DNA from: a virus | Lineage: Duplodnaviria; Caudoviricetes | DNA length: 41,374 nt | Direction: 5' to 3' (one strand) | Virus record (IMG/VR): IMGVR_UViG_3300046772_000048 | Location: 1-41,374 of that record | Shown here: one piece after another, positions 1 to 41,374 of the stretch | Position numbering within the stretch: position 1 is the stretch's first letter | How the letters are laid out: every line of letters starts with the position of its first letter | Translations under genes and position numbers: made by a program | Notes under the pieces: generated by a model | Seen by the model: the letters and a program-made list of their open reading frames with translations, nothing else | Databases searched by the model: none | What the model was told of the DNA's origin: nothing

Positions 1-15
1 ATTTTCATCCTCTGT

Positions 16-60
16 AAAAAACAAATCCGTCTCTATCCCAAGACAAGACGGAGTGTTTTT
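16..60 (-). terminator. Intrinsic terminator downstream of nrdJ
   Basis: TCCGTCT(26-32)/AGACGGA(46-52) stem flanked by A and T runs just after the nrdJ stop. Confidence 0.7.
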
Positions 61-68
61 GAAGAGCA

Positions 69-2120
69 CTATTTATCCTTTAAGTTCTCTGTGATTAGTT
101 TTACTTCGCAAGCGTCTGTTACGCAATAGTTTTCACCGGCTGCTTCTACACCCATTCCTGCGTAGATACCTGAGAAGTCAATAGGGAACAACTTCATAGT
201 TCCTTCTTCTTCATATTCCTTCTCGGTAATCTGGGTGTAAGGCATTTGAGGATAAGAGAAGTTTCCTGAAGGTAGGAAAGAGACAGTCTTGAGTTGGCCG
301 TCATACATATGTAGAACAGTGTCAACGTGCTCTGCTTCGGTCTCTGGGTCAAAGGAGACAGTTACTGAAACTGAGTTATCAGACCAATAGCGTTGTGCTG
401 TTGCAGCAAGTGCCATCTTTTCAAAGATAGTGACGTCTCGTTCCGCACGCTTTGCATCAGACTTGATTGGGAAGAAGACGACAGAAGTTGTATCAGGAGA
501 TTCTGATGCTGGTTCAACACGATAGTTAGCCATCTTAAATAGCGTAAGCATTGGGTCGTTGTTAGCAAAACGAATTGCGCGATTGAAGTATTCGCCACCT
601 GGAGTCCAGTGAACTCCTGGAGATTCACCTGCAAGAATTGAAACGGTGCCAGAAGGCTTAACCGTTGTCATCTTGATTGATTCACGAATACCAAGCCACT
701 CTGCGTAAGTTGTGTCGTAAGACTTGATAACTTGATAGCCCTCGTCCATCCAAGTGCGAAGAACTGGAAGACCATGAATATCAGCAAAGTTAGCAACACC
801 TGACATTGAAGTTCCAATGCGACGATTGCGCTGCATAATTGCGTTTGTCTCTTCCCAGTGTGTTGGAAGAAGAGTGACGGTCTTGGCGTAAAGATAAGCA
901 AACTTGAGTGTGCGTAGATAATCTTCTTTTGATTCGTGACGATTGAGGTATGTCTCAACAAGTGTGCAGCACTCAAAAGATTCTAGTGATTGCTCAGCGC
1001 AAGGGTTGTATCCAGCGATGCGATGGTCTTTGTTGTTAACTGGGTCAGCAAGACGTCCGTATGCTCTTGATACATCCATCCAAACAACTCCAGGTTCACC
1101 ATTGCGAACAATGCCATCAATGATTGGGTTGAAGTCTGTTCCAACAGATACCTCTACAGAGTTGTTTGACATCCATGCCCAGCCAGGAGATGCAGGGTCG
1201 TAGGAGTTGCGCTCTGGATAAACTTCAGCGTTTTTTAGATTAAGAAAATCAGGGTCGTCAATACGACCAATAAGTAATTCAGCAGAGCGACGAACGTTGC
1301 CAGAAACAACGCAAACGCCAATAAGATTGCCAATGTCAGCAATATCTTTCCTCGTAACTTTTTCACCAGCACGCCCCTTAAATAGTTTGTGGATGTAGTT
1401 GTGTAGTTTCTCTAATGGTTCGTGTCCTGCTGCTGTTCCACCAAAAGTTTTGATTGGCGTTCCTGCTGGGCGGATTTCTTTGTAATCAAATATTGGAGTC
1501 TTGCTATCTGGCTTGAGGTAGGCATTGATGAGGGTCGCTGTTGATTCAACCCATCCTTCTCTGGTGTCTGGGATGACATATGTCTCTTCTCCTTGTGGGG
1601 CATAGATTGGGAAATCTTTATCTGCTCCCTTGTCGTCAAATCCAACACCAACGCCAAGCATTGATGCTTCCATAAGAAATACAAATGGCTTTGCTGGATT
1701 TTGTTTTGTCATTTCTTTTGTTGAAACAAATGCGCAGTTCTGTAGAGCAGCAGAGTTCTTTTGAACATTGACAATCTCTGTTCCCATAACCCAGAGTCCG
1801 CGTCCTGGAGGGCTAAACTTCAATTCAAATAAACGGTCAAAGAACTCTTTAGCAGATGCTGCTGCTTTAGTGTCTGACCAAGGAAGACGCTGTTGTTTAG
1901 CGTAATCTTTTTGAATTGAGTAAGTTCCGTTTGTTACTCGCTCACAAACTTCTGCCCAAGTTTCTTTTGTTCCATCTTCTTTCTTACGAGAATATGTGCG
2001 TAAGAAAGTAATTTCTCCTACAGAGTTTCCTGCCGCGTCTCGGTATCCAAATGGTGCTTGCTTGTCTTTATAGGAGCCGACGAAATCCTCTGACAACTTG
2101 AAGGAAAAATTAATAGACAC
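69..2120 (-). CDS. nrdJ: Class II (adenosylcobalamin-dependent) ribonucleotide reductase, monomeric RTPR type
   Basis: 683 aa; TYSR, PPGRG, NPCAEQ thiyl-radical motif, TTVKPSGT, C-terminal CVTDAC cysteine pair. Confidence 0.93.
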   Translation of the reverse strand: MSINFSFKLSEDFVGSYKDKQAPFGYRDAAGNSVGEITFLRTYSRKKEDGTKETWAEVCERVTNGTYSIQKDYAKQQRLPWSDTKAAASAKEFFDRLFELKFSPPGRGLWVMGTEIVNVQKNSAALQNCAFVSTKEMTKQNPAKPFVFLMEASMLGVGVGFDDKGADKDFPIYAPQGEETYVIPDTREGWVESTATLINAYLKPDSKTPIFDYKEIRPAGTPIKTFGGTAAGHEPLEKLHNYIHKLFKGRAGEKVTRKDIADIGNLIGVCVVSGNVRRSAELLIGRIDDPDFLNLKNAEVYPERNSYDPASPGWAWMSNNSVEVSVGTDFNPIIDGIVRNGEPGVVWMDVSRAYGRLADPVNNKDHRIAGYNPCAEQSLESFECCTLVETYLNRHESKEDYLRTLKFAYLYAKTVTLLPTHWEETNAIMQRNRRIGTSMSGVANFADIHGLPVLRTWMDEGYQVIKSYDTTYAEWLGIRESIKMTTVKPSGTVSILAGESPGVHWTPGGEYFNRAIRFANNDPMLTLFKMANYRVEPASESPDTTSVVFFPIKSDAKRAERDVTIFEKMALAATAQRYWSDNSVSVTVSFDPETEAEHVDTVLHMYDGQLKTVSFLPSGNFSYPQMPYTQITEKEYEEEGTMKLFPIDFSGIYAGMGVEAAGENYCVTDACEVKLITENLKDK

Positions 2121-2194
2121 TTAGGCCCCTCTCAACGGAAAAATGATTGTTACAAACCCTTGGCGAACGCCTTGGACGGAAATACTAGCAAAGC

Positions 2195-2437
2195 CTAAAT
2201 GAGACGTAGTTGTGAGGACTCGTCCAACTTTTCATTATTATCTTCCTCAGGTATCTGATTAAGAATAATAGCGTTGGCTAATTCAAGCCCAGCAAGGAGT
2301 TGTGTAGGTAAACCTGCTTCTTTAACAACTGCAATTTTAGTTTGTAGTTGGGCAGAAAGTTTGTTTCTTGTTTCATATTCAATCCTGGAACGAAACTCAT
2401 CGTAATTGCTCCAACGAACTGCTACATCATCAGACAT
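2195..2437 (-). CDS. Hypothetical protein
   Basis: 80 aa ORF overlapping the upstream gene in a tight minus-strand run. Confidence 0.7.
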   Translation of the reverse strand: MSDDVAVRWSNYDEFRSRIEYETRNKLSAQLQTKIAVVKEAGLPTQLLAGLELANAIILNQIPEEDNNEKLDESSQLRLI

Positions 2438-2771
2438 GGTTTTCGTCCTTTTCTATCGCTTCTAAAATCAAGAACTCTTGTAAGTCTATAACATCAATTC
2501 CACAAGCGCGAGCAACCTCAACCTCAAGTAGAGCCCCAGAGGATTGTTGCCAGTTGGGGAGGGTTACAACCATTTGGCAATCTAAAACTGCTTTAATGTC
2601 TTCACGCATATAAGTCTCTTTAGGTAGGTCTTGTTTACCATCAAAACACTCTGCTGGATTGAAAACTTCGTAACCGTGTGAACGAATAAGTTCGGCGGTT
2701 TTATGGAACTCTGGATAATTAAAATCTGGATAACCAGTCATTGGCCCAGATAAATAAATCTTTGCTTTCAT
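2430..2771 (-). CDS. DUF4406 / nucleoside deoxyribosyltransferase-like protein
   Basis: IYLSGPMTG..FN, VFNPAE, W.QSSGA..E motifs; near nrdJ. Confidence 0.8.
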   Translation of the reverse strand: MKAKIYLSGPMTGYPDFNYPEFHKTAELIRSHGYEVFNPAECFDGKQDLPKETYMREDIKAVLDCQMVVTLPNWQQSSGALLEVEVARACGIDVIDLQEFLILEAIEKDENHV

Positions 2772-2778
2772 GATGTCC

Positions 2779-3015
2779 CTAGTGTCTATGAGTGTAGATA
2801 ATCAAATCTTTCTTTTTACAACCAGTATGTTCACACCACAATTCGCTAGAGTTGAAGTATGTAAGCATCTCTTCTAAATCTTCGCGGATAAGAACAATTT
2901 GGCTGTCGTCTCTATCTCTTTCAAACTCTATAGGATTTTGTTCTGGAGACCAACCCCTATCAGCCATAATCTTTTCGGCTATCTCCCAAAGGAGTTTTTT
3001 ACTTACCTTTATCAT
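2779..3015 (-). CDS. Hypothetical protein
   Basis: 78 aa ORF with ATGA overlap with upstream gene. Confidence 0.7.
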   Translation of the reverse strand: MIKVSKKLLWEIAEKIMADRGWSPEQNPIEFERDRDDSQIVLIREDLEEMLTYFNSSELWCEHTGCKKKDLIIYTHRH

Positions 3016-3233
3016 TCAATTTCTGCTTCAGCGTCTGTGCCTGTAACTAGGTGACCGATAGGGAAAGAACCTGCCCATAAAGCCAGACAATCCATTGAAT
3101 AGAAATAAAGCATCCCTGTATTAGTAATAACGGTGACAAACTCTGTGCCTTTTGCTCCCCGTATGTAGTGGGTTGGACAATTCACAAAGTCGCAAGTAAA
3201 ATCCAAAACATCTAAATCATCCTCAAAAGCCAT
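3012..3233 (-). CDS. Hypothetical Cys-containing protein, probably leaderless
   Basis: 73 aa; TAATAT -10 box 6 nt before the ATG on the minus strand. Confidence 0.7.
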   Translation of the reverse strand: MAFEDDLDVLDFTCDFVNCPTHYIRGAKGTEFVTVITNTGMLYFYSMDCLALWAGSFPIGHLVTGTDAEAEIE

Positions 3234-3267
3234 AGGAAGATATTAACAGAAGGAGTAGGCTAAGAAC

Positions 3268-3942
3268 ATGACAACACACCGCGATGTAGTGATTTGCACT
3301 CCTGGACATTCAATGAAGGCTGCTTATGTAAAGAGCCTAATTCACACTATAAAACGCTTAGAAGAAGAGGGTATTAGTTATACCTTTGTCAGCGAATACT
3401 CTTCATTTGTTCCCCATGCTAGAGAGGCAACAATTCTTGCCAATAGAAGTGCAGGAGAGAAAAAGTCAGATTACTTAGATTCTCCAATTTTGCAAGGGAT
3501 TACCTACAACAAAATATTTTGGATTGACTCTGATATTTCTTGGACCCCTGATGATTTTATGAAGTTGTATAGGTCAGAACATAAAATCATCTCTGGAGTC
3601 TATGCCGCCACCCTAGATGGCGATTTATGTGTCTTTTATGAGGGCGAAGACAGTATGCCTAGATTCCATAAAAAGAAGAACTTTTTGGGATTTATCCCTG
3701 AAGGTGAAGAAGTTGTTTCTATCTTCACTGCCGGATTTGGATTTCTATGTGTGGCAGCGGGGGTTTTTGAGAGTATGGAGAGGCCATACTTTAACATAGA
3801 GAGTGTTTCTTGGCACGGAGTCTCTACATCTGTAGGGGAAGACTTTTCGTGGTGTATTAAGGCGAAAAGGGCTGGCTATGAAATTATGTGCGATAGGTCG
3901 GTAAAGGTTCAGCACCATAAAGAGATTGGATATGTCCTATGA
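3268..3942 (+). CDS. GT-A fold glycosyltransferase, probably leaderless
   Basis: WIDSDI (DxD), GFGF, GEDFSWC, C-terminal HHK; TAGGCT 6 nt before ATG. Confidence 0.8.
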   Translation: MTTHRDVVICTPGHSMKAAYVKSLIHTIKRLEEEGISYTFVSEYSSFVPHAREATILANRSAGEKKSDYLDSPILQGITYNKIFWIDSDISWTPDDFMKLYRSEHKIISGVYAATLDGDLCVFYEGEDSMPRFHKKKNFLGFIPEGEEVVSIFTAGFGFLCVAAGVFESMERPYFNIESVSWHGVSTSVGEDFSWCIKAKRAGYEIMCDRSVKVQHHKEIGYVL

Positions 3943-4607
3943 GTCCTGTAGAGGGAGAGAACAGAGTTTTAATTGCTACCCCTGGTTCTGGGGCAAAGAT
4001 GGAGTATGTCAAGAGTTTGGTCAAGACCTGTAGGGCTTTAGATGGGTGGGGCATCAAATATGATTTCATATCACAATACTCCTCTTTTGTGCCAACCGCT
4101 AGAGAGTTAACCGCTCTCAATAAAACTCAGCACGACTACTCCGAGGGAGTCGCGGTTGCTGGCGGTATTGCCTATAAGAAAATCTTTTGGATTGATTCAG
4201 ATATTGAGTGGGAGCCTGAAGACTTCCTAAAGTTGTGGGATTCAGAACTAGATATTGTTTCTGGTTTATATCAGTTGGACTCTGCTGGAACTGTGGCGGT
4301 CAACTACCCTAATGAGAGGGGAGTTCCAACGAGGGTCAATAAGGTTGAGTTTCTATTACATAGCGAACCCGTTGAAGTAGGGGGAGTTGGTTTTGGCTTT
4401 GTAGCGGTCAAGGCTGGGGTATTTGAGAAAATGGAGAGACCTTGGTTCCTGATAAATCGTGTCCAATGGGAAGAGGGACGAGAGATGCGAGTCAATGTCG
4501 GTGAGGATTATTCTTGGTGTGCTAATGCTACAAGGGCTGGGTTTAAGATTTTTATAGACCCCCTAGTCAAGGTCAAGCACCATAAAGAAATTGCTTATGA
4601 AGTTTGA
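3939..4607 (+). CDS. GT-A fold glycosyltransferase, paralog of preceding gene
   Basis: KIFWIDSDI, GFGF, GEDYSWC, KVKHHKEI; ATGA overlap. Confidence 0.8.
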   Translation: MSPVEGENRVLIATPGSGAKMEYVKSLVKTCRALDGWGIKYDFISQYSSFVPTARELTALNKTQHDYSEGVAVAGGIAYKKIFWIDSDIEWEPEDFLKLWDSELDIVSGLYQLDSAGTVAVNYPNERGVPTRVNKVEFLLHSEPVEVGGVGFGFVAVKAGVFEKMERPWFLINRVQWEEGREMRVNVGEDYSWCANATRAGFKIFIDPLVKVKHHKEIAYEV

Positions 4608-4806
4608 GAGAGATAAATATAAATCTATTATAAAAGATGTAGCCTCTGCTCCTATACATGTAAAGATAGTAGTTGGGCTATTAGTTCTATACCTAGCATC
4701 TCCAATAGATTTGATTCCTGACTTTATCCCTGTCATAGGACAAATGGATGATGCTTTGATACTTGCTTTTACTCTGCGATACATCAAAAAACATACAAAA
4801 AAGTAA
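4597..4806 (+). CDS. YkvA / DUF1232 family membrane protein
   Basis: YLASPIDLIPDFIPVIGQMDD signature; ATG at 4597 preferred over TTG 4591. Confidence 0.85.
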   Translation: MKFERDKYKSIIKDVASAPIHVKIVVGLLVLYLASPIDLIPDFIPVIGQMDDALILAFTLRYIKKHTKK

Positions 4807-4959
4807 TCTGACAACCAAAATATATCTGTTAGTTTAGAGTATGGTTGTCAAGTTTTTGGACGGATTTTGTCAAGTAATTTGACACTTTGATAAGTTATTT
4901 GTAGTTTATAAATAAAAAAATATTTGTTGTGGCTCTGAATATATTTTAGTGGAAAAATT

Positions 4960-5170
4960 AGCGATACTTAGATACATAAATACATGGTGAACCTTTTGGG
5001 TGGATTTGAGCGTATTTTATGTATAAAGGTATTCAAGTATTGCTATGTATTACATATATTGCTAAGTATATTTCCCAGACCTCCTTAAGGGCCCCCACGC
5101 GTACGTTAAGGAAATATACTTGGTAATACTTGAATTACATGACAATACTTTTATGTGATAGTATTAGGTT
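4960..5170. repeat. AT-rich inverted repeat with GTAT/ATAC iteron-like units; candidate replication origin
   Basis: TATTGCTAAGTATATTTCC (5057-5075) vs GGAAATATACTTGGTAATA (5110-5128), 17/19 complementary, around a GC-rich core in a ~500 bp non-coding gap. Confidence 0.55.
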
Positions 5171-5315
5171 AGAAAAAAGTGCTATTTGACAGTATGACGA
5201 TTATGATAGTGTTATAGTTCTTTTAGATTTTATTATTGCTGAAATTCATTGAATGTTGAATAGACAGATACTTGTCAGAGGGTGTATTGTTTATTTGACA
5301 AAGGACGGTAATGAC

Positions 5316-5558
5316 ATGAGTAACGGCTCAGATGAATTTCCAAAGGTAGATGCCTCTGGGATACCAACTCCTGTTTGCCCTGTCTGTGGAGGTGAGTGGT
5401 TAGTAATTCCAGTGAAGTTCTGTAGAGACAGTTACACCATTGGAATGTGGGGAGTAGATGGATATTGCTACTCCTGTAAATCAAAACTTACTGCTTGCAC
5501 TCCTTTAGATTTCCCTAACGGTTGGGGAAACTTTCCAGGAGGAGAAATTGATGAGTGA
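5316..5558 (+). CDS. Small zinc-ribbon protein
   Basis: CPVC...CYSC; AAAGGA RBS before ATG 5316. Confidence 0.7.
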   Translation: MSNGSDEFPKVDASGIPTPVCPVCGGEWLVIPVKFCRDSYTIGMWGVDGYCYSCKSKLTACTPLDFPNGWGNFPGGEIDE

Positions 5559-5742
5559 GCAAGGTAGAGAGATGGAAGGCAACGACCTGATTGATGAGAT
5601 GGCCTTTGCTTTGATGAAGTGGTGGTTTCCTAAAAACAAACCAACTGGTGATGATTTGGAGAAGTGGACAGAGATTGCCTTGGGAGATGCCAACGCAATT
5701 TATGAACACCTAAAGAAAGTTGGAGTGGTTCAAGAGGTATGA
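5551..5742 (+). CDS. Hypothetical protein
   Basis: AGGAGG RBS; overlaps neighbours in operon fashion. Confidence 0.7.
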   Translation: MSEQGREMEGNDLIDEMAFALMKWWFPKNKPTGDDLEKWTEIALGDANAIYEHLKKVGVVQEV

Positions 5743-5984
5743 GCGAAAATATAATGAGTTGGCAGTTTAGTGCTATTGAAGTAGTTGGGCTCTGGGTAAT
5801 CTGCTTTTTTGCCTGTCTATTTGCAATTGGCACTATGAGATGGTGGGATAGGGTTCTGAAGCGAAGAATGATGGAAGATTTCCTATCTCATATCCAACAG
5901 AAGATTCAGACTGAAGAAGAATTTCAAGACATAATAGAACAGATGCGGAGGGACTTTGGTGGTGGACCAACAGGGAACAACTAG
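5739..5984 (+). CDS. Small membrane protein
   Basis: One hydrophobic segment followed by a charged tail; ATGA overlap. Confidence 0.7.
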   Translation: MSENIMSWQFSAIEVVGLWVICFFACLFAIGTMRWWDRVLKRRMMEDFLSHIQQKIQTEEEFQDIIEQMRRDFGGGPTGNN

Positions 5985-6510
5985 CAGATGGAGTAAAGAA
6001 CAACTTGAGGTTCTAGCCAAGATGGGTATTGATGCTCAGAGCGCAGATAACATCGTTGAGGATTTGTCTGGAACTAGAAAACAACGCAGACTCCAAAAAG
6101 GTATCTGCATTTGCGGACACGGCGCTAATAGACATAAACGCAATGCTCAAGGTCAAGTTATTTGCCAAGTCAATATTCGCTACTGCCATTGCCACAAGTT
6201 CCGTGCAGTGATAACCGCTAGCACTCTCAACCCATTTGCCAGAGTCTCGGATGGCAATGCAACCCAGCACGCCTTGATTCGTGGGATAGTTGCATTGATG
6301 GAAAGTGGTGGAACCTTCAATTGGAACGATGGCGCATACATCTGTTCTGTCTGTGGAGTAACTGATGCTGTCTATCCAGTTATTATAGATGGAGAAGGTA
6401 GACCAGCCGAACCGAACAAAGATATTCTCTTTGACCGCTACGATATTTTGCTCTGCCAACAATGCGATGTAGCGCTACAAACAACAGGGAGACTTCCTAA
6501 CCATGAATAA
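5956..6510 (+). CDS. Cys/His-rich hypothetical protein
   Basis: CICGH..H, C..CHCHKF, CSVC, CQQC clusters. Confidence 0.7.
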   Translation: MVVDQQGTTSRWSKEQLEVLAKMGIDAQSADNIVEDLSGTRKQRRLQKGICICGHGANRHKRNAQGQVICQVNIRYCHCHKFRAVITASTLNPFARVSDGNATQHALIRGIVALMESGGTFNWNDGAYICSVCGVTDAVYPVIIDGEGRPAEPNKDILFDRYDILLCQQCDVALQTTGRLPNHE

Positions 6511-6817
6511 AACAGAGTTGAAAAAAGTCATTGCTGAATACCTAACTGGAATGATTATGGATGGAAGTCTAAAACCAGATTCCACTCCTGACTTGATTTC
6601 TTTTATAGAGGAAGCCATTGACAACAGAGAACAACATCTCATCAATGGACTTGCTGATTTGGCTCAGACTTGGGAAGCATCTATGGGAGAAGACGATAAA
6701 AGTCTATACACCCTAGGACTAAGACGAGCCATTGACTTGATTCGTGAAAGTGATTACAAGCCAATCAATGGTGCTGATGTTAGAGACTTCCAAAGGCCGT
6801 TTGACCACCGTGAGTAG
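6503..6817 (+). CDS. Hypothetical protein
   Basis: 104 aa ORF with GGGAG RBS. Confidence 0.7.
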   Translation: MNKTELKKVIAEYLTGMIMDGSLKPDSTPDLISFIEEAIDNREQHLINGLADLAQTWEASMGEDDKSLYTLGLRRAIDLIRESDYKPINGADVRDFQRPFDHRE

Positions 6818-6974
6818 CCACGTCAGAAAATCTTATTGCGTCCTATGCGATAGCAAAATACCAGTCAGAGTTACCTACCTCTATGAAAAAGAACTCAACG
6901 GTTGGCTATGTAAACCATGTTGGAATGACAGGAATGACGCACCAAAAACAAATCTCAAAAGCACTTTGCCCTAA
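6810..6974 (+). CDS. Small zinc-ribbon protein
   Basis: CVLC...CKPC; GTG start at 6810 overlapping the end of the previous gene. Confidence 0.5.
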   Translation: MSSHVRKSYCVLCDSKIPVRVTYLYEKELNGWLCKPCWNDRNDAPKTNLKSTLP

Positions 6975-7158
6975 TATTTTCTAATATTTTTTCTATACAA
7001 TAAACAATAGATTTAGGCTCTTTGCTACGCTCAAATGCGCCCTTGTTAAGTAAAAACTCTTTATGTCTCCGCGTTTTCACAAAAATCTTTTCCCATCATA
7101 TCTGCTAATGTCTGTTATTGACGTGAGAACCTTCCAACTCACAGAAACGAGTAACAAC

Positions 7159-7464
7159 ATGAACAAGGCAATGATTGAGTCCTACCTCCGCAACCTCCTA
7201 GGCCAAATTGTTGGCGCAGTGATGGTCGTCTCTCAGACAAGTGGAATTTCCAGTCCTTTAGAATTTGGACAGGGAGAGTGGCTCTTGGTTGCTAATGCTC
7301 TTTGGGCATCCCTTATCCCAGTAGCCCTTCGCTACGTCAACAAGAAAGACCCTGCTTTCGGCAGAGTCGCTACAGTTGTTGCGAAGGAAGCAGAGAAGAA
7401 ACTTTCTGCTGCCACAGCAAAGGCGACAAAGGCAGCCCCAAAGAAAACCGCCAAGAAGAAATAA
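7159..7464 (+). CDS. Putative holin (actinophage type) with Ala/Lys-rich tail
   Basis: SYLR..., two hydrophobic segments, LRYVNKKDPAFG, basic C-terminus; start moved to ATG 7159. Confidence 0.6.
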   Translation: MNKAMIESYLRNLLGQIVGAVMVVSQTSGISSPLEFGQGEWLLVANALWASLIPVALRYVNKKDPAFGRVATVVAKEAEKKLSAATAKATKAAPKKTAKKK

Positions 7465-7564
7465 TAAAAACTAAATAAGTGGCTTGTCCCGCCCTACGGT
7501 AAAAATAATTTATAAAATAATCCCGTAGGGGGGCCAAGTCCGTAAAGGGAAGCAAAAAGTAAAA

Positions 7565-8482
7565 ATGACCGACGACTTGGCACCAACTACAAACAACGAA
7601 GAAGAAGGCAGCGGCCTTCCAGACATCACAACACCTGTTGACCTTCGGCCTGACTTAACCGAGTTTGGTATTATTGAATATGACCGCGGCGTCTGCGAGG
7701 ACACCTTTGAGAACCGTCAGATACTCAGAGCCGCCAACTTCACCTGGGATTACGTCTACGACCAACTAGGACACTCAACGGGTCTCATCTCGGCTCGCTC
7801 CAAGGAACAACTCCGCGAGCGCCGGCTTGTCAATTTTTCAGAACGTCGTCCGCTGCTAACGGACCCAACTAATAACAACTCAGACTTCTTAACGGGCCTG
7901 GACCTCATCATTGACCGTGATGCTTGCAAAATCACCCCACCGTGGGTAGTTGCTGCCACCCGTGCCTACCTTGAGGAACAGGAACAAGGCGGGCCAAAAT
8001 CTGAACGGCGAGCACCTAAAGGTCTACCACATCGCTGCAAGACTGTCAAGTCTGACGGCTTGCGTTGTTTGATGTGGGCATCTGGTCGTCTCAAGGATGA
8101 CGGCTTGTGTCGCTACCATCTTAAGTTCAACCGTCGCCCTGGAGGAGACATTGAACGGGCACGTCAGAAAATTGTTCAGTCAGCCCCCTATGCTGTGGAT
8201 AAACTAGAAGAACTTCTTGATGCTCAGTCAGAGCCAGTCCAACTCAAAGCCGCTACCGAAATCCTTGACCGTGCCGGCGTGCGAGGTGGGATTGAACTTA
8301 ACGTTGAGGTTGAGAGTAACGGCCCGTCCCCACACGAGGTCATCGCTGCAAGAATGGAACAACTTAGGATTGCTGCGCTGCACGCCATCGCAGATGCAAG
8401 CCCAGAAACAAAAATCATAGATGCAGAACCGATAGTTGAAGTTTCAACTAACGGCGAGCCCGAGGAGGCTGAAGACCGTTGA
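7565..8482 (+). CDS. Probable terminase small subunit-like protein
   Basis: C-x9-C-x13-C-x2-H cluster then AVDKLEELLDAQSEPVQLKAATEILDRAG helical motif resembling many phage TerS proteins. Confidence 0.5.
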   Translation: MTDDLAPTTNNEEEGSGLPDITTPVDLRPDLTEFGIIEYDRGVCEDTFENRQILRAANFTWDYVYDQLGHSTGLISARSKEQLRERRLVNFSERRPLLTDPTNNNSDFLTGLDLIIDRDACKITPPWVVAATRAYLEEQEQGGPKSERRAPKGLPHRCKTVKSDGLRCLMWASGRLKDDGLCRYHLKFNRRPGGDIERARQKIVQSAPYAVDKLEELLDAQSEPVQLKAATEILDRAGVRGGIELNVEVESNGPSPHEVIAARMEQLRIAALHAIADASPETKIIDAEPIVEVSTNGEPEEAEDR

Positions 8483-8652
8483 CTACAAACAATTTCCTAG
8501 AGTTGCTCCAGGAACATGCTGACCGCTGCATCGCAGACATTCCAGAGGCAACAGACCGGCAAGCGCATATCCGCTCAACGGCTCGCGCTAACGAAGCACA
8601 GAACTTACTTGAACTTTACAAACTAGACCGTGCTGATGCACAGTCTAGTTAG
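8479..8652 (+). CDS. Hypothetical protein, 57 aa (not in ORF track)
   Basis: GAGGAGG RBS, TTG start overlapping previous stop, MTTNNFLELLQEHADRCIAD... Confidence 0.65.
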   Translation: MTTNNFLELLQEHADRCIADIPEATDRQAHIRSTARANEAQNLLELYKLDRADAQSS

Positions 8653-8743
8653 TAAAAAGTAAAAAGTCAAATCAAGGCTAACCGCAAGGCCGGCGTGCGC
8701 TTAGCCAAAAAGTAAAAAGCGGCGAGAGATTAGGAGCAGGTAT

Positions 8744-8902
8744 ATGGATATGGAGCAGGTATTAACCGATTGCTTCTGGTGTGGGACGCTGTATGAGAAA
8801 GCCGCGTATAACCGTTGCCCAGGTTGTTCAACTACAGTAGAGATGGGTGTTATTAACATAACCGATGCTCCAACCGCTGAGCACCAGGTTACTGACCAGT
8901 AA
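8744..8902 (+). CDS. Small zinc-ribbon protein, 52 aa (not in ORF track)
   Basis: AGGAG RBS; CFWC...CPGC. Confidence 0.65.
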   Translation: MDMEQVLTDCFWCGTLYEKAAYNRCPGCSTTVEMGVINITDAPTAEHQVTDQ

Positions 8903-8904
8903 CT
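8887..8904. promoter_or_regulatory. Palindromic operator-like site GTTACT-N4-AGTAAC
   Basis: GGTTACTGACCAGTAACT; 17/18 identical inverted copy at 33471-33488, partial copies at 18835 and 18995. Confidence 0.5.
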
Positions 8905-9185
8905 AAAGTTGTTCGCATCTGCTTGCAGCCAGATGGTAACAAATGATACTTTTAGTAAACCGTTAGTTGTAAAGATGTATTCGTCTAGCCAGGACTAACT
9001 GGCACACAAGGACTAATGGGACGCATCGGGCCAGGTAACGAGGAAACAACAGTTAATGATGTTGTTCGTAGTTGCAGGGCCGCCACTGAAACCTCCGCCT
9101 CCACCACCACCATCTCCACCTGATAGGCAAAAAGTAAAAACACAGATGTCTGCATCTGGGAGGAGCCACCACTGCAAGATGTCCA

Positions 9186-9313
9186 TGAATTGTTTGTAGT
9201 TGCAACCAGGCGGCCGGTCTTCTGAGCGGCGAGCGTGTGGATTTGACTTAAAGGTTTTCTATCACTAGACTCCGCTTTGCGGCTCCGCCGCAAAGTCAAC
9301 TACAAACAATTCA
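9186..9313. repeat. Perfect 17-bp inverted repeat
   Basis: TGAATTGTTTGTAGTTG (9186-9202) and CAACTACAAACAATTCA (9297-9313). Confidence 0.85.
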
Positions 9314-9375
9314 ACAACTTGCAACAGCGGCCAGGCAGCAGCGGCGAGCGCTTACTACATAACGGCGTGCCCCTA

Positions 9376-9404
9376 TTGACATAACGGCTTGTGCTGCGTA
9401 TAGT
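9376..9404 (+). promoter_or_regulatory. Sigma70/SigA-type promoter (leaderless transcript)
   Basis: TTGACA-17-TATAGT, ATG 7 nt downstream. Confidence 0.8.
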
Positions 9405-9411
9405 GCTCTTT

Positions 9412-9567
9412 ATGTTAGAAGCATTGATTGCAAAAGTCCTACTGGACATTGACCGTAGCCAACGAGACTACGAAGTAAATATGAACCGTGCCCAAAGAAG
9501 TGCTGACTTCTGGAATGAAGTTACTTATTTCTTTTGGGACAAGATAACGGGAAGGAGGAACCGATGA
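9412..9567 (+). CDS. Hypothetical protein, 51 aa, leaderless (not in ORF track)
   Basis: MLEALIAKVLLDIDRSQR...; begins at predicted transcription start. Confidence 0.65.
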   Translation: MLEALIAKVLLDIDRSQRDYEVNMNRAQRSADFWNEVTYFFWDKITGRRNR

Positions 9568-9659
9568 CTGGTCTAAACAAATACATCTGGCGAGCGCTCT
9601 TTGCATTAGCGGCAAGAGAAGAAAAGAAGCAAGCAAAGCGCTTACAAAAAGTAAAATAA
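9564..9659 (+). CDS. Small basic peptide, 31 aa (not in ORF track)
   Basis: AGGAGG RBS, ATGA overlap, MTGLNKYIWRALFALAAREEKK... Confidence 0.55.
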   Translation: MTGLNKYIWRALFALAAREEKKQAKRLQKVK

Positions 9660-9676
9660 AAATAACGGCCTGTCTA

Positions 9677-9706
9677 TTGACAGCGGCGTGCGCTAACCGT
9701 TACTGT
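9677..9706 (+). promoter_or_regulatory. Probable promoter
   Basis: TTGACA-18-TACTGT. Confidence 0.5.
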
Positions 9707-9756
9707 TTTTATTAACCGCTAAAAAGTAAAAGCGGCGAGAGATAGAGAGACGAATA

Positions 9757-10218
9757 ATGCAGACGTTCCTGCCATACCCAGATTTCCGTGAAACCGCTAG
9801 TGTGCTGGACTACCGCAGACTAGGTAAGCAACGGGTGGAAGCATTTCAAATACTTAGAGCCATGAACGGTGAGACACGAGGATGGAGGAACCATCCTGCC
9901 ACGCTAATGTGGAACGGACACGAAACCGCACTCTGCCTGTATGCCATTGCGATATGTGATGAGTGGATTGCCCGTGGATATAAAGACACGATGAGACCGA
10001 GGTTCGTTGATGTCCTGGAGGGCCTGGCCCTGCAACAACAAACAACTTATCCATCTTGGCTTGGCGGCGAAGATTTCCATAAGTCCCATCAGTCAAACTT
10101 GATTCGTAAATTTCCAGAACACTACCAACACCTATGGCCTGATGTTCCAAACAACTTGGAGTATGTCTGGCCGACACCAGAACCAAGAGTTGACAATTTG
10201 ATTCTCGTGGGTGTATAG
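9757..10218 (+). CDS. MSMEG_6728 family / pyrimidine-dimer DNA glycosylase-like protein
   Basis: MQTFLPY, LDYRRLGKQRVEA.Q, GWRNHPA..MW, SHQSNL.RK, Y.WP. Confidence 0.85.
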   Translation: MQTFLPYPDFRETASVLDYRRLGKQRVEAFQILRAMNGETRGWRNHPATLMWNGHETALCLYAIAICDEWIARGYKDTMRPRFVDVLEGLALQQQTTYPSWLGGEDFHKSHQSNLIRKFPEHYQHLWPDVPNNLEYVWPTPEPRVDNLILVGV

Positions 10219-10219
10219 T
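10190..10219 (+). promoter_or_regulatory. Promoter embedded in 3' end of upstream CDS
   Basis: TTGACA-18-TATAGT. Confidence 0.7.
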
Positions 10220-10247
10220 CTGCTTATCTTCAGAGGAAGGAGATAAA

Positions 10248-10421
10248 GTGGATACAGCGAAAGTATCGCAAGTCCCTAACTGCGATTTCTGCGGCAACCC
10301 TGCGGAATATGACGCACAAACAAAAATGGGTCCTTGGGCATATATGTGCGACTCGGACTATGAAACACACTCTACTGGCAGACTAGGTCTAGGCTTTGGT
10401 CAGAAGTTGGTGGTGGCGTAA
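10248..10421 (+). CDS. Small Cys-containing phage protein, 57 aa (not in ORF track)
   Basis: AGAGGAAGGAG RBS, GTG start; CDFC..YDAQTKMGPWAYMC..LGLGFGQKL. Confidence 0.8.
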   Translation: MDTAKVSQVPNCDFCGNPAEYDAQTKMGPWAYMCDSDYETHSTGRLGLGFGQKLVVA

Positions 10422-10648
10422 TGGCTAACTACACAACAGTCAGAGAACTCATTGATAATCTTCTCAAGGAAGAAGATTTGGATTCTCCAGTAATTTATCA
10501 ATACTACTTAGGAGAACATTTTGATGTATCAGATAAAGTATTTGCTGAAGTAGCAAAGGAATTTGATTCTATGATTCCTTCTCTTTCAGATGCCTATGAC
10601 GCAATTGCACAGGCAGTAGCGGAAAAGGATGACTCTGATGGGATTTGA
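10421..10648 (+). CDS. Hypothetical acidic protein
   Basis: TAATG overlap with previous gene. Confidence 0.75.
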   Translation: MANYTTVRELIDNLLKEEDLDSPVIYQYYLGEHFDVSDKVFAEVAKEFDSMIPSLSDAYDAIAQAVAEKDDSDGI

Positions 10649-10937
10649 TTTAGTAAGAGAACGATTAGTTGATGCTAAAGCAATTGCTTGGGACGATTGT
10701 CATAAGATTTATTTGTTGATGGATGATGAACAAGTAGAACTGATGCGTGAGTATCGCTACGACACACTCATCACAAAAGAAGAAAAAACACCCGAAGAAA
10801 TGTTTGACCTCTTACAAGAGTGGTTTGATGATTCCTGCGGTCTTAGATTTATTCAAGCAGTAAGCACTAACTACGAAGACCCTAACGAGGGTTTTGAGTC
10901 GCTCATCGGACAATTTGAGTACGAGGAGGCTATGTAA
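10638..10937 (+). CDS. Hypothetical acidic protein
   Basis: AKAIAWDDCHKIYLLMD...SCGLRFI; ATG 10638 follows AAAGGA. Confidence 0.75.
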   Translation: MGFDLVRERLVDAKAIAWDDCHKIYLLMDDEQVELMREYRYDTLITKEEKTPEEMFDLLQEWFDDSCGLRFIQAVSTNYEDPNEGFESLIGQFEYEEAM

Positions 10938-11194
10938 TGACTACAGCAGAGAAAGGCATAGATGTCAGAGTTATTGAAGATTCGGGATGGAAGTCAATCC
11001 ACCAAACCCGCGAAATCTCGGTTGAGCATAGTGGAAACACATACAACTACCGAAGATGGGTTCGGATTCCAACACACAAATACGAGGACTATGACATTGG
11101 AGATGAATGGGGTAAGGATTACCAACACATTGACAACAAAGATGTCCCGCAAGAAGTTATCCAATTTGTAAATGATTTCTTTGAGGAGAACTGA
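10937..11194 (+). CDS. Hypothetical protein
   Basis: GAGGAGG RBS, TAATG overlap. Confidence 0.75.
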   Translation: MTTAEKGIDVRVIEDSGWKSIHQTREISVEHSGNTYNYRRWVRIPTHKYEDYDIGDEWGKDYQHIDNKDVPQEVIQFVNDFFEEN

Positions 11195-11385
11195 TGGGAA
11201 GAAAAGTAATCGCAAAGATTCAATTTGAATTTGACGAGGACTTAGCCAATGAGGGCTTGGACACTCCAATGACAGATGAAGAATTAGTAAGCCACGCTAT
11301 TGACAATTATATTGATGATGTGTATAGTATGGTCAAATACAACGAATTGCACGAGGCGGTTCGTGTAGAGATAGTAAAGGGGTAA
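11194..11385 (+). CDS. Hypothetical acidic protein
   Basis: GAGGAG RBS, TGATG overlap. Confidence 0.75.
   Translation: MGRKVIAKIQFEFDEDLANEGLDTPMTDEELVSHAIDNYIDDVYSMVKYNELHEAVRVEIVKG
11300..11328 (+). promoter_or_regulatory. Internal promoter
   Basis: TTGACA-17-TATAGT inside a CDS. Confidence 0.55.
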
Positions 11386-11389
11386 ACAG

Positions 11390-11788
11390 ATGGGCCAATA
11401 CCATCACTTAGTAAATGTAGATAAGAAAGAAGTAGTAAATCCACACGGGCTCGGCTTGGGTCTAAAGCAATGGGAACACATTGGATTTGAGGGCGGCACG
11501 CTCGCGGATGCTATGTATATCTTGATGATGACAAGTCCATACCGCGGTGGTGGGGATTTACCAGAAACCGAAATCTCTGGTCGCTGGACAGGCGACAGAG
11601 TTCTAGTATTGGGTGATTACACAGAGGACTCCGATGTGCCGTCAATCCCAAATGTCGGCTCGCTCTATCGTGAAAGCGAGGGCTACACCGACATAACCGA
11701 GATGGTTGCTCAAGCGTTTGAAACCGTATTCCGCGTTCGCATTAGTGGCGATGGTTGGAAACGGCGCGAGCGTTTAGAAGCCATCTAA
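11390..11788 (+). CDS. Phage hypothetical protein
   Basis: MGQYH.LVN.DKKE...GLKQWE...GRW.GDRV...GDY; AAAGGGG RBS. Confidence 0.8.
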   Translation: MGQYHHLVNVDKKEVVNPHGLGLGLKQWEHIGFEGGTLADAMYILMMTSPYRGGGDLPETEISGRWTGDRVLVLGDYTEDSDVPSIPNVGSLYRESEGYTDITEMVAQAFETVFRVRISGDGWKRRERLEAI

Positions 11789-11805
11789 CCTTTCTCTAAG
11801 ACGCG

Positions 11806-11840
11806 AAAACGGCTTGCCCTAACGGGGGCAAGTCGTTTTT
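11806..11840 (+). terminator. Intrinsic terminator
   Basis: AAAACGGCTTGCCC...GGGCAAGTCGTTTTT. Confidence 0.85.
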
Positions 11841-12051
11841 GCTGTACGCACATAACGGCACGCCCTTACCTATAACGGGAGGAGAGTTCGCCGCGGGCAC
11901 GAGAACCGCAAGTTATTTGGATGTCGCCCTGCAAGGCGTACCCACCAAAAAGTAAAAATGAAAACTGGCGAGCGCAAAGTGTGTGTAGCCAAAAAGTAAA
12001 AACGCAGATGTCGTAACGGGTGCTGTCGTAGATGCGTAAGTTGTTCGTAAC

Positions 12052-12080
12052 TTGACAAACAGAACCGTTTTATGTATGAT
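12052..12080 (+). promoter_or_regulatory. Promoter (leaderless transcript)
   Basis: TTGACA-17-TATGAT, ATG 6 nt downstream. Confidence 0.8.
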
Positions 12081-12086
12081 GGTGCT

Positions 12087-12233
12087 ATGAAAAAAGTAAA
12101 ACCACTTGACGGCTTGCTTCGCTTGCGAGGTCGCTTTGTGCTGAACCAAAAAGCACAAGTGTTTGCCGACAAGAGGAGTAAGCGAAATAAAACTCGCGCC
12201 GAACAAAAACGGCGTGCCTTAGAGGAGGAGTAA
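12087..12233 (+). CDS. Small basic protein, 48 aa, leaderless (not in ORF track)
   Basis: MKKVKPLDGLLRLRGRFVLNQKAQVFADKRSKRNKTRAEQKRRALEEE. Confidence 0.75.
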   Translation: MKKVKPLDGLLRLRGRFVLNQKAQVFADKRSKRNKTRAEQKRRALEEE

Positions 12234-12242
12234 AAAGTAAAA

Positions 12243-12497
12243 ATGACAACAACGACAAAAGACACAACACAACAACGCTGGAACGCTGGTTACTACTCTG
12301 CGCTCAATGGCGCAACTATTGTTAGGTTCTTAGGAACAGATGAAGACGAGTTTGGCGGTAGAGGGTTTCCTATGTTTGAAGTCAAACTTGCTAATGGTGA
12401 GTTAGTAGAACTTGTTGTATCCCAAGACGAAGAAGGAAATGGCGGTGGGTTCTTGTTTGGACTTCCCGACTACACACTTCCCGAGTTTCGGAAGTAA
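12243..12497 (+). CDS. Hypothetical protein
   Basis: GAGGAGG RBS; VSQDEEGNGGGFLF motif. Confidence 0.8.
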   Translation: MTTTTKDTTQQRWNAGYYSALNGATIVRFLGTDEDEFGGRGFPMFEVKLANGELVELVVSQDEEGNGGGFLFGLPDYTLPEFRK

Positions 12498-12498
12498 C

Positions 12499-12526
12499 TT
12501 GACAATACAATAAAAATAGTTATACT
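12499..12526 (+). promoter_or_regulatory. Promoter
   Basis: TTGACA-16-TATACT. Confidence 0.7.
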
Positions 12527-12554
12527 TAGATTGTCTTTAGAGAAAGGGACATAA

Positions 12555-13226
12555 ATGCCAAACTGGGTATTCAACTCACTCTCAATAGAGGGTGATGAAG
12601 AACAAATCAAAAAAGTAAAAGCACAACTCAATGCGCCATACGAGCGTAGGTTTGAGAGCAAAGAAGAAGTAACTAAATACTCAAACCCAATCTTTTCGTT
12701 CTGGAACATTGTCCGACCACCTGCCGACAAAATAGAAGAGTATGAAGGCGTACACGGATACGCTGATGGTGAGCGACAAGGTGATGGTGAGTTCAACTGG
12801 TATAACTTCAATAATCGTGAGTGGGGAACTAAATGGGATGTGGCAATCTCTGACGATAACAAGTTTCCTGAAACAACAATGACAGATGGCGAAACTTTAG
12901 TTACATACAATTTCCAAACTGCGTGGTCTCCACCTGTTGAAGCCATTGAAAAACTTTCGGAACAACACCCTGAACTAACAATAACTTTAGATTGGGAAGA
13001 AGAACAAGGTTTCGGTGGTGTCTATGTTTTCCAAGAAGGCTCGCACTATGTTGATAAAGAGTGGGACATACCTAACTCTCACGAAGACTATGTTGAGCGA
13101 GACAATGTAGATGGTTGTGTCTGCTCATACGAAGAAGACACAGATGAGTGGTATGACGATTGCCCCGGCAAAAAATTAGTTATTGAACTCTCTGCCATAA
13201 AAGATGTTGAAGTTGCTAAAAACTAA
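12555..13226 (+). CDS. DUF1281 / YubB ferredoxin-like domain protein
   Basis: MPNW..N.L, WY..N...WGTKW, F.TAWSPP. Confidence 0.8.
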   Translation: MPNWVFNSLSIEGDEEQIKKVKAQLNAPYERRFESKEEVTKYSNPIFSFWNIVRPPADKIEEYEGVHGYADGERQGDGEFNWYNFNNREWGTKWDVAISDDNKFPETTMTDGETLVTYNFQTAWSPPVEAIEKLSEQHPELTITLDWEEEQGFGGVYVFQEGSHYVDKEWDIPNSHEDYVERDNVDGCVCSYEEDTDEWYDDCPGKKLVIELSAIKDVEVAKN

Positions 13227-13265
13227 AAGTCGTGTAAGATTAGAAAAAGAAAGGGGGAACAACTT

Positions 13266-13415
13266 ATGGCATACCTATCCATAAAAGGTGTTGCGTGGAG
13301 TTCATCTATTACAGATGAAATGATTACTCATCTAAGCGACAATGAAATCAGTTTGCTTATCAACTCTCTCAATGACGCAGTTGAGCAAATCTGTAATGAT
13401 TACGAAATCAAGTAA
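13266..13415 (+). CDS. Hypothetical protein, 49 aa (not in ORF track)
   Basis: GAAAGGGGG RBS; MAYLSIKGVAWSSSITDEMI... Confidence 0.7.
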   Translation: MAYLSIKGVAWSSSITDEMITHLSDNEISLLINSLNDAVEQICNDYEIK

Positions 13416-13433
13416 CGAAAGGAAAAAGTAAAA

Positions 13434-13676
13434 GTGGGAACAACTTACTTCGCCATAGATGGAAACTATGGAGACGCAGATGGCATTGTGATTGTTGAGA
13501 CTTCCGAGTGGTCGGAAGATGATTGGAGTGCTATTGAGATGGCAGGGGACGCTGATAGGGCTTCGGTTGCTTATGCGCTCGCCAAGTCAGACGAACAACA
13601 GAGGGCAGAAATCCATCAGGCAGTTATGGAAGACGACCTTGACGCTCAATTTGACAAAGCAGTAGAAAGAGAGTAG
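13434..13676 (+). CDS. Hypothetical acidic protein
   Basis: GAAAGG RBS, then the 11-mer, then GTG; YFAIDGNYGDA. Confidence 0.75.
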   Translation: MGTTYFAIDGNYGDADGIVIVETSEWSEDDWSAIEMAGDADRASVAYALAKSDEQQRAEIHQAVMEDDLDAQFDKAVERE

Positions 13677-13727
13677 TATTAGGCGGTTAGGGCAGGAAAC
13701 CCCTGCCCGACACGCTTGGGCTAGGAT

Positions 13728-13757
13728 TTGACAATCTGCTAGGGCTGGGTGTAAAGT
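13728..13757 (+). promoter_or_regulatory. Promoter for AAA/VWA gene cluster
   Basis: TTGACA-18-TAAAGT; GACAC at 13709. Confidence 0.6.
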
Positions 13758-13817
13758 TCGGGGTATAACTAAATAACAACTGAATAAATGACAAAAGGAC
13801 ATAAACGAAAGGACACT

Positions 13818-14282
13818 ATGTTAGACAAAGAAGCAAAGGTTCAGGGGGTTGCGGTCTATGCCGAGTTCGTAAGAGCAGGTGAGACAACGCAAATGCTTAT
13901 CACTCCTGATTGTTATACAAACACAGGAACACTTATTCCTATGGCAATCCATAGACGAGTAGTAACTCCTGCTTCACTAAAGAAACAATGGCGTAGCACT
14001 TCACTTCGGCAGATGTTTGACCAAGTAAAAGAAGTACACGCAGTTGGAACGCAAATGGCTGATGAAAAGATTACAGAGTTTGCGGAAAATCGTATGCGCT
14101 ACTCCTTCTCATTTTTTGATGAGATGTTGAAACACGGCTGGGTTATTCGCCAAGAACCTATCTTGGTAGAACTATCTAAGTATGACGCTGACGATTTAGT
14201 CAAAGGACACACTCCAAGTCGTGTTCTTTATCGTGTAGGTATTTCGCGGAAAGCACTTGGCTTTCCAAAAGAGTTAGTCTAA
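13818..14282 (+). CDS. Hypothetical protein preceding AAA ATPase
   Basis: GAAAGGACACT RBS directly before ATG 13818. Confidence 0.75.
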   Translation: MLDKEAKVQGVAVYAEFVRAGETTQMLITPDCYTNTGTLIPMAIHRRVVTPASLKKQWRSTSLRQMFDQVKEVHAVGTQMADEKITEFAENRMRYSFSFFDEMLKHGWVIRQEPILVELSKYDADDLVKGHTPSRVLYRVGISRKALGFPKELV

Positions 14283-14296
14283 GAGGGGGCTACACT

Positions 14297-15358
14297 ATGG
14301 ATACAGTAAATGTGAAAGAGCGATACAACGCTCTAACACCCAACGCTTCTCCTACTCTATGGGAAATCATTGAGCAGGTTTCAGCGTCAGGTATAAACGA
14401 AAAAGCAAGTAAGGAACTTGCTTCCAAAGTTCTTCCAACAGGTCGTTATGTTGAAAGAGCAGTTGGCGCAGAACGCGCCCCACGCGGTTCTAGGGTGAGA
14501 AAGGATTTGCCAATGGTAGAAGCAATCGTTGGTGGTGCTGACACTTACAAGCGACCAAATGGTTCTATGTATCACGCTCGCCTATGGGGAGAGCATAAAG
14601 ATGTAGAAGTTCTCAAACTTGCTTACGAAACTACAAAGAGAAGTTTCGCAGGTGAAGAAGTAAATCCAATGTTTCCACTTCTCTATGGTGCGCCAGGTAC
14701 AGGAAAAACTGCGCTAGTAGAAGCAACTTTCGGAGACAACATTGAAACCTTGATTGGACACGGAGACATTGAAGCCTCTGACCTAATTGGTTCTTATGTC
14801 CAAACTCCAAGTGGAAACTTTGAGTGGGTTGATGGTGGATTACTTCGCGCTATGGAAGAAGGTAAAACTTATTTCGTAGATGAGATTGGTCTTATTGACC
14901 CTAAGGTTCTAGCAATTCTTTATGGTGCTATGGACGGACGCAGAGAAGTTGTTGTCTCTACAAATCCTGAACGCGGAGTAGTAAAGGCACACGCCAACTT
15001 CTTCGTAGTGGCTGCGACAAATCCTAACGCTCCCGGAGTTCGTCTCTCGGAAGCATTACTTTCTCGCTTCACAGTTCAAGCAGAAATGACTACTGACTAC
15101 GCACTCGCAAAGAAGTTGGGTGTTCCAAGTTTGCTAATCACTTCAGCACAAAATCTTTATCGCAAGCAACTTGCGAACGAAGTTTCTTGGTCGCCACAAA
15201 TGCGAGAACTCCTTGCGTTCCGCGACATAGCAACAACTTTCGGAACAAAGTTTGCGTTACAGAACTTGATTTCTTCCGCACCTGAAAGCGACAGAGCGAG
15301 TATCTCTGATGTTCTCTCTCGCGCCTTCGGTGAGGAAGTCAAACCTGCGAAAATCTAA
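14297..15358 (+). CDS. MoxR/CbbQ/NorQ-type AAA+ ATPase
   Basis: Walker A GAPGTGKT, Walker B YFVDE, AATNP, ALLSRF arginine finger. Confidence 0.9.
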   Translation: MDTVNVKERYNALTPNASPTLWEIIEQVSASGINEKASKELASKVLPTGRYVERAVGAERAPRGSRVRKDLPMVEAIVGGADTYKRPNGSMYHARLWGEHKDVEVLKLAYETTKRSFAGEEVNPMFPLLYGAPGTGKTALVEATFGDNIETLIGHGDIEASDLIGSYVQTPSGNFEWVDGGLLRAMEEGKTYFVDEIGLIDPKVLAILYGAMDGRREVVVSTNPERGVVKAHANFFVVAATNPNAPGVRLSEALLSRFTVQAEMTTDYALAKKLGVPSLLITSAQNLYRKQLANEVSWSPQMRELLAFRDIATTFGTKFALQNLISSAPESDRASISDVLSRAFGEEVKPAKI

Positions 15359-15380
15359 CCCCCTTAGATACGCAGGTTCG

Positions 15381-15412
15381 GGGGGTGGGTTGAGTGTCCT
15401 TCTCCCACCCCC
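15381..15412 (+). other. Hairpin with anti-RBS loop
   Basis: GGGGGTGGG/CCCACCCCC stem, loop TTGAGTGTCCTTCT. Confidence 0.65.
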
Positions 15413-15493
15413 TTCCCCCAACTTGACAAAAGGACATAAAAATGGAATACTATGGGTATTGGTGGATTGGAAGCCACTAATAGAAAAGGGAAA

Positions 15494-17284
15494 ATGATGG
15501 AACATTTAGTAAGTGGTGAGACTAAGTTTGAGGCTACTCCTAGAGAGTGGCTGAAAGTTGGTAGAGAAGTAGCAACGCTCACAAACAGATTAGCGTTGCG
15601 TGATGACATTATTGCGTATGTAGGAAATGGCGCAGGTGGCGAAGCCCCTGCTCGCTTCAATCCTGCGCTCGCAGAAGTTGAAGTAAATGTAAATAAAGTT
15701 TTTGGTGAAGGTGTAAATCCTGATTTCGTAGGAGACATAACACTTCGCAAAACACAATACGAGTATCCAATGGCAACAGGTGCGATTTCGCACGAAGCCT
15801 TCCACGCTCGCTTCTCATTATGGTCTATGCCAAATGCTCACGCAGAGTTGAAGAAAGATGAGTATGAGGCTCTAGTGTTGTTAGAAGAAGGTCGCATTGA
15901 GTATCAAGGCGTTCAATCAAACTTTCGTTCTCGCGTATTCCTACGCTCTAGTGCGTTGGAGTTAGCGATTGGAGACGCAAGAGAAGCATTTGATAAGAAG
16001 CAACCAACACAAGCAATCGCACACTTGATTGGTCTGGTACACGCTCGCGTTATCGCAGGTGTGTTAGATGAAGATGAAGTAGCAGACATTTATGAGTGGG
16101 TTCAAGAACAGATTGGTTTAGAAAATGTAGAAGCCTTCTGCGACATTATTCGTCCTTTCCAAACTCACGCAAACCACAAAGACGCAACAGAACTTTATCC
16201 ACTAGCAAAAGCGTGGGCAGAGTTAGTTCGTAAGATTATGAACGAACGCGGTGAGCAGGAAAATCCTGAAGGTGGTTGCGGTATGCCTCTACCAAAAGAG
16301 ATGGTTGAGGAAATCCTTGAGAAGATGAGTGAAGCAGGTGTCGCAGTTGAAATCGCTAACTATGGTGATTTAGCAGACCAAGAGCAGGGCGAAGATTACA
16401 AAGAACAAGCAGAAGCAAAACACAACGAAGCCAAAGAACAGGCAGAGAACAAAGAAGTTGCGAGCAAAGTCTTTGACAAATCAACAGGTCCCGGAACAAC
16501 TAAGACACTTAGCAGATTAGTTGAGCAGAGAGAAGCAACTCCACAAGAGCGTTCTGCTTCGGTAATTATTTCTCGCTTACTTGAAAAAGCAAAGTATCGT
16601 GAGCGAGATGAAATGATTATTGCGAGCGCAACTCCTCCGGGAAAACTTCGCACGAAAGCGATTATTCAGAATAAGGCACTCCGCGCTCGCGGTGTGTATA
16701 AGGCAGAAAATCCTTTCCGCAAAACAGTTCGCAAGCACACAGACGAACCAACACTTACAGTTGGAATTATGTGCGACATTTCAGGTTCAATGGGTTCTGC
16801 TATGAAGCCAATGGCGACAACTGCGTGGGTTATGAGTGAAGCAACTCGGCGCATACAAGGTAAGTGCGCTATGGTCTATTACGGAAATGATGTGTTCCCA
16901 ACACTAAAGGTTGGACAGAAACTAGAACAGGTAAGTGTTTATACTGCTAGTGATGGAACTGAAAAGTTCTACAAAGCATTTCAAGCAATAGATGGCGCAC
17001 TCAATCTACTTCACGGAAATGGTGCGAGATTGTTAGTTATTGTTTCTGATGGAGAATACACTTCAGATGAAACACGATTAGCAAAAGAGATTATCAAGAA
17101 GTGCGAAAAAGCAGGTGTTGGCGTTCTATGGTTGCCATTTGATAGTGGCTTCAGAGCGCGAGAACTTGGACAAGGTTATGCGAAAGTTGTTTCAGAGATT
17201 ACTGACCCTGTTCAAGCAAGCGAAGTTATTGGTCGCTCTGCTATGGAAGTAATGACGAGAGTTGGACAGAGGGCAGTTGCCTAA
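15494..17284 (+). CDS. VWA-domain protein (CobT-like) with N-terminal HExxH motif
   Basis: HEAFH, EEGRIE, acidic linker, MIDAS DISGS, VSDG; start moved to ATG 15494 behind AGAAAAGGG. Confidence 0.85.
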   Translation: MMEHLVSGETKFEATPREWLKVGREVATLTNRLALRDDIIAYVGNGAGGEAPARFNPALAEVEVNVNKVFGEGVNPDFVGDITLRKTQYEYPMATGAISHEAFHARFSLWSMPNAHAELKKDEYEALVLLEEGRIEYQGVQSNFRSRVFLRSSALELAIGDAREAFDKKQPTQAIAHLIGLVHARVIAGVLDEDEVADIYEWVQEQIGLENVEAFCDIIRPFQTHANHKDATELYPLAKAWAELVRKIMNERGEQENPEGGCGMPLPKEMVEEILEKMSEAGVAVEIANYGDLADQEQGEDYKEQAEAKHNEAKEQAENKEVASKVFDKSTGPGTTKTLSRLVEQREATPQERSASVIISRLLEKAKYRERDEMIIASATPPGKLRTKAIIQNKALRARGVYKAENPFRKTVRKHTDEPTLTVGIMCDISGSMGSAMKPMATTAWVMSEATRRIQGKCAMVYYGNDVFPTLKVGQKLEQVSVYTASDGTEKFYKAFQAIDGALNLLHGNGARLLVIVSDGEYTSDETRLAKEIIKKCEKAGVGVLWLPFDSGFRARELGQGYAKVVSEITDPVQASEVIGRSAMEVMTRVGQRAVA

Positions 17285-17295
17285 TGTTCTAACAG

Positions 17296-17382
17296 GTGTT
17301 GGCTCGGTGATAGGCGTAGGAGTGTCCTTCCAAGCACAAAAAACCTATTCCTTCATCTCTCACCACAGAGCCGAGCCAACAC
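17296..17382 (+). other. Structured 3'-UTR RNA with anti-RBS segment
   Basis: 12-bp perfect stem GTGTTGGCTCGG/CCGAGCCAACAC enclosing GAGTGTCCTTCC. Confidence 0.65.
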
Positions 17383-17407
17383 ATCTAAAAAGTAAAAGGG
17401 GAAACAA

Positions 17408-17851
17408 ATGACGACAACAGACGAAGAAGTAAAAATAACTTATCACTTGGGGTTTGACCCGCACCCAAACCAACAGGACGCAATCTTCTATACAGGTCTG
17501 GGTTGTGTCGCAACAGTTGATTACAAAGGTTTTCAAGTTGATGTTTATTGTGATGGCGAGACAAGAGCAAATCTTTTAGACGCACCACAAGGAGAAGTTG
17601 TTTCTAGTTTGTTTTCGCCAACAGATTTCATTGACGCTGGTATAGATACAGATGATGCTCTTGAAATGGCGAACAACCAAGAACTTCTTGATTGGGTAAA
17701 TAACTCTTGGTTTGATTTGTATTGCTATGGCGAACACCTAGACGCGGTTGAACACGAACTAGATGAGATACTCAAAGTTGCTGAAGTCTATGTAAGAGAC
17801 AGGGCGCACTCTGAAAAAATCATAAATGGAGAACTTGACAATTTAGATTGA
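17408..17851 (+). CDS. Hypothetical acidic protein
   Basis: AAAGGGG RBS; W.NN.WF motif. Confidence 0.8.
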   Translation: MTTTDEEVKITYHLGFDPHPNQQDAIFYTGLGCVATVDYKGFQVDVYCDGETRANLLDAPQGEVVSSLFSPTDFIDAGIDTDDALEMANNQELLDWVNNSWFDLYCYGEHLDAVEHELDEILKVAEVYVRDRAHSEKIINGELDNLD

Positions 17852-17863
17852 AACCTTTATACT
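17835..17863 (+). promoter_or_regulatory. Promoter overlapping upstream stop codon
   Basis: TTGACA-17-TATACT. Confidence 0.8.
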
Positions 17864-17893
17864 AAAGAAAAGAGAGGAAGGGAAAAAGTAAAA

Positions 17894-18406
17894 ATGCACG
17901 TTTGCCAAATAATGTTGGTTGAAGCAGAGGACGGCGCGGACGCTATCTCTGAAGTCAAAAGTTACATAACTTTTTCGGAAGAGGCGTATCCAACTTGGTC
18001 TGATTGGCACGAAGTCGGTGGCAGGTGGGACGGATTGTTTGACGGCTGGGAAGCAGAACGAAATGCTCTCTGCTATACCGAGAACCCATTACTTGCTGAA
18101 GACATAATCAAACAGTTCGCTAAAGGTCGGCAAGTAGAAATGAACCGATACTTAGCGGAGGTAACGGCAGAGGACTTTGACCTAGCCAAAATGGTTGAGA
18201 ACTATAACCCTGAAGACTATGACTACGGCATTGGTATGAAGGCTTGGACTTTGGCACGGCTAGGAAAACTTCTAGCAAACGATTGGACTTCAGATACGGG
18301 CGTCTTTGACTTGAAGGAAGGCTCGGCAAATCTTCGCCACTTCAGAGACCGGCTCGCCCTTGAACCGAACAAACAATTTTTAGTTCCTGTTGATTTCCAC
18401 TTCTAA
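17894..18406 (+). CDS. Phage hypothetical protein
   Basis: MH..., WSDW..VGGRW.G, C-terminal VPVDFHF. Confidence 0.8.
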   Translation: MHVCQIMLVEAEDGADAISEVKSYITFSEEAYPTWSDWHEVGGRWDGLFDGWEAERNALCYTENPLLAEDIIKQFAKGRQVEMNRYLAEVTAEDFDLAKMVENYNPEDYDYGIGMKAWTLARLGKLLANDWTSDTGVFDLKEGSANLRHFRDRLALEPNKQFLVPVDFHF

Positions 18407-18430
18407 CGGCAAGGAAAGGAAAAAGTAAAA

Positions 18431-18595
18431 ATGATTGTGTGTAAGAAATGTGGCTGGGAGATACGGCAAGATTTCGGTATGTGGCTAGACCAATACGAAG
18501 GGCTAGTCTGCGATTTCGTTGGTGATGTTCCAAGACCGCATAGACCGCGTATTGAAATGCGAACTCCGAACAACTCGGAACTCGCTGTCGCCTAA
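18431..18595 (+). CDS. Small Cys/His protein, 54 aa (not in ORF track)
   Basis: GAAAGG RBS plus 11-mer; CKKC...C...H. Confidence 0.7.
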   Translation: MIVCKKCGWEIRQDFGMWLDQYEGLVCDFVGDVPRPHRPRIEMRTPNNSELAVA

Positions 18596-18616
18596 GAGAG
18601 GAAGCAAAAAGTAAAA

Positions 18617-18847
18617 ATGAAAGTCCAAGATTTACTAGAGCAGTTGAAAGCATACGAACCTGAAACCGAACTCATTGTCGCTTATTGGGATAAAGAGACG
18701 ATTGAAAGTTATGGTGCGCCAACTATGAACGAAGACCAATGGCAACAAGTTGTGGAAGATTACGAAGACGGAGAGTGGCATTGGCAAGGTTCTGCCGGTG
18801 ATGACTTCGTTGAAATCGCAGAGAAAGTGATTGCTACTGATGAGTAA
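18617..18847 (+). CDS. Hypothetical acidic protein
   Basis: MKVQDLLEQLKAYEP; 11-mer directly before ATG. Confidence 0.75.
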   Translation: MKVQDLLEQLKAYEPETELIVAYWDKETIESYGAPTMNEDQWQQVVEDYEDGEWHWQGSAGDDFVEIAEKVIATDE

Positions 18848-19007
18848 CAAACGCTGGAGAGCAACTTTCATTTCTCACTTTGGACAGGACATAGAAGCAG
18901 AGACCCTAAGGGAAGCAGAGGCTAAAGCCCTTGCGTGGCTACAAGAAGAGTATGGATACGACCTTGCGAAAGCCACAGAGTTTGAGGTAGAGCCTACTGA
19001 CGAGTAA
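18840..19007 (+). CDS. Hypothetical protein, 55 aa (not in ORF track)
   Basis: MSNKRWRATF...IEAETLREAEAKA; overlaps the end of the previous gene. Confidence 0.7.
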   Translation: MSNKRWRATFISHFGQDIEAETLREAEAKALAWLQEEYGYDLAKATEFEVEPTDE

Positions 19008-19014
19008 TAAACTA

Positions 19015-19080
19015 TGTGATGTAAAACACATAGGCAAATGCTTGTTTGGATTTGCTTTTCGGGAAGACTTCGTTTATTAT
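19015..19080 (+). promoter_or_regulatory. CRP-like box plus promoter
   Basis: TGTGATGTAAAACACA (19015-19030); TTGCTT-17-TATTAT (19052-19080). Confidence 0.6.
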
Positions 19081-19156
19081 TCGTGTTAGTTAGTGAGCAA
19101 GGCTCTCAAACTATTGGAGTGAAAAGGTTTCTCTCCTAAATGACGAAAGGACGCTC

Positions 19157-19600
19157 GTGTCTCCAAAAAAGACAGTAGTGGTTGAAGTTTCAACTACTAA
19201 GGTGCTTGATAGCACACCTGCGGAAGCAAAGAAGGCTAAGCAAGCCCTTGAACTTCTCGCAAGCGCAAAGCGCACAAAAGCCCTAGCAGAGAAGGCGTAT
19301 GAGGAAGCGCAAGCAGAACTCTACACACTTCTTGGCTACAAAAAGGTTGGCTCTTCTTGGATTGGTATTGCCACAGAAGGCACAATCGCTGGTGTTCCAG
19401 TTGTAGTAATCGGAACACAAACTCGTGAGAACCTCAACAAAGAGGAACTTCTCAAAGCAAATCCACATCTTGTTGATGTGTTCGCTGAACACACCACAGA
19501 CAAAATCGTTCAAGTGATGAAAACTCCACAACACAAGAACGAAGCAAGCCTTGACGAGGCAGTTGCCACACTACTTGCGCTAACAGGAGCAAGTAAGTAA
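19157..19600 (+). CDS. Hypothetical protein
   Basis: GAAAGGACGCTC RBS, GTG start, own promoter and terminator. Confidence 0.8.
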   Translation: MSPKKTVVVEVSTTKVLDSTPAEAKKAKQALELLASAKRTKALAEKAYEEAQAELYTLLGYKKVGSSWIGIATEGTIAGVPVVVIGTQTRENLNKEELLKANPHLVDVFAEHTTDKIVQVMKTPQHKNEASLDEAVATLLALTGASK

Positions 19601-19612
19601 TTATCTAAAGTT

Positions 19613-19645
19613 GAAAGCCCCCGCAGGTGTTGCGGGGGTTTTCTT
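19613..19645 (+). terminator. Intrinsic terminator
   Basis: GCCCCCGCA-ggtgt-TGCGGGGGT followed by T-rich tail. Confidence 0.85.
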
Positions 19646-19662
19646 CATAGAGAAAAGGAACT

Positions 19663-20061
19663 ATGGAAAAAAGAAGACCAATTAGTTTTTCTAAACTTGA
19701 TAAGGTAGTAAGAACAGGCTTACACCAATACGAACCTATCGCAACTGATAACAACACAACTGAAGATGGCGAAATCCTAATTACCAAAGCAACTCGCTGG
19801 ATACCAATGTGTGAGTTAGCAAAAAGTAAAAAAGATAGAGACAGGGGTCTTGTTCTTTTTGTTTGGGAGATAGACGCCATACGAGAAGCCATTGAGAACT
19901 TCTATGAAAAAGATGTTGCTCAACAATTTATGAAGTCTAAGGATTGCCACGAGTGTTTGGCTCTATGTTTCAGGGAACACCTAGAGATGTTAGATGTTAT
20001 GCCCTTGCGGGAGTTGTTCCCATCTGAAGAAGATGACGACACGGAAGAAGACACGATTTGA
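19663..20061 (+). CDS. Hypothetical protein
   Basis: GAAAAGGA RBS; 132 aa. Confidence 0.75.
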   Translation: MEKRRPISFSKLDKVVRTGLHQYEPIATDNNTTEDGEILITKATRWIPMCELAKSKKDRDRGLVLFVWEIDAIREAIENFYEKDVAQQFMKSKDCHECLALCFREHLEMLDVMPLRELFPSEEDDDTEEDTI

Positions 20062-20086
20062 CTTTTAGAAATCTATCATCTATACT
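20050..20086 (+). promoter_or_regulatory. Promoter with GACAC box
   Basis: GACACGAT then TTGACT-17-TATACT. Confidence 0.8.
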
Positions 20087-20110
20087 TGGGGTTATAGAGA
20101 AAGGGGAAAT

Positions 20111-21178
20111 GTGAAGCCAACAGATGTATTAGACATACAGGCATACTTCAAGGGGAAGTGCCTAGATAGTCGCTGGGAAGATTTACTACAAACCTATGTA
20201 GAGATTTCGGTTGGAAAGAAATACCTTTACACAGAAGCAGAGTGGGCTAAGTCTGACCACAAGAAGGCTATTGGCGTTTATCGCAGAGACATTATTGAAA
20301 CAGGAAAGAACGCGGAGTGCTTCTTCGTCAAAGATGAAATGTCTGACTTAGTTACTTTTGCTTCTAATAAATTAGATGAGACAGATGAGATAGACATAAG
20401 TCTAATTCCTGCTGATAGAGGATTTGCTTACTTTGAGAAGCCACTTGCGGTTCAAGATGTTCGCGGAAGAGAAATGCTTATCAACCTAATGCTTTGGAAA
20501 AAAGTGTTTGGTGAAGATGGAAAGTTAGGCGTTTCAATCTCTTACTGGAATGACGCTTATAGAACTCCTGATGATTTGGCAAAAGTTATTCTTGCCGAGC
20601 CTGATGATGTAACTAGACTTCTAGGTCGCTTTCATTGGATTAGTTGTAAGAGTGTCTTTCAACACGAAAAGATAGGCAAAGAAGAAATCAACGCTAATGA
20701 AAAAGACATGGACGCTATACGCGCTTTGACTTTCAAGCCCGGTGGAAAAGAACTTCTTTCGGAAGAAGAGTGGGAAGATTACAAAAACAATAAACTAACT
20801 CCTGCTACTAACACGACAAGACTTATGTGGGCTTACTTCTTGATTATGTCGCAGACACTTACAGAGGTATCAAAGCACCAAGCAGAGAACAGAGCGCAAC
20901 GCAAACGCATTGAGCGAGAAAACTTGCCGACAGAGTTTGTAGTTGTTCAGTTCCGCAAGCGTAGGTATGTAAATGCGGAAACAGATGAGACCCACGAAGC
21001 AAGTGCGATTGAGTGGTCGCATAGGTGGATTGTTGGTGGTCATTGGAGATGGCAACCATACAAAGACCCAATTAGTAAGGGAACTATCAAGAAGCGTATT
21101 TGGATTAGTCCTTATGTAAAAGGTCCGGAAGACAAGCCACTTATCGCCAAGAGCAAGGTGTTCGTGTTGGCGAAGTAA
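20111..21178 (+). CDS. Phage hypothetical protein
   Basis: 355 aa; C-terminal HRWIVGGHWRWQPY...IWISPYVKGP motif. Confidence 0.8.
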   Translation: MKPTDVLDIQAYFKGKCLDSRWEDLLQTYVEISVGKKYLYTEAEWAKSDHKKAIGVYRRDIIETGKNAECFFVKDEMSDLVTFASNKLDETDEIDISLIPADRGFAYFEKPLAVQDVRGREMLINLMLWKKVFGEDGKLGVSISYWNDAYRTPDDLAKVILAEPDDVTRLLGRFHWISCKSVFQHEKIGKEEINANEKDMDAIRALTFKPGGKELLSEEEWEDYKNNKLTPATNTTRLMWAYFLIMSQTLTEVSKHQAENRAQRKRIERENLPTEFVVVQFRKRRYVNAETDETHEASAIEWSHRWIVGGHWRWQPYKDPISKGTIKKRIWISPYVKGPEDKPLIAKSKVFVLAK

Positions 21179-21186
21179 AAACAGAT

Positions 21187-21215
21187 TTGACTTCTAAGGG
21201 GAAGTCCTGTATAAT
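21187..21215 (+). promoter_or_regulatory. Promoter
   Basis: TTGACT-17-TATAAT. Confidence 0.85.
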
Positions 21216-21245
21216 AAAGACAAGGGAAAAGAAAGGGGTTAGCAA

Positions 21246-21524
21246 ATGGCTAACGATTTAGTAGAAGTACAAGTAACTGAAGAAGAATTATCTTTGCTCA
21301 CTATGTCGGTGGGTATGTTCATTACTTTGATGGACGAAAAGATTGAACGCCGACACAAGAGGGGCGAGCGCGGTCAAGAGTTTGACTTGGAAGAGATGTT
21401 CTTCTTGATGGATAAGAAGTTCGGTGCTATGAACTTGTGGCGCAAGATGTTGGTGTCTGCTGGTTGCGACCCTGACCTTATTGCTGAACACATTGAAAAA
21501 GCCACAGAGGAAGAAGAGTTCTGA
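21246..21524 (+). CDS. Hypothetical protein
   Basis: GAAAGGGG RBS. Confidence 0.75.
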   Translation: MANDLVEVQVTEEELSLLTMSVGMFITLMDEKIERRHKRGERGQEFDLEEMFFLMDKKFGAMNLWRKMLVSAGCDPDLIAEHIEKATEEEEF

Positions 21525-21739
21525 TGGCTGAACACCATTACATAATCAAGTTTGATGATGAGACAGGAACTTGGTCTCACGACACAGATAGCGAAGAAGT
21601 GCGGTTTCCTGATGGAACTATTTGGGACGAAGCAGAGAACGAGTGGAAGTATGCCTATCAAGGTGATGGCGAGTTCTATCGTAATGCTGATGTCTATGAT
21701 GATTATTTATCCCACATTATCTCCACTATGGATTGCTAA
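21524..21739 (+). CDS. Hypothetical acidic protein
   Basis: TGATG overlap; RFPDGTIWD. Confidence 0.75.
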   Translation: MAEHHYIIKFDDETGTWSHDTDSEEVRFPDGTIWDEAENEWKYAYQGDGEFYRNADVYDDYLSHIISTMDC

Positions 21740-21751
21740 GGAAAAAGTAAA

Positions 21752-21985
21752 ATGGACGAGATAAATCTTTCACGAACAGTAATGTTTGTTGGTAATTACT
21801 TTACCCTTATGACCACAGTTGTTCTTGATGAAACACTACGACAAGAAGACGAGAGTGATGAAGACTTTGCGGTGAGAACTGCGAGTGTCTTTATGAAGGA
21901 ATACTATGGCTTTGATGTTGCGTCTTTCTCTAACGACATTGGTGTAGTAGATGAAGATGGAGATGATGATGAAGACTATGAGTAA
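21752..21985 (+). CDS. Hypothetical acidic protein
   Basis: AAGG plus 11-mer before ATG. Confidence 0.75.
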   Translation: MDEINLSRTVMFVGNYFTLMTTVVLDETLRQEDESDEDFAVRTASVFMKEYYGFDVASFSNDIGVVDEDGDDDEDYE

Positions 21986-22319
21986 TCTTGACTTGTATGT
22001 GTCTATCTCGGACGCCATAGAAAATGGCGAGATGGATAAACAACTTCACGACCTCCGCAAACTTGTTGATGGCAGGTTGGCTCTCATTGGGGCAAATAAG
22101 AAGTTAGATGATTTTGCGGTTGGAGATAAAGTATCTATCAACGATAGGTGCGGAACTACCTACTTGCGTGGCGAAACTGCCAGCATTGTGGGTAAGCGCA
22201 GAACTAAACTGGCTATTCACCTTGATAACCCAAAGGGTCGGTTTGTTCGCAAGATGGCTACGGGAGAGATTTTGTCTGCCGAAGTCATAGTGCCACTTGA
22301 AATAGTTGATAAAATCTAA
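21978..22319 (+). CDS. Hypothetical protein, possible SH3/KOW-like barrel
   Basis: FAVGDKVSI..YLRG..A.IVG; start at ATG 21978. Confidence 0.7.
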   Translation: MSNLDLYVSISDAIENGEMDKQLHDLRKLVDGRLALIGANKKLDDFAVGDKVSINDRCGTTYLRGETASIVGKRRTKLAIHLDNPKGRFVRKMATGEILSAEVIVPLEIVDKI

Positions 22320-22336
22320 ACCTAGAAAAACAGTAT

Positions 22337-22435
22337 TGTCGCTATCTACCCCCCTTTCGGATAGCGACATAGAGCACGGGTAATACCCTTTCCCCTGTCG
22401 CTCCGCCACTCCCTTCACTCCTGTCTGAAGGGAGT
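22337..22435 (+). ncRNA. Candidate small RNA: three tandem hairpins with C/U-rich loops
   Basis: Stems TGTCGCTATC/GATAGCGACA (loop TACCCCCCTTTCG), GAGCACGGG/CCTGTCGCTC (loop TAATACCCTTTC), ACTCCCTTCA/TGAAGGGAGT (loop CTCCTGTC). Confidence 0.6.
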
Positions 22436-22502
22436 TGGTGTGCTTTATGGCTTGACTTCCTACGAACTACTGATAGTGTTTAGGCACGCTAACCTTCTTC
22501 GT

Positions 22503-22748
22503 ATGAGAATAGTTGCCAAAGACTTTCACCCTAACGGAGGGGCTTCACCCTTTGTTGCGTCCATTGTTGATAACCCTGATGACGGCGACACGAAACTTGT
22601 TATTATGTTTGGGGAGGAAGGGTGCGTTGCCGTCCTTTCGCTAGACTATCTTCTCCGAGATGAAGACATCTCAAACCGATACAACGGGCATAACGGAGAG
22701 AAATACGAACAACTTAGAGAAGAACTTTGGGAAGATTTTGTAGGCTAG
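22503..22748 (+). CDS. Hypothetical protein, probably leaderless
   Basis: MRIVAKDFHPNG...; TAACCT 7 nt before ATG 22503. Confidence 0.7.
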   Translation: MRIVAKDFHPNGGASPFVASIVDNPDDGDTKLVIMFGEEGCVAVLSLDYLLRDEDISNRYNGHNGEKYEQLREELWEDFVG

Positions 22749-22780
22749 GCAAAAAGTAAAAACCGACAGGGAGCAGTACG

Positions 22781-23353
22781 ATGACCACAATTGCAGCCGT
22801 TCAGGGCGAGAACTGGGCTGTACTTGCATACGATAGTCGTGTTACTGAAGACAACAAGATTTATTCTTTACCGAAGGACAACGGCAAGGTAATAAAAAAT
22901 GGCGAGTATCTCATTGGCGTAGCAGGAGACATGAGAGCCGTCAATCTAATGGCGTATGTGTTCAAGCCACCTACCATTACTCCATCGGCTTATGGCGTGA
23001 GGTTGGACAAGTTTATGACTATGAACTTCATACCTGAAATGAAAAAATGTTTTGAGGACAACTCATACTCAAAAGACGGCGAACACGAAAGCCAAATCAT
23101 TGTCTCTATCAACGGTACTATCTACGAGATAGGCGAGGACTTCTCTTGGGCTAGAGACGAGTCCGGAGTTTATACAATCGGGTCTGGCGGAGGATACGCA
23201 CAAGGAGCGTTACTTGCTACGCTTGAAACCCGCAAACGAACTCTTGGAACGGCAAAGACATTAGCAAGACAAGCAGTAACAATCGCTTCACGCCTTGACC
23301 CGAACTCTTCACCACCGGTCTATGTGATGGTTCAACACTTCGGTGTGGCTTAG
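22781..23353 (+). CDS. Proteasome beta-subunit / HslV-like Ntn hydrolase
   Basis: N-terminal (M)TT nucleophile, DSRVT, conserved Lys, IGVAG, IGSGG, D..S. Confidence 0.85.
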   Translation: MTTIAAVQGENWAVLAYDSRVTEDNKIYSLPKDNGKVIKNGEYLIGVAGDMRAVNLMAYVFKPPTITPSAYGVRLDKFMTMNFIPEMKKCFEDNSYSKDGEHESQIIVSINGTIYEIGEDFSWARDESGVYTIGSGGGYAQGALLATLETRKRTLGTAKTLARQAVTIASRLDPNSSPPVYVMVQHFGVA

Positions 23354-23447
23354 CAAAAAGTAAAAACTCTCCGGCACGCAACAAGCCGGTCCTCTGCAAG
23401 TCAAAAAGTTATTCTGAAGTCGCTATGCGTACGCCTATTTGCTGAAC

Positions 23448-23484
23448 GACACGACTTGACTTTTCTTTCTAGGGTTGCTATACT
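23448..23484 (+). promoter_or_regulatory. Promoter with GACAC box
   Basis: GACACGAC then TTGACT-17-TATACT. Confidence 0.85.
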
Positions 23485-23491
23485 TCAGTTA

Positions 23492-23570
23492 TTCAGTAGG
23501 GGGGCAGTCGCTGGACACCTGAACGACCTGAAACCTAGGGGGTCGGAAACAATACGACGCCCCTACTGAA
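23492..23570 (+). ncRNA. Candidate structured 5' leader / small RNA
   Basis: 11-bp closing stem TTCAGTAGGGG/CCCCTACTGAA starting at the predicted TSS, with two GTCG and two CGAC segments inside. Confidence 0.5.
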
Positions 23571-23588
23571 CCTAAAGAAAGGGAACCT

Positions 23589-23822
23589 ATGGACACAATC
23601 TCCATGACTTACCACTTGCGTGGTAATTTTTATCCACCCCTACCACTTGACTACGCGGAACCCGCTATCAAGGCGTGGGAGTTTTATCAGGCAGAGGACT
23701 ATGACGCAGTAATTACTTTACCTGCGGACATAGAGCCACACCCCGCTTGCGCTCGCAAGACTGAAGCAGGTTGGGAGTTATCTGCCAGCGACCTAGTGCG
23801 GATACTTCGCCTAGATAGGTAA
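23589..23822 (+). CDS. Hypothetical protein
   Basis: GAAAGGG RBS; HL.GN.YPP.P motif. Confidence 0.8.
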   Translation: MDTISMTYHLRGNFYPPLPLDYAEPAIKAWEFYQAEDYDAVITLPADIEPHPACARKTEAGWELSASDLVRILRLDR

Positions 23823-23832
23823 TTTATTTGGA

Positions 23833-23862
23833 GAAGCCCCGGCTGAAGAGCCGGGGTTTTTT
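23833..23862 (+). terminator. Intrinsic terminator
   Basis: GCCCCGGCT-gaag-AGCCGGGGT then T run. Confidence 0.85.
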
Positions 23863-23901
23863 CATGTACAAGTTATTCTGATGTCCGGCTCAGAAGAACG
23901 A

Positions 23902-23957
23902 GTTTTTACTTTTTGGCACCGGGCTCAGGACCCGGCTGTTGAAAGAACGAACAACTT
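23902..23957. repeat. 56-bp composite spacer element, second copy at 29104-29159
   Basis: GTTTTTACTTTTTGG-N15-CCGGCTGTTG-N7-GAACAACTT identical in blocks and spacing. Confidence 0.8.
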
Positions 23958-24002
23958 GCGGAAGATGTGCGAGAGGGTTCTTGTTGGGATAGGATTTAGA
24001 AA

Positions 24003-24067
24003 TGTGATACAAAACACAATGCGGATTTCCTATTTCAACTTGACTTCCCTGCCAAAACTGGTAAAAT
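24003..24067 (+). promoter_or_regulatory. CRP-like box plus promoter
   Basis: TGTGATACAAAACACA (24003-24018); TTGACT-16-TAAAAT (24040-24067). Confidence 0.7.
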
Positions 24068-24098
24068 ACTCTTATCAACTTCAGAAAGGGGAAAAACA

Positions 24099-24338
24099 AT
24101 GAAGTGGATACTCGTCAAGAAGTCTGACGGAGAACGCGGAAATGCCGGTCTCAAGAAGATTTATCAGGTTATCGTTGAAGATAACAAAGTTATTACACTT
24201 TGGGGTAAGGCTGAAGAAGTCGCTCCACAAGCAAAGCAGGTAAAGAGTTTTGCTTATCCATTCCTTGCTAAGGCATACGCTAACGACAAGGTTCAATCTA
24301 AACTTACAAGAGGCTACGAAGTGGTGCTCGTAGCCTAA
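24099..24338 (+). CDS. WGR-domain-like protein
   Basis: KIYQV.V....V...WGK....Q....F...A.....K..SKLTRGY. Confidence 0.7.
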   Translation: MKWILVKKSDGERGNAGLKKIYQVIVEDNKVITLWGKAEEVAPQAKQVKSFAYPFLAKAYANDKVQSKLTRGYEVVLVA

Positions 24339-24350
24339 TTCGGTGGGCAA

Positions 24351-24394
24351 GAAAGGCTCCCTCGTCTTGGTTGGTGCGGGGGAGTTTTTCTTTT
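24351..24394 (+). terminator. Intrinsic terminator
   Basis: GGCTCCCTCG...CGGGGGAGTT then T run. Confidence 0.7.
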
Positions 24395-24402
24395 CCTAAT
24401 AC

Positions 24403-24431
24403 TTGACTTTTATTAGACGCGGTGTTATACT
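24403..24431 (+). promoter_or_regulatory. Promoter
   Basis: TTGACT-17-TATACT. Confidence 0.85.
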
Positions 24432-24454
24432 TAGAGAAAGAAAGGGGGGACACT

Positions 24455-24823
24455 ATGAAAGCAGTCATAATCACAACAAATGGTGAGAAGCAAGTGGTTG
24501 AATTTACTAACGAAACTTCTTACAAGACTTTATCTGACGCGGTTGGCGGAATGATAGAGTGCGTTGGAATTGACGAGAACACGGATATGTGGGTAAATGA
24601 AAATGGCATAGCAGAGGGCTTGCCACTAAACCTACACGGGTCTGCGATTTATTCGGAGACTTGGAAAGCAGGTAATCCTATTCTCGGCAATGTAATCATT
24701 ACTGGCGGGACAGATGAAGAAGGCTACACGCTAGGACTGACTGACGAGCAGGTAGAGAAGTGGTTGGCATACAACTCACAGGTAATTCCAACTGCCTACT
24801 TATTCGGTGCGCTATACAACTAA
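24455..24823 (+). CDS. DUF3846 domain protein
   Basis: L..AVGG.IE.V, MWVNENG...LP.N, I.GNVII.G; start at ATG 24455 behind GAAAGGGGGG. Confidence 0.8.
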   Translation: MKAVIITTNGEKQVVEFTNETSYKTLSDAVGGMIECVGIDENTDMWVNENGIAEGLPLNLHGSAIYSETWKAGNPILGNVIITGGTDEEGYTLGLTDEQVEKWLAYNSQVIPTAYLFGALYN

Positions 24824-24840
24824 ATAGATTTCCCACAGAG

Positions 24841-24869
24841 AAGGCGCGGCTAATCCCCGCGTCTTTTTT
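24841..24869 (+). terminator. Intrinsic terminator
   Basis: GGCGCGG/CCGCGTC stem then TTTTTT. Confidence 0.75.
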
Positions 24870-24968
24870 GTTGTTCGCAGATTCCGGAGGTACCCCTGAC
24901 CAAAAAGTAAAAACTCTCGTTTTGCGGTCTGAAGGATTTGGCGGTGCTGGACATAAAAATAACTTTGC

Positions 24969-25006
24969 GACACGACTTGACTTTCTAGGAGAGATGATGT
25001 TATACT
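24969..25006 (+). promoter_or_regulatory. Promoter with GACAC box
   Basis: GACACGAC then TTGACT-18-TATACT. Confidence 0.8.
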
Positions 25007-25036
25007 TAGACAACAAGCCAACGAAAGGGAAAAGAA

Positions 25037-25177
25037 ATGGCAAAGTATGTGGTTCTATGTGAGGCAGACGAGTGTGAGACAGAGAACGAAGATTTTGAAG
25101 ATGATGGTTCAACCTATTGGTTTACCTGCGTAAAGTGCGGATACGACAACGAGGTGGTTCACTCGCCGTGGAAATAA
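25037..25177 (+). CDS. Small zinc-ribbon protein, 46 aa (not in ORF track)
   Basis: GAAAGGG RBS; CEADEC...CVKC. Confidence 0.75.
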   Translation: MAKYVVLCEADECETENEDFEDDGSTYWFTCVKCGYDNEVVHSPWK

Positions 25178-25278
25178 CAACTAAAGCCAAGTGCGTAGAG
25201 TGCGGTAGGGTCTTTGACCTACTCAATGAGGTAGATGCGGAAGAGTGGGGTTATGGACACGACTGCGAAGTTTTGTAA
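25168..25278 (+). CDS. Small Cys/His protein, 36 aa (not in ORF track)
   Basis: GAGGTGG RBS, GTG start; KCVECGRVFDLLNEVDAEEWGYGHDCE. Confidence 0.7.
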   Translation: MEITTKAKCVECGRVFDLLNEVDAEEWGYGHDCEVL

Positions 25279-25423
25279 GTCTTGCTTGAATACTCACGCG
25301 GTAGAGGAAGATGCTTGCTATTGCGTGAGATGTTCAGAGAACTTTGATAGTGGTTGTATGAACGAGATAAATGGAGAACCCGTTTGTTTCCAATGCGACC
25401 CGACTTTCATACCAAAAGAGTAA
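25253..25423 (+). CDS. Small Cys-rich protein
   Basis: CKSC, CYCVRC, CFQC; start at ATG 25253. Confidence 0.6.
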   Translation: MDTTAKFCKSCLNTHAVEEDACYCVRCSENFDSGCMNEINGEPVCFQCDPTFIPKE

Positions 25424-25424
25424 C

Positions 25425-25453
25425 TTGACTTTCTAATCCCACTATGTTATACT
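25425..25453 (+). promoter_or_regulatory. Promoter
   Basis: TTGACT-17-TATACT. Confidence 0.85.
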
Positions 25454-25484
25454 TAGGGTATTAGCAGAAAGGGGGTGAAGATAA

Positions 25485-25709
25485 ATGCTAAGTTTCGGAG
25501 ATTTCGTAAATGGTCTCAATGATGATGCTTGCGCAATGTGTGGTCGCAAGATAGTAAGTAAGAACCCTTGGTTGGTTCATCTATCTATCGCAGGAGCGAT
25601 ACTACACCCAGCAAGTGATGCGGATAGGGGGACTATCTCGCAGGGGTTCTGGCAGGTAGGAAGTGAGTGCGCCAAGAAGTTTGACCCTGCGGTGCTTGTG
25701 AAAAACTAA
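25485..25709 (+). CDS. Small Cys-containing protein
   Basis: CAMCGRK...VGSECAKK; GAAAGGGGGTGA RBS. Confidence 0.8.
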   Translation: MLSFGDFVNGLNDDACAMCGRKIVSKNPWLVHLSIAGAILHPASDADRGTISQGFWQVGSECAKKFDPAVLVKN

Positions 25710-25721
25710 ATAGAATTCAAG

Positions 25722-25754
25722 GAAGCCCCCGCGAAAGCGGGGGTTTTCTTTTTT
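25722..25754 (+). terminator. Intrinsic terminator
   Basis: GCCCCCGC-GAAA-GCGGGGGT then T run. Confidence 0.9.
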
Positions 25755-25881
25755 GTGGGAGGTGGCTTACCAAAAAGTAAAAATCACCAAATGCCGGCTC
25801 CAGATAAAAACAACTTAAAATTGTTTGTAGTGAGCAAAAACCTTAGCAAAAAATGTGTAAAGACAATTCGGACATTTTGCC

Positions 25882-25935
25882 TGTGAGATACATCTCTTTT
25901 TAGGATTTGACTTTTATGCGGGTAGGTGTTATGCT
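25882..25935 (+). promoter_or_regulatory. Degenerate CRP-like box plus promoter
   Basis: TGTGAGATACATCTCT (25882-25897); TTGACT-17-TATGCT (25907-25935). Confidence 0.7.
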
Positions 25936-25956
25936 TAGGTCAAGAAAGGGGAAATT

Positions 25957-26166
25957 ATGTTCAAGTATGTATTCAAGCCACACCCTATTGAGTGGGCTTT
26001 CTATAAGAAGGCTTTGTGGGTGGTTGGTGCGGTAATTGTTATTACTGCCCTAATCTCCGCTAACGCTTTGAGTTTCTTATTGTTCTTTGGTGCGGGTTGG
26101 TATGCCCAGAAAGAGTATGCCAAGCGTCAGCCTAAGAAACGCAAGCCACGCAAGAAGAAGGCTTGA
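25957..26166 (+). CDS. Small membrane protein with basic tail
   Basis: Hydrophobic hairpin then KRQPKKRKPRKKKA. Confidence 0.8.
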   Translation: MFKYVFKPHPIEWAFYKKALWVVGAVIVITALISANALSFLLFFGAGWYAQKEYAKRQPKKRKPRKKKA

Positions 26167-26167
26167 T

Positions 26168-26196
26168 TTGACTTTTCTAAATGAAAGTGCTATACT
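26168..26196 (+). promoter_or_regulatory. Promoter (leaderless transcript)
   Basis: TTGACT-17-TATACT, ATG 6 nt downstream. Confidence 0.85.
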
Positions 26197-26202
26197 TCAG
26201 TT

Positions 26203-26364
26203 ATGAAGTATTTACCAGATAGCGCAGTAGTCGGAACATACAAGCGTATGCGCCGTAAGCCTAAGGCTACCTATAAGTCAAGGGCGCAGTATCAGAGGGA
26301 AGCAGACCTCTGGAACGCAATTGCCTATGCGGTATTAGGATTTGCTAAAAAGAAACAAAACTGA
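26203..26364 (+). CDS. Small basic protein, 53 aa, leaderless (not in ORF track)
   Basis: MKYLPDSAVVGTYKRMRR...; paralog at 32168-32332. Confidence 0.8.
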   Translation: MKYLPDSAVVGTYKRMRRKPKATYKSRAQYQREADLWNAIAYAVLGFAKKKQN

Positions 26365-26376
26365 TAAAATACAGAA

Positions 26377-26922
26377 ATGGAGGAAAAAATGACGACAAAG
26401 ACACAATGGACAGAAGTAGATGAAGACGACTTAGGTATTGCTCCGCAATACGAAGCGATTGCTTACCCAACAGATTTGTGGAACGAAATCTTGCCAAACC
26501 TTTTTCAAGGTGGAACAGATGACGAAGACACAATTTGGGAGCGCAAGCGTGAAGAACCACAGATTACTAAAGACTTCTTTGATACAGTAATTACTGCCTA
26601 CCAATACGCAAACCCTGCGGATTGGCTAGTAAAAGAAATTCGCTATCCGTTTTACGATAGCCCAAGTATGAGTGGTATTGACTTCAAGGAGTTATTCCAA
26701 ATTGTGCGGATTGCTCACGAAGATTGGAAGTCAGGTAAGCGAGTTCTTATTCGTTGCCAAGCAGGACTAAATCGTTCAGGGCTAGTTATGGCATTAGTGC
26801 TAATGCGAGAAGGTTATTCTGCGGAAGAAGCGATTTGCCTAATCCGAGATAAGCGAAGCCAATACGCACTATTCAACTCAACCTTTGAGAAGTGGTTGCT
26901 CTCGCTCCCTAAGGCGGAGTAA
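26377..26922 (+). CDS. Dual-specificity / Cys-based protein phosphatase family protein
   Basis: EILPNLFQGG, VLIRCQAGLNRSG (CX5R), AI.LIR.KR; true start may be ATG 26389. Confidence 0.88.
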   Translation: MEEKMTTKTQWTEVDEDDLGIAPQYEAIAYPTDLWNEILPNLFQGGTDDEDTIWERKREEPQITKDFFDTVITAYQYANPADWLVKEIRYPFYDSPSMSGIDFKELFQIVRIAHEDWKSGKRVLIRCQAGLNRSGLVMALVLMREGYSAEEAICLIRDKRSQYALFNSTFEKWLLSLPKAE

Positions 26923-27125
26923 TGGAAGCAACCACTTGCTCCAAGTGCGACGCAGACGCAAAGTGGATAGATTGCCCTTGCGGTGATGAGATGTGCTTTG
27001 CGGTGCGTTGCTATTGGAGTGAGTGCGCCTATGTAGAGTGGGGTTGCGAGGAAGAAGGGGCTAACCAAAAAGTAAAAGACCAGCCCATCTATCTCTCTAC
27101 TTGCGACACGCCGAAAGTCAGGTAA
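26922..27125 (+). CDS. Small Cys-rich protein
   Basis: CSKC, CPC, several further Cys; TAATG overlap. Confidence 0.65.
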   Translation: MEATTCSKCDADAKWIDCPCGDEMCFAVRCYWSECAYVEWGCEEEGANQKVKDQPIYLSTCDTPKVR

Positions 27126-27126
27126 C

Positions 27127-27155
27127 TTGAAAAAAGTCAGGGAAGTTGCTATTAT
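27127..27155 (+). promoter_or_regulatory. Promoter
   Basis: TTGAAA-17-TATTAT; GCGACACGCC at 27103. Confidence 0.65.
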
Positions 27156-27203
27156 TACTTCATTGACTTAGAAGAAGTCAAACTTAGAGAAAGGGCTAAG
27201 AAA

Positions 27204-27395
27204 ATGGCAGTAGTAATGAAGATGGATAAGAAGTTCATACAACGCAGACGAGTTGCGTTTGTTATCGCTCTTGCGCTCGCAGGTGCGCTTGTGTGGGGAT
27301 TAGTTCAGGTATCAGGAAACCTATGGTGGGTTGGTGGCGAAGAAGGCTACTGCTGGGGTCAAATGGTTGAGTGCTATTTCGGGAAGGGGAAGTAA
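27204..27395 (+). CDS. Small membrane protein
   Basis: RRRVA + TM helix + LWWVG..GYCWG.M.EC. Confidence 0.8.
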   Translation: MAVVMKMDKKFIQRRRVAFVIALALAGALVWGLVQVSGNLWWVGGEEGYCWGQMVECYFGKGK

Positions 27396-27580
27396 TGAAT
27401 AAAGGAAAGTTTGGGCAAGACCTTGCCAAGATTTCAGATAACGAGTTTGCGGAGTTCTTATTGAAGTTCGCATACATGACGCCAGAACAAATGGAAGAAC
27501 GAGACAACTTACCAACAAAAGAAGCGCGGAGGGAGTTTATGAGAAATCTTCCGCTTCCAGCACTAGGAGGGAAAAAGTAA
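27395..27580 (+). CDS. Hypothetical protein
   Basis: GAAGGGG RBS, TAATG overlap. Confidence 0.7.
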   Translation: MNKGKFGQDLAKISDNEFAEFLLKFAYMTPEQMEERDNLPTKEARREFMRNLPLPALGGKK

Positions 27581-27582
27581 AA

Positions 27583-27750
27583 ATGGTTCTAGATACAGGA
27601 ACAATGTTTGCCATCATTATCGCGCTCGCAGGTTCGTGCTTCGTAATGGTAGTTTCCATCAACGCCTACGGGAAGTTGATGCGGGAGAACAAACAACTAC
27701 GCCAAGAGTTGGTTGAGTTGGAGTGGAAGAAAATCAAGGAGGTGAACTAA
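27583..27750 (+). CDS. Small membrane protein, 55 aa (not in ORF track)
   Basis: MVLDTGTMFAIIIALAGSCFVM + coiled coil; GGAGG plus 11-mer before ATG. Confidence 0.75.
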   Translation: MVLDTGTMFAIIIALAGSCFVMVVSINAYGKLMRENKQLRQELVELEWKKIKEVN

Positions 27751-27927
27751 ATGGAAACATCACAGATTATTGCGGACGCAGAGTGTGATTTCAAATGCCA
27801 GTTTGAGTGGATTGAAGTCTCATCAAACTTCTTCAATGCGTCGGTTTATACGCCAGCATTGTTAGCAGGTATTGCGGGTTATGTTATTTATCGCATTATC
27901 AAGAAAGTAAAAGGTAATGTCCTATGA
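27751..27927 (+). CDS. Small membrane protein, 58 aa (not in ORF track)
   Basis: AAGGAGGTGA RBS; C-terminal TM segment. Confidence 0.75.
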   Translation: METSQIIADAECDFKCQFEWIEVSSNFFNASVYTPALLAGIAGYVIYRIIKKVKGNVL

Positions 27928-28394
27928 CGAACAAGCCCACTTGGGATAAGTTTGAGGAAGCAACTGCGGTTGTAAATGGGCATAAGGTAGACCTTGACCC
28001 TAATCAAACTATTTGGAAAAACAAGTTCTACACAGTTATCAAGCACATACTTGAGCCTGAACTTGGAGACAAGAGTGGTATCCATCTTTCTATTCGCCAC
28101 AACGAAAGAAAGGCGATTAGAGATTGGAGACACTTCCAACGCATCAAGAACGAACTTGCGGGTGCTGAAAGAGAAGCAGTAGAAATCTTCCCACCTGAAA
28201 GTCAGTTAGTTGATACATCAAATCAGTATCACCTTTGGGTTCTGCCTGAAGGCACAACATCTTTCTTCACTTGGAACGAAGGGCGTCATGTAGTCAATGA
28301 CCCACAAGACCCAGAGAACAAAGAGTGGTTGCGGTCAAAAGGTTTAGACCCAGAGGTAATTATGGGAGCAAAACAACGACCTTATGAGGAGTGA
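27924..28394 (+). CDS. DUF7694-like phage protein
   Basis: HLSI....DWR..QRIKNEL.G.E.EAVE.FP.ES.LVD..NQYHLW. Confidence 0.7.
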   Translation: MTNKPTWDKFEEATAVVNGHKVDLDPNQTIWKNKFYTVIKHILEPELGDKSGIHLSIRHNERKAIRDWRHFQRIKNELAGAEREAVEIFPPESQLVDTSNQYHLWVLPEGTTSFFTWNEGRHVVNDPQDPENKEWLRSKGLDPEVIMGAKQRPYEE

Positions 28395-28603
28395 GGGTGA
28401 GTTCAACAAAAAGTAAAAGAATTGCCGATGACGCCTCCCGTCTCTATGCGGAAGGGTTATCTATTGAGAGTGTGGCTAGCGAACTAAAGGTTTCGTATCG
28501 TTGCGCTCGCAAAGCAATTAGAAGTCGCGGGACACCTCTCCGCGACCCATCAGCCCGCGTCAAAGGACGCACAAGCCCAAAAAGGAAGAAGTCAGCCCAA
28601 TGA
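28391..28603 (+). CDS. Helix-turn-helix DNA-binding protein
   Basis: LYAEGLSIESVASELKVSYRCARKAI..RG..LR. Confidence 0.75.
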   Translation: MRVSSTKSKRIADDASRLYAEGLSIESVASELKVSYRCARKAIRSRGTPLRDPSARVKGRTSPKRKKSAQ

Positions 28604-28752
28604 ATAATCTCAATGTAGTTTGGACTGCCGTAGGAGCGTTAGTCTTCGGACTTGCGTCTTTCCTCGCAGCGTGGCAGAATTCAGTTCCTTGGACTATCGC
28701 CCTAGGATTCTCGGCTTTGACGAGCGCGACGCTCGCAAGCAGGGAACGCTAG
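28600..28752 (+). CDS. Small two-helix membrane protein, 50 aa (not in ORF track)
   Basis: MNNLNVVWTAVGALVFGLASFLAAW...; ATGA overlap. Confidence 0.7.
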   Translation: MNNLNVVWTAVGALVFGLASFLAAWQNSVPWTIALGFSALTSATLASRER

Positions 28753-28766
28753 ACAAAGTTCAAGGC

Positions 28767-28809
28767 AAAGCCCTCCGCATACCTTCCTCTTGCGGGGGGC
28801 TTCTTCTTG
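28767..28809 (+). terminator. Intrinsic terminator with anti-RBS loop
   Basis: AAGCCCTCCGCA/TGCGGGGGGCTT stem, loop TACCTTCCTCT. Confidence 0.75.
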
Positions 28810-28818
28810 TGTCTTGAC

Positions 28819-28847
28819 TTGACTTATTTCTTGATTAGTGTTATAGT
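28819..28847 (+). promoter_or_regulatory. Promoter
   Basis: TTGACT-17-TATAGT. Confidence 0.85.
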
Positions 28848-28876
28848 ATGCCTAATCAAAAAGAAAGGAGCCACCA

Positions 28877-29056
28877 ATGGCAATCTCCCGCCCACAATAC
28901 CCAACCTGCTTTACCTGCCGTCGTGAGTTCACCCACGCTTGTGATTCTCAAGGCGCATACTGCGAACACCACAACTTCACAGGTTATGTCTCCGAGTGCG
29001 ACACCTGCCGTGTTTCACAAGCGCGAAAGTTCCTGGAAGCCGTAACAACTAAATAA
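28877..29056 (+). CDS. Small Cys/His-rich protein, 59 aa (not in ORF track)
   Basis: AGAAAGGAG RBS; CFTC..H.C..CEHH..CDTC. Confidence 0.75.
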   Translation: MAISRPQYPTCFTCRREFTHACDSQGAYCEHHNFTGYVSECDTCRVSQARKFLEAVTTK

Positions 29057-29065
29057 TTTTTGGAA

Positions 29066-29091
29066 GAAGCCCCGCTTCGGCGGGGTTTTTT
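29066..29091 (+). terminator. Intrinsic terminator
   Basis: GCCCCGC-TTCG-GCGGGGT then T run. Confidence 0.9.
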
Positions 29092-29176
29092 CTTGCGCTC
29101 GCAGTTTTTACTTTTTGGTATCCAATCCTCCAGCCGGCTGTTGGACATCAGAACAACTTTCCTTTGCGTGTCTGGT

Positions 29177-29205
29177 TTGACTTTTATCGTGGCTAGTAGT
29201 ATTGT
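29177..29205 (+). promoter_or_regulatory. Promoter
   Basis: TTGACT-17-TATTGT. Confidence 0.75.
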
Positions 29206-29228
29206 TATGTCTTGAAAGGGGGTCTTCA

Positions 29229-29690
29229 ATGACCACACAACAATTAGTTCTCTTCGGTGAGAACCCTGCTCCCGCACCTGCGGTTCCTGCGCCTGTCGCA
29301 AATGTTGCCCCAAAGTTCAATTGGAGGGAACTTTATGAGGCACTTTCTAAACTTCCTAAATCTAAATACGCCATACCAACAGATGAACTTATGGGTGATT
29401 ATATGGTTCAACCTGTTGATAATGACCTTGTATTCGTTGAAATCCGCGAGTTCAAGAAGACTACATACCTTCGCCGTCTGATTGGCTCATACGGAGGGTT
29501 CTCTCGTATCAAGCCAGCACCCGAAGATACGCTTGCTTTTGTGCGTGTTTTGCTTGGCGACCCATACAAGTATGCCAAGTTGTTCGCTGTTCACTACGCT
29601 TGCTGTGCCAAGTGCGGTGCTGAACTCACAGATGAAACAAGTCGTGAGTTAGGTCTTGGTCCGGTCTGCCGACAGGCTTTCGGGAAGTAA
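29229..29690 (+). CDS. DUF6011 domain protein
   Basis: C-terminal CAKCGAELTDETSRELGLGPVC; start at ATG 29229 behind GAAAGGGGG. Confidence 0.8.
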   Translation: MTTQQLVLFGENPAPAPAVPAPVANVAPKFNWRELYEALSKLPKSKYAIPTDELMGDYMVQPVDNDLVFVEIREFKKTTYLRRLIGSYGGFSRIKPAPEDTLAFVRVLLGDPYKYAKLFAVHYACCAKCGAELTDETSRELGLGPVCRQAFGK

Positions 29691-29696
29691 GACACG

Positions 29697-29746
29697 AGTC
29701 AGATAAAGTGGCGACTCTCACCCCCAAAATCGCCACTTGTCTGACT
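29697..29746 (+). other. 3'-UTR hairpin with anti-RBS loop
   Basis: AGTCAGAT..AAGTGGCGA / TCGCCACTT-GTCTGACT stem, loop CTCTCACCCCCAAAA. Confidence 0.6.
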
Positions 29747-29903
29747 TTTCTATGCTAAGGTAACACCATAAGACATAGCGACTTATAGAAAGAAAGGTTG
29801 TAAAACAACCCTCTCCCCACAGCGGGGGGAATAAGGCGGGTAAGTAACGCCGATGGTGGCTTCCACAGCACCCTGTCCCTGTCCCCTAACAAAGGAACAC
29901 TCA

Positions 29904-30506
29904 ATGCTAAAACCTACTAACAAAGCCATTGAAAAAATAATTGCGGTGGCGTTGTCAGTAACTTTTCTGTCTGTCGTTTCGGCTTTCGCCCAAACTTCAG
30001 GAGAAGAAAAAGTTGCCGACCTACAGGCTAAAGAGGCTATAACCATCAAGGCTGTAGAGGCAGAAATAGAAGCACAAAAAGCAAAACTCGCGGAACTTCA
30101 ACTAAAGAAGTTCTCTGTAAAGAAGACTCCGTTCTCCGATGTAGAACTAGCCCAACTGCTATCAGCAGTCGGCTTTGAGGGCAAGGCTCTCAAAACAGCG
30201 TGGGCTGTCGTGAAGAAGGAATCTAATGGTCGCCCTCTTGCCTTCAATGGCAATACACGAACAGGCGACTCGTCATACGGAATCTTCCAAATCAATATGA
30301 TTGGTGGTCTTGGCGTAGTGCGCCGAGATAAGTATGACCTTGACTCAAACAAAGATTTGTTTGACGCGGTAATCAACGCCGAAATCGCTTACCATATGAG
30401 TAATGGTGGGGAGGATTGGACTTCGTGGAAGATTCAAGCCCCTTACACTAATCGTGATGAGGTAAGATTTCAGTATTGGTATGAACGCTTCCCAGAAGGA
30501 TTTTGA
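29904..30506 (+). CDS. Lytic transglycosylase / lysozyme-like protein with N-terminal signal or TM segment
   Basis: AV..KES catalytic Glu, SYGIFQIN, N...A, W.SW; start moved to ATG 29904 behind AAAGGA. Confidence 0.82.
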   Translation: MLKPTNKAIEKIIAVALSVTFLSVVSAFAQTSGEEKVADLQAKEAITIKAVEAEIEAQKAKLAELQLKKFSVKKTPFSDVELAQLLSAVGFEGKALKTAWAVVKKESNGRPLAFNGNTRTGDSSYGIFQINMIGGLGVVRRDKYDLDSNKDLFDAVINAEIAYHMSNGGEDWTSWKIQAPYTNRDEVRFQYWYERFPEGF

Positions 30507-30979
30507 TTATGAACAACGATGATGTAGTAGTCCCAGAACCTCACTCATACTACGAACCTGTAGTTGAGCCAGTTGCGGTGGAGTCCATCGTAGTTGAGCC
30601 AGAAGTTGAGCCAGCCATCTTCACAACACCAGAAGTTGTTGAGGAGTTGCCGGTTCCTGCGGCTGAAGAAAAGCCAGCAAAAAGTAAAAAGGTTGCAGAT
30701 GCAGCGCCAAGTTCTTTTGCAGATGACGAAGTTGTTTTGTTGTCTAGCCTGAAGTTTCAAGCAATTTCCCGAAACTCTCGTTCTGTTTATTTAGTTCAAG
30801 AAAGACTTTATCAACTTGGATTTGATGGTGGATACGAAGACCAGCCGGGTTGGTTGAGCGAAGGAACACGCAGAGCGCTCGCACAATTCTGCCCTTGCGA
30901 TGAAACATCTGTGCGGGTTGATGACGCGGAACTTATCAAGCGTCTGTTCGCAGGAACATCAGTAAAGGTTTCTGAATAA
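30503..30979 (+). CDS. Protein with Glu/Pro/Val-rich N-terminus and peptidoglycan-binding-like domain
   Basis: SVYLVQERLYQLGF...G.....T..AL..F resembles PG_binding_1. Confidence 0.6.
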   Translation: MIMNNDDVVVPEPHSYYEPVVEPVAVESIVVEPEVEPAIFTTPEVVEELPVPAAEEKPAKSKKVADAAPSSFADDEVVLLSSLKFQAISRNSRSVYLVQERLYQLGFDGGYEDQPGWLSEGTRRALAQFCPCDETSVRVDDAELIKRLFAGTSVKVSE

Positions 30980-30993
30980 CTTTTATAAAAATC

Positions 30994-31104
30994 AACGCTC
31001 CGGCTGTCAAGTAATCTTGATAAGCCGGGGCGTTAGGTTTTTGGAAGGACAGCATCTTGGCAGTACAGCAGAAAGCCCCTCTAAGAAATTAGGGGGGCTT
31101 TTCT
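30994..31104. terminator. Two hairpins at the convergence of the two gene arms, the second bidirectional
   Basis: AACGCTCCGGCT.../...AGCCGGGGCGTT and GAAAGCCCCTCTAA-gaaa-TTAGGGGGGCTTTTC. Confidence 0.8.
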
Positions 31105-31109
31105 GTTTG

Positions 31110-31463
31110 CTACGCTACTAGGCAGTAACTCCTGCGTGTGCGGTCATAATCAACGTGAACCCACGAATAAACCCAGCCTCGTTCTCTGTTATACACCTCT
31201 GTTCCTTCCAGCCACAATCCACACTTAGAACACTCGCCTCTAAACTCTGAACCTCCTACGCGGAGTTTTGGTTCAGGACGATGAGTTGTTTGTAAGTTGC
31301 TTGCTGCCAGGGGAGTTTTTACTTTTTGGTCAGCACTCTCCTCCACCTGTGTTTTGGGTGTGCTAATTATTTCTTTGAGGTGGCACTTTCCACATAAGGT
31401 TTCAGTTCCCTGAAACTTTGGGTTATACCAATCTCCACATTGAGAACACGCTCTTGGCTTCAT
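31110..31463 (-). CDS. Cys-rich hypothetical protein
   Basis: CSQC, CGKC, CSKC motifs. Confidence 0.7.
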   Translation of the reverse strand: MKPRACSQCGDWYNPKFQGTETLCGKCHLKEIISTPKTQVEESADQKVKTPLAASNLQTTHRPEPKLRVGGSEFRGECSKCGLWLEGTEVYNRERGWVYSWVHVDYDRTRRSYCLVA

Positions 31464-31467
31464 CTAG

Positions 31468-32103
31468 TTATCTGTTTTCCTTTTTGATAGTTTGGTATGA
31501 CTTGCTCTCGCCAGCACTATTGCGATAGCCATAGCGGACGAGCCTGAATTGAATAGCGGACGGAGTAACGCCTAGCAATTTTGCTAAACGATAAACTGTT
31601 ACGCCTTGCTCTGTTGCTTGGTTGAGTAGGTAGGAGTATTCCTCTGCCTCTGCCCTAAACTTTTTACTAGACGAACGAACCTGTTGAGCGAAAGGTTGAA
31701 GTTCCTTTAGCCGTGCCAGCAGTTCCTCGTTAGGCATTGTGTATTGAACCTGTGTCGGTATTGGATAACGCGGTGGTTCAGGTAGCACTAAGTCAGGTGA
31801 GATAGGCGTTGCGGTAGTTCCCTTCACGATTTGTCTAATTGTTTCTCGTGATAGTTCTAACGCTTTTCCAATACTCGCCTGTGTCCAGCCCTTTTTAGTG
31901 AGAGCGTGAATAAGACCATTTCTACCTTCTTGGTCTAGCGACTTTAGTAAGTCAGCCATCTCTAGAGGTAGCACTTGCCCTATCTTGTTGATTTCACCAG
32001 CAAGACGCGGGTTTGTTTTCACTCGCGGGTATCTGTTGATTTCCCTAGCGGAGTGCGCTTTCTTTAGTTGTTCAGGATTTGTCCTGAAGTTTATCTTTGT
32101 CAT
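31468..32103 (-). CDS. Double helix-turn-helix DNA-binding protein
   Basis: GWTQASIGKALELSRETIRQI and GVTVYRLAKLLGVTPSAIQFRL. Confidence 0.8.
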   Translation of the reverse strand: MTKINFRTNPEQLKKAHSAREINRYPRVKTNPRLAGEINKIGQVLPLEMADLLKSLDQEGRNGLIHALTKKGWTQASIGKALELSRETIRQIVKGTTATPISPDLVLPEPPRYPIPTQVQYTMPNEELLARLKELQPFAQQVRSSSKKFRAEAEEYSYLLNQATEQGVTVYRLAKLLGVTPSAIQFRLVRYGYRNSAGESKSYQTIKKENR

Positions 32104-32131
32104 TTTATCCTTTTATCCTTTCTTTGTCATA

Positions 32132-32160
32132 ACCTTAGACAAGGCAAGGGGATTTGTCAA
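32132..32160 (-). promoter_or_regulatory. Promoter
   Basis: TTGACA-17-TAAGGT on minus strand. Confidence 0.7.
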
Positions 32161-32167
32161 GTTGTTG

Positions 32168-32332
32168 TTATCGTCTGCGCTTAGGCTTTACGACATCAAC
32201 AACCGAGAACACGATAGCGTTCCAAAAGTCTGCTTGCTTTTGGTAATGCGCTCTGCTCTTAGCACTAGCCTTTCCTCTGCGGTGTAGTCGCTTGTAAGTT
32301 CCGACTATCGCACTATCAGGTAGTCCTTTCAT
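32168..32332 (-). CDS. Small basic protein, 54 aa (not in ORF track)
   Basis: MKGLPDSAIVGTYKRLHRR...; paralog of 26203-26364; GAAAGG RBS. Confidence 0.8.
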   Translation of the reverse strand: MKGLPDSAIVGTYKRLHRRGKASAKSRAHYQKQADFWNAIVFSVVDVVKPKRRR

Positions 32333-32363
32333 TTCCTTTTCCTTTCCCTATCTCTTATGCCTA

Positions 32364-32418
32364 ATACTATGACATACGAATACATTTGTCAAGCCGTAGG
32401 GGTGTGTTTTATAGCACA
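32364..32418 (-). promoter_or_regulatory. CRP-like box plus promoter
   Basis: TGTGCTATAAAACACA (32418-32403); TTGACA-17-TAGTAT (32392-32364). Confidence 0.75.
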
Positions 32419-32433
32419 TACTCTGCGGGCATA

Positions 32434-32460
32434 GAAAAGCCCCCCTTGCGGGGGGCTTCT
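32434..32460 (-). terminator. Intrinsic terminator (repeated unit)
   Basis: AAGCCCCCC-GCAA-GGGGGGCTTTT on minus strand. Confidence 0.9.
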
Positions 32461-32464
32461 CGCC

Positions 32465-32647
32465 TTAGAACGCTATGCCTGTCAAGTGGCGGTAGCACTT
32501 GTCCTCTAGGTTATACATTGAGAGTTTAGTGCCACACTCGCAGTAGCGAGCCTTCTTATTGACTTTTAGTGGTTGAACATTTGAGCCTTCAATCTTTAGA
32601 CCCATACCGAAGTCAAGTTCTAGGTCTTGTGTGATTGTGTCAAACAT
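32465..32647 (-). CDS. Small Cys/His protein
   Basis: CECGTKLSMYN...CYRH; AAAGGGGG RBS. Confidence 0.8.
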   Translation of the reverse strand: MFDTITQDLELDFGMGLKIEGSNVQPLKVNKKARYCECGTKLSMYNLEDKCYRHLTGIAF

Positions 32648-32689
32648 TTTGTTTCCCCCTTTGTTAGCACTCTTTGTGCTTGTGAGTAA

Positions 32690-32718
32690 ATACTATGCTA
32701 TGCGGGTAAGCGTGTCAA
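32690..32718 (-). promoter_or_regulatory. Promoter
   Basis: TTGACA-17-TAGTAT. Confidence 0.8.
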
Positions 32719-32754
32719 GTTGATTTCAGGTGATTTAGGTAACAATTTGATAAC

Positions 32755-32782
32755 AAAAAACCCCCCTTGCGGGGGGCTTCTT
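32755..32782 (-). terminator. Intrinsic terminator (repeated unit)
   Basis: AAGCCCCCC-GCAA-GGGGGGTTTTTT on minus strand. Confidence 0.9.
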
Positions 32783-32791
32783 GTGAGCCTC

Positions 32792-32941
32792 TTACCAGAA
32801 CTTAGACCATAATCTAATCGGCTTCTCTGCGACTTGTAGAGCCTTGACTACTACCAGCCCCACACTCTCTAGAGTGTCGCCAACCTTTTCCAAGATTTCC
32901 TGCTCACTCTTTGAGAAGTTTGCGGTTACCTTGATTTCCAT
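32792..32941 (-). CDS. Hypothetical protein, 49 aa (not in ORF track)
   Basis: AAAGGGGG RBS; MEIKVTANFSKSEQEILEKVGD... Confidence 0.75.
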   Translation of the reverse strand: MEIKVTANFSKSEQEILEKVGDTLESVGLVVVKALQVAEKPIRLWSKFW

Positions 32942-32988
32942 TTTTTCTTTCCCCCTTTGTTAGGTTTTTACTTTTTCCTAACACCTGA

Positions 32989-33016
32989 AGACTATCAAAC
33001 CTTTGCCGTGTGTCAA
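32989..33016 (-). promoter_or_regulatory. Promoter
   Basis: TTGACA-16-TAGTCT. Confidence 0.7.
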
Positions 33017-33053
33017 GTTATTTTTAGTAGATGACCAGTCATACTTTGGCAAC

Positions 33054-33080
33054 AAAAAAGCCCCCTTGCGGGGGCTTCTC
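33054..33080 (-). terminator. Intrinsic terminator (repeated unit)
   Basis: AAGCCCCC-GCAA-GGGGGCTTTTTT on minus strand. Confidence 0.9.
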
Positions 33081-33091
33081 TGCGAAGTCTT

Positions 33092-33328
33092 TTAGGCTAG
33101 TGATAGAGCCTCTCGTGGGTGGTTGAGAACAATCCCCAAGATTTCCTCTGCGCTTAGCATACGGGTTTCTGTGCCGTAGGCTTCCTCTGTAACGATAACG
33201 CTTGTGATAGGTGCGGTAGTGCCTAGAAGTAACTCTCGCACTCTTTCCTTGTAATCAACTACGAAACTGTAATTTGTCTCGTAAGACTTTCCCTCATCAA
33301 CTGTAATCATTACTCCGTATTGTGCCAT
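33092..33328 (-). CDS. Hypothetical protein
   Basis: AGAAAGGG RBS, own promoter and terminator. Confidence 0.8.
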   Translation of the reverse strand: MAQYGVMITVDEGKSYETNYSFVVDYKERVRELLLGTTAPITSVIVTEEAYGTETRMLSAEEILGIVLNHPREALSLA

Positions 33329-33373
33329 TTGTTTTTCCCTTTCTTTATTACTACACCTTGTAGTAATGAAGTA

Positions 33374-33439
33374 ATAGTAGGATACCTTCCCAGCGTTGTC
33401 AAGTCATAACACATAAGATTGTTTGTTAGTTATCTCACA
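33374..33439 (-). promoter_or_regulatory. CRP-like box plus promoter
   Basis: TGTGAGATAACTAACA (33439-33424); TTGACA-17-TACTAT (33402-33374). Confidence 0.75.
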
Positions 33440-33470
33440 CAACTTGTCAGCCTTGTCAGCCAGCCTAGTA

Positions 33471-33488
33471 AGTTACTCGTCAGTAACC
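33471..33488. promoter_or_regulatory. Palindromic operator-like site GTTACT-N4-AGTAAC
   Basis: AGTTACTCGTCAGTAACC, inverted near-copy of 8887-8904. Confidence 0.5.
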
Positions 33489-33904
33489 TAGCCAGCCTGA
33501 CACATAGCCAGCCTAAGACCTAACCATCTCCTAACCCTTGACTAGAACTTTAGACAATGACAAGAGCAACCAAGATGTCTAGTAGAACTAGAAACAAACA
33601 ACAAAAAACATTTTTATTTGACCAGACAATGACCTTTGTTGATTGACATTTATAAACCAGACATCAAAAAGTAAAACTTGAGCCAACCCAACTCAACTTT
33701 ATGTCAGAAACTTTCAACCAGAAACAATTTAGGCAAGGCACTAAAACATTTTCCGGAAACGATTTAGGCAAAGGCTCAAACCAAGCAGAGCCGTCTCACA
33801 GGCCAAAACCAAAAAACGTAAACCTTCATATATTTTACAAATCGTCCATTCTCTTTGGTCCTTTAGTCTTAGACGCCTCAATCAAATTGCTGTAGAATAG
33901 AGCA

Positions 33905-34405
33905 ATGAAGAAAAAAGTCCGTCTCCCATCAGATGAAGTCAGATTTCTTTCTTCTCTAGAGCCGCCAGCACTCAACAATCGCATCAGAGCGTTGTGGAAA
34001 GCGGGTTGGTCTCTCAAAATAATTGCAGATTCTTTACAACCACCTAGACCTAAATCAACAGTTCACTTCTGGGTAAAGAACGCTGCCGATGAAGAGCAAC
34101 GCAGACCTATACCTGCGACCCCACCAAAGTCTTTGACAACTACAGCGCCTCTACTAAACTCTCCAAGGCTTCGTAGCATCTCTCCAAGCGTTCCACCAGA
34201 ACTCAAGCCACACCTACAAGAGTTAGCACTCCTTGCGAGCCGCTATAGGGCTAAGACTTCACCAGATAGTCCTTATGCCAAGGCTAATCAAGAACTTACT
34301 CATGTGGCTCGTATGCTTTATAACCGCGGGGTTCCTGCCGCAGACATCGCTGAAGCCGCTGGGATTACTTATAGAGCAATTGCAAGGCGGTTGGCAAATG
34401 GCTAG
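33905..34405 (+). CDS. Double helix-turn-helix DNA-binding protein, probably leaderless
   Basis: GWSLKIIADSL..PKSTVHFWV and GVPAADIAEAAGITYRAIARRL; TAGAAT 6 nt before ATG. Confidence 0.8.
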   Translation: MKKKVRLPSDEVRFLSSLEPPALNNRIRALWKAGWSLKIIADSLQPPRPKSTVHFWVKNAADEEQRRPIPATPPKSLTTTAPLLNSPRLRSISPSVPPELKPHLQELALLASRYRAKTSPDSPYAKANQELTHVARMLYNRGVPAADIAEAAGITYRAIARRLANG

Positions 34406-34745
34406 AACATATAAAACCGAGTCTGGAACATTTCTAGAAAGCGATTTAGTTATTGCTATATGGACAAACCCTAAAAAGCAAAAGGCTAGACCCAACGCTA
34501 GACCCCTTGAGACACTTACATCAGATAAAAACCCTTACCCAATAGCCTTTCCTTTAGAGATGCTTCAGAAAATACAATCTTGGATGTATTGTCATGTCGC
34601 TAAAAGCCAAGAGGATATAGATGACGTGCTCTTCAAAGGCAAAGCAACAAGAGAGAAGCCTCTTTTAGTTCCAGTAGCACTCGCTAAGCACTACCTAGGC
34701 TGGGAAGAGTTCTATGTGCCATCAGAGTATAAGGATTTAGGATGA
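34398..34745 (+). CDS. Hypothetical protein
   Basis: ATG 34398 overlapping the end of the previous gene. Confidence 0.7.
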   Translation: MARTYKTESGTFLESDLVIAIWTNPKKQKARPNARPLETLTSDKNPYPIAFPLEMLQKIQSWMYCHVAKSQEDIDDVLFKGKATREKPLLVPVALAKHYLGWEEFYVPSEYKDLG

Positions 34746-35086
34746 AGGTTCACGCTGATGTCTTTCCAGCAGCCGTTGCGATTGCTCCCCCAGGTTCAGA
34801 TGTTACTTTTGATAACTTCGGTCCTCGTGGCGGAGGTCCGCAGGGCACTAGAAGGCTTGATAGGTGCCGAATCATTATCGTCAACGACAAAATTATGATT
34901 GGTCTTGACTCCCCAGAAGGTCCTCAACTTGTTTTTCAAGAAACATATATCTCCCACGAACGCCAAGACAAATTACACATGGTCAAAACTATTGAGGGAA
35001 AGATGTTGGTCTTCAGAAAAGACGATAACTGTGGCTGCGGGTCGCGTCTTCGTTCTTGGCAGCCGTATGGGAGTATTGTGGAATGA
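34742..35086 (+). CDS. Hypothetical protein
   Basis: ATGA overlap; C-terminal NCGCGSRLRSW. Confidence 0.75.
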   Translation: MKVHADVFPAAVAIAPPGSDVTFDNFGPRGGGPQGTRRLDRCRIIIVNDKIMIGLDSPEGPQLVFQETYISHERQDKLHMVKTIEGKMLVFRKDDNCGCGSRLRSWQPYGSIVE

Positions 35087-35376
35087 AAGACCCTTTGGTT
35101 CTTATTATTACTGCGCTAGCAGCATATCGGCTGACCAGGTTCATAGTTCAAGATGAACTTATTTCATCCCTAAGAAACCGCCTCTGGAAGAAGTTTCCTC
35201 CAGAGACTAATAAGTTCGGCTATCTCTTTACTTGTGTGTGGTGTATGAGCATTTGGACAGCATCGCTACTTGTTCTATCAAGTATCATTATGCCTACGAT
35301 AACTTTCTATGCCTGTCTAGTGCTTGCACTATCGGCCATAGTTGGTCTTCTAACCGCATACGAAAACAGAGATTGA
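35083..35376 (+). CDS. DUF1360 family membrane protein
   Basis: ALAAYRLTRFI..D, GYLFTCVWCMSIW; directly before portal. Confidence 0.8.
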   Translation: MKDPLVLIITALAAYRLTRFIVQDELISSLRNRLWKKFPPETNKFGYLFTCVWCMSIWTASLLVLSSIIMPTITFYACLVLALSAIVGLLTAYENRD

Positions 35377-35410
35377 TTCGTATTCCGTGAAAAAGACAAG
35401 GAGTAATTCT

Positions 35411-37141
35411 GTGGGTGTATTTTCGCGTGACGGCGCTGGCGCAAGTGAGCCAAAAAAGCCAACCCCATCCCAAAATAGTAGGAAGCGCACTACTCGTCGC
35501 AGTAGCACTCGCTCTACACAAATCGTTACCGCATCTCCAGTAGTAACTGGACCAGCATCAATCTTTCTTTCTAATCCAGCAAAGTCTGCTACATATTCAA
35601 CACCAAGAACTTTGACTGCCGCCGCTGTTCAAGTAAAAGTAAACGACAAAGGGGAGTTTGAGCAATTCAAATCTCGTCGTTCAGCAGCATCATCAGCATG
35701 GCAAGCAGAAGCGTGGGAATACTACGACGCTATTGGTGAAATCAAATATGCTTTCAATCTTGTCGCATCCGTTGTATCTCGTATTCGTATATACGCAGCA
35801 GTAGTTGATAATCCTTCAGAGACACCAGTATCAGTTCGCTCTTCATCAAAGATTGACCCACGTCTTGCGGCAGCAGCAGAACGTGCTCTCAATAGACTCA
35901 ACTCTGCTTATGGCGGACAAGCAGGTCTTCTTCGTGATGCTGCACTCAATCTCTCTGTTGCTGGTGAATGTTATTTAGTTCAGATGCCAGAACAAAAGGG
36001 TCACGGTGTTCCAGAGTCTTGGGATGTTCGCTCTGTTGATGAAGTTCTTGCAGATAATCGCGGAGGATACAACGTTATCTCTCGCCGCGAAATGGGAACA
36101 GGTGGAAATGCACCTGGAGCAAAGAGACTTTCAAATAAAGCATTTGTAGGACGCATTTGGCGTTCACATCCACGCTTTTCAGATGAAGCAGACTCATCAC
36201 TACGCGGTTTGTTAGACCTTTGCGCAGAACTTCTTCTTCTCAATAGAACATTTCGTGCTACAGCACGCTCTCGCCTAAACGCTGGCGCACTTTATCTTCC
36301 AGATGGTCTTTCAGTTGCTGCACAAGGCGACCCAGACTATCCATATGACACTGATAATGAATTAAATCCACAGTTTGTTGCTGAGGAAGCAGAAGATGAG
36401 TTTGAAGAGCAACTCATTGATGCAATGACAACTCCAATTCGTGATGAGGAGTCAGCATCAGCAGTTGTTCCACTTATTATTCGTGGTCCAGCAGAACTTG
36501 GCGACAAAATTAAGCAGTTCAAGTTTGAGCGTTCATTTGACCCAGCACTTGCCGAGCGTTCAGACCGCGTTCTAGAGCGCATCCTTCAAGGACTTGATGT
36601 TCCTAAGGACATTGTTACTGGACTTGCTAACGTAAAGTATTCAAACGCACTTCAAATTGATGAAGCACTCTACAAGGCACACATTGAGCCATTGATGTTG
36701 CTTATTGCTGACGCTCTGACCATTGTTTATCTTCGTCCATACCTTGAAGCACAAGGCTATAGCCCAGCAGATGTTGAGAAGATTGTTGTTTGGTATGACC
36801 CAAGCGCAGTTTCAACTCGCAATGACCGTGCTCAGGATGCTGATTCAGGATTTGACCGTGGAGTTATCTCACAAGAGGCGTGGCGTCGTGCTCACGGCTT
36901 CTCAAATGCTGATGCACCAACTCCTACAGAGATTGCGCTTCGTTTACTCAACGAACGTGGCTCAATTACACCAGAACTTACTGAAGCAATGCTTGCAGCG
37001 TTTGCTCCAGAGGCAATGAATGCTGTTCGTGATGCTGCGCAAGCACAATCAGTTGCTCCGATGGACCCAGCACTACAGCAACAACTAGACCAAGCATTGG
37101 CTCAGCCAGCACAACCAGAACAACCTGCTCAGGAGCAATAA
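35411..37141 (+). CDS. Portal protein (actinophage type)
   Basis: WQ.EAW.YYD.IGE, L.VAGECYL, RIWR.HPR....ADS, SRL.AG.L..P, SA.VP; GTG 35411 follows AAGGAG. Confidence 0.82.
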   Translation: MGVFSRDGAGASEPKKPTPSQNSRKRTTRRSSTRSTQIVTASPVVTGPASIFLSNPAKSATYSTPRTLTAAAVQVKVNDKGEFEQFKSRRSAASSAWQAEAWEYYDAIGEIKYAFNLVASVVSRIRIYAAVVDNPSETPVSVRSSSKIDPRLAAAAERALNRLNSAYGGQAGLLRDAALNLSVAGECYLVQMPEQKGHGVPESWDVRSVDEVLADNRGGYNVISRREMGTGGNAPGAKRLSNKAFVGRIWRSHPRFSDEADSSLRGLLDLCAELLLLNRTFRATARSRLNAGALYLPDGLSVAAQGDPDYPYDTDNELNPQFVAEEAEDEFEEQLIDAMTTPIRDEESASAVVPLIIRGPAELGDKIKQFKFERSFDPALAERSDRVLERILQGLDVPKDIVTGLANVKYSNALQIDEALYKAHIEPLMLLIADALTIVYLRPYLEAQGYSPADVEKIVVWYDPSAVSTRNDRAQDADSGFDRGVISQEAWRRAHGFSNADAPTPTEIALRLLNERGSITPELTEAMLAAFAPEAMNAVRDAAQAQSVAPMDPALQQQLDQALAQPAQPEQPAQEQ

Positions 37142-37142
37142 A

Positions 37143-38090
37143 GTGTCAGACAAAAAAACTATTGCTCAAACACCAGCACCTAAAAAAGACAGAATCAAAG
37201 GTTCTAGTAAAAATAAAAAGGGTTCTGCTGGAAGTCAGAAGGCTGCACGAGAAGTTAAGTTCTCCGCCTCTGTTGAGAAGTCTTTGAAAGCAAAAGTTGA
37301 AGAACATAATGCTAAGTCAAAGCACAAAGTAACTCTTGGGAAACTAAAAGCGGTATACCGTCGTGGTGCAGGAGCATATTCTGTGTCTCATCGTCCTGGA
37401 ATGACTCGCAATCAGTGGGCAATGGGTCGCGTCAACGCTTTCTTGCGTCTAGTAAAGAGCGGAAAGCCAAATAACCCTGCTTACAAATCAGATAATGATT
37501 TACTACCAAAGAGCCATCGTAAGGCAAGTGCTTCTGTTACTGCTGCTGGCTTAGTTCCAGAAGAAAAAGATTTAGCAGATGCTCTTGTTGAGATAGCGAA
37601 CAAATATGGAAAGTTCAACGAAGACGCTACAGGTATTTGGGCTGGATATACACCAGCATCTGAGAACAAAGACCAAGAAATCGGTGTCCACTGCGCCAAC
37701 TGTGTTCTTTATGCTGGTGGAGACCAATGCCAAATCATTTCTCTTCCTGTAGAGCCAATGGGTGTATGTCGTTTTGCTGTTTTGCCAGATGGAGTAATCA
37801 AAAAAGATTTTGGACCAAGTGAAGAAGAGATTGAAGAGTATTCACTTAGCAAAGAACTGTCAGTTTTTATTAAAAACGAAGAAGATTACGAATACCCAGA
37901 AGATGCTATTTTAGATATGACTGAATATTCTGGATTTGGTTATGAAGTAGAGCCAGCAATTCGCGCTGCATGGCTTCGCGGTGTAAGAAATGGGGATGAC
38001 CCATTCCTTCGTGCATCGCTACTTGCTTCTCTTGGATATGAAAGTCTTGATGCTGATTTATTGCCTGAGCAGGAAGAGGAAGAAGAGTGA
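37143..38090 (+). CDS. Head-morphogenesis region protein with basic VYRRG domain and 4-Cys domain
   Basis: AVYRRGAGAY..SHRPG....QWAMGRVNAF; CANC...C...C. Confidence 0.65.
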   Translation: MSDKKTIAQTPAPKKDRIKGSSKNKKGSAGSQKAAREVKFSASVEKSLKAKVEEHNAKSKHKVTLGKLKAVYRRGAGAYSVSHRPGMTRNQWAMGRVNAFLRLVKSGKPNNPAYKSDNDLLPKSHRKASASVTAAGLVPEEKDLADALVEIANKYGKFNEDATGIWAGYTPASENKDQEIGVHCANCVLYAGGDQCQIISLPVEPMGVCRFAVLPDGVIKKDFGPSEEEIEEYSLSKELSVFIKNEEDYEYPEDAILDMTEYSGFGYEVEPAIRAAWLRGVRNGDDPFLRASLLASLGYESLDADLLPEQEEEEE

Positions 38091-41000
38091 GCAGAGTTCG
38101 CCGCCTGAGTTACGCCATTTCTGAAGAAGGGCGTCGTGCACAATCTATTAGCCAAGCACGTCGTATTAGAGACGCTGCAATATCAATGGTTGAAGAAGCA
38201 AACCTCAGCATCACTCCTGCTCGTCGTGTAACTAAAAAGTCTGCATTTACTGTAGTTCTTCGCTCACTTGAGAAGACAAGAAGCCTTCCGTTCTCTCTTC
38301 GTCAACATATGGCTCTCAAAGAGTTATCTACATTTATCAACCTTGCACAAAGCAACAAATCAAACTCACTAACTCTATCTAATACTGATTTACTACCAAT
38401 TGCTCACCCACGTTCAACTCGTTCACACTCAATGACAGCATCGGCTCTGCGTGAAGCAAGAGTTCGCTGGTATGTAGATGACCCAGAGATTAAAGACGAA
38501 CGCACTAAAACAATTCTTGCTTCTGCTTTGATAGCAGAGGTTGATTCTCCAGAGTTTATTTACTACAACGCACTTCTTGCATCCCTTCCACAAGGTGAAG
38601 TTCCTCTACAAGCACTTCTTGCAGCATTTGGAGACGGTAACTCTCCGATGAACCGTTCTCTCCGTGCTCAACTACAGCGTCGTGACCGTCTAGGACGATT
38701 TGCTTTCCAAGGTGGAGGTCTCAAGGCTCTTATCAAGCGTGCTAGTGGAGTCTTTAGCCTTACAGGAAGAACTCTTATGGACCTTCCAGATGGAAGAGTT
38801 CAAATAGAACTTGCTGACGGAAGAATTGTTGCTGTAACTCCAGAGTTTGGTGAATACATTAAGGCTGTTCTTCCTGGTCAAAGCAAAGATGGTTTCTCAC
38901 CGAAGCCTGTAAAAAATGTTTCTGTTTTTGATAAAGCAATTAATGAAAACGATTTAGAGTTTTTTGATAAGCCAGAAGGCTGGGAAAGTTTTGATGGACA
39001 GCCTAATGCTTTTAGAAATGAAGAGTGGACAGTTGCGCTAGGTAAAGATGAAAATGGAAATCGTAACTTTGCTGTAGAAAAAGATGGTAAAAAAGTTTTT
39101 GAAGACAAGTCATCTTGGGCAGATGTCCTAGATGCTATTGATGAGCACGAAAAAGTAGCAGAGAACCAGCCAGAGGCTAAGCCAGAACAGCAACAAGCAA
39201 AAGAGGCTGCTCCTGCTAAGAAGTTTGAGTTCAACTATCCAGAGAACGCATACAAGATTCGTCAGGACGCTGACTACTCTCCAGAAGGAAGAGTTGATGA
39301 GAACAGCCCAGACTTTACAGATGACCCTGCTGAACTTGCTCAGCGCTATGACGTTGAAGATTTGCGTGATGCTTTAGAAGAAGGTGTTCTACCTCAAGAA
39401 GGACAACCAGCACTAGGTTATGGAGTTCTTCCATTTGGTCGTGGAAATGAATATGTTCCAGCAGAGGCTTTATATCTTGCTCTCAAAGAGGCTGGCGAAG
39501 ATAATGAGATGGAACTTGCCAGAATTTATGACAAGGAACTTGGTGGAAACGATAACGAGACTGCTCTCAATGATGCACGAAAGCCAGCAGAGCAAGTTGG
39601 ACAATCAACTCCAGATGTTGCTGAATCATTCAAGAGAGAAACTGAAGTCAGTCAGGACGAAGAAACTCCAGCAGAGATTGATGCTCCATTTGTTGAAGAA
39701 CAACGTGATGAAACTCCGCTACCTCCACTCCTAGAAGGATTAGATGAGAACGAACTTGCTCGCTTTATGGAGAGCAAGGACCACACACCACATCTTCCTA
39801 AGAATGAATCAGTACAGGATGTTCCAGAAGACTACGCTGTTCTTGATGAGGCTCCATTTGAGAACTGGAGTGAAGAAGCAAAGGGTGAAGGACTTCCAGA
39901 AGGATTTAGCGATAACCCAGTATGGATTGCACAGAACGTTTCTAAGGAAGAAAATCTCAAGGAACTTCGCCGTTCCGTTGAGCCAGGAAACCCTATGCCT
40001 GGATACGCAAACATCACTGCAAAAGATGGCGATGGCGAAGAAGTTGTAGTAAACGTTCCTGGCGAGGCAGTTCGTGATGCGCTTCAACTACAGGGAGTAG
40101 ACACAAACGCTGAATTAGAAAAGATTTATGACGAAGGCCGTGAAGGTCAGCGTCAAGGAATTGGCGAGAGTGAAGCAGGACGCATCATCGCTGAAATTGA
40201 AAAAGAAGATGGCGTCCTAATTCCTGAGCAAATCGCTGGGCCTGTATTCCCCTTCCCTAAAGATGACACTCCACGTTTTGATAAAGGAATGATGCCTGGA
40301 CTACCTGGCTTAAAGCGTGACCCTGAAGAACCTATTGATTTAGTTGGAACTAACATCAAAGTTGGCGACAGAGTTCTCCACCGAGGAAAATATAAAAAAG
40401 TAAAAGAAATTAGCGGCAAGGGTATAGATAGAACTGTTTGGTTTGAAGAAGAGTTCCCTGGAGAAAATAGTTGGCTACAAGTTGGAATTAAAGAACATTC
40501 AGTTAAGCGTCCTGTAGAAAATGAAGGACCTGAAACAATTGATGTTGCTGGTGAGAAAGTTGTTAAAGACCCTATTGGACTTGGTGATTGGAACCTTGAC
40601 AACTTTGTCTTGAGAAAAGTATTTGGTAAGTGGACTGTTCGTGACAAGAATGGCGAAAAGAAGTTTGGCAAATATGACACGATGGAAGATGCAGTAAAGG
40701 CTATCCAGGAATCTAGAGGAGATAAACCAACTCCAACTCCTGCAAAGCCAGAAGCATCTGAGCGTAAGCCAGGCACTGCTACAGAGGGTGAAAAGAGTCT
40801 TGATGTAAAAGCAATGCTTTATGAAGAAGAAGCATTAGCAGACAAGTATCAAGAGGAAGAGGGAATGTCTCGCGGTGACGCTCAGGCTGTTGCTGAAGCA
40901 GATATGAAGCGCAAGTATGGTAAGACTGCTTTTGAGGCACTCAATGAACTTTCTCGTGAAGATGCGCTAAAAATTCTTGATGAGCGTCAGGAAGAAATTG

Positions 41001-41374
41001 ATGCAGGAAAGCCCGCTGCAATTTCTGAGAAGAAAAACATTCCATCAAAGCCAGCAGCAGATTACGATGCTGGTTCGTTGGCAGAAGTTCCAGACGGAAA
41101 CGAAGAGAATATCAAGCCAGCAGATGTTGAGGCTGTTGACCCTGTAAATCCAGAGAATGTTCCGCCACAAAGAGTTCTTGCTAAAGTTACTGACCTCAAG
41201 CCTGGCGACATTACTGTTGGTGACCACTTTGTTATTACTGAAATTGGTGAGAAGGTTCCTGGAACTGACCGCGTAAAGATTAAGGGTTACTACCCAGGAC
41301 ACGTTGAGCAAGACACTAAGCAGTGGAATGAATGGCGTGAAATTCCTGTCATCCGTGGTGCACAAGCGCCAGAG
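38087..41374 (+). CDS. Very large acidic head-region protein, 3'-truncated (at least 1096 codons; not in ORF track)
   Basis: GTGA overlap; frame open at every point translated through to the window end; QRRDRLGRFA motif; internal repeat. Confidence 0.8.
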   Translation, partial: MSRVRRLSYAISEEGRRAQSISQARRIRDAAISMVEEANLSITPARRVTKKSAFTVVLRSLEKTRSLPFSLRQHMALKELSTFINLAQSNKSNSLTLSNTDLLPIAHPRSTRSHSMTASALREARVRWYVDDPEIKDERTKTILASALIAEVDSPEFIYYNALLASLPQGEVPLQALLAAFGDGNSPMNRSLRAQLQRRDRLGRFAFQGGGLKALIKRASGVFSLTGRTLMDLPDGRVQIELADGRIVAVTPEFGEYIKAVLPGQSKDGFSPKPVKNVSVFDKAINENDLEFFDKPEGWESFDGQPNAFRNEEWTVALGKDENGNRNFAVEKDGKKVFEDKSSWADVLDAIDEHEKVAENQPEAKPEQQQAKEAAPAKKFEFNYPENAYKIRQDADYSPEGRVDENSPDFTDDPAELAQRYDVEDLRDALEEGVLPQEGQPALGYGVLPFGRGNEYVPAEALYLALKEAGEDNEMELARIYDKELGGNDNETALNDARKPAEQVGQSTPDVAESFKRETEVSQDEETPAEIDAPFVEEQRDETPLPPLLEGLDENELARFMESKDHTPHLPKNESVQDVPEDYAVLDEAPFENWSEEAKGEGLPEGFSDNPVWIAQNVSKEENLKELRRSVEPGNPMPGYANITAKDGDGEEVVVNVPGEAVRDALQLQGVDTNAELEKIYDEGREGQRQGIGESEAGRIIAEIEKEDGVLIPEQIAGPVFPFPKDDTPRFDKGMMPGLPGLKRDPEEPIDLVGTNIKVGDRVLHRGKYKKVKEISGKGIDRTVWFEEEFPGENSWLQVGIKEHSVKRPVENEGPETIDVAGEKVVKDPIGLGDWNLDNFVLRKVFGKWTVRDKNGEKKFGKYDTMEDAVKAIQESRGDKPTPTPAKPEASERKPGTATEGEKSLDVKAMLYEEEALADKYQEEEGMSRGDAQAVAEADMKRKYGKTAFEALNELSREDALKILDERQEEIDAGKPAAISEKKNIPSKPAADYDAGSLAEVPDGNEENIKPADVEAVDPVNPENVPPQRVLAKVTDLKPGDITVGDHFVITEIGEKVPGTDRVKIKGYYPGHVEQDTKQWNEWREIPVIRGAQAPE

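What the first reader, a model, noticed from the sequence alone, without database searches (positions are those of the whole stretch)
7554..33676. AAAAAGTAAAA: 31 exact copies mark the early/accessory region and almost nowhere else
Seen: at least 32 exact copies of this asymmetric 11-mer, with none in 1-7.5 kb, 31 in 7.55-33.7 kb and one at 40395. A rough base-composition estimate gives well under one chance copy per window. Eight copies lie directly before or abut a start codon (ATG/GTG at 7565, 12243, 13434, 17894, 18431, 18617, 21752, 27583). Nine lie inside CDSs in two different frames (..KVK and .KSK), so it is not a protein motif. In transcribed DNA it is always on the sense strand, including the minus-strand arm (31317, 32966). 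In terminator-promoter spacers it occurs in both orientations (23904, 29106 reverse; 24902, 25772 forward). Twice it is the loop of a hairpin (CCGCT..AGCGG at 9716; TGTTAGG..CCTAACA at 32958). Known analogues: mycobacteriophage cluster A stoperators and cluster K start-associated sequences, but the sequence resembles neither as I recall them. Inference: a binding site for a phage protein that silences, antiterminates or organises the whole early region.
Basis: partly seen in the sequence, partly recalled or inferred. Interest (0 to 1): 0.85.

Follow-up and report, generated by a model that had tools for sequence, protein, structure and literature searches.

The report
Polar site array fills terminal repeat
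An 11-letter DNA word occurs 31 times inside, and once outside, a 26-kb stretch that is likely the long terminal repeat of an uncultured lake phage; related phages keep their own version of the word there, facing the way the genes are read, so it is likely the landing site of a still unidentified phage protein that would switch off the first-expressed genes.

Summary
Confirmed: 32 exact copies (0.11 expected), conserved in relatives (25 of 29 exact at 85% identity; 2.9 expected). The window is part of a ~125-135 kb freshwater actinobacterial phage. New here: the marked region matches a predicted ~26.3-kb direct terminal repeat (about 7,500-33,788). It starts at a terminase-small-subunit-like gene and ends at a conserved element, as in two cultured Microbacterium phage records; contig depth inside is 1.4-1.9 times that outside in 5 of 5 runs. 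Sister lineages carry different words (GGGTAAAAA, AGGGGAAAAA, TGAAATTTTTTA), partly at orthologous positions; 193 of 210 copies in 9 genomes lie inside the predicted repeat. Copies flip in the leftward-transcribed arm (37 of 38), keep no fixed distance to promoters, and are not enriched in 121 candidate host genomes. Best reading (0.45): polar, stoperator-like DNA sites for a phage protein that shuts off the early promoters. The scan noted similar arrays on other phage DNA before (e1-8107874, e1-5975015). New variant of a known kind.

The parts
7503..33788 (.). Predicted long direct terminal repeat (~26.3 kb; first-expressed region); ends inferred, not mapped by reads
   Evidence: Homology to both ends of the A3Wally and Pumpernickel records; contig depth ratio 1.43-1.89 in 5 runs; palindrome avoidance
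7565..8482 (+). Terminase-small-subunit-like gene (305 aa), homolog of gene 1 of A3Wally and Pumpernickel; first site abuts its ATG
   Evidence: 31% to A3Wally gp1, 34% to Pumpernickel gp302; profile hit to TerS 7JOQ E 4.7e-4; phrog_2538 E 7.4e-4
33751..33830 (+). Conserved non-coding right-end element; the two cultured records end 12 nt before its GGCCAAA block, giving about 33,788 here
   Evidence: contig break at 33770/33782 in run X4
7554..7564 (+). Site, abuts ATG of TerS-like gene, 51 bp inside predicted left end
8654..8664 (+). Site, just after a stop codon
8707..8717 (+). Site, 26 nt before a start codon
9129..9139 (+). Site, non-coding or in a doubtful short ORF
9646..9656 (+). Site, non-coding
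9721..9731 (+). Site in a predicted hairpin loop, 25 nt before ATG 9757
11947..11957 (+). Site, spacer after a terminator-like hairpin
11991..12001 (+). Site, same spacer
12091..12101 (+). Site in the first codons of a small gene
12232..12242 (+). Site overlapping a stop codon and abutting ATG 12243
12610..12620 (+). Site in CDS 12555-13226
13423..13433 (+). Site abutting GTG 13434
17387..17397 (+). Site 10 nt before ATG 17408; ends the 3,964-bp gap over the AAA+/VWA operon
17883..17893 (+). Site abutting ATG 17894
18420..18430 (+). Site abutting ATG 18431
18606..18616 (+). Site abutting ATG 18617
19821..19831 (+). Site in CDS 19663-20061
21742..21752 (+). Site between a stop codon and ATG 21752 (shares the A)
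22751..22761 (+). Site after a stop codon, 19 nt before the HslV-like gene
23355..23365 (+). Site just after the stop of the HslV-like gene, ~95 bp before a -35 box
23904..23914 (-). Reversed site in a terminator-promoter spacer
24902..24912 (+). Site in a terminator-promoter spacer
25772..25782 (+). Site in a terminator-promoter spacer
27067..27077 (+). Site in CDS 26922-27125
27572..27582 (+). Site overlapping a stop codon and abutting ATG 27583
28408..28418 (+). Site in the first codons of the small HTH gene; G003 has its own word at this gene start
29106..29116 (-). Reversed site in a terminator-promoter spacer
30679..30689 (+). Site inside the peptidoglycan-binding gene; G002, G008 and (in its own word) G003 have a site in the same gene
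31317..31327 (-). Site in a leftward gene, sense
32966..32976 (-). Site in a predicted hairpin loop in the leader of a leftward gene
33666..33676 (+). Last site, ~120 bp inside the predicted right end
40395..40405 (+). Stray copy outside the repeat, in a long open frame; not conserved, probably chance
33905..34405 (+). Tandem-HTH protein (166 aa), just outside the predicted right end, present family-wide; best remaining but unproven candidate reader
28397..28603 (+). Small HTH protein (68 aa) carrying a site in its own start; does not covary with the word
31468..32103 (-). Tandem-HTH protein (211 aa), homolog of the last gene of the A3Wally repeat; unlikely reader

Best explanation
The 11-mer is a conserved, strand-polar DNA word that fills a 26-kb region predicted to be this phage's long terminal repeat, and it is likely the operator of a phage-encoded DNA-binding protein that would block host RNA polymerase there and so shut off the first-expressed genes. 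Shown: the count, the confinement, the conservation, the polarity with transcription, the dense consensus sigma-70-type promoters in the same region, and the change of the word between lineages. Inferred: that the region is the terminal repeat (about 0.85), that the word is read as double-stranded DNA by a phage protein, and that binding works as a polar roadblock like the L5 stoperators, here probably in a lytic early-to-later switch rather than in lysogeny.
For: Strict, selected word: 32 copies vs 0.11; 25 of 29 alignable sites exact in G001 with flanks 19% diverged, 2.9 expected, 29% for control A/T-rich 11-mers; 8 of 12 exact in G002 at 74% identity. Same region holds the strong promoters: 24 of 28 consensus matches of G001 and 25 of 29 of G002 lie in a 32-kb span around the sites. 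Stoperator-like placement: 8 copies abut a start codon, 5 more lie 10-26 nt before one, several overlap or follow stop codons, 7 are in genes. Polarity follows transcription, not the genome: in the leftward arm 37 of 38 copies are flipped (22 sequences examined, 19 with a leftward promoter found), and the exception lies by a locally rightward promoter; lineages whose word is T-rich on the sense strand are equally polar (13 of 14, 7 of 7, 7 of 8, 13 of 14), so A-rich sense bias is not the whole cause. DNA-level reading: conserved copies lie downstream of intrinsic terminators and in reverse (23904, 24902, 25772 exact in G001 and L001). Phage-made reader: the word changes in concert at orthologous places (G003 at the TerS start, HTH start and PG-binding gene; G009 to G011), forms one clade on the TerS tree and is not enriched in 121 candidate host genomes. 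The phage encodes tandem-HTH proteins, the architecture that lets the cluster A repressor read an asymmetric site as a monomer (PMC9283540).
Against: No binding or expression data. No fixed distance to promoters (-241 to +116 among those within 250 bp); several single-gene units carry the site only after their terminator, and the 3,964-bp AAA+/VWA operon and three leftward genes carry none, so simple per-promoter repression fails and read-through blocking or spreading must be assumed. No reader covaries cleanly: the 33905 protein is 98% identical between G009 and G010 although their words differ, and G036 shares a word with G018/G032 but has a different helix. Near-matches are themselves sense-biased (17:4 and 95:43), which weakens the polarity argument for this A-rich word alone. 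A site abuts the start of the TerS-like gene, a late function. The cultured relatives A3Wally and DSL-LC01 show no such dispersed word.
Confidence: 0.45

Rival explanations
1. The sites are landmarks for handling the terminal repeat as a physical unit: bound by the terminase small subunit or another phage protein to delimit or duplicate the repeat at packaging, or to coat and shield the first-entering DNA.
For: The array runs from end to end of the predicted repeat: first copy 12-60 bp inside the left end in 7 of 9 genomes, last copy 71-122 bp inside the right end in 4 of 9; the first tenth of the repeat is well stocked (22 of 152 copies); lineages without a dispersed word have a cluster of another word around the TerS-like gene (G004); the word is nearly absent from candidate host chromosomes, as a self mark should be; all versions carry an A/T tract.
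Against: Polarity follows transcription (37 of 38 flipped in the leftward arm), which a packaging, entry or priming signal has no reason to do; spacing is not regular (CV 0.77-1.19); no TerS residue was seen to track the word; A3Wally has a long repeat without such a word; 5 of 9 genomes lack a copy near the right end.
Confidence: 0.22
2. The word acts on RNA or on the elongating polymerase in a positive sense: an RNA-binding protein or nuclease marks early mRNAs (translational repression or decay), or the site loads an antiterminator.
For: Every copy in a gene or leader is on the sense strand; 8 sit between the ribosome-binding site and the start codon; two are displayed in hairpin loops; flipping with transcription fits equally well.
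Against: Conserved copies downstream of terminators and before the next promoter, two of them reversed; G011 has inverted pairs and both orientations, and other lineages have words in both orientations or palindromes; many early transcripts contain no copy; only 2 of 6 folded contexts present the word in a loop.
Confidence: 0.17
3. The word is read by a host protein, for example a Chi-like stop signal for the end-resecting nuclease or a nucleoid protein such as Lsr2.
For: A terminal repeat is where Chi-like sites would protect ends (lead from e1-1992308); A/T tracts suit minor-groove readers (own knowledge); different hosts could explain different words.
Against: 0-9 copies per 1.2-2.2 Mb in 121 genomes of the order of the best-matching candidate host, like the reversed control; GGGTAAAAA likewise in 5 of 5; an 11-nt strict word with almost no one-mismatch variants is unlike a shape reader; close phages G009 and G011 differ in word. 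The host is only inferred.
Confidence: 0.06
4. The copies are crossover points or relics of gene-cassette shuffling and are kept alike by gene conversion, with no reader.
For: Population variants in lake runs change gene content next to sites (joints at 18616-18840 and 27555-27568); G011 gained about 10 extra upstream letters at many sites.
Against: Sites are conserved while immediate flanks diverge 19-40%; information falls to background beyond 5 nt upstream and 1 nt downstream; copies persist inside genes at orthologous places.
Confidence: 0.05

Closest known systems
Stoperators of cluster A mycobacteriophages (L5, TipsytheTRex repressor; PMC9283540, abstract, introduction and start of results read)
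   Same: More than twenty copies of a short asymmetric site, in short intergenic spaces, oriented with transcription; candidate readers with two DNA-binding domains.
   Different: Different sequence and length; confined to a predicted terminal repeat rather than spread over the genome; not centred on a promoter; several copies after terminators or reversed; no repressor of that family found and no integrase seen in the proteins scanned; nothing tested.
Start-associated sequences (SAS) of cluster K mycobacteriophages and Microbacterium cluster EF; motifs of clusters EC, EG, EI (PMC3203893 and PMC7302621, passages read)
   Same: 10-19 copies of a strict asymmetric word, mostly one orientation, near start codons of non-structural genes; function unknown.
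   Different: SAS contain the Shine-Dalgarno sequence and nearly all lie directly before starts; here 8 of 31 abut a start, the word lies between SD and start, and the rest are in genes, after stops or in spacers.
21-nt repeats of T1-like phages TLS, T1, Rtp (PMC11447400, passages read)
   Same: About 20 oriented repeats between genes, ending in TAAAA, likened to stoperators, untested.
   Different: Bipartite 21-mer about 76 nt before starts in a pac-type enterobacterial phage; no terminal-repeat confinement reported in the passages read.
Long terminal repeats with first-expressed genes: T5 first-step-transfer region, phiCbK, phage K (bioRxiv 10.1101/866236 part 1 of 6, PMC3556154 and PMC11598898 passages)
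   Same: Long direct repeat carrying small early genes under strong host-type promoters, seen as doubled coverage; phiCbK's left end also lies at a terminase gene.
   Different: In the parts read, T5's repeats and DnaA boxes cluster in the injection-stop region and no dispersed word covering the whole repeat is described; the repeat here (~26 kb, 20-26 kb in relatives) is longer than the 10-12 kb called the longest among actinobacteriophages in 2021 (PMC8612146).
Microbacterium phages A3Wally and Pumpernickel (GenBank MZ150783, OK040790) and DSL-LC01 (OQ999401; proposed family 'Nanparkviridae', PMC10611076, passages)
   Same: Homologous portal, TerS-like gene 1, HTH genes, AAA+/VWA genes and right-end element; A3Wally and Pumpernickel records carry 15.5- and 20.0-kb terminal repeats that start at gene 1.
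   Different: No dispersed A-tract word in the A3Wally repeat or the matching DSL-LC01 region; the DSL-LC01 paper has no mention of 'terminal repeat' or 'motif' in its main text.

Membership tests
Cluster A stoperators | More than 20 copies of a short asymmetric site | tested here: met
   31 copies of an asymmetric 11-mer
Cluster A stoperators | Orientation correlates with transcription | tested here: met
   All gene and leader copies sense; 37 of 38 flipped in the leftward arm; two reversed spacer copies in the window
Cluster A stoperators | Sites at an early lytic promoter (operators) as well as in intergenic spaces | tested here: inconclusive
   No fixed distance to -35 boxes; a few copies within 50 bp
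Cluster A stoperators | Cognate repressor homologous to L5 gp71 (HTH plus Stoperator domain) | tested here: inconclusive
   The 33905 profile and model did not hit the TipsytheTRex repressor; an unlisted family is not excluded; reader unknown
Cluster A stoperators | Temperate phage; repressor gives lysogenic immunity | tested here: inconclusive
   No integrase among 85 window and 63 G001 proteins scanned; a resolvase N-terminal domain is present; not all G001 ORFs were scanned
Cluster A stoperators | Repressor-dependent, orientation-dependent stop of elongation | not testable with these tools
   Needs reporter or in vitro transcription assays
Start-associated sequences (SAS) | Nearly all copies directly upstream of a start codon | tested here: not met
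   8 of 31 abut a start, 5 more within 26 nt
Start-associated sequences (SAS) | Word occupies the ribosome-binding site and can pair with 16S rRNA | tested here: not met
   The A-rich word lies between the purine-rich SD and the start; the G-rich words of sister lineages do overlap the SD when before a start
Chi-like host signal | Over-represented and skewed in the host chromosome | tested here: not met
   0-9 copies per genome in 121 genomes, similar to control; host itself only inferred
Long direct terminal repeat (T5/phiCbK type) | About twofold read depth over a defined region | tested here: inconclusive
   Contig-level ratios 1.43-1.89 in 5 runs; contigs give one depth each and cannot show sharp steps
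Long direct terminal repeat (T5/phiCbK type) | Fixed ends at conserved sequences | tested here: met
   By homology: same gene at the left end and same element at the right end as two cultured records
Long direct terminal repeat (T5/phiCbK type) | Physical ends shown by read starts or end-labelling; two-step entry | not testable with these tools
   Only assembled contigs were on hand for the runs laid

The most novel reading that the evidence does not exclude
A family of lake actinophages stamps its whole 20-26 kb terminal repeat, end to end, with a private, fast-evolving DNA word that one phage protein reads to treat the repeat as a unit: silencing it after take-over and also delimiting or shielding it for entry or packaging.
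Probability: 0.2. Interest if true: 0.85.

Novelty: new variant of a known kind. Interest (0 to 1): 0.6.

Why it matters
How phages with long terminal repeats switch off their first-expressed genes is open even for T5 (PMC7472727, start of abstract in a search listing, says the switching mechanisms remain unknown), and how such repeats are copied at packaging is also unsettled (own knowledge). This array gives a concrete handle: about 30 strict sites confined to a predicted repeat whose ends can be named to the base, and a series of natural variants across dozens of related genomes. If the reading holds it extends stoperator-like control from lysogeny to a lytic early switch, in phages of probably the most abundant freshwater bacteria (host inferred), and the 20-26 kb repeats would be longer than those reported for actinobacteriophages in the paper read (PMC8612146).

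Tried and rejected
Chance, protein motif or composition: rejected. Assembly artefact: rejected, the same sites stand in independently assembled relatives. UP element or fixed-position operator: no constant distance to -35 boxes. Ribosome-binding site only: most copies are not at starts. Regular ladder: spacing CV 0.77-1.19 in 8 genomes. Priming site for the phage primase-polymerase (G001 encodes one) or a translocase signal: disfavoured because copies flip with transcription. Host Chi: not supported. Readers: 31468 and 28397 HTH proteins do not covary; TerS alignment showed no residue that tracks the word by eye; a G009 versus G010/G011 proteome comparison covered only part of the genome and singled out nothing. 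Structure: the 33905 model (pLDDT 77) has two HTH-like helical units but no PDB match at E 0.001 (viral library only uncharacterised hits; atlas only hypothetical or HTH clusters); the TerS-like model (pTM 0.34) gave best Z 5.2 to unrelated helical bundles, so the fold search neither confirms nor excludes TerS. The automatic site classification was noisy (spurious antisense ORFs, misplaced hairpins) and its counts are not used. The tree is the quick search; labels were assigned by me from 10-kb flanks, and shared labels among kin do not show co-evolution. Megablast of 13-25 kb against cultured phages found nothing. Five start positions in my gene list were flagged as wrong by the script; none of those genes holds an in-gene site. 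L011 and L028 could not be extended (not held).

Full report
Observation. The word AAAAAGTAAAA occurs 32 times, at the places given, against 0.11 in 100 shuffles; one mismatch adds 7. It is the top word of the window at every length from 9 to 11. Against my hand-made gene list, 8 copies abut a start codon, 5 lie 10-26 nt before one, 7 lie wholly in genes in two frames (synonymous null 0.21, maximum 2 of 1000), others follow stop codons or lie in spacers. The copy at 40395 is in a frame open to the window end and is not conserved. The two hairpin loops are real predictions, but 4 of 6 folded contexts showed none.

What the window is. It is the whole record G000, a fragment of a tailed phage: ribonucleotide reductase, portal, AAA+/VWA pair, HslV-like peptidase, many small unknown genes. 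The portal is 74% identical to DSL-LC01 (129 kb, lake metagenome) and more distantly to actinobacterial phages. A DUF3039 protein of the close relative G001 best matches genomes many of which are titled Ca. Planktophila or Nanopelagicaceae (best 80 of 182 listed, 54-68% identity); the host is inferred from this only.

Selection and confinement. In G001 (85% identical over the region) 25 of 29 alignable sites are exact while flanks differ at 121 of 638 positions (2.9 exact expected; 70 of 241 control A/T-rich 11-mers exact); 10 of 12 in L001; 8 of 12 in G002 at 74%. G001 (125 kb) has 26 copies, all in 6.2-31.8 kb; G002 (123 kb) has 25; G008 16; G003-G007 have 0-2. From 185 distinct contexts the consensus extends to W-A-G-C-[11-mer]-A and no further.

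The region is likely the long terminal repeat. In the A3Wally record genes 1-41 recur as 355-394 (offset 179,221, repeat 15,503 bp); in Pumpernickel the repeat is 19,963 bp. Both begin about 62 nt before gene 1, the homolog of window gene 7565 (31% and 34%), which has weak hits to terminase small subunits. Both records end 12 nt before a GGCCAAA block of an element that is conserved at window 33751-33830 and in the relatives aligned; the automatic alignment misplaced A3Wally, and I set the register by the two anchors. This gives ends near 7,500 and 33,788. Length-weighted depth of the longest listed contigs is 1.71, 1.79, 1.89, 1.43 and 1.54 times higher inside than outside in runs X1-X5 (32 of 260 and 28 of 156 pieces were listed; X1 may be the source sample; the tool warns that contig depth is no copy number). 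Contigs that span an end imply boundaries at 7.9-8.4 kb (3 contigs) and 33.7 kb (X1), but 32.3 kb in X3; X4 breaks at 33770/33782 with depth 20.7 to 15.5; X5 is intermediate at 8.3-10.6 kb. Palindromes of 4 and 6 letters are more depleted inside than outside in 7 of 7 genomes, as expected of DNA that enters first. Consensus promoters crowd there too.

A family of words. Around 80 loci each for the TerS-like gene (best 80 of 289) and the small HTH gene (best 80 of 233) show lineage-specific words: AAAAAGTAAAA, GGGTAAAAA, AGGTAAAAAA, AGGGGAAAAA, GGATAAAAA, GGAAAAAAAT, TGAAATTTTTTA, TGTAAATTTTTTAGG, GTATTCRTTTTTTC, and some in both orientations. In 11 TerS loci of the AAAAAGTAAAA type there were 0 copies upstream and 5-12 downstream. 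With ends predicted as above, 193 of 210 copies in 9 genomes lie inside (0.72-1.18 per kb against 0-0.07); the first copy is 12-60 bp from the left end in 7 of 9, the last 71-122 bp from the right end in 4 of 9. The sister words were picked from loci inside the region, so their inside counts are partly circular; the outside counts are not. G003 has its word at the TerS start, the HTH start and in the peptidoglycan-binding gene, where the window has its own. Between G009 and G011, mostly 80-98% identical in proteins, the word changed from GGGGTAAAAA to AGGGGAAAAA at orthologous places and gained an upstream CTATRTATAA. The window's word marks one branch of the TerS tree (12 rows, SH-aLRT 97, quick search), nested among G-rich words. 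G004, G005, G006, DSL-LC01 and A3Wally show no dispersed word of this kind.

Mechanism. Orientation follows transcription: 37 of 38 copies in the leftward arm are flipped, while 5 of 7 copies scored outside leftward transcription face forward. This argues against signals tied to genome direction. Conserved copies after terminators and in reverse argue for reading as DNA. There is no fixed distance to promoters and no regular spacing. The word is not enriched in 121 genomes of the candidate host order. A polar roadblock by a phage protein accounts for most of this: copies at gene junctions and in genes would stop transcripts, forward copies after terminators would stop read-through, reversed ones would stop antisense read-through. 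It does not explain units without a site, so I give it 0.45; terminus handling 0.22; RNA-level or antitermination 0.17; host reader 0.06; recombination relic 0.05.

The 211-aa HTH protein has a variable first recognition helix among lineages with the same word and is absent from G003, G009 and G016. The 68-aa HTH protein carries a site in its own start in many lineages but has the same helix with different words. The 166-aa tandem-HTH protein (model) is family-wide; its first helix reads KSTVHFW in 14 of 14 rows with the window's word and KTT(I/V)H(F/C)W in the other 34 of 34 rows, which may be ancestry alone; G014 has KSTIHFW, G036 breaks the pattern, and G009 and G010 share a 98% identical protein with different words. 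G001 also encodes two WhiB proteins, further HTH proteins, methylases and a primase-polymerase outside the window; these were not tested for covariation.

What is known. Closest are the L5-type stoperators (PMC9283540, first of 9 parts read), SAS and related motifs (PMC3203893, PMC7302621, passages), T1-like repeats (PMC11447400, passages) and the terminal repeats of T5, phiCbK and phage K (10.1101/866236 part 1 of 6; PMC3556154, PMC11598898, passages). It works like a stoperator array; membership is not shown. I found no description of this word or of a word filling the repeat in this phage group: searches were (30 of 56 hits listed, none on phages by title); the DSL-LC01 paper's main text has neither 'terminal repeat' nor 'motif'. 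Supplements were not read, subscription papers are mostly outside the library, and the repeats of A3Wally and Pumpernickel are taken from their GenBank records. Earlier notes of this scan describe arrays of the same kind in other freshwater phages; I reached the terminal-repeat reading before seeing them and did not check their sequences.

Verdict. Real, selected, family-wide and tied to a predicted 26-kb terminal repeat; function inferred, reader unknown. New variant of a known kind; interest 0.6.

Noticed in passing
window 33751-33830: Conserved non-coding element at the predicted right genome end, shared with A3Wally, Pumpernickel and all relatives checked; a likely terminase cutting signal.
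   Followed up: yes
window 33400-33700: Low-complexity, quasi-repeated non-coding tract just inside the predicted right end; similar tracts in A3Wally, G022 and others, in unrelated sequence.
   Followed up: partly
window 1-41374; G001: GATC, TCGA and AGCT are absent from the window and from G001; GATC is absent from G002 too. G001 encodes two N6/N4 methylases.
   Followed up: partly
window 11910, 12038, 23406, 23870, 23957, 24965, 25816, 29159: A second spacer word, AAGTT(G/A)TTY often followed by GATGTC, flanks the spacer copies, sometimes as an inverted pair; 2-8 times denser inside the repeat in 5 genomes.
   Followed up: partly
window 13709, 23449, 24970, 27105; A3Wally repeat; G006: CGACACG upstream of several -35 boxes; resembles the GACAC motif of WhiA (recalled, and named in e1-5915414).
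   Followed up: no
window 8480-9750: Largely non-coding kilobase after the TerS-like gene with repeated CGGCGTGC, ACTACAAAC and GGCGAGCGC words; G004, G005 and L029 have a cluster of AACTTC(C/T)AACGA around the same gene.
   Followed up: partly
G011 (reverse) 1438-25129: Extended word CTATRTATAA-AGGGGAAAAA, often as an inverted pair around a TATRTA centre, suggesting a dimeric site in that lineage.
   Followed up: partly
L030 (DSL-LC01) 20500-47062: About 16 near-identical promoter and ribosome-binding words, with GATTC and GAATC flanking the -10 box, an operator-like arrangement in place of the A-tract word.
   Followed up: no
window 26203-26364 (+) and 32168-32332 (-): Two paralogous basic 53-54 aa genes, each under its own strong promoter, on opposite arms of the repeat.
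   Followed up: no
window 14297-17284: MoxR-type AAA+ ATPase and VWA gene pair conserved in the relatives searched; it is the largest site-free gap (3,964 bp).
   Followed up: partly
window 40213-40747: All four runs laid show joints that skip or replace part of the long open frame here, a variable segment in the population.
   Followed up: no
G014 contig ends (L081, L093): The contig begins and ends inside the TerS-like gene with an overlap of several hundred bases, next to the predicted left end.
   Followed up: no

Follow-up and report, generated by a model that had tools for sequence, protein, structure and literature searches.

Finished ATPase and vWA messages of a large, uncultured lake phage, whose host is likely actinobacterial, probably fold their tails onto their own 5' ends, which would damp initiation and speed decay. 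In sequence comparisons, complementarity between tail and start is present, covaries across related phages and is confined to the orf154-ATPase and vWA units. We infer the unit boundaries from promoter consensus, and also infer that pairing occurs within one molecule and is repressive. The tails complement their own ribosome-binding site (RBS) or leader over 7-13 nt and have changed together with it across relatives, so the message likely folds back. The features are listed in Table 1 by position in the window, the whole 41,374-nt stretch analyzed.

Table 1. Features of the tail-pairing units and of the other hairpins in the window
Feature	Position	Strand	Basis or remark
Post-stop segment complementing RBSs 12537-12547 and 27183-27194	11789..11800	+	
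Predicted sigma-A-type promoter, orf154-ATPase unit	13728..13757	+	Consensus scan
orf154 leader and RBS, two AAGGACA copies	13795..13817	+	Covaries with loop in relatives
orf154, first gene of ATPase unit	13818..14282	+	Kept upstream of ATPase
ATPase RBS, partner of post-stop segment	14278..14289	+	RNAduplex
AAA+ ATPase, MoxR-like	14297..15358	+	Pfam AAA_5; PHROG 16448 and 249
Post-stop anti-RBS segment of ATPase	15359..15368	+	Own-versus-other match excess
ATPase-unit 3' hairpin, 14-nt loop 15390-15403 antisense to orf154 start region	15380..15413	+	
Predicted vWA gene promoter	15423..15451	+	Consensus scan
5' leader hairpin of vWA message; loop 15467-15473 complements 17327-17333	15457..15482	+	
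vWA-domain protein gene, partner gene of ATPase	15497..17284	+	Weak VWA_CoxE, below cut-off
3' hairpin of vWA gene	17296..17382	+	Folding, complementarity
RBS of gene 21246, first in unit ending with three-hairpin element	21231..21238	+	8-nt partner of loop 22337
Three-hairpin element	22337..22438	+	Folding, relatives
DUF3846 gene RBS, 10-nt trans partner of loop 22337	24440..24449	+	
Terminator-like hairpin	28767..28803	+	28778-28791 complements whiB RBS and AUG of close relative G001
Terminator-like hairpin, 15-nt loop, CACCCC core	29697..29746	+	Core kept in close relatives

The predicted arrangement of promoters and hairpins (consensus scan) would be compatible with both sites of an ATPase or vWA message lying on one transcript. 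The first gene, orf154, has no Pfam or PHROG match, and the label MoxR-like for the ATPase is our own. The ATPase and the vWA protein are likely a chaperone couple. Hairpins 28768 and 29697 have U-rich tails, as does the third hairpin of the 22337 element in relatives; no U-tract follows hairpins 15380 and 17296. A tRNA scan of the window returned nothing, and Rfam covariance models, 6C and C4 included, gave no match over the window at gathering score. Contigs from three freshwater RNA libraries span most of the region; their breaks near hairpins are uninformative on transcript ends, and RNA runs with small shares were left out of the evidence.

Each vWA tail was compared with its own start region and with those of others. 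The own match was 8.18 nt versus 5.83 nt for others (n = 22, permutation p = 1e-5) and reached at least 8 nt in 16 of 22 tails. Keeping one phage per cluster gave 8.37 versus 5.89 nt (n = 19, p = 1e-5). Three orientation controls were not significant, and direct repeats were not enriched (p = 0.37). At least 10 distinct matched words are scattered over a quick vWA tree. In the window, 17321-17333 complements both the vWA leader loop (7 nt) and the orf154 RBS (9 nt), and the leader-loop pairing CTTCCAA/TTGGAAG is replaced in L001 by CTTCCGAA/TTCGGAAG, with both sides altered together. Most vWA partners in relatives cover the Shine-Dalgarno (SD) sequence itself. The window's own vWA RBS has a 5-nt match only and the own match lies at the leader loop instead, so that contact there would be a loop-loop kiss. 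L035, L040 and L042 have no vWA own-start match. A TGTCCCGCA-type loop is retained in four Microbacterium vWA genes whose own 5' ends offer no partner; three of these genes are apparently leaderless, and partners sought for this loop matched at background level.

The ATPase unit contains two such sites. Loop nucleotides 15393-15401 of its 3' hairpin have a 9-nt partner at 13809-13817, and the post-stop segment is predicted to form 10 pairs and one bulge with the ATPase RBS at -17.3 kcal/mol. Across relatives, the post-stop segment matches its own ATPase RBS over 6.91 nt versus 5.07 nt for others (n = 23, p = 5e-5), and the hairpin matches its own first-gene leader over 6.43 versus 5.35 nt (n = 23, p of 1e-4 or less). 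Compensating changes pair loop CATTGGGTGTC with GACACCCAATG in L007, L014 and L019, and loop CATGGGTATC with GATACCCATG in L010. The partner has shifted upstream within the leader in L022/L024 and L026/L028 with the match retained; L003 and L027 have no first-gene partner. The downstream -35 region was rejected as the loops' partner: it fits L007, L011, L022, L024 and L026 and fails in L003, L006, L010, L027, L034 and L039. The original prediction had overlooked the vWA leader loop and its partner as well as the anti-RBS segments directly past stops (15359-15368 and 11789-11800).

When units were compared inside single genomes, a self-match of at least 8 nt was present in 15 of 17 ATPase/vWA units versus 4.5 in permutations. 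Other units had one in 13 of 171 cases against 11.4 expected, an absence of own-unit excess that rules out genome-wide self-pairing of all units. The proposal had been a distributed, phage-encoded anti-SD network. The partners are instead the 5' ends of the tails' own units, and the evidence does not extend to a genome-wide network; what is supported is antisense pairing under selection, seen as covariation across related phages, at two of the seven proposed hairpins (15381 and 17296) plus the post-stop segment. In held-out genomes, the vWA match was 13 nt in DSL-LC01, and both predicted places matched in G056, over 9 and 8 nt. In cultured Microbacterium phages the loop also matches the first-gene leader, over 7 nt in A3Wally and over 8 nt in Cece, so tail pairing is testable there; Pumpernickel, Zooman and all three Gordonia phages examined lack this match.

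Tail segments are predicted to lie in loops or linkers and are mostly unpaired, with a mean predicted probability of 0.7-1.0 versus about 0.45 for trailers. Loops are retained while stems change, the opposite of variable loops on conserved stems. Three controls in the ATPase-unit/within-genome analysis were weakly significant (p = 0.003-0.03, effects of about 0.4-0.5 nt), so composition contributes. The first mismatch beside the core was G-U versus A-C in 4:21 cognate and 61:141 noncognate cases (Fisher p = 0.16), counts that do not favor pairing of RNA strands. In some cases the partner is 25-38 nt upstream of the start, and an initiation block there is less certain.

Under the fold-back mechanism, ribosomes would have unhindered access to the message during its synthesis, before the tail exists. 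The completed tail would then pair with its own RBS or leader and output would drop, a built-in timer that would cap the ATPase/vWA pair. The proposed duplexes are short and would bridge 1.0-1.8 kb. Such pairing would offer the phage a protein-free means to time or cap early expression.

The original prediction described seven stable hairpins just after stop codons with C/U-rich loops, several of which match specific RBSs. All seven hairpins fold, the middle three at 22337-22369, 22372-22403 and 22406-22438, and every quoted loop/RBS complement is present. Hairpin 17296 has a multi-part interior of about 60 nt rather than a simple loop, and 22372 and 22408, located 50-90 nt past the stop, belong to a single three-hairpin element. 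Each loop was compared with 74 start regions, using shuffles and equally sized sets of start regions from other phages as nulls. The respective p values were 0.074 and 0.19 (15381), 0.019 and 0.43 (17296, 5' part), 0.032 and 0.10 (22337), 0.61 and 0.99 (22372), 0.94 and 0.99 (22408), 0.13 and 0.35 (28768), and 0.20 and 0.37 (29697). None of the seven loops outdoes other phages' start regions (p about 0.10-1.0), so the pairings seen in the window alone are no more than G-rich RBSs yield. For 22408 (best 6 nt) and the 3' part of 17296 (best 7 nt), no start region gives a match beyond chance.

It is doubtful that the tails instead are processed to stable sRNAs acting in trans, on their own messages in the manner of OppZ and CarZ, on many early RBSs and on the phage whiB. 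Anti-SD words are enriched family-wide in long loops outside the ATPase/vWA units (80 of 237 versus 62.9 shuffled, p = 0.001; 21 loops are SD-sense), and the targeted words are common to many leaders in one phage. Against this, the same 237 loops show just a weak preference for their own genome (p = 0.07 and 0.19), other units have no excess, no small RNA was seen, and no Rfam family was matched. Two loops of the three-hairpin element (22348-22358 and 22381-22393) are generic anti-SD sequences, and the third, 22418-22425, has no good partner. Loop 22337 has a complement of at least 7 nt in 20 of the 74 start regions, and its match to the DUF3846 RBS spans 10 nt in one close relative and 12 nt in another. 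Among three variants only, 4 of 36 stem pairs are compensated and the loops are kept. A consensus scan placed no plus-strand promoter-like site between 21215 and 22579 from which the element could be expressed on its own. The element is not widespread: BLAST found it in 3 of 48 records, a strict pattern gave no match, and 7 of 11 loose-pattern matches were an unrelated terminator. Hairpins 22337 and 22372 are conserved generic anti-SD loops; their loops and that of 29697 most likely act as broad seeds against GAAAGGGG-type RBSs. A trans role for 22337/22372, and for 28768 on whiB, is a lead.

The 28768 loop may target whiB, which lies outside the window, in trans. The complement to the G001 whiB start is exact over 14 nt and unique among 2538 start regions, and 0 of 3000 shuffles reach 14. 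The loop core ACCTTCC is kept in G004 and G007 despite replacement of the stems. At 24 other whiB start regions the match is missing (the best own match is 6-9 nt, or 10 nt in G002, and several starts are uncertain; two of 26 loci were excluded for lack of a clear orientation), and whiB variants at 92% identity carry a mismatch within the site, so targeting was not found as a family-wide rule. The G004/G007 loops reach 8-10 nt in 3 of 79 other whiB upstream regions, which are on different contigs and were not counted as support; the background is 0.6-0.8% of pooled start regions, which are shorter. Hairpin-like matches to the 28768 loop in L243 and L251 were read as RBSs of opposite-strand genes, two of eight metagenome matches were unrelated terminators, and none of four records with matches in unrelated contigs had a second site. 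If the lead is true, trans control over a phage transcription factor would be exerted by the loop of a terminator. The post-stop segment 11789-11800, with complements of 11 and 12 nt at its two RBSs, is kept in L005. A wider protein-free RNA circuit in mRNA tails is unlikely as a whole; in it, the ATPase and vWA messages would self-silence by fold-back once complete, the three-hairpin tail RNA would damp early RBSs of the GAAAGGGG class, and the early terminator loop would cover the start codon and RBS of the gene for the phage's WhiB transcription factor, about 78 kb distant, and so delay the following infection stage.

It is improbable that 5'-3' contact stabilizes or recycles the message, either by shielding a nuclease site, as described for hbs mRNA (PMC5737220), or by bringing the stop beside the RBS for helix opening and re-initiation. 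Partners in leader loops off the SD (window, L001, L022, L024, L052 and DSL-LC01) and post-stop segments within reach of the terminating ribosome are consistent with such roles, whereas most vWA partners cover the SD, and SD occlusion is reported to reduce expression in icaR and in PMC12697547. It is highly improbable that the matches act in DNA, as inverted repeats on either side of gene modules that serve as recombination or protein-binding sites: the unenriched G-U flanks and a modular region with cassette skips in related contigs agree with this, but the matches lie in predicted hairpin loops whose stems vary with pairs kept, the sequences are entirely different from one phage to the next, which would not be expected of a common protein site, and direct repeats show no excess. 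Chance pyrimidine-loop/purine-rich-RBS matches, adequate for single window matches (notably 22408 and 29697), and RBSs of minus-strand mini-genes are rejected for ATPase/vWA, since chance fails to yield the own-versus-other excess across relatives and there are no consistent mini-genes (two of seven loops lack a downstream minus-strand start, the others give ORFs of 2-104 codons, and no minus-strand promoter lies within 150 nt).

The fold-back reading for the ATPase and vWA messages has partial counterparts. In phages P1 and P7, the C4 antisense RNA uses its unpaired parts to pair close to one of the phage's own RBSs; the phage tails would likewise pair near an RBS of their own phage, and C4 is a discrete processed RNA that controls immunity. 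No description of such 5'-3' tail pairing in phages was found in the full-text literature, which covered few subscription papers and no supplements; the word phage is absent from a 3' UTR review, and UTR occurs once in a phage sRNA review. The Actinobacteria sRNA 6C is described as using C-rich loops as chaperone-independent seeds (PMC6486639). The 22337-22438 element shares C-rich loops on conserved stems (three variants only); unlike 6C, it is phage-borne, lies at an operon end and has three hairpins and no Rfam match. OppZ and CarZ of Vibrio cholerae are reported as RNase E-processed, stable sRNAs from operon 3' ends that exert negative feedback (PMC7398697). The phage operon 3' end likewise matches the start region of its own transcript; unlike these sRNAs, the tails are known here from sequence, not as processed RNA.

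The nearest cellular cases are contacts within mRNAs. The icaR mRNA of Staphylococcus aureus has a long 3' UTR whose pyrimidine motif complements its own SD region over about 40 nt and is cut by RNase III, with cis and trans action unresolved (PMC3868564). The ATPase unit in the window likewise has a 3' motif complementary to its own SD/start, with the same cis/trans ambiguity. Unlike in icaR, the longest perfect complements of the phage tails, at 7-13 nt, fall short of an RNase III-usable duplex of about 40 nt, lie in hairpin loops or post-stop linkers, often with two sites per message, and covary family-wide. The hbs mRNA of Bacillus subtilis is described as having a 14-bp 5'/3' UTR contact (PMC5737220); the phage tails would likewise contact the leader, but the role of the hbs contact is protection from RNase Y and not occlusion of the SD. 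In a preprint, 8-12-nt anti-SD words hundreds of bases downstream paired with the RBS in vivo and cut translation and half-life; in B. subtilis, an 8-mer at +467 shortened half-life from 11.2 min to 1.7 min, and the effect faded with distance (44% at >500 nt; PMC12697547). Those words were inside coding sequences of synthetic reporters and are selected against, whereas the phage tails are natural, apparently selected for and 1-1.8 kb away. Natural bacterial 5'-3' mRNA contacts are described as a handful of single genes, icaR, hbs and RNAIII (PMC7821165, PMC12697547). The proposed phage contact is kept family-wide with many independent sequence solutions, and thus provides evolutionary evidence for selected short, long-range pairing.

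Complementarity searches confirmed that all seven hairpins of the original prediction fold and that the quoted loop/RBS complements are all present in the window. The loops were proposed to be antisense to the phage's own ribosome-binding sites (RBSs) and to form a distributed network from the 3'-UTRs. A shuffled-loop test against the window's 74 start regions gave better than shuffled pairing only for the hairpins at 17296 (p = 0.019) and 22337 (p = 0.032). None of the seven loops scored better against window starts than against start regions sampled from other phages (p = 0.10-1.0), so the window by itself shows no specific pairing. The observation thus stands for the hairpins and their complements but not for specificity judged from the window alone. 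No Rfam family matched the window.

The vWA gene, which precedes hairpin 17296, was compared at 37 loci (L numbers). Removal of 2 without the whole gene, 1 with a cut tail and 12 near-identical loci left 22. The vWA tail matches its own start region over 8.18 nt versus 5.83 nt for those of other loci (n = 22, p = 1e-5), and none of three controls was significant. Own matches reach at least 8 nt in 16/22 loci, where they fall in predicted unpaired parts, and the own start region is best or tied in 17/22. Restriction to one phage per 16-mer cluster plus the phage DSL-LC01 (n = 19) gave 8.37 versus 5.89 nt. At least 10 different matched words are scattered over a quick vWA tree, which argues that the matching is not a single inherited event. 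The window's vWA RBS is an exception with a 5-nt match; its tail loop CTTCCAA is complementary to the 5' leader hairpin loop TTGGAAG, and the L001 counterpart pairs CTTCCGAA with TTCGGAAG. Several vWA clades have two contacts, one at the SD and one at the leader loop. No tail match to the own 5' end was found in L035, L040 and L042.

A homologue search for the ATPase, which follows the first gene (orf154) in the adjoining unit, returned 54 loci. The stem of the hairpin 3' of the ATPase varies in sequence among relatives with its base pairs retained. Its loop is complementary to the spacer and start codon of the first gene in one large clade, and both sides co-vary: CATTGGGTGTC is paired with GACACCCAATG in L007, L014 and L019, CATGGGTATC with GATACCCATG in L010, and AGTGTCCTT with AAGGACACT in the window. 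Where the first-gene RBS has changed, the partner lies further upstream in the leader, at -27 (9 nt; L022, L024) or -36 (8 nt; L026, L028); L003 and L027 have no first-gene partner. A second element, immediately 3' of the ATPase stop, is complementary to the RBS of the ATPase or of the first gene. In 23 non-redundant loci (the window and 34 others, minus 12 near-identical), own versus other matches were 6.91 versus 5.07, 6.91 versus 5.15 and 6.43 versus 5.35 nt (p ≤ 1e-4). Of the nine orientation controls, three reached weak significance (p = 0.003-0.03), their effects being ~0.4-0.5 nt. A 3' hairpin with a long, A/T-rich loop lies just after the ATPase stop in L023, L032, L033, L052 and L053, and its arm includes the -35 hexamer of the next promoter.

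Held-out and cultured phages were used for further comparison. The vWA loop of held-out DSL-LC01 matches 13 nt of its own leader and 9 nt of its own RBS, and the ATPase loop has a 6-nt match only. Held-out G056, a related record, matches at both predicted places, over 9 nt of the first-gene spacer and 8 nt of the ATPase RBS. The gene preceding the ATPase in cultured A3Wally and Cece is a distant homologue of orf154, and its leader is matched by 7 nt of the loop in A3Wally and by the entire 8-nt loop in Cece. Pumpernickel, Zooman and three Gordonia phages have no loop match to the leader before the ATPase.

The breadth of own-message pairing was measured in 100 regions from 33 records and the window, with genes called by a simple script. 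This survey yielded 1140 intergenic hairpins and 238 units, of which 188 were used after removal of near-identical records and records with <4 units. Own-unit matches of at least 8 nt numbered 28 versus 16.0 permuted. Units of ATPase or vWA size, a class flagged by length, self-match in 15/17 cases versus 4.5 expected, and the remaining 171 units show no own-unit excess (13 versus 11.4, p = 0.34). The excess is wholly confined to ATPase- or vWA-size units. The original interpretation is partly supported, with covarying complementarity in two units and no own-unit excess in the others.

At the sequence level, complementarity and covariation between tail and 5' end are demonstrated for the ATPase and vWA units. 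We infer that each message is one transcript that folds back and is repressed. The RBS of the nascent message would be free until the tail is transcribed. Once the tail is complete, its loop or linker would pair with the SD, the spacer or the leader, reducing initiation and opening the message to decay; the window's three cis pairs have energies of -12.6 to -17.3 kcal/mol (RNAduplex). In B. subtilis an 8-mer anti-SD at +467 lowered initiation and exposed the message to decay, an effect weaker with distance (PMC12697547). An RNA-strand pairing test of G-U:A-C flanks gave no support for the pairing (4:21 for cognate and 61:141 for non-cognate pairs, p = 0.16), a weak test because the flanks often lie on stem-closing bases. 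Processing of the tails into sRNAs is a less likely alternative, stabilization of the message by tail contact is more doubtful still, and there is very little likelihood that the matches are a DNA-level feature. Loops acting as RBSs of minus-strand mini-genes are unlikely. In a survey of 272 long loops, the 237 outside ATPase/vWA genes are enriched in anti-SD words (80 versus 62.9 shuffled), with 21 in SD sense. Own-genome preference of these 237 is weak (p = 0.07, 0.19). The fold-back model does not explain the TGTCCCGCA-type vWA loop shared by four cultured Microbacterium phages, which has no partner at the genes' own 5' end. The vWA gene is seemingly leaderless in three of the four, where the promoter consensus ends ~6 nt before the ATG.

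The other five hairpins were traced in relatives. Positions 22337-22438 form a single three-hairpin element with three variants, in which the loops are retained, 4/36 pairs are compensated and a U-tract stands at the end in relatives. Loop 22337 can pair with 20/74 start regions, among them those of its own unit's first gene (8 nt) and of DUF3846, where the match is 10 nt in the window and 10 and 12 nt in relatives; no partner was found for loop 22408. Hairpin 29697 retains its core, and its partner match drops to 7 nt in G001. Loop 28768 is identical in all close homologues. In G004 and G007, where the hairpin again follows this membrane-protein gene, the stems have been replaced and the loop core ACCTTCC is retained. 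The G001 loop is an exact 14-nt complement of the whiB RBS and AUG ~78 kb distant. This match, which appeared after ~20 loop-genome pairs had been inspected, is unique in 2538 start regions, and 0/3000 shuffles attain 14. A whiB at 84% identity retains the target site; at 92% identity one mismatch occurs in it. In G002 the loop matches its whiB over 10 nt, and 24 other whiB start regions have no loop match >9 nt. Control of whiB in trans is a single-lineage lead from sequence. Such control would matter because the primary sigma factor is a binding target of WhiB proteins from phages (PMC13013590); whiB is present in 23/52 related records.

The window spans its whole record, which is a virus fragment of 41 kb. 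It carries genes for a class II ribonucleotide reductase and a portal, and the short genes grouped between them, among which TTGAC-N17-TATACT promoter-like sites recur, are probably the early region. The nearest annotated relative is DSL-LC01 (vWA 44%, ATPase 61%), for which an actinobacterial host is predicted (PMC10611076); Microbacterium and Gordonia phages come next. Of the sampled window words, 41-77% occur in three freshwater RNA libraries. Related contigs from RNA libraries omit whole cassettes, which suggests that modules are gained and lost at promoter/terminator units. The 11-mer AAAAAGTAAAA has 26 copies in G006, 16 in G007, 12 in G045 and ≤2 in the other 40 records, and G044 carries the reversed word instead (21+2 copies). 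It appears to be a binding site or a start-associated site specific to a clade.

Locations of additional features in the window and in related sequences
Feature	Location	Observation
Post-stop segment	11789-11800	Complement of promoter-proximal RBSs 27183-27194 (12 nt) and 12537-12547 (11 nt), both outside its own unit; kept in L005
Terminator loop after DUF3846	24835-24864	In two close relatives, complement of RBS 21235-21243 (8 nt in G001); window copy has one change
Pyrimidine-dimer glycosylase	9757-10218	Small gene
HslV-family peptidase	22781-23353	Small gene
Dual-specificity phosphatase	26389-26922	Small gene
Lysozyme-like transglycosylase	29904-30506	Small gene
Gene cassettes	28818-29177; 18616-18840	Omitted whole between short shared words
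11-mer, plus strand	7554-40395	28 sites; oriented with transcription, mostly intergenic, immediately 5' of start codon at 7 called genes
11-mer, minus strand	23904; 29106; 31317; 32966	4 sites
Loop after vWA, Microbacterium phages	L167 6929-; L168 6683-; L169 5692-; L170 5671-	Kept in all four
Paired whiB genes	G001 87374-88607	~1 kb apart, one short, one with long extension; likewise in G002, G003, G018, G025, G049-G051

A full-text literature search returned no phage example of such tail-to-own-start pairing, and the phage elements belong to no Rfam RNA family. Phage P1 C4 is a comparison system from phages. The phage units would resemble icaR in their way of working and differ in that the long icaR duplex is absent from them. 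ATPase and vWA tail pairing would likewise work as OppZ and CarZ do.
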